Below are positions 1 to 41,162 of a stretch of DNA of 41,162 nucleotides, one piece after another; within the stretch, counting starts at the first letter, position 1; every line of letters begins with the position of its first letter. The notes under the pieces are model-generated. The model was not told the origin of the DNA. It saw only the letters and a program-made list of their open reading frames with translations, and ran no database searches. The position numbers and the translations under genes are program-made. Source of the stretch: Rebecca billardiae RCC1528 (Eukaryota > Protista > Haptophyta); contig OZ260670.1 of NCBI GenBank assembly GCA_965240325.2, forward strand, positions 1-41,162, read 5' to 3'.

Positions 1-7525
<7,525 letters not shown>

Positions 7526-7741
7526 AAAAAAATCATTATGAAAGCGTGAGCAGTTACTAGTACGTTGTATAATTGGTGATTCCCTTCTAAAAAGGCGTTA
7601 CCTGGCTGTGACAGCTCTAGGCGGATAGCCATAGAAAAAATAAGACCGATGATGCCAGAAATAGCACCAAAAATTAAATAAAGTATTCCGATGTCTTTGT
7701 GGTTAGTACTGAATAACCAACGATTCGACCAAGAAGATATA
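7526..7741 (-). CDS. cox1: cytochrome c oxidase subunit 1, exon 2
   Basis: [12 protein letters not shown]...TAHAFIMIF. Confidence 0.96.
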
Positions 7742-8655
7742 AGTTGGATAGGTAGATCCCTCACGGGATTTTCCCCCCTTAAGATCCGTACGTGAGACTT
7801 TCACCTCATACGGCTCCGACCCAAAGACTTGGTCGATTAGTCGGCAGCAATAATACCTTCTATCTTCCAAGCGGCCCTTAATGCTTCCTTTTTAGAGTGA
7901 GTAGCCTCAGCGTGGCAAGACTCAAAAAGTTTTTTTTTCCTCACAAGTAAAAAGTCATTTGCATTAAAAGCCCTAACAATCGAAAGTTGAAGTTTGCGCA
8001 AGTCAAAATGTGCCTTACGTCAATTAATAGAATCTCAGAGTAGGGATAATAGAGTTTTAACCATAAAACTGAATGGCCGCTACCCATATTAGTCTCGTAC
8101 ACTAGATAACTATTAATCCCTCTAACTCGAAGGTTTTCGCTTTGTAGCCCCATAGGCAAGTCAGCAAGCCTCTCGGCCAGGGCAAATTTTGAACCCTTAT
8201 CCTTTCGATTATAGAAAGGCATTCGCTTTTTACCCGTTCTTTTACCCAGTGTCATATAAGGTTGGATTGCTCCAACCCGAGTCCATGTGAACTGACAGTG
8301 GGCTTACCAAGTTCTACAATAGTTACCAATAAAATCCCCTTAGCTGCCCTCTTTACACCGGCGATATCGTCAAGACTAAGCAAGGGACTTCTCAGCCCTT
8401 GCTCCCATCGCGATCCCATAAAATACTAGAGTATGAGATTTCCCTATAACGATGCGTGAATTACGAGGGTTCGCTTCCGCTCAGCATAGGGATTGAGCCT
8501 CGCTCTCTAGCCCCTCCTAGTTAGAAACTAGAGCTACTTTGTCAGTAGAGCTTCACACCACCGGATTACTCCAGCCGCATGTCTACCTAGACTTATCCCA
8601 GTCAAGAAAGGATAGCAGATCTAACTACATTAACTATTGCAACTTCTTGTCGCAC
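7742..8655 (-). mobile_element. cox1 intron 1: ORF-less group IIB-like intron (copy A of 3), 914 nt
   Basis: 5' GTGCGACAAGAAG; domain V GAGCCGTATGAGGTGAAAGTCTCACGTACGGATC; near-identical to 22568..23480 and 27077..27991. Confidence 0.9.
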
Positions 8656-8672
8656 GAGAAAGTATTAGCCAT
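8656..8672 (-). CDS. cox1: cytochrome c oxidase subunit 1, exon 1 (17-nt micro-exon)
   Basis: ATG GCT AAT ACT TTC TC directly before GTGCG; joins exon 2 as [14 protein letters not shown]; five exons total 1515 nt (504 aa + stop). Confidence 0.82.
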
Positions 8673-8711
8673 GTATAAAAAATCCGAGCAAAAAGAGCCA
8701 ATATGGTTTTT

Positions 8712-8786
8712 ACGGAATGAAGGGACTTGAACCCTTGACCTACTGCTCCCAAAGCAGTCGCGCTACCGAAACTGCGCCACATTCCG
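8712..8786 (-). tRNA. trnP: tRNA-Pro(UGG)
   Basis: Cloverleaf; anticodon arm ACTGC-TTTGGGA-GCAGT. Confidence 0.95.
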
Positions 8787-8797
8787 TCTTGTTAGTA

Positions 8798-8869
8798 TAG
8801 GCCCGGTGGGGTTCGAACCCACGGCTTCCGGTTTAAAAGACCTACACTCTACCACTGAGCTACGAGCCT
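8798..8869 (-). tRNA. trnK: tRNA-Lys(UUU)
   Basis: Cloverleaf; anticodon loop CTTTTAA. Confidence 0.93.
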
Positions 8870-10370
8870 AGAAAAAAAAAAGAAATGCTTTAGGGCTGCA
8901 TGTCATAAGAAAAAGCAATCCGCAGAGGGCACTAATAAGAAAACTAGACGTTTGTGATGGTGCAGTATTCCAAAAAAAAGAGGTTTCGTCAAAAAAATGG
9001 ACTTTAATTATACGTATGTAGTAAAAACAGGCTAGCACACTTAAAAAAACAGTGATTGTTGGAGCTAGAATAAAGCCAGACTGTATAGAAGATAAAAACA
9101 TTTGGTACTTAGCAAAAAAACCAATAAATGGTGGAATACCTGCAAGTGAAAATAGAGGTATTGCAAAACCTAAACCAAGTAAGGGGTTCACCTTTATAAT
9201 ACCTACAGCCTCATAAAAAGTAGGATTCTCTAATGTAGATCCACGTTCGCGGACATTTAAAACAAATAAAAAAATACAAGCGGTCGTAAATAAGTAAACA
9301 ATAATATAAGTAAAAAGAGCTTGTACTCCAAAATCTACGGTAGAACTTAAAGCAAGCATTAAAAACCCGTTATGTCCTATTGTACTATATGCGATTAACC
9401 GCTTTAATCGTCGTTGAAAAAGAGCACCAAGGGTACCTAAAGCGACGGAAATAACAGCGCATTGCAGTAAAATGGGTTGCCAAAGAAAAGATAAAGGTAA
9501 TAAAGTGTCGAATAAGAGACGATGCACCAACAAAAATAGAGCTACTTTGGGTACTAAAGAAAAGAAAGCCGTGACTGACGTAGGTGAACCTTCGTAGACA
9601 TCAGCTACCCAAAAATGAAAAGGAGCTACGCCGAGTTTAAATAGAAAAGCTATAATGATAAATAGGGCACCTAATTGTAATCCTATAGAATACGTAAAAA
9701 CGTCGTAGCTTCCCCCAAAAAGAGAAAGGTTACTGCAAAAAAGTTTTAGTTCTAAAAAGTTTAACGTGCCAGTAACACCATAAATTAAAGAAATACCAAA
9801 AAGTAAAAAACAAGAAGCAACGGCACCACTGATAAAGTACTTTACTCCAGCCTCAATAGCATAATCGGATGTTCTTCTAAAGCAGGCAAGCACATAAAAA
9901 GTGAGACCTTGTAATTCAACGCACAAGAAAAGTGATAGAAAGTCCGAAACTCCTGTAAGGAAAATTAAACTAGATATCGCAATTAAGATGCAACAACAAA
10001 ACTCATTGGAAGCTTCTGGAAATTCTTTAAAAAAAGAAAGAGTAATAACAAAAAAGAGTAAAGAGCTTATTAAAGTAAAGAATCTACCAAAAAGAGATAA
10101 AGAATCAGAAAGGTAGCTACTTGAAAAAGAAAACCAAAAAGACGAAGGAAGTTCGCAGAAGAAACAAATAAATAGACTTAAGAGTAATATTAAAATAGCG
10201 GACCATTTAGTAGCATTACTAAAACTAAAGAATCCAAGAGTTCTCTGGTTTTGAAGCAAAAGGACCCAAATCAACAAAGCTACCGTGGCTGTGACAAGAA
10301 AAAGTTCAAGAGCTAGGGAATGCTCAAATCCCAAAAAAGAAAAATAAAAATCTTGACTGTGTAAAATCAC
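8868..10370 (-). CDS. nad2: NADH dehydrogenase subunit 2 (GTG start)
   Basis: ELQGL, EAGVKYF, FKLGVAPFHFW, LAGIPPFIGFFAK motifs. Confidence 0.96.
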   Translation of the reverse strand: MILHSQDFYFSFLGFEHSLALELFLVTATVALLIWVLLLQNQRTLGFFSFSNATKWSAILILLLSLFICFFCELPSSFWFSFSSSYLSDSLSLFGRFFTLISSLLFFVITLSFFKEFPEASNEFCCCILIAISSLIFLTGVSDFLSLFLCVELQGLTFYVLACFRRTSDYAIEAGVKYFISGAVASCFLLFGISLIYGVTGTLNFLELKLFCSNLSLFGGSYDVFTYSIGLQLGALFIIIAFLFKLGVAPFHFWVADVYEGSPTSVTAFFSLVPKVALFLLVHRLLFDTLLPLSFLWQPILLQCAVISVALGTLGALFQRRLKRLIAYSTIGHNGFLMLALSSTVDFGVQALFTYIIVYLFTTACIFLFVLNVRERGSTLENPTFYEAVGIIKVNPLLGLGFAIPLFSLAGIPPFIGFFAKYQMFLSSIQSGFILAPTITVFLSVLACFYYIRIIKVHFFDETSFFWNTAPSQTSSFLISALCGLLFLMTCSPKAFLFFF

Positions 10371-10388
10371 CCGAATAATTACGAAATG

Positions 10389-10796
10389 TTAAAGAATACG
10401 TGCTTTTAATGGTAACTTATGTTTTGCCTTTAAAAATACAGTGCTCACAAACTTTCTAGAATTGCCAAGTACTCTAAAAAGTACTTTTCCTGGAAGGGCT
10501 CGAAAGAGCCAAAGGTGCATACGTCCTTTTCCCTTACCCATTCGTGCTTTTTCAGGCTTTTTAGTTTTTGCAATATCTGGGAAGACGCGTAACCATAAAA
10601 AAGCACGTTTCTTTAGGCCCCGCTTTAGTACACGGCGGGTGGCTTCGAATTGACGAGAAGTAATAAAGCCCAGAGAATTTGCACAAATATCAAAAGAATA
10701 AAAGTTTTTAGACCGTTTCTTATCAGAAACAAAAGTGGGATTAACTCTCCCTTTCCTAAACTTTTTTAGTGACCTACGTGTTTTTGGAAAAAGCAT
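10389..10796 (-). CDS. rpl16: ribosomal protein L16
   Basis: MLFPK..K.RKG, QFEATRR, RVFPD..TKKP..RMGKGKG. Confidence 0.93.
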   Translation of the reverse strand: MLFPKTRRSLKKFRKGRVNPTFVSDKKRSKNFYSFDICANSLGFITSRQFEATRRVLKRGLKKRAFLWLRVFPDIAKTKKPEKARMGKGKGRMHLWLFRALPGKVLFRVLGNSRKFVSTVFLKAKHKLPLKARIL

Positions 10797-10849
10797 TTGC
10801 AAAAAGTCCGAGAGGTATGAGCAGTAAAAGGCTCGCCGCCTCCGACCTG

Positions 10850-11870
10850 GATTTGAACCCAGCTACTTTAGGAAGGCGGGGCTCTTATGTGGGCAAAGGA
10901 AAAAAGAAGAGCCTACTAAGTAAGGACTAAAGGCCACCACCAGTTTTCTTTAACGGAACTGAACTAATCTTGCGCATAGCACTAGACATGGTCCTAACCC
11001 GCTGTGGCTCACGAAAGTCGCGCAATGTGAACCTTCTCCCTAAGAAACAGACACCATTTTTCGCGCCCGCGTCCTTAATATAGAAGGTACCGACAATACC
11101 CGATAGCAAAAGAAAGCAGCGAATTTCCTCCAGGAGTTGAACAGTGGATGCTTCGGAACTATTAACTCCTATCAGAACAGACCGCCCACACCGTACATAG
11201 TAAATACGGCTACCTGCGTCTGAATGTAGGGTAGTAGGAACTTTTAGCTTAAGCGTTCCTAGGCGAAGAAGGTCTAAGCGCAGATGCTCTTTTGCCTCTG
11301 CGCAACCAGAGCTTTCCAATTCCTTTAGTTTGCGGATCTCCCGCGTTACATTAATATACGCGGGATTGTCTATTCGATAAGTACCACTTTTTTCTAGAAT
11401 TTTCTTTTTTCAGCGAGAAAAAGGTCAAAGGTAGAAAAAAAGCTAAATAGGGTCGAGAACAAACCTCGGAAAGCAGGATACCCTTGCTGTGTTTTAAGGT
11501 ACTCAAGAAGACAAAAAAAATCAAAAAAGGTAGTGGAGTCCGCATGACGGGAAATAAGATGTATTAAAGTAGTATTGTCCGGTTCGATAGGCTCGAGATC
11601 CCCAACAATAAACCAACGTATTCCCGTCCAGCTATGGATACCATCAAATGTACGTGATTTCCTCTTCTGAGCGAGGCAACTAGGACAACCAAATGAAATT
11701 ACAAGTAAGTTAAAAACCCGCTCAAGACGAATTGACAGCATTTTTAAACGATCAAAGTGAGCAGTGTTAAAAGAGGAAAAGCGCCTTAGCGAAAAATGAA
11801 ATTTTTTTAGTGACCTACGTGCTTGTAGTGAAAGGCGTCTGTAAGAAATCCGAGGAACCTGAGATAAAAA
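10850..11870 (-). pseudogene. Free-standing degenerate group II intron RT/maturase relic (RT domains ~1-7, start of X), frameshifted
   Basis: ORFs 11394..11939 and 10927..11409 align colinearly with the intron 2 protein: WTGIRWFIVGDL~[12 protein letters not shown]; GYPAFRGLFSTL..FDLF~[16 protein letters not shown]; RIYYVRCGRSVLIGVN~[16 protein letters not shown]; VCFLG~VLFLG. Confidence 0.8.
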
Positions 11871-11881
11871 GAGGCTTGCCG

Positions 11882-11953
11882 CTCTCCAGGCTGGAATTGA
11901 ACCAGCGACCTTGCGGTTAACAGCCGAATGCTCTACCACTGAGCTACTGAAGA
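11882..11953 (-). tRNA. trnN: tRNA-Asn(GUU)
   Basis: Cloverleaf; anticodon loop CTGTTAA. Confidence 0.95.
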
Positions 11954-11970
11954 GGGCAAAAAACCAAATA

Positions 11971-12510
11971 TTAAATACTTAAAGCTTTGGAAACAGAAAG
12001 GAGAGAACCTACTGAGTATGGACTCGACGAAGAAAAGATTGAATTAACGTGTTTTTTAGAAAGAATAGAAAAAATAAGTTCCGAAGAATACGCAAAGTTG
12101 CTCAATGAAGAAGACATAGATAACGCAGAAAGAGCAGAGTTATAAAAACGGAATTTACGAACGTAGGAATGTAGAACAGAGAGCAAGCTCTTTTGAAGAA
12201 TAACGGCCTTAAATACTTGAAGAAGTAATGTAACATGAGACACTGTATTAAATCCTATTTTTTTTGACGAAACCAAAGAAGTAATAGAAATTTTAGTTTG
12301 CTGGGCTGAGACAACAAACTCTTTTTCAAAATCGAGCCCCATGCTTTCAAAAGTGTTACCTAAGGCTTTTCCGCCAGAAGAGGCAACAGCGTTAAAAAAT
12401 ACGAAGAAACAAACAAAAAGAAAAACCTCCTCATTGTAAACAATAAACTCAGTTAAACTTAAAACAAGAATAACAATAGCACCAAAAAATTTAATATTTA
12501 TAGCTGACAT
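11971..12510 (-). CDS. atp4: ATP synthase subunit b (atp4/ymf39)
   Basis: N-terminal TM segment with IVYNEE motif followed by CFFVF; ~180 aa. Confidence 0.85.
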   Translation of the reverse strand: MSAINIKFFGAIVILVLSLTEFIVYNEEVFLFVCFFVFFNAVASSGGKALGNTFESMGLDFEKEFVVSAQQTKISITSLVSSKKIGFNTVSHVTLLLQVFKAVILQKSLLSVLHSYVRKFRFYNSALSALSMSSSLSNFAYSSELIFSILSKKHVNSIFSSSSPYSVGSLLSVSKALSI

Positions 12511-12528
12511 TTTAAAGCGAGATAATTC

Positions 12529-12600
12529 CAAGGGTTGAGGGTATCGAACCCTCGTTTCTGGTTTTGGAGACCAACGTTACTACCACTAAACTAAACCCTT
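12529..12600 (-). tRNA. trnW: tRNA-Trp(CCA)
   Basis: Anticodon loop CTCCAAA. Confidence 0.93.
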
Positions 12601-12607
12601 AGAAGGT

Positions 12608-12680
12608 ACCCTTTGCTGAGGCTCGAACTCAGGTTCTTCTGCGTATGAGACAGATGCATGAACCACAATGCTTCAAAGGG
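12608..12680 (-). tRNA. trnM: tRNA-Met(CAU), probably elongator
   Basis: Anticodon arm TCTGT-CTCATAC-GCAGA. Confidence 0.85.
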
Positions 12681-12686
12681 GCAAAA

Positions 12687-12759
12687 TGCCAAGAGACAGA
12701 ATCGAACTGTCGACACAAGGATTTTCAGTCCTTCGCTCTACCGACTGAGCTATCTTAGC
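12687..12759 (-). tRNA. trnF: tRNA-Phe(GAA)
   Basis: Anticodon loop CTGAAAA. Confidence 0.96.
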
Positions 12760-12761
12760 AA

Positions 12762-12832
12762 AGCGAGTAGCGGGAATCGAACCCGCAGCGCAAGCTTGGA
12801 AGGCTAGCGATTTACCTTTAATCGATACTCGC
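12762..12832 (-). tRNA. trnG: tRNA-Gly(UCC)
   Basis: GCG acceptor start; anticodon loop CTTCCAA. Confidence 0.94.
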
Positions 12833-12878
12833 AACGGTAAATTTAAATTAAAAAAGCAGAGAGAGCTAAAGAATTGAA

Positions 12879-12950
12879 CATACCTTATAGGATTCGAACC
12901 TACGGCCACCAGCTTAGAAGGCAGGTGCTCTACCGCTGAGCTAAAGGTAT
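12879..12950 (-). tRNA. trnR: tRNA-Arg(UCU)
   Basis: Anticodon loop CTTCTAA. Confidence 0.93.
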
Positions 12951-12962
12951 TTTATGCCTAAG

Positions 12963-13037
12963 GGTGAAAGAGGGGATTCGAACCCCTAATCTTTGGTACC
13001 ACAAACCAATGCTTTAACCGATTAAGCCACATTCACC
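12963..13037 (-). tRNA. trnH: tRNA-His(GUG)
   Basis: Anticodon loop TTGTGGT; encoded G-1. Confidence 0.94.
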
Positions 13038-13048
13038 TTCTTAAACTA

Positions 13049-13132
13049 AGAAAAAGGTAGGATTTGAACCTACGAACCTATAAGAGGAACAAGTTTACAG
13101 CCTGCCACTTTTGACCACTCAGTCACTTTTTC
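13049..13132 (-). tRNA. trnY: tRNA-Tyr(GUA)
   Basis: Anticodon loop CTGTAAA; long variable arm. Confidence 0.94.
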
Positions 13133-13134
13133 AT

Positions 13135-13206
13135 TGGAGATAGCCGGACTTGAACCAGCGACCTTCTGTATGCAAAACAGAAGCTCTACCACTGAGCTAT
13201 ATCCCC
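13135..13206 (-). tRNA. trnA: tRNA-Ala(UGC)
   Basis: GGGGATA acceptor with G3:U70; loop TTTGCAT. Confidence 0.96.
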
Positions 13207-13211
13207 GAAAC

Positions 13212-13284
13212 TAGGGATGGAAGGGTTTGAACCTTCGATGCCGGCGTCAAAGGCCGGAGCTTTGACCTACTTAGCTACACCCCT
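13212..13284 (-). tRNA. trnQ: tRNA-Gln(UUG)
   Basis: Anticodon arm CCGGC-CTTTGAC-GCCGG. Confidence 0.93.
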
Positions 13285-13334
13285 TAAATCTTTTTGGGTC
13301 ATAAATACTTCAAGACAAACGTCAAATTAGAGAT

Positions 13335-13712
13335 TTAGCTCTTGTGACGCAAGTATAAATTAAGTCGACGGGTAGAAACTTTGATAGGACTCACATTTTG
13401 AAGCTCCTGGTGAAAGCACCAACGAACAATACCTAGAGAAGCGGAACCCTCTTTAGAAATTTTTTTTTCAAAAGGCAAAGAAATAAAAGTTCGAACTAAT
13501 GAAAAAAACTCTAAGTGAGAACCACGTACAGAACTTTCTTCTGTATGTAGCGTTAAACCTTCGCTAGATTTTTTAAGTACACGTTTTCTCACTTTTAAGA
13601 TAGTAGCAACAGCAGGTAAAATATAACGTAAATTTATAAAATAAAAGAGAGTAAATAAAAAAAGTACCCAAAAAACTTGTGAGAAAAACGAAAAATGGTC
13701 TAGTTGTGGCAT
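13335..13712 (-). CDS. atp8: ATP synthase subunit 8
   Basis: MPQLD..F.SQ.FW N-terminus; LP..ILKVRK. Confidence 0.93.
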   Translation of the reverse strand: MPQLDHFSFFSQVFWVLFLFTLFYFINLRYILPAVATILKVRKRVLKKSSEGLTLHTEESSVRGSHLEFFSLVRTFISLPFEKKISKEGSASLGIVRWCFHQELQNVSPIKVSTRRLNLYLRHKS

Positions 13713-13733
13713 ATTATAATTACTGGACTTGAG

Positions 13734-13805
13734 TAAGCCTGGGTGGAATTGAACCACCGACTTTACCCTTATCAAGGGTACACTCTACCTCTGAGTTACA
13801 AGCTT
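13734..13805 (-). tRNA. trnI: tRNA-Ile(GAU)
   Basis: Anticodon arm TACCC-TTGATAA-GGGTA. Confidence 0.95.
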
Positions 13806-13844
13806 AATACAACCTCTTCTGCAGAGGCTGAAACATAAAATAAG

Positions 13845-14606
13845 TTATATCTGTGAAAGAACCCATGAAACGTATTTGTCTAAAGAAACAGACTCTACAA
13901 CAATAGGCATAAACCCGTGATTTACACCACAAATTTCGCTACATTGCCCATAAAAAACTCCTTCTCTGTTAAAAAAAACGGATGTTTGGTTTAGTCGACC
14001 AGGACAAGCATCCATTTTCACCCCTAAAGAAGGTACGGCCCAGCTATGTAGAACATCTGCAGCGGTAACAAGAATTCGGATATGTGTACGGCTGGGTAGT
14101 ATTACCCGATTATCTACTTCTAATAAACGAAGCTCTCCTTCACTGAGATCGTCCTCAGGAACCATATAACTATCGAAAGCTAAAGTTTCGATGCCCTCCC
14201 CACTAACAAAGTCGGAGTACTCATAAGCCCAGAACCATTGATTACCTATACATTTTATAGTCATTGCAGGGTCAACAATTTCATCTATAGAGTAAAGTAG
14301 CGCAAAAGAGGGAATAGCTATAATAACTAAAATTAAACTAGGAGTTACTGTCCAGATAATTTCAATAAGCGTACCGTGTACTACGCCAGCGTCAGAAGGC
14401 TCCGAGTAAGAAAGGTGATTAGCTCTAGAGTAAGTAATTAAAGCCCAAGATAAAGAGACAAGAACAAAAAAACAAATAAAAACTAAAAAAAACATAAGGT
14501 CGTGGTGTAGGTTGATAATACCTTCCATCACAGGTGTAGCGGCGTCCTGAAAGCCAAATTGCCAAGGAGTTGACGAATCAAAAAAGTTTAAAAAGCTAAA
14601 AATCAT
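13845..14606 (-). CDS. cox2: cytochrome c oxidase subunit 2
   Basis: [25 protein letters not shown] CuA motif. Confidence 0.98.
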
Positions 14607-14621
14607 AAATGTGAAAAATTT

Positions 14622-14693
14622 TTGGCAATAAAGGATTTGAACCTTTGACCTTTTCGGTGTAAACGAAAAGCTCTACCGCTGAGCTAATTGCCA
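14622..14693 (-). tRNA. trnV: tRNA-Val(UAC)
   Basis: Anticodon loop TTTACAC. Confidence 0.95.
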
Positions 14694-14737
14694 AAAAAGA
14701 ATAAGCGCAGATTTTCATGAGAGAACCTAATTTTAAA

Positions 14738-16238
14738 ATTTACTTGCTCCACACCACGTTCCCGTAGCATGACTTTGTTACAACTTAATAGTAATAATCG
14801 GCACTATATACGAAACTGTAAAATACAGACGTAAAAGAACAAAAAGCCTTTGTGTAACTTTTTTGTCTATATTAAATAGCAATTTCTTGCAATAAAGCCA
14901 ACTTTCACCACTTGATGGGCGATATGTACAAAATGGGTTTTAATATTCACCGTGACGCGCTGAAGCACGATTACTAGCGATTCCAACTTCAATTTTTCGA
15001 GTTGCAGAAAAACATCCGTACTTAAAAAGAATTTTTACTGATTAGCTTAAATTTTGTATTTTTGCAACTTTTTGTGACTCTCATTGTAGCACACGAGTAG
15101 CCCTTTACATAGAGGCCATAAAGATTTAGACGTTATCCCCACCTTCCTTGTAGTTTCCTACACCGTAAAACTTAAAAAAAAAATTTAGAGGGTTTCGTTC
15201 GTTGAAAGGATTTAACCTAACACTTCACAGCACGAACTGACGACAACCATGCAGCACCTGCAAAATAGTACTTGTTTTTTCCTTGAAAAAAGAGAAAAGC
15301 CTATAAAAATAAGTCAAATAAAGGTAAGGTTTGCGCGTATTGTCGCATTAAACCGCATGCTCCACCGCATTTTCCCACTCCCGCCAATTTCTTTAAGTTT
15401 CAACCTTGCGGTCATAGTCCTCAGGTGAGATACTTTACGCGTTAGCTTAGCTACTTGAAAAGATATTCCAAGAGCGAGTATCCATCGTTGACGGTGTGAA
15501 CTACAGGGGTATCTAATCCCTTTTGATCCTCACACTTTCGCACTACAACGTCAGTTTTGTACCAGACAACCGCTTTCGCCTCCGGTATTCTTTCTTGTGT
15601 CAAAGCATTTCATCGCTACACAAAAAATTCTGTTGTCCTTTTCCAAACTCAAGAGCTTTTCAACACCCAAACCTTTACGAAAGGAGCTTCCGCATTTTCA
15701 GTTTGACTTAAAAAAGCAGTCTAACATGCACTTTACACCCAGTAAAACCGAGTAACGCTAGCCCTCCTCGTATTACCGCGGCTGCTGGCACGAGCATTCG
15801 CCAGGACTCTACAAATTAAAAAATCAAAATTTTTTTAAACGTAAAAACTTTACAGGAAAACCCCTTCATCATTTACAAGCCGTAGCTGGATCAAGCTTTC
15901 GCTCATTGTCCAATTTTCTGTACTGCTGGCTTTTAAAAAAGCTCGGGCCTTTTTTCAGTCCCGACGTGGCTGTTCGTTCTCTAAAACCAGCTAAAGATCA
16001 TAGGCTTGGTGGGCTGCATTTATATCTACCAACAACCTAATCTTACACAAAAGCATCTTAAAGCGACCAAAATCTCTATAAAGTATTGAACTTATACTAA
16101 AAGGTAGCCTTTTGTGCATTACTCACTCGTACGCTACGTTTTTTAAGAAAAAAAGGGCGCCTTTTTTTTTAATACGTAAAACTAACATGTATCACCCGGC
16201 TTAAGCGTTGACTCTGAACCAGAATAAAATTCAAAAAA
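14738..16238 (-). rRNA. rns: small subunit rRNA (ends approximate)
   Basis: GTGCCAGCAGCCGCGGTAATAC, GGATTAGATACCC, CATGGTTGTCGTCAG conserved motifs. Confidence 0.96.
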
Positions 16239-16260
16239 ATAAAAGCGACTTTGCGCAAGC

Positions 16261-16569
16261 TTACCAACTAGATTTAGTAACACCATTAAGTAGACCGTAA
16301 CACGCAGAAAACCTTAATTGTATTCGAGACAAGTTAAAATCCTTGTGAAAGGATCTAGAGTTTCCTGTGATTAAGCATGCCCCAAATTTCTTGACTATAG
16401 ACGAAACTAAAGCATCTTTCTGTAGAAAAGCAATGTTTTTTCGAGGCTCAGAAAAATAGTTTGAAACCGAAATATAATTTAAAAGAATAATGCGCTTCTC
16501 TAACCTAGAAAATTTAAGAGCCCGGGACGAGCTTTTAGATAGAAGTTTTTCAGAAAGAAACGGGCGCAT
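16261..16569 (-). CDS. rps14: ribosomal protein S14
   Basis: CLITGNSRS...LSRIQLR...GLLNGVTKSSW C-terminus. Confidence 0.9.
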   Translation of the reverse strand: MRPFLSEKLLSKSSSRALKFSRLEKRIILLNYISVSNYFSEPRKNIAFLQKDALVSSIVKKFGACLITGNSRSFHKDFNLSRIQLRFSACYGLLNGVTKSSW

Positions 16570-16639
16570 AAAAAAAATTAAAGGTTTAAGAAAAAAAGGT
16601 TTTTTTTTTAAAAAGACGTTATTCATAGAGCAACACCAT

Positions 16640-16999
16640 TTATAAGACAACTTTAGAAAGAAAAAGAATACGTAATAAAGAACGAGATCGAAGAGTACTA
16701 GAAACTGGTCCAGTTAAACGTTTACCTATAGGGAACCCTTGAGCTTTTACAAGAACAGCTGCATTTGAGCTAAAACTAACAGAAGATCCATCACAATATC
16801 TAATAGGTTTTTTAACACGAACAATTATAGCTGAAACAAGCTCTCCTTTTTTGAATTTTGAAAAAGGAGTAGTCGAACGAACACTCAAAAGAACGGAATC
16901 TCCAGGCTTTCCAAGAGAACCTACAGGAGTCGAAATACAGCGTGCTTTAATCACACCAGAATTATCAGCAATAGCTAGGATACTTTCTTTTTGAACCAC
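16640..16999 (-). CDS. rpl14: ribosomal protein L14 (GTG start)
   Basis: ADNSG..CI, A.IVR.KK..DG..F..NAAVL, GPV. Confidence 0.94.
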   Translation of the reverse strand: MVQKESILAIADNSGVIKARCISTPVGSLGKPGDSVLLSVRSTTPFSKFKKGELVSAIIVRVKKPIRYCDGSSVSFSSNAAVLVKAQGFPIGKRLTGPVSSTLRSRSLLRILFLSKVVL

Positions 17000-17014
17000 A
17001 AGTATTTACTATCT

Positions 17015-17317
17015 TTAACCTTTTAAAAGGCTCAACCGTTCGACACTTAGAGTATTTTGTGTACGATAAAAAACTACAAGGATCGCTAGACCTATAGCGG
17101 ACTCTGCGGCAGCAACAGTTAAAATAAAAATTGAAAATATTTGACCCATACGATCGCCCATAAAAATAGAAAATAATATAAAATTAAAGTTAACTGCAAG
17201 AAGCATGAGCTCAATAGACATGAGCATTATCAGTATATTACGGCGGTTTAGAAAAATACCAACAAGGCCGCTAAAGAAAAGAAGTAGAGGTAGACTAATG
17301 TGTGTACTAAAATCCAC
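17015..17317 (-). CDS. nad4L: NADH dehydrogenase subunit 4L (GTG start; TTG at 17329 is an alternative)
   Basis: [28 protein letters not shown]. Confidence 0.95.
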
Positions 17318-17345
17318 GGGCTTAATCAAAAAAAATTTTAGAATT

Positions 17346-18515
17346 CTAAGAGTTTAAGTTGTTTTGTACTAAACGGTGTTGGTAGTTTTCAAAAACCCCT
17401 AACAGCGGAATAATCACAAGAAGGAACCCAAAGTAATAGACTGTAGCTACCTGACTAATTTCAACATAAGGCGTTTCCGGAGTCTTACCACCGACCCAAC
17501 CAAGAATAAAACAATCAACAATAAAAAACCAATAAAATTGGCGGTATATTGGTCTGAAGTAAGCACTTCGTATCTTAGAGGTATTTATAAAAGGTAAAAA
17601 TAAGAGGGCGACTAAACCGAAAACTAACCCAATAACGCCGAGTAGTTTATTTGGAATAGCTCTTAAAATAGCATAAAAGGGCAAGAAGTACCATTCAGGA
17701 ACTATATGTTCTGGAGTAACCATAGGGTCGGCCATGATATAATTGTCTGGATGCCCTAAAGCGTTAGGGCTATAAAAAACAAAAAGAGAGAAGAACAGAA
17801 CGAAGGCAACTAAACCTAAAAGATCCTTCAAGATATAGTAAGGATAAAGACCTACTTTATCGACAGCAGAAGTAATACCTAAAGGGTTACTAGAGCCATC
17901 TTGATGTAAGGCAGCAATGTGAAGTACAGCAAAAGCGGCTATAAGAAATGGAAGCAAATAATGTAGACTAAAGAAGCGATTTAAAGTAGCGTTATCTACA
18001 GAGAAACCTCCCCAAAGCCAGTAAACAATTTTAGTACCTACTACAGGTACAGCAGAGAAAAGGTTTGTAATAACAGTAGCCCCCCAGAAGCTCATTTGGC
18101 CCCAAGGAAGAACGTAACCCATGAAAGCGGTAGCCATCATCAAGATAATAATAATAACACCTAAACACCAAACGAGCTCACGAGGATGTGTGTAAGAACC
18201 ATAGTAAAGACCACGAGCTACATGAATATAAACAACAATGAAAAACATGGAAGCCCCGTTAGCATGCACATAACGTAAAAGCCAGCCGTAGTTAACATCT
18301 CGCATAATATGTTCAACGCTGAGAAAAGCGAGATCAATATGCGGAGTATAGTGCATAGCTAAAGCTACTCCAGTTAAAATTTGGATACCTAAACAAATAG
18401 CAGAAAGAAAACCAAAATTCCAAGCGTAGTTTAAGTTAGAAGGAGTAGGATAATCAATTAAATGTTCGTTAGCCAGTACCATTACCGGATGTTTTTTTAA
18501 ATCAAATAAAGTCAT
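17346..18515 (-). CDS. cob: apocytochrome b
   Basis: [27 protein letters not shown]. Confidence 0.98.
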
Positions 18516-18543
18516 AAAAAGGATAAAAAACAAAGTGAAAGGA

Positions 18544-18615
18544 CGGGCGTAGTGGGAATCGAACCCACCCCTTTTGCGCGACAAGCAAATACTCTAACCG
18601 ATAAGCGATACACCC
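18544..18615 (-). tRNA. trnD: tRNA-Asp(GUC)
   Basis: Anticodon arm TTTGC-TTGTCGC-GCAAA. Confidence 0.93.
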
Positions 18616-18618
18616 CCA

Positions 18619-18691
18619 AATGCTTGCTAGGATTTGAACCTAGAACCTTTGTGTCCGTAGCACAACGCGCTATCCGTTACGCCACAAGCAC
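18619..18691 (-). tRNA. trnR: tRNA-Arg(ACG)
   Basis: Anticodon arm TTGTG-CTACGGA-CACAA. Confidence 0.94.
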
Positions 18692-18697
18692 AGGACA

Positions 18698-18808
18698 TCC
18701 TGAAAAGTTTCGGTATTCTCTTAAAAAAAGATAATCCAGCGAAATGAAAAGGTGTTTTATGTCGAGGTCAAAAGGGATCGGAAACGGACCTTTTTATAAA
18801 AATCAGGA
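18698..18808 (-). rRNA. rrn5: divergent 5S rRNA
   Basis: Terminal helix TCCTGA/TCAGGA; helix II AAAAGGT/ACCTTTT; loop-C-like CCGATCCCTTTTGACCTCG; ~111 nt. Confidence 0.72.
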
Positions 18809-18848
18809 AAAAAAAGAAAATAATTTAAAAAAAAGGTTCTAACAATAA

Positions 18849-19226
18849 TTAATTTTTTTTTTGTTTGGGCGCACCATAAATAGAACGACCACGGGAACGA
18901 TTTACGACACCACTCAAATCAAGTATACCGCGAATTGCTTTATATTTCACACCAGGTAAATCCCTTAAGCGAGCACCTCGAACTAAAACAGTTGAAAATT
19001 TCTGCAAATTATGACCCTCACCAGGAATAAGGCAAGTGACAAACCGATTGTTCGACAGCTTTAATCGGGCTACTTTTCTATTAGCGGAGTTAGGTTTCTT
19101 TGGGTTCATGGAGAAAACTTTAACACAAACGCCCCTTTTTTGAGGGCATCTATCTAGGGATTTTAATCTAGAACTACGTATTTTCTTTGTACGCTTCTTT
19201 TTTAAAAGTTGAGAAATAGTAGGCAT
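18849..19226 (-). CDS. rps12: ribosomal protein S12
   Basis: [29 protein letters not shown]. Confidence 0.97.
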
Positions 19227-19251
19227 TTTACAAAGAAAGGAGTTGCAAAAA

Positions 19252-19416
19252 CTAGAACTGCTTGCGCTTTTTTATAGCTTTTACTAAAAGGTAAGAGTTT
19301 ATACGAAAAGTCTGATGAGCGATATTTGCTCTTTTAGAACGGTTAGTGAAAAAAAAAGAGTTCCAACGGTTATGTCTATAAGTACGAAAAGAAAGAGGAA
19401 TTGACTTACGAGCCAT
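19252..19416 (-). CDS. rps3: ribosomal protein S3-like N-terminal fragment (54 aa)
   Basis: [11 protein letters not shown]...WNS.F resembles the S3 N-terminus (MxxKxxPxxxR...W.S.W); no C-terminal S3 domain seen. Confidence 0.55.
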
Positions 19417-19444
19417 TTTAAAAAAGAAAAAAAGCATGCACAGC

Positions 19445-22110
19445 AAAAGTTTTTAATAATTAGTGTTTTGGTCCACAAAGAGCAGAAAAAACCTAACGAA
19501 GTTTTATTATAAAACAGTAAAAAAGAAACGGCCGAAAAAGGTTTCCCGCTTAAGATGCCTTCAGCAGTACTAACACCACTCTGCGTAGCTGAAAAGGCCG
19601 TAAAGACTCACAAACAAGAGGCAGAGTCCACTTGCTCCTCTCGTACTAAAGCTAAATTTTCTTGGTTTCAGTGGATCTAGAAGATATAAAAAGAACTGTC
19701 TCACGACGTTCTGAACTCACCTCACGTACCCTTTTAAATGACGAACAGTCATACCCTTTGCACCTTTTTCAGCACAAGGATAGAGCGAGGCAACATCGAG
19801 GCACTTAATTTTTGCAGCGATATGTACTCTAAGCAAACTGTAGCCTGTTATCCCTAGCGTGACTTTTATCCGTTGATCGAAAGCCTTTCCATACAGGACT
19901 TTCGGGTCACTATGACCGACTTTTCGTCTCTGCGCGGTCTGTAGAACCTAGCAGTCAAGCAAGTATATACCATTACGCTTTAGAGCAGAAAAAACAACCC
20001 CTAACTTACCTTTGTACAACTCCGTTACTCTTTAGGAGTTTTCCGCCCCAGAAAAACGAGCAACCTGCCGCGGTTTAGCGATGACTATGAACAAACCAAT
20101 TGGACTGAGAGTGGTTTTTCAAGGACGCTAAAAAGCTCCCACTTAGACTACACAAAGAACAAAAGTTTTGTAACGACAGGCTCAAGTAAAGCGGCATAGG
20201 GTCTTCTTGTCTTTCTAGATCAGGTGCGCATCTTCACACACAATTCAATTTCACAAAGTCAACCTATGAGACAGTAGAGGCATTGTTACACCATTCATGC
20301 AGGACACCAATTATGTGACAAGGAATTTCGCTTCGCTTAGAACGGTTAGAGTTACCGCTGCCGTTTACTACAACTTATGGAAAAAGCAAAATCACTTTTT
20401 ACTTTCGTTAATTAGCACTGGGCAGGTGTCAAACCCTATACTTCATTTCTGAATTAGCAGGGTCCTGTGTTTTTGTTAAACAGTCACACCTCTCAATATT
20501 TACGGCGTTTCAGGTTGCCCTAAAAAGCCACTCCCTTCTACCGAAGATACGGGAATATTTTGCCGAGTTCCTTATAGGCTGTTATCTCTATCGCTATAGG
20601 CGCTTTAACGCCAACCTACCTGCGTCGGTATAAAGTACGGTCTTTTAAAATTAAGAAAAGAAAAAAAAAATCTTTTCGTTACTATTGCTTTTTCCAGGAG
20701 AACGATTAAAAGCCCAAAAATTTTTGAACATTAAACGAGTTCTCGTCACAATAGAAAAGGCTTAATAAATTCCCATCTAAATGGCTTTCGCCAGACAATA
20801 AGGGACCGGCTTTTTCTCCGCAAACTTCTTTTCGGAGAAAACCTTAGGTTTATAGCGGATTGGCTTCAATACCAAAAATTTCGTTACTCATCCTAGTATA
20901 AGCAATTCTGAACTCTTCAAAAAACTTTACAATTTTTCTTCAACAAGATACAGAACGTTTAGCTACCACCAAAAAAAAATGGACTTTTTTCTTCAAGGGA
21001 AGAAAACACACCAATTTCACAGTTTGCGCCTTCGGTGATTTATACCAAACCCTATGAATTTTCGGCTTTATTTACCTGTAAGCAAGTGAGCTATTACGCT
21101 TTCATTAAAAGGTGGCTGCTTCCAAGCCTACATCCTTGCTGTTATTAGAAAATAACAACCTTTAGACTTAACAAATCTTTAGGACCTTATGCAACAATCT
21201 GGGCTGTTTCCCTTTTGACAAAAGACCTTATCGCCTAATGTCCGACTCTCTACAAAAAAAAACGCAACATTTTAAGTTTCCAAAAGTGCAGTAACAATTA
21301 AATGCCCCACAACTTAAAGAGAGCTTTACCTCTGCGCTTTTTAGGTAGAGGCACTACCTCAATAGCTTTCGCAAAAAACCAGCTATCTCAAAGTTCGATT
21401 GGCTTTTCACCGCTAACCAAAGCTCACCTCAGCCTATTGCAACAGACACGAGTAAAGCCCAAAAGCCAGGCCATGGTTAGATCACTTTGTTTCGGGTATT
21501 TTTACGCAAACTGGAAAACACAATTAATGTTTTACGCTTTAACTACGCCTTCTTTTTTAAATTAGGCTTGCTTACGAAAAAAACTCACTAGGCCGTTATG
21601 CAAAAAGTACTTTTTTAATAAAAAAGGAAGTTATTAAAGTTTCATAATCTTAGTTTCACTCCCTCAAAGGGTTCTTTTCAGCCTTTCCCTCACGGTACTC
21701 AATTCACTATAGCTTAGCTTTTTTGTTATTATAAGAGGAAGGTACCCCTTTCTTCAAGCGAAAAACCACTTTAATTTAAAAATAAGAAACTTTCAAGAAG
21801 GCTACGGGACTAAAACCCTCTACGGTAAATTAACCTGAATCGTTGAAAGCCTTAGAGCACGCGTTCTTTCGCCAATACTAACGTACTTTTCTGTTGATAT
21901 ATGGATAGGTTACTTAGATGTTTCAGTTCACCTAACAGTAGGAAAGCAACCTAACATAGCTGCAAACCGGAATAATAGGAACAAAAAACCTATTATAACA
22001 AAAGTTTTCTTTATAGAATGTCTTTTGCATGGGAAAACCCTGCTAAGAATTTCAAAAACGTCTTACTTTAAAAGCTAGCGAGGAATCCACTTTAATAAAA
22101 GTTGTTTGCG
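19445..22110 (-). rRNA. rnl: large subunit rRNA (ends approximate)
   Basis: GGGATAACAGGCT, CAGAACGTCGTGAGACAG, GAAATTCCTTGTC, GAGTACCGTGAGGGAAAG motifs. Confidence 0.96.
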
Positions 22111-22172
22111 GAGCACAAAATCGTTTACATTAGTTCAAATAAAACTTTAGATAATTAAAAGGGTCAGCTTTG

Positions 22173-22567
22173 TTAAGCACCACCCCACCAATATACTGCT
22201 ACAAAAAGAAACAGCCAGACAACATCAACGAAATGCCAGTAAAAAATTGCGGCTTCTAATCCGATATGATGCTCTTTTGAAAAGTGAAAACACATCAAAC
22301 GATATAGGCAAACAGCCAAAAACGTAGTACCTATAAGAACATGAAAACCATGAAACCCTGTTGCCATAAAAAAAGTCGACCCAAAAACAGAATCAGAAAT
22401 AGAGAAAGGCGCACTAGCGTATTCTAGACCTTGGAAACCAGTAAAAATCAGAGCTAAAACGATAGTAAAAACCAAACTTATAACGGCATCGTTATGCTTA
22501 CCGAAAATAATAGCATGATGGCACCAAGTAACAGTAGCTCCGGACAAAAGAAGTATTAAAGTATTAA
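22173..22567 (-). CDS. cox3: cytochrome c oxidase subunit 3, exon 2
   Basis: [15 protein letters not shown]...TGFHGFHV...[12 protein letters not shown]. Confidence 0.96.
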
Positions 22568-23480
22568 AGTTGGATAGGTAGATCCCTCGCGAGATTTTCC
22601 CCCCTTGAGATCCGTACGTGAGACTTTCACCTCATACGGCTCCGACCCAAAGACTTGGTTGATCAGACAGCAGCAATAATTCCTTCTATCTTCCAAGCGG
22701 CTCTTAATGCTTCGTTTTTAGAGTGAGTAACCTCAGCGTGACAAGACTTATGAAGTTTTTTTTTCCTCACAAATAAAAAGTCATTTGCATTAAAAGCCCT
22801 AACAATCAAAAGCTGAAGTTTGCGCAAGTCAAAATGTGCCTTACGTCAATTAAATAGAGTTCCAGGGTAGAGATAATTGAGTTTTAGCCATAAAACTGAA
22901 TGACCGCTACCCATATTAGTCTCGTACACTTGGAAACGATTAATCCCTCTTACTCGAAAGTTTTCGCTTTGTAGCCTCATAGATAAGTAGGCAAGCCTCT
23001 CGGCCAGGGCAAATTTTGAACCCCTATCCCTTCGATTAAAGAAAGGCATTCGCTTTTTATCCGTTCTTTTACCCAGTGTCATATAAGGAAGGATTACTCC
23101 AGCCCGAGTCCAAGTGGACTGACAGTGGGCTTACCAAGTTCTACAATAGTTACCAATAAAATCCCCTTAGCTGCCCTCTTTACACCGGCGAACCGTCAAG
23201 ACTAAACAGGGGACTGCCCAGCCCCTGTTCCTATCGCGATCTCATGAAGTACTAGAGTATGAGATTTCAAATTTACGATGCGTACATACAAGGGTTCGCT
23301 TCCGCTCAGCATAGGAATTGAGCCTCGCTCTCTAGCCCCTCCTAGTTAGGAACTAGAGCTACTTTGTCAGTAGAGCTTCACACCACCGGATTACTCTAGT
23401 CGCATGTCTACTTAGGCTTATCCCAGTCATGAAAGGATAGTAGATTTAACTACATTAACTATTGCAACTTCTTGTCGCAC
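22568..23480 (-). mobile_element. cox3 intron: ORF-less group IIB-like intron (copy B), 913 nt
   Basis: GTGCGACAAGAAG...CTATCCAACT; splicing restores WQIPA-L-NT; near-identical to copies A and C. Confidence 0.92.
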
Positions 23481-23901
23481 GGGCGGGGATTTGCCAAGGA
23501 TTAAAAGGCTCTATACCTTTTGGAGGCCAAATAGCCCCTATTTCTATAGTAGGAGCGATGCTAGCGCTAAAGAATGCCCAAAAGAAAGCAAAAAAAAACA
23601 TCACTTCAGAAACAATAAAAAGAATTACGCCATTACGCAGACCTTCTTGAACAACAAGAGTATGGTGCCCTTCAAAGGTTCCCTCGCGTACGACATCACG
23701 CCACCAAATAAACATGCAAATTGTCGTAATAAAAAGACTAATAAAAAGAAGAGCTTCACCCCCAGAATGCGAGTGAAAGTACATAACCGCACCAATAGCA
23801 GCAGCTAATGCAGAAAAAGAAGTAGCAAGAGGCCACGGGCTTGGATCTACAAGATGAAAACCGTGGCGCTGTGAGAAATAGCGAACAGAAGAAAGATACA
23901 T
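23481..23901 (-). CDS. cox3: cytochrome c oxidase subunit 3, exon 1
   Basis: [27 protein letters not shown]. Confidence 0.96.
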
Positions 23902-23910
23902 AAAAATACT

Positions 23911-24174
23911 TTAAAGAGTTTTTTTTTTTGTTTTTTTTTTTGGACGCATACGAAAGCGAAAAAGCTCGCCACCTTTTTTACCAACTAAAAAATCAGAAGA
24001 GGAGATTTTTTCAAGAGAGAAACCTTTTTGTATTACAAACGAAGATTTAAGAAACTCAGGGATAACAGTATTTTGCTTAAAAATTCGAAAGGCTCTAGGT
24101 ATTCTATTATCAACAAGGCAATGTACAAAAAAAGGGGAAGGCATTACAGGAAGTTTAGATGAGGAGCGAGCCAC
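23911..24174 (-). CDS. rps19: ribosomal protein S19 (likely GTG start; TTG at 24210 is an alternative)
   Basis: (M)ARSSSK.P, VIPEF, VGKKGGE resemble S19 (RS..K.P / I.P.F / VG.K.GEF). Confidence 0.7.
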   Translation of the reverse strand: MARSSSKLPVMPSPFFVHCLVDNRIPRAFRIFKQNTVIPEFLKSSFVIQKGFSLEKISSSDFLVGKKGGELFRFRMRPKKKTKKKTL

Positions 24175-24289
24175 ATTTTTTACACTTACACAAGACCTTA
24201 AAAAGGTCAAAAAAGAATAGATTTAATTAAAAAATCCGAGGAATTAAATCGCAAATAAAGAAGAAAGCAAAGCTTTTACAAGAGTCTAA

Positions 24290-26320
24290 CTAATCAAAAC
24301 AAGTAGAAACTAGAAAAAAAGAAAGGCTTAAGGAAACCAATGTAATAAAAGAAAAACCACTATCTATAAAAAGCCCTTGAAAACTTGAAAGCAGCAAAAA
24401 GAAAGCTGAGCTTAGGACAAAGAAAAAAATATAATGGTAAAGTAAGCCCGTCTGATTTTTTGAAAAATTAGAAAGTAAAGATTGCGAAGAAACCAAAGCA
24501 CCGAAAGGACCTAGCTGTTCAATATAACCTTTGTCTAAAGAAAGGAAAGTATATCTGTAGCCTAAAGTCATTAATTTATGAGCAATAAATTCGTTAAAAA
24601 CCTGATCAAAGTGCCATTTTGCGGCTAAAAACTTTTGAGCAGGGATAGCTACAAAGCTAAAGTGTTTAAGTAACATAAAAATATAGCGCTTCCAGACTAA
24701 AGAGTTAGTAGAGCTCAGCAGAGCAAAAGCTAAGAAGAAACCCAGTAGCCCTAAAAAAAAAGGAATATGTTTGAGTAAAACGGGCAAAAACTCTGCCTCT
24801 ACTAGAACTGACGAACTTGGCATAGAGAAGAGAACACCATTCCAGGTATTTGTACCTAAGCCAACGAAAAGCTCTTTAGTAAGAAAACCTACAAAAATGG
24901 CACCGAAAGATAATATGACCAAAGGAAGAGACATAGCCAATGGAGCTTCGTGAGCGCTTTCAACGTATACTTTATAAGAACTACGTGTATTTAAAAAACT
25001 TAAGTGTAACAAACGGTAAGAGTATAGAGAGGTGCAGAGAGCCGCCAGAAGGCCTAAAATATGAGCGAAAGAACCAAACCAAGTGTTATGGGCCAGAGCT
25101 AGCTCAAGAATAGTATCTTTGGAATAGAACCCCGTTAAAAAGGGAAATCCCGTAAGGGCGAGAGAGCCGATTAAGATAAAAGTGTATGTAAAAGAGAAAA
25201 GCTTACCTAAGGCCATTTTTCGCATGTCCTGTTCATCACAGATACCGTGAATGACACAACCTGCACTTAAAAAAAGGAGTGCTTTAAAAAAAGCATGATT
25301 CGCCAAGTGAAAGAAAGCTACCGAATACTGCGACAAACCGCAAGCGAAGACCATGTAACCTAATTGACTACATGTTGAATAAGCAATAACTCGTTTCATG
25401 TCATTTTGTACAAGACCTGTTGAAGCAGCAAAAAAAGCAGTACTTGCACCAACGATACAAAGTATCGAGAGAATTTGTGGGGCTTGCTCGAAGAGAGGAG
25501 CACTTCTTATAATAACAAAAACTCCTGCAGTAACCATGGTAGCCGCATGTATTAACGCAGAAACGGGAGTAGGGCCTTCCATTGCATCAGGAAGCCAAGT
25601 ATGAAGACCTAACTGAGCAGACTTACCTACGGCACCCCAGAAGAGTAAAAAACAGATAACGTCTAAAAAAGAAAAAGAATAACCTAGAAAAGAAAAAAGG
25701 GGGTTCTGCAAAGCACACGCGGAAAGGAAGACAGAGGCATAATCGAGACTATGAAAAAGAACAAAAATCCCACAGAGACCTAAGCAAAGACCCAGATCAC
25801 CCACGCGGTTGACAAGCATAGCTTTTATTGCAGCCTTGTTAGCTTGAATCCGCGTATTCCAAAAACTAATAAGAAGGTACGACACTAGACCTACACCTTC
25901 CCAACCAACAAACATTTGAGCAAAGTTATCGGAAGTAACAAGTAAAAGCATAAAAAAGGTAAACAAAGACAAATAGGACATAAAACGACAAAGGTGTGGA
26001 TCGTTTTCCATATAACTAGTGGCGTAAAGGTGTACTAAAGCAGAGACAGAAGTAACAACGACGAGCATACTAGCGCACAAACAATCAAAAAGAAAACCCC
26101 AAGAGACCACAAAGCTTTCAGCCACCATCCAGTCAACTAACTTTATGGAGCAAAGACTTTGGCAAATGCAAACCTCATAAAAGATGAAAAGTGATAAGAA
26201 TAAAGCCAAGAAAGTGCAAAAAGTAGTAAAAAGGCTAACACCCTGGCGACCAAGGAAGCGGCCACAGGAAGCAGCAACAATGAAGCTAAATAAAGGCAGA
26301 GCTACGACAGAAAGATACAT
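24290..26320 (-). CDS. nad5: NADH dehydrogenase subunit 5
   Basis: GWEGVG, GKSAQ.GLH.WLPDAMEGPTPVSALIHAATMV. Confidence 0.98.
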   Translation of the reverse strand: MYLSVVALPLFSFIVAASCGRFLGRQGVSLFTTFCTFLALFLSLFIFYEVCICQSLCSIKLVDWMVAESFVVSWGFLFDCLCASMLVVVTSVSALVHLYATSYMENDPHLCRFMSYLSLFTFFMLLLVTSDNFAQMFVGWEGVGLVSYLLISFWNTRIQANKAAIKAMLVNRVGDLGLCLGLCGIFVLFHSLDYASVFLSACALQNPLFSFLGYSFSFLDVICFLLFWGAVGKSAQLGLHTWLPDAMEGPTPVSALIHAATMVTAGVFVIIRSAPLFEQAPQILSILCIVGASTAFFAASTGLVQNDMKRVIAYSTCSQLGYMVFACGLSQYSVAFFHLANHAFFKALLFLSAGCVIHGICDEQDMRKMALGKLFSFTYTFILIGSLALTGFPFLTGFYSKDTILELALAHNTWFGSFAHILGLLAALCTSLYSYRLLHLSFLNTRSSYKVYVESAHEAPLAMSLPLVILSFGAIFVGFLTKELFVGLGTNTWNGVLFSMPSSSVLVEAEFLPVLLKHIPFFLGLLGFFLAFALLSSTNSLVWKRYIFMLLKHFSFVAIPAQKFLAAKWHFDQVFNEFIAHKLMTLGYRYTFLSLDKGYIEQLGPFGALVSSQSLLSNFSKNQTGLLYHYIFFFVLSSAFFLLLSSFQGLFIDSGFSFITLVSLSLSFFLVSTCFD

Positions 26321-26328
26321 AAAATAAA

Positions 26329-26688
26329 TTATTCCCACTCAAGAGCGCCTTTTTGCCATTCGAAAACAAACCCTACTGTAAGAATAAACAGAAACAAAAT
26401 CATAGACCAAAAACCAAAAGAACCTATATTTTCTAGAACGAGAGCCCAAGGAAATAAAAAGCTAATCTCTAGATCAAAAATAATGAAAAGGATAGCTACT
26501 AGATAAAATCGAACATCAAACTGGCTTCGAGCATCTTCGAAAGGATTAAAGCCACACTCATAAGCAGAAACTTTTTCCACATCAGCGGAACTGACACTAA
26601 GTAAAAAAGAAAGAACAAAAAGAGCAACAGAAAGAAACAGGCTAAACATCGAAAAAACTAAAAGGGTCGTAAATTCATAAATATACAT
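26329..26688 (-). CDS. nad3: NADH dehydrogenase subunit 3
   Basis: [23 protein letters not shown]. Confidence 0.97.
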
Positions 26689-26742
26689 AAAATAAAGGTA
26701 CAAAAAGCCTGCCAAGAAATCCGAGAATATAAAATGGATTAC

Positions 26743-27076
26743 TTAAATAACCCCTAAAACGAACGTGTGTAAAGTTTGAAGAACACTTTGTGGAAAGATA
26801 CCGAAAAAGAAAACTAGAATTACAAAAGGAAATAAAAGATAAAACTCACGACGAGATATATCAGAAACAGCTAAAACAAACAAGTTTTTAGGATTTCCAA
26901 AAAGTATTCTATTAGCGAGCCAAATAGAATAAGCTGCACCGAAAACTAAACTAAGGGAAGCCAGCAGAGTAGAAAAAGGGTTAGACTGAAACAGGCCGAT
27001 CAATACGAAAAATTCACCGACGAAACTACTTGTGAGAGGAAGACCTAAGTTTGCTAAAGTTAAGGATAGAAATATG
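26743..27076 (-). CDS. nad4: NADH dehydrogenase subunit 4, exon 2
   Basis: TLANLGLPLTSSFVGEF...AAYSIWL...DISRRE. Confidence 0.94.
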
Positions 27077-27991
27077 AGATGGATAGGTAGATCCCTCGCG
27101 GGATTTCCCCCCCGTGAGAACCGTACGTGAGACTTTCACCTCATACGGCTCCGACCCAAAGACTTGGTCGATTAGTCGGCAGCAATAATACCTTCTATTT
27201 TCCAAGCGGCTCTTAATGCTTCATCTTTAGAGTGAGTAGCCTCAGCGTGACAAGGCTTATGAAGTTTTTTTTTCCTCACAAGTAAAAAGTCATTTGCATT
27301 AAAAGCCCTAACAATCGAAAGTTGAAGTTTGCGCAAGCCAAAATGTGCCTTACGTCAATTAATAGAATCCCAGAGTAGGGATAATTGAGTTTTAATCATA
27401 AAATTGAATGACCGCTACCCATATTAGTCTCGTACACTTGATAACTATTAATCCCTCTAACTCGGAGGTTTTCGCTTTGTAGCCTCATAGGCAAGTCAGC
27501 AAGCCTCTCGGCCAGGGCAAATTTTGAACCCTTATCCTTTCGATTAAAGAAAGGCATTCGCTTTTTACCCGTTCTTTTACCCAGTGTCATATAAGATTAG
27601 ATTGCTCCAACCCGAGTCGTTGAGGACTGACAGTGGGCTTACCAAGTTCTACAATAGTTACCAATAAAATCCCCTTAGCTGCCCTCTCTACACCGGCGAT
27701 ATCGTCAAGACTAAACAGGGGACAGCCTAACCCCTGTTCCTATCGCGATCCCATAAAATACTAGAGTATGAGATTTCCCTCTAACGATGCGTGAATTACG
27801 AGGGTTCGCTTCCGCTCAGCATAGGGATTGAGCCTAGCACTACTAACCCCACCTAGTTAGGGGCTAGAGTTACTTTGTCAGTAGAGCTTCAGACCACCGG
27901 ATTACTCCAGTCGCATGTCTACCTAGGCTTATCCCAGTCAAGAAAGGATAGCAGATTTAACTGCATTAACTATTGCAACTTCTTGTCGCAC
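27077..27991 (-). mobile_element. nad4 intron: ORF-less group IIB-like intron (copy C), 915 nt
   Basis: GTGCGACAAGAAG...CTATCCATCT; splicing restores MPLFS-F-IFL; near-identical to copies A and B. Confidence 0.92.
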
Positions 27992-29100
27992 AAGCTAAAA
28001 AGAGGCATGGTTTGAACTAGACCGCCGTAGCTTCGGACTAATCTTGTGTGGAAGCGGTCATATAAAACGCCTACACAAAGAAAAAGTGCGCTTGAAACAA
28101 GACCATGGCTTAGCATAAGAAAAATACTACCTTCCAAGCCTAGAGCGTTTGCCGAAAAAATACCTAGAGTGACAAAGCCCATGTGAGCTACCGAAGAATA
28201 AGCAATAATTTTCTTTAAGTCTACCTGTTGTAAAGTAGAAAGAGAGGCATAAATAATACTCAGAATACTAAGAGTGAATATAAAAGGTGTAAAGAAAGCA
28301 TTGGCCACAGGAAAAAGGGTAAGAGAGAAGCGAAGAAACCCATAACCGCCAAGCTTTAATAGAATACCAGCTAAAATAACAGAACCTGCGGTAGGTGCTT
28401 CAACATGAGCTTCGGGCAACCAGACATGAAAAGGAAACATAGGGATTTTAATAGCAAAAGAAAGAAAAAACCCTAACCATAAAAAGATTTGAGTTTGGAA
28501 ACTGAAGGAGGTACGAAATAATATTTCTAGATCGGTAGTGCCCGAAATATACCACATGTAGAGAATAGCGATAAGCATAAAAACAGAACCTAAAAGAGTA
28601 TATAAAAAGAGTTGAAAAGCAGCATTCATTCTTCGCGATCTAGAGCCCCACACACCGACAATGAAGAACATAGGTAAAAGTGTAGCCTCGAAAGCAATGT
28701 AAAAAAGAAGAGTATCTAACAGGCAAAAAACGGCAATTAAAAAAGATTCCAAAAGCAGCAATGAAACAAAATAGCCTTTTGAGTACGTTTTTACAGCAGA
28801 CCAAGCTGTTAAGACACACACAGGAATTAAAAAAGCTGTAAGTACGATGAGATATAGCGAAAGACCATCTATACCAATAGCAAAACGAAAAACAGGTGCT
28901 AAACTCCAAGAGAAATATTCTACGAACTGGAAACCTTGAGCACTTTCATCAAAAGCAATTAGTAGATGAGCAGAAAGGAAAAATACTAAAAGAGAGATGA
29001 ATAGGGCGAAAAGCCGAAGAGCTTTTTCGTTGCTGGAATTAAAAAAAGAAAGAATAAAAGCACCAAAGAAAGGCAAAAGAATTAGTTGTGACAAAACCAC
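27992..29100 (-). CDS. nad4: NADH dehydrogenase subunit 4, exon 1 (GTG start just after trnL)
   Basis: WLPEAHVEAPTAGSVILAG, DLKKIIAYSSVAHM. Confidence 0.95.
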
Positions 29101-29114
29101 GATTGTGAGAAAAT

Positions 29115-29196
29115 TTTTGAAGAGGAGATTTGAACTCCTACCCGAGAAAGGATTGGAACCTAAACCCAACGTGTCTACCAATTCCACCACTTCAAA
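29115..29196 (-). tRNA. trnL: tRNA-Leu(UAG)
   Basis: Anticodon loop TTTAGGT; variable arm. Confidence 0.93.
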
Positions 29197-29249
29197 CGAC
29201 AAAAAGAATTGTTCCTACCTTTTAGATAAAAAAGAAAGTTTTTTGAGAA

Positions 29250-29480
29250 TTAGAAAGCGAAAAGAATCAAAAAGGCCATCATAAGAGCAAAAAGTGCGAT
29301 AGCTTCTGTTAATGCGAACCCAAGAATGGCGTAAGCAAAAAGTTGTTTTGTTAAGTTAGGGTTACGTGCCGTAGCCGTAACAAGAGAAGCAAAAACGGTA
29401 CCAATACCAGCACCTACACCCGCAAGTGCAATAGTAGCAAGACCAGCTCCAACTAATTTAGCAGATTGTAATAACACCAT
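29250..29480 (-). CDS. atp9: ATP synthase subunit 9
   Basis: [27 protein letters not shown]. Confidence 0.98.
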
Positions 29481-29488
29481 AAACTCCG

Positions 29489-30244
29489 CTAGTGTAGAGC
29501 AATTGCGTCATTAAAATAGATACATGAAAGAACTGTAAAGACATAAGCCTGTAAACACGCAACGCCTAGCTCAAGACCAATAATAGGAACGATAACTAAA
29601 AAAGGCAAGAAGTGTAAAATCATCAAACCAGTACTTTGACCATTAGTAAACATAGCCCAGCTGAAGCCTGCTAGAATTTTTAATAAAGTATGGCCCGCCA
29701 TCATATTAGCGAAAAGTCGAATAGCTAGACTAAGAACACGAAAAACATAAGAGACCAGCTCGATTAATACTAAGAAAGGTGCCATAAATAAAGGACAACC
29801 CCCTGGAAGGAATAGACCTAAAAACTCAATACCATGAATACGAATACCTACGATATTAATAGCAGTGAAAACGGCTAAAGCTATTGAAAAAGTAACGATA
29901 AGATGGCTAGTTATTGTAAAAGAATAAGGAACCATACCCACAAGGTTTGAAAAGAGAATAAAAGAAAAGATAGTGAAAATTAAAGGGAAGAGACTTAAGC
30001 TGTGCTTGCGTATATTTTCTGTAGCTAAGCTTAAAGCGAAAGAATAAATGTTTTCAAAAATAATTTGTATAGAAAAAGGAACTAAACGAGCTTTGTAACA
30101 AGAAGAGATCGCCAGAAAAAAGCTTAGGAAAACAGCAATTAATGTAAGCAACGTAGAGTTTGTAAATGAAAAATCAAAAGGTCCTACAGACATAGGAATA
30201 ATACGAAGTATTTGAAATTGCTCAAGAGGTGAAAAAAAAATCAC
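29489..30244 (-). CDS. atp6: ATP synthase subunit 6 (GTG start; TTG at 30259 is an alternative)
   Basis: [22 protein letters not shown]. Confidence 0.96.
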
Positions 30245-30262
30245 AGTTAAAAAAATCAAAAA

Positions 30263-30346
30263 TACTCACTGCCGGGATTGAACCGGCAACTCAAAGATGA
30301 GTACAGGTTTTAAGCCTGACGTGTTTACCTATTTCACCAAGTGAGC
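30263..30346 (-). tRNA. trnL: tRNA-Leu(UAA)
   Basis: Anticodon loop CTTAAAA; variable arm. Confidence 0.93.
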
Positions 30347-30352
30347 ATACAA

Positions 30353-30428
30353 ATACGAGGGCGGGATTTGAACCCACGACTTTCGGATCATGAGCCCGAT
30401 GAGCTTAACCAGACTGCTCTACCTCGTT
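30353..30428 (-). tRNA. trnM: tRNA-fMet(CAU), initiator
   Basis: GGG in the anticodon stem; unpaired 1:72; anticodon CAT. Confidence 0.9.
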
Positions 30429-30818
30429 AAGTATTGATCTAACAGAACGGGGACGGTATAGCTTTTTAGCTAAGTACCTTCCAGGGATAAAAATAAAAGG
30501 AAATGTTTCTATTTTAAAGCTACCAACCTTAATATCTAAACGGTTTCCAAAAGAAAGATTTACAAAGAGAGTATCAGCTAAAAAGAAAAAAAAGGATTTC
30601 GAGCGCAATGATCTATAGTAAAGAATCGAATTGTTTCGGCCCCGATATGGCAAATACCCAAAGGATTTTTTGAACTGAGTGCCAAACCCCAACCCTTTAG
30701 AAAAACCGAGAATACTAACAGAAGGAATAAAAAAAAGCTGAAAAGGGCTTTTAATACCGCGAAATCGTTGAGTAAAATCATAAGAACTAGATAAGTTTAA
30801 ATTTTTTCTATATCGCAT
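30405..30818 (-). CDS. basic 137-aa ORF, possibly highly divergent ribosomal protein S13
   Basis: ATG start between two tRNAs; weak S13-like spacing (SILGF..G..K.FG; FGNRL...V; GR...KKL); stop falls inside trnfM. Confidence 0.4.
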   Translation of the reverse strand: MRYRKNLNLSSSYDFTQRFRGIKSPFQLFFIPSVSILGFSKGLGFGTQFKKSFGYLPYRGRNNSILYYRSLRSKSFFFFLADTLFVNLSFGNRLDIKVGSFKIETFPFIFIPGRYLAKKLYRPRSVRSILNEVEQSG

Positions 30819-30840
30819 GGCTTTTTATAAAAACTAAAAG

Positions 30841-30913
30841 TAAACCTGGTAGGATTTGAACCTACAACTGTTCCATTATGAGCGGAAGGCTCTAACCATT
30901 AAGCTACAGGTTT
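30841..30913 (-). tRNA. trnI: tRNA-Ile(CAU, presumably lysidine-modified)
   Basis: Third CAU tRNA; CCGCTCATAA and TTGTAGGTTC pattern typical of organellar trnI(CAU). Confidence 0.75.
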
Positions 30914-31146
30914 AGAAAAAGGAGTAGGAGCTAGATAAAAAGTAGCGTAGGTGGCAAATAAGATTTAGAAAGCAGAAAGCCCCCTTGACGATAAGGCATT
31001 TTTTTTTCCCTTATTACATGTCATCTCAAAAATTCGTATTGGCCGGGTATGGGTCAGCTTTTATGAAAAAAAGAGGTTACCTGCAAGTAATATTACTTAT
31101 CTTGACCTTTTCCCTAGATAGGTGAACCGAAAGCATGAAGGTTTCA

Positions 31147-31960
31147 AACTTTGCCTTTGGGTAAAGTCTTAACAAAGACAATGTTGCAGAATATAAAGCT
31201 TCTTCTTAAGGAATTTTTCGTCAAACGTTTTTAACGCGACAAGACGATTAAGGTAGCGTATGGTCTAACGTCTGATCACGTTCTAGACATACTTGCTGAT
31301 ATTGAAAAATCCGAGAGCAAGGACCGCAAGCTAACTTCGATTTGTTAAGACCTTGTCAAGGCTCTTGTGAGGCGGAAACTTGAATGAGAAAGCAATTGTC
31401 AAGTCTTTGTTAAGACTTTACTTAAGACCTTACTTTGTCTAATTCGCAAATCAGATACCTTAGGTAAAGAAAACAAGGGACGCAAATTCAAAGAGTCTTG
31501 ACAGAGAGACTCTTGCTTTCAAGTGTTGGGATTGGGAAGGAGAAATCCGGGTTCCAACTCAGCTTTGACCTAGTGACCTAGAGCAAGAATGAGAAAGCAA
31601 TTGTCAAGTCTTTGTTAAGACTTTACTTAAGCCTTTACCTTTACTTAAGACCTTACTTTGTCTTTGTTAAGACCTTGTCAAGGCTCTTGTGAGGCGGAAA
31701 CTTGAATGAGAAAGCAATTGTCAAGTCTTTGTTAAGACTCTTTGTTTGAATTTGCGTCCCTTGTTTTCTTTACCTAAGGTATCTGATTTGCGAATTATCG
31801 ATATCAGCAAGTATGTCTAGAACAAGTATGTCTAGAACGTGATCAGACGTTGGGCCATACGCTAACCTCAATCGTCTTGTCGCGTAAATTCTCTAGTTCT
31901 TCTTTATTGGCTTAAAACCTCAAGATTTTAAGGAAATTCGCAAACGGGCTAAGTTTTACT
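31147..31960. repeat. Modular repeat region (direct and inverted units) downstream of rpo
   Basis: 77-bp direct repeat 31341..31417 = 31663..31739; inverted pairs 31441..31492/31745..31797 and 31234..31302/31801..31885; shares units with 36140..36590. Confidence 0.9.
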
Positions 31961-31961
31961 C

Positions 31962-34900
31962 TTAGCTGCCCGAGTAAAACATGTGGTCGCTTTGCATAAT
32001 GTCCTTTTGAACTTGAGGATCTTTAAGGTCAAGGAACTGGTTATTGTCTCTTAAGCGTCTCTGCAACTTATGAAATTCTTCTTTAAGAATTTCTAGCTCT
32101 TCTCTGTGTTCCTTACAAGTAGCATTTCTTAAGTTTTCATTAAAAAGGTTCTCTATAAAGTCAAAGCTAGAGAAGGTTTCTATGTATAACTTTTTCAGCA
32201 TCTGTATTACGAAATTACCGTCGTTCGGGTGTGTTAAAAAGGCGTCGTGTACTGTAAGCAGAATCTTACTTTTTTTTTTATAATATAGAGCAGTAGCAGC
32301 TCTTACAAAGTAAGAATCTATAGAATGAATGAAATTACTAGGGCTTGCTATTCCTTGTTGTGTACTGACGATAAAAGCGCCAGTTTCTGTTCTTTTTACA
32401 CTTTTTAACTTTAGTCTTTGTCTACCTCTGTAACTTACCAGACGGTAGCTTTCGTCTTGTTTGATATAAGCGAAAGACCCTTGGGTACCACAAGGATGGG
32501 CATAGCAAAAGTTTTTGGTGTATTTAATAGAAAGATCTGCTATCCCTTTAATAATACGTAAGCCCGCATTCGTGGCAGGAGAAATAGAAAGAAGAGAAAT
32601 ATGGAGGACTTTTGCAAGAGCTTCGACCATATCTGGATCATACCTATCTAATATGTTTTTTTCATTCAGGTATTCGTAAATTTTGCCTATCAAGCCTTTA
32701 AGGCCCATCGAATAAAAAAAGGGCATAACTGACCCTTTTGCAAAATCTCGACACTCTAGCATCTCAAAAATGGCTTTGAGGTCGTCTGCTTTATGAAGCA
32801 AAGTTTTCAAACAAGATGCTTTAGCTGCACTAAGGGTTTTAGTTATACGCCGAGGTTTTCGCGGCTGTTTTTTTAGTCTAAAATCTTGTACACAGATATC
32901 GTCATAAGGGGACGATTCAGGTACGTATCCTTGTTTGTCGGGCAGGTTGAGGACAGTGTTTAAGAGAGCAATAGCTCCAGTACTCCAAATTTTATAAATA
33001 TCATTTCTTTCCCCTTTAGAAAGGGCATTTGTCATTTCAGCCAGTTTTTTGTCGCCAAAGCAAAGAGACGCAATCGTAGGGCCACTAGCTGTTTGATCAT
33101 TCTCCGAAAGCAAAGAGGTACTTGCTTTACCACAACGAATCTTTTCGTTTACGACACCAGCAATTCTGCGCACAGAAAATTTAAGATGGTCTTCTTCCTT
33201 CATTTTTGTGAACTTTTCATAGTCTTCTTTTGAAAGACTATTATTGGTATCGCCAAACTTATAGAAATTTACATAACGGTTCATTATTTCGAGATGTTTG
33301 CTTCGGGTAAGTCCTTTGTAAAAACTTTCTGCAAGAACTAGCATTAGAGTTTCCATTCCAGACTCATCTAGTTGTTGACTATCAGAAAGAACTAAAAGAG
33401 ACCTTAAGGTCGAATGGGAAACTTTTGTGACCCCTTTTGAACTGTGATATATCCTTCCACGAAAATCCACCAATGCCGGGTAGTAAAAGGTAATGTCATT
33501 AAAAAACTTAAAAAAGAAAAGCTTGAGGTATTCGTCGATGTATTTTCTTAAAGACAGCTGGCTTACTACTTTGTGATTTATAGGTTTAAAATTACGCAAG
33601 AGCTCGAACTTTTTGACACATAAACGATCTCGAGGATCTGGGGAGTTTGTTTTTACTTGAAGGAATTGTTCACTACGAGAGCTTATAACCTTTTTGTTAA
33701 TTTGTAAAAGTGCATCCTCCTGAGAAATAACTTCACCAGAGCTTTCTAGAAAAAGGTGGGCTTCGTCATTTTTGTTAATAAAGTTAAAGTACTCCGAACT
33801 AAATTTTCTGTAGCACTCTGCTGTTAGATCTTCTTCGACTTTCAACAATTCATTTTTAAGCTCAGCATGCTTTGCTTTTAATTTTTGAAACTCTATGTCC
33901 GGCAATAACCCTAGCTCCTTACGTATTCTCGGGTCAGAAAAGTCTACCTTCTTTTCTAATCTAAAACCAAAAGCTTGAGTCCGATTTATAGCGGATAAAG
34001 CCTCCTCACTAAAAACAATCGAGGAAGTACCATTTTGTATTGGTTTAACCAAGGATACTTTACTTCTATTCAATAAATACCCACCACAGAACGCCCCAGG
34101 TTTAGGAAAGACTCTTTTCCAATCTGCGGGTGGTGAAACCATGGGTAGTTTAGTGAAAACCGTCAAACGGTCAATAAGAGAGGAGATTTCCAAATAGATC
34201 CCACTAGAATTATAGGCTGTATCGGAGATACTAATAGCAGAATATTTGTTTTTAAAAGAAGGGTAGACGTCCGTATCTACGAGAACTTTCTTTTGATCGA
34301 AAACGCCTATTTTAGGAAACTCTCCTTGGTCTTTAATTAAGTTATCTAAAAACCCTGCCGAGATATTAAAGAAAGAAAGATCAACTATCCTAGATAGAGA
34401 ATTTGAATCAAAATATTTTCTCTTCTCAGGAGGCAAAAACAAACCAAGCCTTTCGGTAGATTGAAGAATAGCTTTATTTCTAATTAAAATTTCTTCAGCT
34501 ACACTAGAACAATAAGTGATTTCCAATTGACGGAAAAGGAAATCCTTTACGAAATGATTTAGACTAAAGCCTACTACATTTTTTCTAAACATTACAAAGT
34601 AATGGCGAGCAAGCAAGTTGACCGCAAATACATCTAATTCAGAAGTTTCGAAATTTTCCAGGCTTGCAAAACTTTTGTTTTTTACAAGCTTTGTATTGTA
34701 GTAGTTTGCAAAGTAAATTTTTAGGAAGTGACTCATACTTAAGTTGTCTTTGACTATTATATCACTCCATTTTATGAAGCGAAGGCTTGCAATAGCAAGG
34801 GAAACCTCCGTACTGTCTTTAATAACTTTAGAAACTTCATTAATTACTCTACTAGTAGAGACTGCTGGAATCAGCATGTCCGAGTAGGCCGTTGGAAAGA

Positions 34901-36206
34901 AGACATTAGGAAGCGCATTGGCTTTGTAGGAATCCTTGGTCGTTCTTATAAGGTGGGTATTAAGGGTCAGTACAAAAAGTGGCCAAGCTTCTTTGCCTGG
35001 GGAGTTAGGAAACAGGCAATTACTTATCAAAAGAAGCTGCTCCCTAAGCGCGTCGTGGTAAGGATTCTCTATGGAGTTGTTTGCTCCAAAAGAGATAAGC
35101 TTTTTGGAAAAGTCGGGTAGATCTCCTCCTCGTGCCCGAATTTTTGAAGCAACGGCTTCTTCAAAAGTCTTATAGGGAAAGTTTAGGTCCTCAGACATTC
35201 TGTCGAACACACCCCTTGGATGAGAAGCTAAATTGGCAGTGTCTTCCGAAAAGTGGTTGTATATAGACTGAATTGCCTGGACCCAAAGCTTGTTAGAAAA
35301 ACTGAGCTCGTCAATTTCTTCTATGTCAGAAATACCGGAGATCATGTACTCCTTCTCGATGATTCTTTGAATATTTTCGAGATTCGAAGAACCTTCCGTG
35401 CCAGAAACTTGATTTTTTAAAATTTCCGCTTTAAGCGCTATCAACGCGTTAAATTTTCTTTCGGAAAGATGCAAGCTTGTATCATTGACTATACCTTGCG
35501 AAAGAACTTTCAAATAGGGCTCAATTGCTTTTATATCAAAGCTACAATCCTTTTGAATAGCTTTGATGTAATTTTCCTCAAGCAGAACAAAAACCTTGAC
35601 AGGACCCAGGTTGACGTAAGGCCTATCAAGACTAATTTTAAAGTCATGCGGATATAATTTAAACATCGCCTGTATATAACAAAGGGCGACGATAACATTG
35701 TCTAAACGTCGGGCAATGCCCGAATTTAAAATGTTAAGGTCAAAATAGCCATTGTTATTAGCTATCAAAAATTCTTTTGCCGTAGAAATAACCTTACGTT
35801 GTTTCGCCGGAGTTAAGATGCCAAAAAGATGTTTGGCCAAAGACGGGTAAAATAAAGGTGCCGTCTTTAGTTGAGAGGAAGGTAAAAGGAGCTTTGCGTG
35901 ATCTTCTGTACTGAAAACAAAAACATCAGGCGAGAGAAAATATATGTCGACAGGTATACCCGCAACTAAAATGGCGTCAGAATAAGAGGACATATTGCGA
36001 CAGCGCTTTTTACAAGTAACTGTGCAAAAATCTTGTCTTTTGTAAGGATTACTAATGTAAATTTTTTGCATACCCATCTGTGCCCAGGCGAAGCTTTTGC
36101 TTCGCCTGGGCACACATGAGTAATACCAGAAGGTTCTAAAAACAGCAAGTATGTCTAGAACATGATCAGACGTTGGACCATACGCTACCTTGTTTACTGG
36201 ACCCAA
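31962..36206 (-). CDS. rpo: Phage T3/T7-type single-subunit RNA polymerase (plasmid-like); true start possibly ATG at 35993 or near 36077
   Basis: PMVSPPADW..GGYL, DFRGRIY, motif A DQTASG, motif B R...K..VM...Y, SNFIHSIDS, motif C TVHDAF; uninterrupted frame. Confidence 0.92.
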   Translation of the reverse strand: MGPVNKVAYGPTSDHVLDILAVFRTFWYYSCVPRRSKSFAWAQMGMQKIYISNPYKRQDFCTVTCKKRCRNMSSYSDAILVAGIPVDIYFLSPDVFVFSTEDHAKLLLPSSQLKTAPLFYPSLAKHLFGILTPAKQRKVISTAKEFLIANNNGYFDLNILNSGIARRLDNVIVALCYIQAMFKLYPHDFKISLDRPYVNLGPVKVFVLLEENYIKAIQKDCSFDIKAIEPYLKVLSQGIVNDTSLHLSERKFNALIALKAEILKNQVSGTEGSSNLENIQRIIEKEYMISGISDIEEIDELSFSNKLWVQAIQSIYNHFSEDTANLASHPRGVFDRMSEDLNFPYKTFEEAVASKIRARGGDLPDFSKKLISFGANNSIENPYHDALREQLLLISNCLFPNSPGKEAWPLFVLTLNTHLIRTTKDSYKANALPNVFFPTAYSDMLIPAVSTSRVINEVSKVIKDSTEVSLAIASLRFIKWSDIIVKDNLSMSHFLKIYFANYYNTKLVKNKSFASLENFETSELDVFAVNLLARHYFVMFRKNVVGFSLNHFVKDFLFRQLEITYCSSVAEEILIRNKAILQSTERLGLFLPPEKRKYFDSNSLSRIVDLSFFNISAGFLDNLIKDQGEFPKIGVFDQKKVLVDTDVYPSFKNKYSAISISDTAYNSSGIYLEISSLIDRLTVFTKLPMVSPPADWKRVFPKPGAFCGGYLLNRSKVSLVKPIQNGTSSIVFSEEALSAINRTQAFGFRLEKKVDFSDPRIRKELGLLPDIEFQKLKAKHAELKNELLKVEEDLTAECYRKFSSEYFNFINKNDEAHLFLESSGEVISQEDALLQINKKVISSRSEQFLQVKTNSPDPRDRLCVKKFELLRNFKPINHKVVSQLSLRKYIDEYLKLFFFKFFNDITFYYPALVDFRGRIYHSSKGVTKVSHSTLRSLLVLSDSQQLDESGMETLMLVLAESFYKGLTRSKHLEIMNRYVNFYKFGDTNNSLSKEDYEKFTKMKEEDHLKFSVRRIAGVVNEKIRCGKASTSLLSENDQTASGPTIASLCFGDKKLAEMTNALSKGERNDIYKIWSTGAIALLNTVLNLPDKQGYVPESSPYDDICVQDFRLKKQPRKPRRITKTLSAAKASCLKTLLHKADDLKAIFEMLECRDFAKGSVMPFFYSMGLKGLIGKIYEYLNEKNILDRYDPDMVEALAKVLHISLLSISPATNAGLRIIKGIADLSIKYTKNFCYAHPCGTQGSFAYIKQDESYRLVSYRGRQRLKLKSVKRTETGAFIVSTQQGIASPSNFIHSIDSYFVRAATALYYKKKSKILLTVHDAFLTHPNDGNFVIQMLKKLYIETFSSFDFIENLFNENLRNATCKEHREELEILKEEFHKLQRRLRDNNQFLDLKDPQVQKDIMQSDHMFYSGS

Positions 36207-36591
36207 TACTTGAACTAGAAAGCAAGACTCTTTGTGAGGCGGAAACTTGAATTTAGCGGCCCTTGTTTTTTTTACCTAATGTATCTGATTTGCGAATTTA
36301 TCGAAGTTAGCTTGCGGTCCTTGCTCTCGAATTTTTCAATATCAGCAAGTATGTCTAGAACGTGATCAGACGTTGGACCATACGCTACCTCAATCGTCTT
36401 GTCGCGTTTTTCATAAAAACGTTTGACGAAAAATTCCTTAAGAAGAAGCTTTATATTCTGCAACATTACCCAAAGGCAAAGTTGTTGTGTTAAAAATTCT
36501 CTAGTTCTTCTTTATTTTACGGCTTAAAACCTCAAGGCTTTAAGGAAATTCGCAAATGGGCTAAGAGTAAAACATGTGGTCGCTTTGCATA
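36140..36591. repeat. Repeat region upstream of rpo
   Basis: 36300..36483 is an inverted copy of 31147..31341; 36247..36298, 36341..36406 and 36494..36591 are direct copies of parts of 31746..31998. Confidence 0.9.
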
Positions 36592-36845
36592 TGAATAGAT
36601 GAATAGACTAAAGAAACTAGAAAGACTAAGAAACTAAGCTTTTGTTAAGGTTTCTCAGCCCGCCAGCCTTTCTACCGTGATTTACCTTTTAGTCATGGTA
36701 CATATTTACTATTAAGGTGTGGTGTTATTTAGGCGTGGTAGTACCTAGTAAATATAGGGTCTGAATATATAGACGTCATTTTGAAAATTGCGGTTGTATT
36801 AAGCTATCGACCTTAGCGTGAAACTCAGTGCTAACTAAATAATTT

Positions 36846-36932
36846 AGGAAAAAGCGGGATTCGAACCCGCGATACCTTAGAGAGTATACCAGTTTTCAAA
36901 ACTGGCGCTTTTGACCGCTCAGCCATTTTTCC
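36846..36932 (-). tRNA. trnS: tRNA-Ser(UGA)
   Basis: Anticodon arm CCAGT-TTTGAAA-ACTGG; long variable arm. Confidence 0.95.
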
Positions 36933-36934
36933 AT

Positions 36935-37007
36935 TACCCCCTACGGGATTTGAACCCGTGTTTACGCTGTGAAAAAGCGCTGTCCTTACCTGCTAGACGA
37001 AAGGGGC
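36935..37007 (-). tRNA. trnE: tRNA-Glu(UUC)
   Basis: Anticodon loop TTTTCAC. Confidence 0.94.
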
Positions 37008-37019
37008 CTTTGTAAGTCT

Positions 37020-37092
37020 AGCCAAGTGACGGAATCGAACCGTCGACTTTTTGCTTACAAAACAAAAGCTCTACCTGCTGAGCTAACTTGGC
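37020..37092 (-). tRNA. trnT: tRNA-Thr(UGU)
   Basis: GCC acceptor start; anticodon loop TTTGTAA. Confidence 0.94.
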
Positions 37093-37111
37093 CGAAGAAA
37101 TCAAATTTCGT

Positions 37112-37744
37112 CTACTTTAGTTGAATGCTATCAAAAGGTGCTTTTGATACCTGATAAAAAATATCTTGTTTTAAAGAGGAGTTTATCTTTAACAAGCTTA
37201 AGACAATAGCACCTATCATCGCTACAAAAAGAAGAAGTCCTGCAAGAATAAAAGGAAAAACTAAGTCTCTATATATTAAGAAACCCAAAAGTTGTATATT
37301 TGAAGCTCCTAGAATGTATGATTCGAAAGATTGATGTGATAAAAGGCTATCGCAAAAAAGGTTCCGGTTAGCAAAATCTCGGTGTATAAAGTCTCCAAAA
37401 ACTGGTAAGAAGTCATTGCTTATTACAAACGAAATTTCTAGAAGAAAAATAAGCCCTAATATTAACCCTAAAGGTACGTAACTAACAGAAGAGTCTGTTA
37501 TTTCGTTAAGTTTTACATTTAACATCATTATCACGAAAAGAAATAATACAGCTACCGCTCCGACATAAACAACAAGAAATAATAGCGAAATAAATTCTAC
37601 TCGAAGTACTAAAAGGACACCTGAAACATTTACGAAAACAAAAATAAGAGCAAACACTGAGTGTACCGGGTTTGTAGCACTCACGACAACGGCAGAGGAT
37701 ACTAAAGCAAAACTAGAAAAAAGAAATGAAATTAATTGTGACAT
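37112..37744 (-). CDS. nad6: NADH dehydrogenase subunit 6
   Basis: NPVHSV, VYVGAVAVLFLFVIMML, AMIGAIVL. Confidence 0.97.
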   Translation of the reverse strand: MSQLISFLFSSFALVSSAVVVSATNPVHSVFALIFVFVNVSGVLLVLRVEFISLLFLVVYVGAVAVLFLFVIMMLNVKLNEITDSSVSYVPLGLILGLIFLLEISFVISNDFLPVFGDFIHRDFANRNLFCDSLLSHQSFESYILGASNIQLLGFLIYRDLVFPFILAGLLLFVAMIGAIVLSLLKINSSLKQDIFYQVSKAPFDSIQLK

Positions 37745-37776
37745 CCAATTTTTACTACTTACGTCTTTTATATAAA

Positions 37777-37866
37777 CAGAAAGGACGGGATTCGAACCCG
37801 CGACGTAAAATTTTTTTACGTGTCAATTTAGCAAACTGATGCTTTCGGCCACTCAGCCACCTCTCT
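37777..37866 (-). tRNA. trnS: tRNA-Ser(GCU)
   Basis: Anticodon loop TTGCTAA; long variable arm. Confidence 0.94.
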
Positions 37867-37879
37867 GTTTTTAAAAAAG

Positions 37880-38881
37880 TCAAGCTATTGGGAAAGCTTG
37901 AAAACTTTTAAGCAAACCTGCTATTAATATTACAAGGCCTAAAGACAAAGGAAGAAATATTTTCCAACCCAATCGCATTAACTGGTCATATCGGTAGCGG
38001 GGAAATGTTGCTCTTACCCAAATAAAAAAAAAAAGAACTAGACTTACCTTAAAAGAAAAAACAAAAGAAGTAAAGAAAAGAGGAAGAAATATTATCTCAA
38101 AAGTTATCGGTAACATATATTCGATGCTATACCAACCCCCGAAAAAAAAAATAACCGCTAAACTGCTCATAAGTATCATATTCGCGTATTCTCCAAGAAA
38201 AAAAAGAGCAAAACCAAAAGCAGAGTATTCTACATTATAACCAGAGACTAGTTCAGCTTCGGCTTCAGGTAAATCAAAGGGTGCTCTATTCGTTTCGGCC
38301 AAAATAGATACTAAAAATAAAAAAGCCATTGGTAATAAAGGTATCGCAAACCAAAGCCCTTTCTGGGCGGAACAAACATAAACTAGATTTAAAGAACCTG
38401 TAAAAAGTAATACGGAAATAAGTATTAAGCCGATAGAAACTTCGTAAGATACCATTTGGGCTGCTGATCGTAGAGCACCTAAAAAAGCATATTTCGAGTT
38501 GCTCGACCAACCTGCTAAAATGATGCCATATACACCTAAAGAAGATACTGCAAAAAGGTAAATCAATCCTAAATTTAAATCGACTAGAGGTGCTTCTGCA
38601 TTCAGTGGTATAACTGCCCAGGCTAATAGACTTAAAAAAAAAGTAAGGATTGGCGCAAATACAAAGTTTATTGGGTTTGAAACAGAAGGAATTACTGTTT
38701 CTTTTGCAAAAAGTTTCAGCCCGTCGGCTATAGGTTGTAGTAGGCCTAAAAAGCCTACTACATTGGGACCTTTCCTTTGTTGCATAGATGACATGGCTTT
38801 ACGTTCTGCGGCTGTTAAAAAAGCTACCGAGAGCATAACCATTACTATTAAAGCGAGGCTTTTTATTAAAGATATAATCAC
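37880..38881 (-). CDS. nad1: NADH dehydrogenase subunit 1 (GTG start, TGA stop)
   Basis: [39 protein letters not shown]. Confidence 0.97.
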
Positions 38882-38944
38882 GGGTCGTCCCAAGAGGAAA
38901 GCCTCTTGGTTGTTAAATATACTTATTAAACTTTTACTATTTTA

Positions 38945-39302
38945 CTAGTATATAGCTTTTGGGGCCGTCTTCCATACAGCAGAAGTTACTCTTTCGCCTG
39001 AGCTTAAAGTAACGTATACTGAATAGAAAAAAAATAGACTGGAGAATAGCGTAATGCATGATCCCATTGAAGCTATGTCATTCCAGCCAGCGTAAGCATC
39101 TGGGAAATCAGGTATTCTACGTGGCATTCCTGCAAGCCCTAAGAAATGCATCGGGAAAAATGTTAGGTTTACACCAATAAAAGTTGACCAAAAGTGTATT
39201 TGCCCTAAAGCTTCAGGATAAGCATTTCCTGTGATTTTACCTATCCAATAGTACCATCCTGCGAACAGCGCAAACACAGCACCCATAGATAAAACATAGT
39301 GG
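38945..39302 (-). CDS. cox1: cytochrome c oxidase subunit 1, exon 5
   Basis: [10 protein letters not shown]...[18 protein letters not shown]. Confidence 0.95.
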
Positions 39303-41162
39303 TGTGGGTTGAGTTACGAGAACTCCCCTCAGATCCCGGCGTGCCACTCGCATGGCACCGGGCTCCTTTGTCTTCGGTTTTTTTTTTGCAGCAGACAGGA
39401 CCTGCCTGTCTAGGGTGATATTGTGCTCAGGTTTGTCGATGATAGGCCTGAGTTTAGATACTTCAATCTCATTTGTTTTGCTGAGAGATTGTGCCATTCA
39501 ACATGATGCTTAACACATAGGGGTATTTGTTTACGACTTAAAGCGCTTTCAATTAGTGCGAGACCTTTGATTGATTTCCCCCCGGTCTTTATAGATTCTA
39601 CGAGGAAACCTTTACGCGATCTTCGTAAAGCCCGAACGTGGTGAATCTCCACGTCCGTATTTTTACAACCGATCACAGCGCATTGTCCGTCGAACAGCCT
39701 TGCCGGTATGGACAGTTTAACCATAGGACGTTCTAGTGTTTTGTAACTCTCAATAGGGTCGTACGACGTGATATATCCTCGTGAGCGGTGATTAATGTCA
39801 TTGCTGGTAAGATATTTAGCAACAGGTTCAACATAATTGTTTGCTCTTTCAGCGAGGAAAGTTGGAGTTTTCCCATATTTAGCTATGACTTGATGTACCT
39901 TCTTCAAGTGTTTACCAGCTAGAGTGTGTATTAGCGACCATCTCAGGTGATAATCTGCTAATTTCTTTACCGCATGGAAATTTACAGCGGGTTTATAGTA
40001 ATTTAGGAACCCTAGGGCCTTAGATTTATAGAACTCAATTATGGAGATATCATGGTATTTGAATATTGCTCCACTAGCTTTCGGTTTCCCTCCCTTGGAC
40101 AGCATTCCCCATGCTTTTAGTTTCTCTTTGATTTCCCTGATGGGAGCATATATACGAAGGTTCAAACCTTGAGGTTGTCCATGGAGCACTCTATCAACAT
40201 GCATTTGTTTATAGCCGGGTTTGTCAGTGATTTTTTTTACTTCCTCGGCTTTAATTTTGTTGAGCGCTTCGCCTTTGGTGGCTTCGCTTAGCGCGCTGAT
40301 AAATTGGTTGTAGCTATAGATCACTCGGTCCATCCCCAATTCTTTGAGGTCCGACTCCTGAATCCAGGATTGTTGGAGGTGAGAAAGTTCTTTGCGAACC
40401 CACTCTTTAAAAGGGCCCCCTGCGGGAGACCAACTTTTCTCCATGGACTGAGCTTTTCTATCTAGGTTGAGAGCTTCATCACGGGCCAACAGTTTGATCT
40501 GTTCCTCTCGTTCGGCCTTATTCATATTTGCCTTACTCAGGTTTTTTAGTGCATCCTTCAACTTGGTTTCATACGCTTTGCGCATGGATTTATTAAACCT
40601 TTCCTCCAGGGCGAGTTTTCTGTTAGCAATACGATTTCTTAACTTTTTGAACGATAAGATACGTCGGTTTTCCACCACTGATCGTTCTCCGCGGCCCGGC
40701 AGCTTGACATCGAATCCAAGGAATCTGAATTTCTCGTCTTTTGCATGCGTGAGCTCTCCACCTTTGAGGCCGAAGTGGAGTGATGATTTTAAGAAATTAC
40801 CAGCGGCAGTCTTGACTTTCAGAGCTAAAGATTTAGGCCCCTTGATTGCTATTAGATAGTCGTCTGCATATCGCACGTAGTGTATTTTATGGTATACCTT
40901 GTCGCCTTGTTGTTCATCAGTAGTCGCTTTTCGAGGGATACCTGCCTTTAGTGCCAGTTTGACCTTTCGCCGATACAAGTCTCTTTTAAGGCGAGACTTA
41001 GCATCTTTGGTTTTTGCTCCTGCAAGCTCTCCAGCTGTAACCCAAGTAGCTTCTCGCCATTCAGGGGTAGTGGTTGCAGAGGGTTTCCCCTTGTTATTTT
41101 CAGCTTGTAGCTTACTCATAAAGTGATCAAATTCCGTAAGATATATGTTGGCAAGCACTGGT
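39303..41162 (-). mobile_element. cox1 intron 4, 3' part (group II, RT-encoding)
   Basis: Domain V GAGCCCGGTGCCATGCGAGTGGCACGCCGGGATC at ~39332..39365. Confidence 0.88.
39410..41162 (-). CDS. Intron 4 RT/maturase/HNH ORF, C-terminal part
   Basis: LANIYL..FD, RYADDY, FLGF, domain X, EIHHVR..IPLC..HH. Confidence 0.92.
   Translation of the reverse strand, partial: PVLANIYLTEFDHFMSKLQAENNKGKPSATTTPEWREATWVTAGELAGAKTKDAKSRLKRDLYRRKVKLALKAGIPRKATTDEQQGDKVYHKIHYVRYADDYLIAIKGPKSLALKVKTAAGNFLKSSLHFGLKGGELTHAKDEKFRFLGFDVKLPGRGERSVVENRRILSFKKLRNRIANRKLALEERFNKSMRKAYETKLKDALKNLSKANMNKAEREEQIKLLARDEALNLDRKAQSMEKSWSPAGGPFKEWVRKELSHLQQSWIQESDLKELGMDRVIYSYNQFISALSEATKGEALNKIKAEEVKKITDKPGYKQMHVDRVLHGQPQGLNLRIYAPIREIKEKLKAWGMLSKGGKPKASGAIFKYHDISIIEFYKSKALGFLNYYKPAVNFHAVKKLADYHLRWSLIHTLAGKHLKKVHQVIAKYGKTPTFLAERANNYVEPVAKYLTSNDINHRSRGYITSYDPIESYKTLERPMVKLSIPARLFDGQCAVIGCKNTDVEIHHVRALRRSRKGFLVESIKTGGKSIKGLALIESALSRKQIPLCVKHHVEWHNLSAKQMRLKYLNSGLSSTNLSTISP

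What the first reader, a model, noticed from the sequence alone, without database searches (positions are those of the whole stretch)
7742..27991. Family of three non-autonomous group II introns whose exon-binding sites match three unrelated genes
Seen: near-identical 913-915-nt ORF-less introns sit in cox1 (7742..8655), cox3 (22568..23480) and nad4 (27077..27991), at sites with unrelated exon sequence. One conspicuous difference lies in a hairpin loop and tracks each 5' exon. GAGAAG (8388..8393) pairs with cox1 UUUCUC (6/6 with G:U). GGGCAG (23214..23219) pairs with cox3 CCGCCC (5/6). AGGCUG (27723..27728) pairs with nad4 UAGCUU (6/6 with G:U). A second variable patch tracks the upstream exon: caaat (23268) in cox3 and cctct (27778) in nad4, weaker in cox1. 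Established: EBS1/EBS2-IBS pairing sets group II target and splice specificity. Inference: a natural 'retargeted targetron' family, an ORF-less ribozyme that spread to new sites through EBS change and was mobilised in trans. No intact RT is encoded in any copy.
Basis: partly seen in the sequence, partly recalled or inferred. Interest (0 to 1): 0.9.

Follow-up and report, generated by a model that had tools for sequence, protein, structure and literature searches.

The report
Retargeted ORF-less group II intron family
Three near-identical self-splicing-type introns that have lost their own reverse transcriptase sit in three different mitochondrial genes, each with guide sequences matching its own gene; this is a clean natural example of a process already known from a cyanobacterium and from algal chloroplasts.

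Summary
Three 913-915-nt group IIB introns, 91.5-93.8% identical, interrupt cox1, cox3 and nad4 of a circular mitogenome from an unidentified eukaryote.

A covariance model places the variable hexamer in the terminal loop of the ID3 hairpin (EBS1). It places the second patch just 5' of the ID2 hairpin (EBS2).

I add a third tracking element, EBS3, in the coordination loop (A/A/G against exon +1 U/U/C).

Related mitogenomes hold further family members in atp6, atp9, rns, rnl and a second cox3 site. Over eight sites, 87 of 96 EBS positions pair with their own exon, against 45.8 when exons are permuted. The true assignment is the unique best of 40,320.

ORF-containing relatives encode an RT/HNH protein. 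All three window copies keep its last 29 codons at the same deletion junction, so they probably spread after losing the ORF.

The helper RT is unknown: no cognate RT is in the window, only three non-cognate cox1-intron RTs.

The mechanism is already documented in Thermosynechococcus elongatus and in Oedocladium and Gloeotilopsis chloroplasts. This is a new member of a known kind, of moderate interest.

The parts
7742..8655 (-). ORF-less group IIB intron in cox1 (914 nt). It lies 17 nt after the ATG at 8672.
   Evidence: 5' end GTGCGAC. Rfam D1D4-7 and D5/D6 hits. Alignments.
22568..23480 (-). ORF-less group IIB intron in cox3 (913 nt), at the site PWQIPA|LNT.
   Evidence: The junction is gap-free against intronless cox3 of L004 and L131.
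27077..27991 (-). ORF-less group IIB intron in nad4 (915 nt), at the site MPLFS-F|IFL.
   Evidence: The junction is gap-free against intronless nad4 of L003 and L007.
8388..8393 (-). EBS1 of the cox1 copy (GAGAAG), at positions 3-8 of the 9-nt ID3 loop CUGAGAAGU. It pairs with IBS1 UUUCUC (8656-8661).
23214..23219 (-). EBS1 of the cox3 copy (GGGCAG). It pairs with IBS1 CCGCCC (23481-23486) at 5 of 6 positions.
27723..27728 (-). EBS1 of the nad4 copy (AGGCUG). It pairs with IBS1 UAGCUU (27992-27997) at 6 of 6 positions, two of them G:U.
8442..8446 (-). EBS2 register of the cox1 copy (UAGGG). Only 2 of 5 positions pair with exon -13..-9 (CUAAU, 8664-8668). It differs by one nucleotide from the nad4 copy's EBS2.
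23268..23272 (-). EBS2 of the cox3 copy (AUUUG). It pairs 5/5 with IBS2 CAAAU (23489-23493).
27777..27782 (-). EBS2 of the nad4 copy. GAGGG pairs with CUCUU (28000-28004), or AGAGG pairs with CCUCU (28001-28005). Either register gives 5/5.
8353..8353 (-). Candidate EBS3 (A) of the cox1 copy, in the coordination-loop motif UA[N]AG. It pairs with exon +1 U (7741).
23180..23180 (-). Candidate EBS3 (A) of the cox3 copy. It pairs with exon +1 U (22567).
27688..27688 (-). Candidate EBS3 (G) of the nad4 copy. It pairs with exon +1 C (27076).
7783..7816 (-). Domain V of the cox1 copy. It is identical in all three copies (also at 22609-22642 and 27118-27151) and has a GAAA loop.
7746..7778 (-). Domain VI of the cox1 copy, with a bulged A at 7749, 7 nt before the 3' splice site. 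The equivalent A is at 22575 and 27084 in the other copies.
7843..7929 (-). Remnant of the last 29 codons of an RT/HNH ORF in domain IV of the cox1 copy.
   Evidence: tblastn with the L133 RT, E = 6e-3. It is preceded by GTGAG plus an A9 tract.
22669..22755 (-). The same RT/HNH C-terminal remnant in the cox3 copy.
   Evidence: tblastn E = 5e-5, 52% identity.
27178..27264 (-). The same RT/HNH C-terminal remnant in the nad4 copy.
   Evidence: tblastn E = 1e-4.
8656..8672 (-). cox1 exon 1 (ATGGCTAATACTTTCTC). It carries IBS1 and the weak IBS2.
5053..7764 (-). ORF made of cox1 exon 2 plus the intron 2 ORF (RVT_1 and Intron_maturas2, YADD intact). It is a non-cognate candidate helper.
1607..5014 (-). 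ORF made of cox1 exon 3 plus the intron 3 ORF (RVT_1 and Intron_maturas2, YADD intact). It is a non-cognate candidate helper.
39410..41158 (-). cox1 intron 4 ORF (maturase, YADD). It continues across the window ends and reads 1083 aa when the sequence is circularised.

Best explanation
What it is: the three elements are paralogous group IIB ribozyme introns.

Origin: they descend from one RT/HNH-encoding intron of the kind still found, with its ORF, in cox3 and rnl of related mitogenomes. One copy lost almost the whole ORF from domain IV. That ORF-less form then colonised at least three sites in this mitogenome: cox1, cox3 and nad4.

How each copy recognises its exons: three guide elements in domain I do this.
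- EBS1 is six nucleotides in the ID3 terminal loop and pairs with exon positions -1 to -6.
- EBS2 is five nucleotides just 5' of the ID2 hairpin and pairs with about -9 to -13.
- EBS3 is one nucleotide in the coordination loop and pairs with exon +1.
These elements differ between copies so that each matches its own gene.

Shown here: homology, architecture, the position of the guides, their covariation with the exons, the shared ORF deletion, and the absence of the introns at these sites in relatives.

Inferred:
- That dispersal went by reverse splicing plus reverse transcription.
- That the RT came in trans, from a cognate ORF-containing copy since lost, from one of the three cox1-intron RTs, or from the nucleus.
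- That the copies still splice.
- The order of EBS change relative to insertion.
For: Copies and intron hallmarks:
- Three collinear copies are 91.5-93.8% identical.
- They have Rfam group II hits, a GUGCGAC 5' end, an invariant D5 and a D6 bulged A at -8.

Structure of the ID arm:
- Covariance model R1 finds the arm in 10 introns.
- 93.5% of cells are paired, and 32 of 49 pairs show changes on both sides.
- 0 of 500 shuffles reach the observed values, and slid controls give 31-45% paired.
- Within the window trio, 99.3% of cells are paired, with two compensatory pairs in the EBS1 stem.

Guide elements:
- In the model register, nine of the ten introns have a 9-nt loop of the form N-U-EBS1(6)-U. 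The L134 hairpin was not aligned by the model; I read its loop by eye.
- Own-exon pairing is 76 of 84 positions against 43.4 when permuted, the unique best of 5040.
- With eight sites it is 87 of 96 against 45.8, the unique best of 40,320.
- EBS3 pairs at 6 of 7 sites with three pair types, and also G:C in the L134 rnl intron.
- EBS columns are hypervariable (p = 2e-7).

ORF history:
- The RT remnant sits at the same place in all three copies.
- ORF-containing relatives exist: L133, L135 and L136 in cox3 at WYWH|FVDVVW, and L134 in rnl.

Timing:
- Relatives have uninterrupted nad4, cox3 and cox1 5' ends.
- The window trio forms its own clade, and so does the atp6/atp9 pair of L007.
Against: - No RNA evidence of splicing was available.
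- No cognate RT is found in the window. The only RTs present are of a different type, Intron_maturas2, and share no intron sequence with the family beyond D5.
- The cox1 copy's EBS2 does not match its exon (2/5).
- Elsewhere in the family, the atp9 EBS3 (C.C) and the rns EBS1 (4/6) do not fit.
- An in-frame GTG at 7764 inside D6 could allow COX1 translation without splicing of the first intron.
- The nearest intronless relatives are only about 80% identical in the nad4 protein, so 'recent' is relative.
- The covariation counts were made on an alignment fitted to the model's structure.
Confidence: 0.85

Rival explanations
1. The intron dispersed while it still carried its ORF, so it was autonomous. 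The ORF-deletion allele later spread among the paralogues by gene conversion. On this view no trans-mobilisation of an ORF-less element ever happened.
For: The copies share long, highly similar flanks around domain IV. From general knowledge, organelle repeats commonly recombine. No cognate helper RT is present now.
Against: It needs three ORF-containing copies plus conversions that left the EBS patches untouched. Divergence of 6-8% is spread evenly along the copies, with no obvious conversion tracts. The same shared-breakpoint pattern in T. elongatus was read as deletion first, then proliferation (PMC2882425).
Confidence: 0.1
2. The introns are old residents of these three sites. They look alike only because concerted evolution homogenises them, while selection for splicing protects the EBS patches.
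For: EBS columns are the most divergent parts of otherwise similar copies.
Against: None of the eight insertion sites is shared between the window and the L007, L133 or L134 lineages. All sampled relatives have uninterrupted nad4, cox3 (at this site) and cox1 5' ends. L007 shows an independent burst at other sites.
Confidence: 0.04
3. The copies are dead repeats, assembly artefacts or unspliced insertions, and the EBS matches are coincidental.
For: No RNA data were available. The cox1 copy could in principle be bypassed through the GTG at 7764.
Against: The insertions interrupt essential genes at positions that restore perfectly conserved protein sequence. D5 is invariant, and 99.3% of ID-arm pairs are kept. 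The permutation tests give 1 in 40,320.
Confidence: 0.01

Closest known systems
Thermosynechococcus elongatus TeI3/TeI4 group II intron family (Mohr, Ghanem and Lambowitz 2010, PMC2882425)
   Same: ORF-less copies derive from one ORF-containing intron by a single deletion in domain IV, with shared breakpoints and ORF remnants. The family then diverged to new target sites. The RT of the ORF-containing relative (L133) has as its best solved homologue PDB 6ME0 chain C, E = 3e-100. From memory, that chain is the T.el4h RT.
   Different: The window family is in a eukaryotic mitogenome, with three copies rather than 28. No cognate RT remains in the genome. Mobility and trans-complementation were shown by experiment in T. 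elongatus and are not shown here.
Intragenomic proliferation of ORF-less group II introns in the chloroplasts of Oedocladium carolinianum (IIA; PMC5088586) and Gloeotilopsis (IIB; PMC5630911)
   Same: Closely related ORF-less organellar introns sit at unrelated sites. EBS1, EBS2 and the 3'-exon recogniser are hypervariable, yet complementary to each intron's own exons. The authors read this as retrohoming after EBS divergence, with no organelle-encoded helper.
   Different: The compartment is a mitochondrion and the host lineage is an unidentified protist. Here the ORF-containing founder type is identified in related genomes, and an ORF remnant is visible in the ORF-less copies.
Engineered targetrons (retargeted Ll.LtrB, EcI5 and RmInt1 introns; RmInt1 rules in PMC3123198 and PMC4075523)
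   Same: Specificity is changed by rewriting EBS1, EBS2 and EBS3 (or delta). The ribozyme can be ORF-deleted with the RT supplied in trans.
   Different: The window family is natural, not designed. There is no evidence of current mobility.
Paralogue families of mitochondrial group II introns in land plants (PMC10012718) and in the red alga Porphyridium (PMC8742464)
   Same: Mitochondrial introns copied to new sites within a genome, mostly without their own maturase.
   Different: Most plant paralogues are much more diverged. The Porphyridium paper does not mention EBS at all. The window trio is 92-94% identical, so the guide changes can be read directly.

Membership tests
Group II intron | 5' consensus GUGYG, and a 3' end preceded by domain VI with a bulged branch adenosine 7-8 nt upstream | tested here: met
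   GUGCGAC starts all three copies. The bulged A in CCU-A-UCC lies 7 nt before the 3' end. The intron ends ...ACU or ...UCU rather than the commoner AY.
Group II intron | Domain V: a 34-nt hairpin with the AGC triad and a GNRA loop, recognised by a covariance model | tested here: met
   Rfam RF00029 scores 55-59.6 bits against a gathering score of 40 in each copy. The sequence GAGCCGUAUGAGGUGAAAGUCUCACGUACGG is identical in the three copies.
Group II intron | Domain I architecture, with a tetraloop-receptor-like motif for the D5 loop | tested here: met
   Rfam RF02012 scores 58-60 bits. The ID arm is supported by covariation. The motif CCUAUG...CUAAGG at the base of ID is near-invariant in seven introns: one member, L133, has C for U in the 5' half (CCUACG). 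Reading it as the zeta receptor is inference.
Subgroup IIB | The first nucleotide of the 3' exon pairs with EBS3 in the coordination loop. It does not pair with the nucleotide 5' of EBS1, which is what defines IIA. | tested here: met
   The UA[N]AG position covaries with exon +1: A:U, G:C and C:G at 6 of 7 sites, plus G:C in L134. The nucleotide 5' of EBS1 is always U and does not track +1. The location matches RmInt1 EBS3 G329, on the 3' branch of ID (PMC3123198).
Subgroup IIB | EBS1 in the ID3 terminal loop and EBS2 in the ID2 region, pairing with contiguous or near-contiguous IBS1 and IBS2 | tested here: met
   IBS1 is at -1..-6 and IBS2 at -9..-13, with a 2-nt spacer.
Autonomous mobile group II intron (retroelement) | An intron-encoded RT/maturase in domain IV | tested here: not met
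   Only a remnant of 29 codons survives. The largest internal ORF has no Pfam hit.
Non-autonomous ORF-less derivative family (T. elongatus TeI3 type) | All copies share one ORF deletion, with recognisable ORF remnants | tested here: met
   The C-terminal remnant and the GTGAG + A9 junction are at the same place in all three copies. The N-terminal remnant is only about 5 nt, so that side is weak.
Non-autonomous ORF-less derivative family (T. elongatus TeI3 type) | A helper RT encoded elsewhere that splices or mobilises the ORF-less copies | not testable with these tools
   No cognate RT is in the window. Three non-cognate RT ORFs with YADD are present in cox1 introns 2-4. Whether they act on these introns needs an experiment.
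Functional (spliced) intron | Ligated exons detectable in RNA | not testable with these tools
   Support is indirect only. The predicted junctions restore conserved protein sequence, and the ribozyme pairs are kept.

The most novel reading that the evidence does not exclude
The ORF-less introns come from the bacterial-type RT (RVT_N/GIIM/HNH) lineage. The novel reading is that they are spliced, and were mobilised, by the non-cognate mitochondrial-type RT/maturases of cox1 introns 2-4. That would be cross-class trans-complementation: a shared splicing and mobility apparatus serving unrelated introns in one mitogenome. The cox1 copy, with EBS1 matched but EBS2 still nad4-like, would then be a snapshot of stepwise retargeting.
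Probability: 0.1. Interest if true: 0.75.

Novelty: new member of a known kind. Interest (0 to 1): 0.5.

Why it matters
It is an unusually legible natural record of group II intron retargeting. The copies are 92-94% identical, so the guide changes stand out, and all three recognition elements (EBS1, EBS2, EBS3) covary with the exons.

The ORF-bearing founder type is identifiable in sister lineages. Independent bursts in two related mitogenomes show that the process recurs.

It extends the 'ORF loss, then proliferation with diverged targets' model from a cyanobacterium and green-algal chloroplasts to the mitochondria of an uncharacterised eukaryotic lineage. It also poses a testable question: which RT serves orphan introns?

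It does not reveal a new mechanism.

Tried and rejected
1. Metagenome scan with a D5-D6 pattern. It returned 120 or more contigs that share only D5 with the family. Their ID arms score 20-29 bits at 54-66% GC. I take them to be unrelated introns, probably bacterial, from what I recognise as soil metagenome accessions.

2. Looking for an ORF-bearing parent inside the window. cox1 introns 2-4 share only about 73-78% identity over D5 and encode a different maturase type, so they are rejected as parents.

3. Identifying the organism.
- The nad4 and cox1 protein searches gave no named close relative. The best named nad4 hits are about 62-65% identical (Palpitomonas, mosses, Ostreococcus).
- A literature search on the genome length found nothing.

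4. Global MAFFT mapping of the ORF deletion misaligned domain IV. A pairwise alignment of the D3/D4 5' part was no better than shuffled sequence. The 5' breakpoint therefore rests only on the shared GTGAG motif.

5. The IIA-type delta-delta' reading is rejected. The nucleotide 5' of EBS1 is an invariant U and does not track exon +1.

6. Hand-picked EBS loops were replaced by loops taken from the covariance-model register, to avoid choosing loops with the exon in mind.

7. The whole-intron RNAalifold fold misfolds D5/D6. It was used only for domain I.
Full report
**Context.** The window looks like a complete circular mitogenome of 41,162 bp and 39% GC.
- All 24 tRNAs, both rRNAs and all protein-coding genes identified here are on the minus strand.
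- cox1 runs off the low end of the window and resumes at the high end. The ORF of its fourth intron reads 1083 aa without a stop when the ends are joined.
- The organism could not be named. Its closest nad4 relatives (72-80% aa identity) are unnamed contigs from metagenomes and sequencing runs. The best named hits are about 62-65% identical.

**The observation.** Three collinear copies of 914, 913 and 915 nt lie at 7742-8655, 22568-23480 and 27077-27991, on the minus strand.
- They are 93.8% (cox1/nad4) and 91.5% (cox1/cox3) identical.
- Each starts with GUGCGAC and has Rfam hits to group-II-D1D4-7 and Intron_gpII.
- Each has an identical domain V, and a domain VI with a bulged A 7 nt before the 3' end.
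- The flanks are COX1, COX3 and a Proton_antipo_M gene. Synteny with relatives identifies the last as nad4.
- Splicing at the stated boundaries is in frame. It gives MPLFS-F-IFLSL in nad4 and [16 protein letters not shown] in cox3. Both align without gaps to uninterrupted homologues in related mitogenomes.
- In cox1 the intron sits 17 nt after the ATG (exon 1 is ATGGCTAATACTTTCTC). This is a poorly conserved N-terminal extension.

**Where the variable patches sit.**
- Single-sequence and constrained alignment folds give the canonical ID arm.
- A covariance model built on that arm (R1) recovers it in the three copies and in seven further introns from related mitogenomes.
- On the seven-sequence alignment, 93.5% of cells are standard pairs and 32 of 49 pairs change on both sides. 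None of 500 shuffles reach the observed values. Sliding the partners gives 31-45% paired. One caveat applies: this alignment is fitted to the model.
- Within the window trio, 146 of 147 cells pair, with two compensatory changes in the stem that carries the variable loop.
- In the model's register, nine of the ten introns have a 9-nt terminal loop of the form N-U-(six variable nt)-U. The tenth, L134, was not aligned there; I read its loop by eye.
- The second patch is a 5-nt stretch in the single-stranded segment just 5' of the ID2 hairpin. That is EBS2.

**A third tracking element.** One position in the internal loop on the 3' strand of ID, the middle of UA[N]AG, is A, A, G in the cox1, cox3 and nad4 copies. 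The first nucleotide of the 3' exon is U, U, C.
- It is the only nad4-specific substitution in domain I that gives a Watson-Crick pair in all three copies.
- Its location matches that of EBS3 in the IIB intron RmInt1, where G329 lies on the 3' branch of ID in the coordination loop (PMC3123198).
- The nucleotide 5' of EBS1 is always U and does not track exon +1. This argues against the IIA mode of 3'-exon recognition.

**Relatives.** Mitochondrial contigs with 72-80% nad4 identity share gene order with the window. Their nad4, their cox3 at this site and their cox1 5' ends are uninterrupted.
- One lineage (L007/L008) carries three more ORF-less family members. They lie in atp6, in atp9, and in the helix-45 loop of rns.
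- Other lineages carry ORF-containing members. L133, L135 and L136/L137 have one at a second cox3 site, WYWH|FVDVVW. L134 has one in rnl at GGGATAACAGG|C.
- The ORF encodes RVT_N, RVT_1, GIIM and HNH domains. Its best solved homologue is PDB 6ME0 chain C at E = 3e-100. From memory, that chain is the T.el4h RT of Thermosynechococcus elongatus.
- In a domain I tree the window trio forms one clade (support 95/97). The L007 atp6 and atp9 introns form another (100/98; 91% identical). Intragenomic duplication to new sites therefore happened independently at least twice.

**Covariation test.** EBS1 (loop positions 3-8 against exon -1..-6), EBS2 (five nt against -9..-13) and EBS3 (against +1) were scored in the fixed model register.

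| Intron | EBS1 | EBS2 | EBS3 |
|---|---|---|---|
| window cox1 | 6/6 | 2/5 | 1/1 |
| window nad4 | 6/6 | 5/5 | 1/1 |
| window cox3 | 5/6 | 5/5 | 1/1 |
| L007 atp6 | 6/6 | 5/5 | 1/1 |
| L007 atp9 | 5/6 | 5/5 | 0/1 |
| L133 cox3-b | 6/6 | 5/5 | 1/1 |
| L007 rns | 4/6 | 5/5 | 1/1 |

- These seven total 76 of 84. Exons permuted among introns give a mean of 43.4, and the real assignment is the single best of 5040.
- Adding the rnl intron, whose EBS1 CCUGUU pairs with AACAGG, gives 87 of 96 against 45.8. That is the single best of 40,320.
- For the window trio alone, the true assignment is the best of the six possible (32 against 18-27).
- Among the trio, 10 of 14 EBS columns vary against 98 of 902 others (p = 2e-7). 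Domain V does not vary at all.

**ORF loss.** tblastn with the L133 RT finds its last 29 residues (LHRTCHAQVTHSS...AAWK, the end of the HNH domain) at the same place in domain IV of all three window copies (45-52% identity; E from 5e-5 to 6e-3).
- Immediately upstream, each copy reads GTGAGG followed by an A9 tract. GTGAG is how the L133 ORF begins.
- The three copies therefore share one deletion that removed roughly codons 3-507.
- The 5' side of the breakpoint rests on only a few nucleotides. An alignment of that region was not better than shuffled sequence.

**Helper.** The window holds no cognate RT.
- It does hold three RT/maturase ORFs with intact YADD in cox1 introns 2-4.
- These are of the Intron_maturas2 type. 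Their introns share nothing with the family beyond domain V.
- 'Mobilised in trans' is thus a reasonable inference from the shared deletion, but the helper is unknown. It could be a lost cognate copy, a non-cognate cox1 RT or a nuclear factor.
- An alternative is that ORF-containing copies dispersed and the deletion then spread by gene conversion. I rate this lower but cannot exclude it.

**Imperfections worth recording.**
- The cox1 copy's EBS2 (UAUAGGG) does not fit its exon. It differs by one nucleotide from the nad4 copy's EBS2 (UAGAGGG), as if EBS1 had been retargeted and EBS2 had not.
- The cox3 copy's guides would pair 10 of 12 with the cox1 site.
- The nad4 IBS1 contains a Ser AGC codon where five relatives have TCN. 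The exons, not only the guides, may therefore have changed.
- An in-frame GTG at 7764 inside domain VI could in principle start COX1 translation without removing the first intron.

**Comparison with what is known.** The mechanism is published in three places:
- T. elongatus (PMC2882425);
- Gloeotilopsis chloroplast IIB introns (PMC5630911).

Mitochondrial paralogue families are also known in land plants (PMC10012718) and Porphyridium (PMC8742464). I found no paper on this genome.

**Verdict.** It is a clean new example, in the mitochondria of an unsampled eukaryotic lineage, of a known kind of event.

Noticed in passing
window 31962-36206 (-): A 1414-aa ORF whose C-terminal part matches single-subunit (T7/mitochondrial-type) RNA polymerase: Pfam RNA_pol E = 1e-11, and PDB mitochondrial RNAPs at about 1e-5. 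Such ORFs in mitogenomes usually derive from linear plasmids. No neighbouring DNA polymerase ORF was looked for.
   Followed up: partly
window 1-8672 and 38945-41162 (-): cox1 spans the window ends and has four introns. Introns 2-4 carry RT/maturase ORFs fused in frame to the upstream exon, each with YADD. The intron 4 ORF reads 1083 aa across the circular junction.
   Followed up: partly
whole window, compared with L007, L130-L134: Every gene identified in the window is on one strand. Related mitogenomes with otherwise similar gene order have two oppositely oriented blocks: cox3-cox1-nad1-nad6-atp6-atp9-nad4-nad3-nad5 against nad2-rpl16-atp4-atp8-cox2-rns. This implies a large inversion in one lineage.
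   Followed up: no
window 27992-27997, compared with L003, L007, L130-L132: The nad4 IBS1 (TAGCTT) includes a Ser AGC codon, whereas all five intronless relatives use TCN at that residue. It could be exon co-evolution with EBS1, or simply an old codon switch.
   Followed up: partly
window 7764 (-): An in-frame GTG lies inside domain VI of the cox1 copy. The listed ORF 5053-7764 starts there, so COX1 with a short alternative N-terminus could be translated from unspliced RNA.
   Followed up: no
L007:19754-20504 (-): An ORF-less family member is inserted in the loop of helix 45 at the 3' end of the small-subunit rRNA (..GGTAGCCCTACGG|GAACTTGG..). Its EBS2 (5/5) and EBS3 fit, but its EBS1 pairs at only 4 of 6 positions.
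   Followed up: partly
L133:1029-3514, L135, L136/L137: An ORF-containing intron occupies the same cox3 site (WYWH|FVDVVW) in at least three lineages. Their RTs are only 61-63% identical, which suggests an old, vertically kept 'home' site for the family.
   Followed up: partly
L016, L012, L050, L057, L068, L082 and other contigs (recognised from memory as soil metagenome accessions): GC-rich contigs carry two or three copies of the same D5-D6 motif 0.4-2.4 kb apart. In several contigs an ID-arm match lies about 200-250 nt after a D5. This suggests tandem or nested IIB introns, probably bacterial and unrelated to the window family.
   Followed up: no
window 11394-11939 and 30405-30818 (-): ORFs of 181 aa and 137 aa have no Pfam hit. 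ORFs of the same length sit at the same syntenic positions in related contigs (L001 and L003), so they are probably real, unassigned mitochondrial genes.
   Followed up: no
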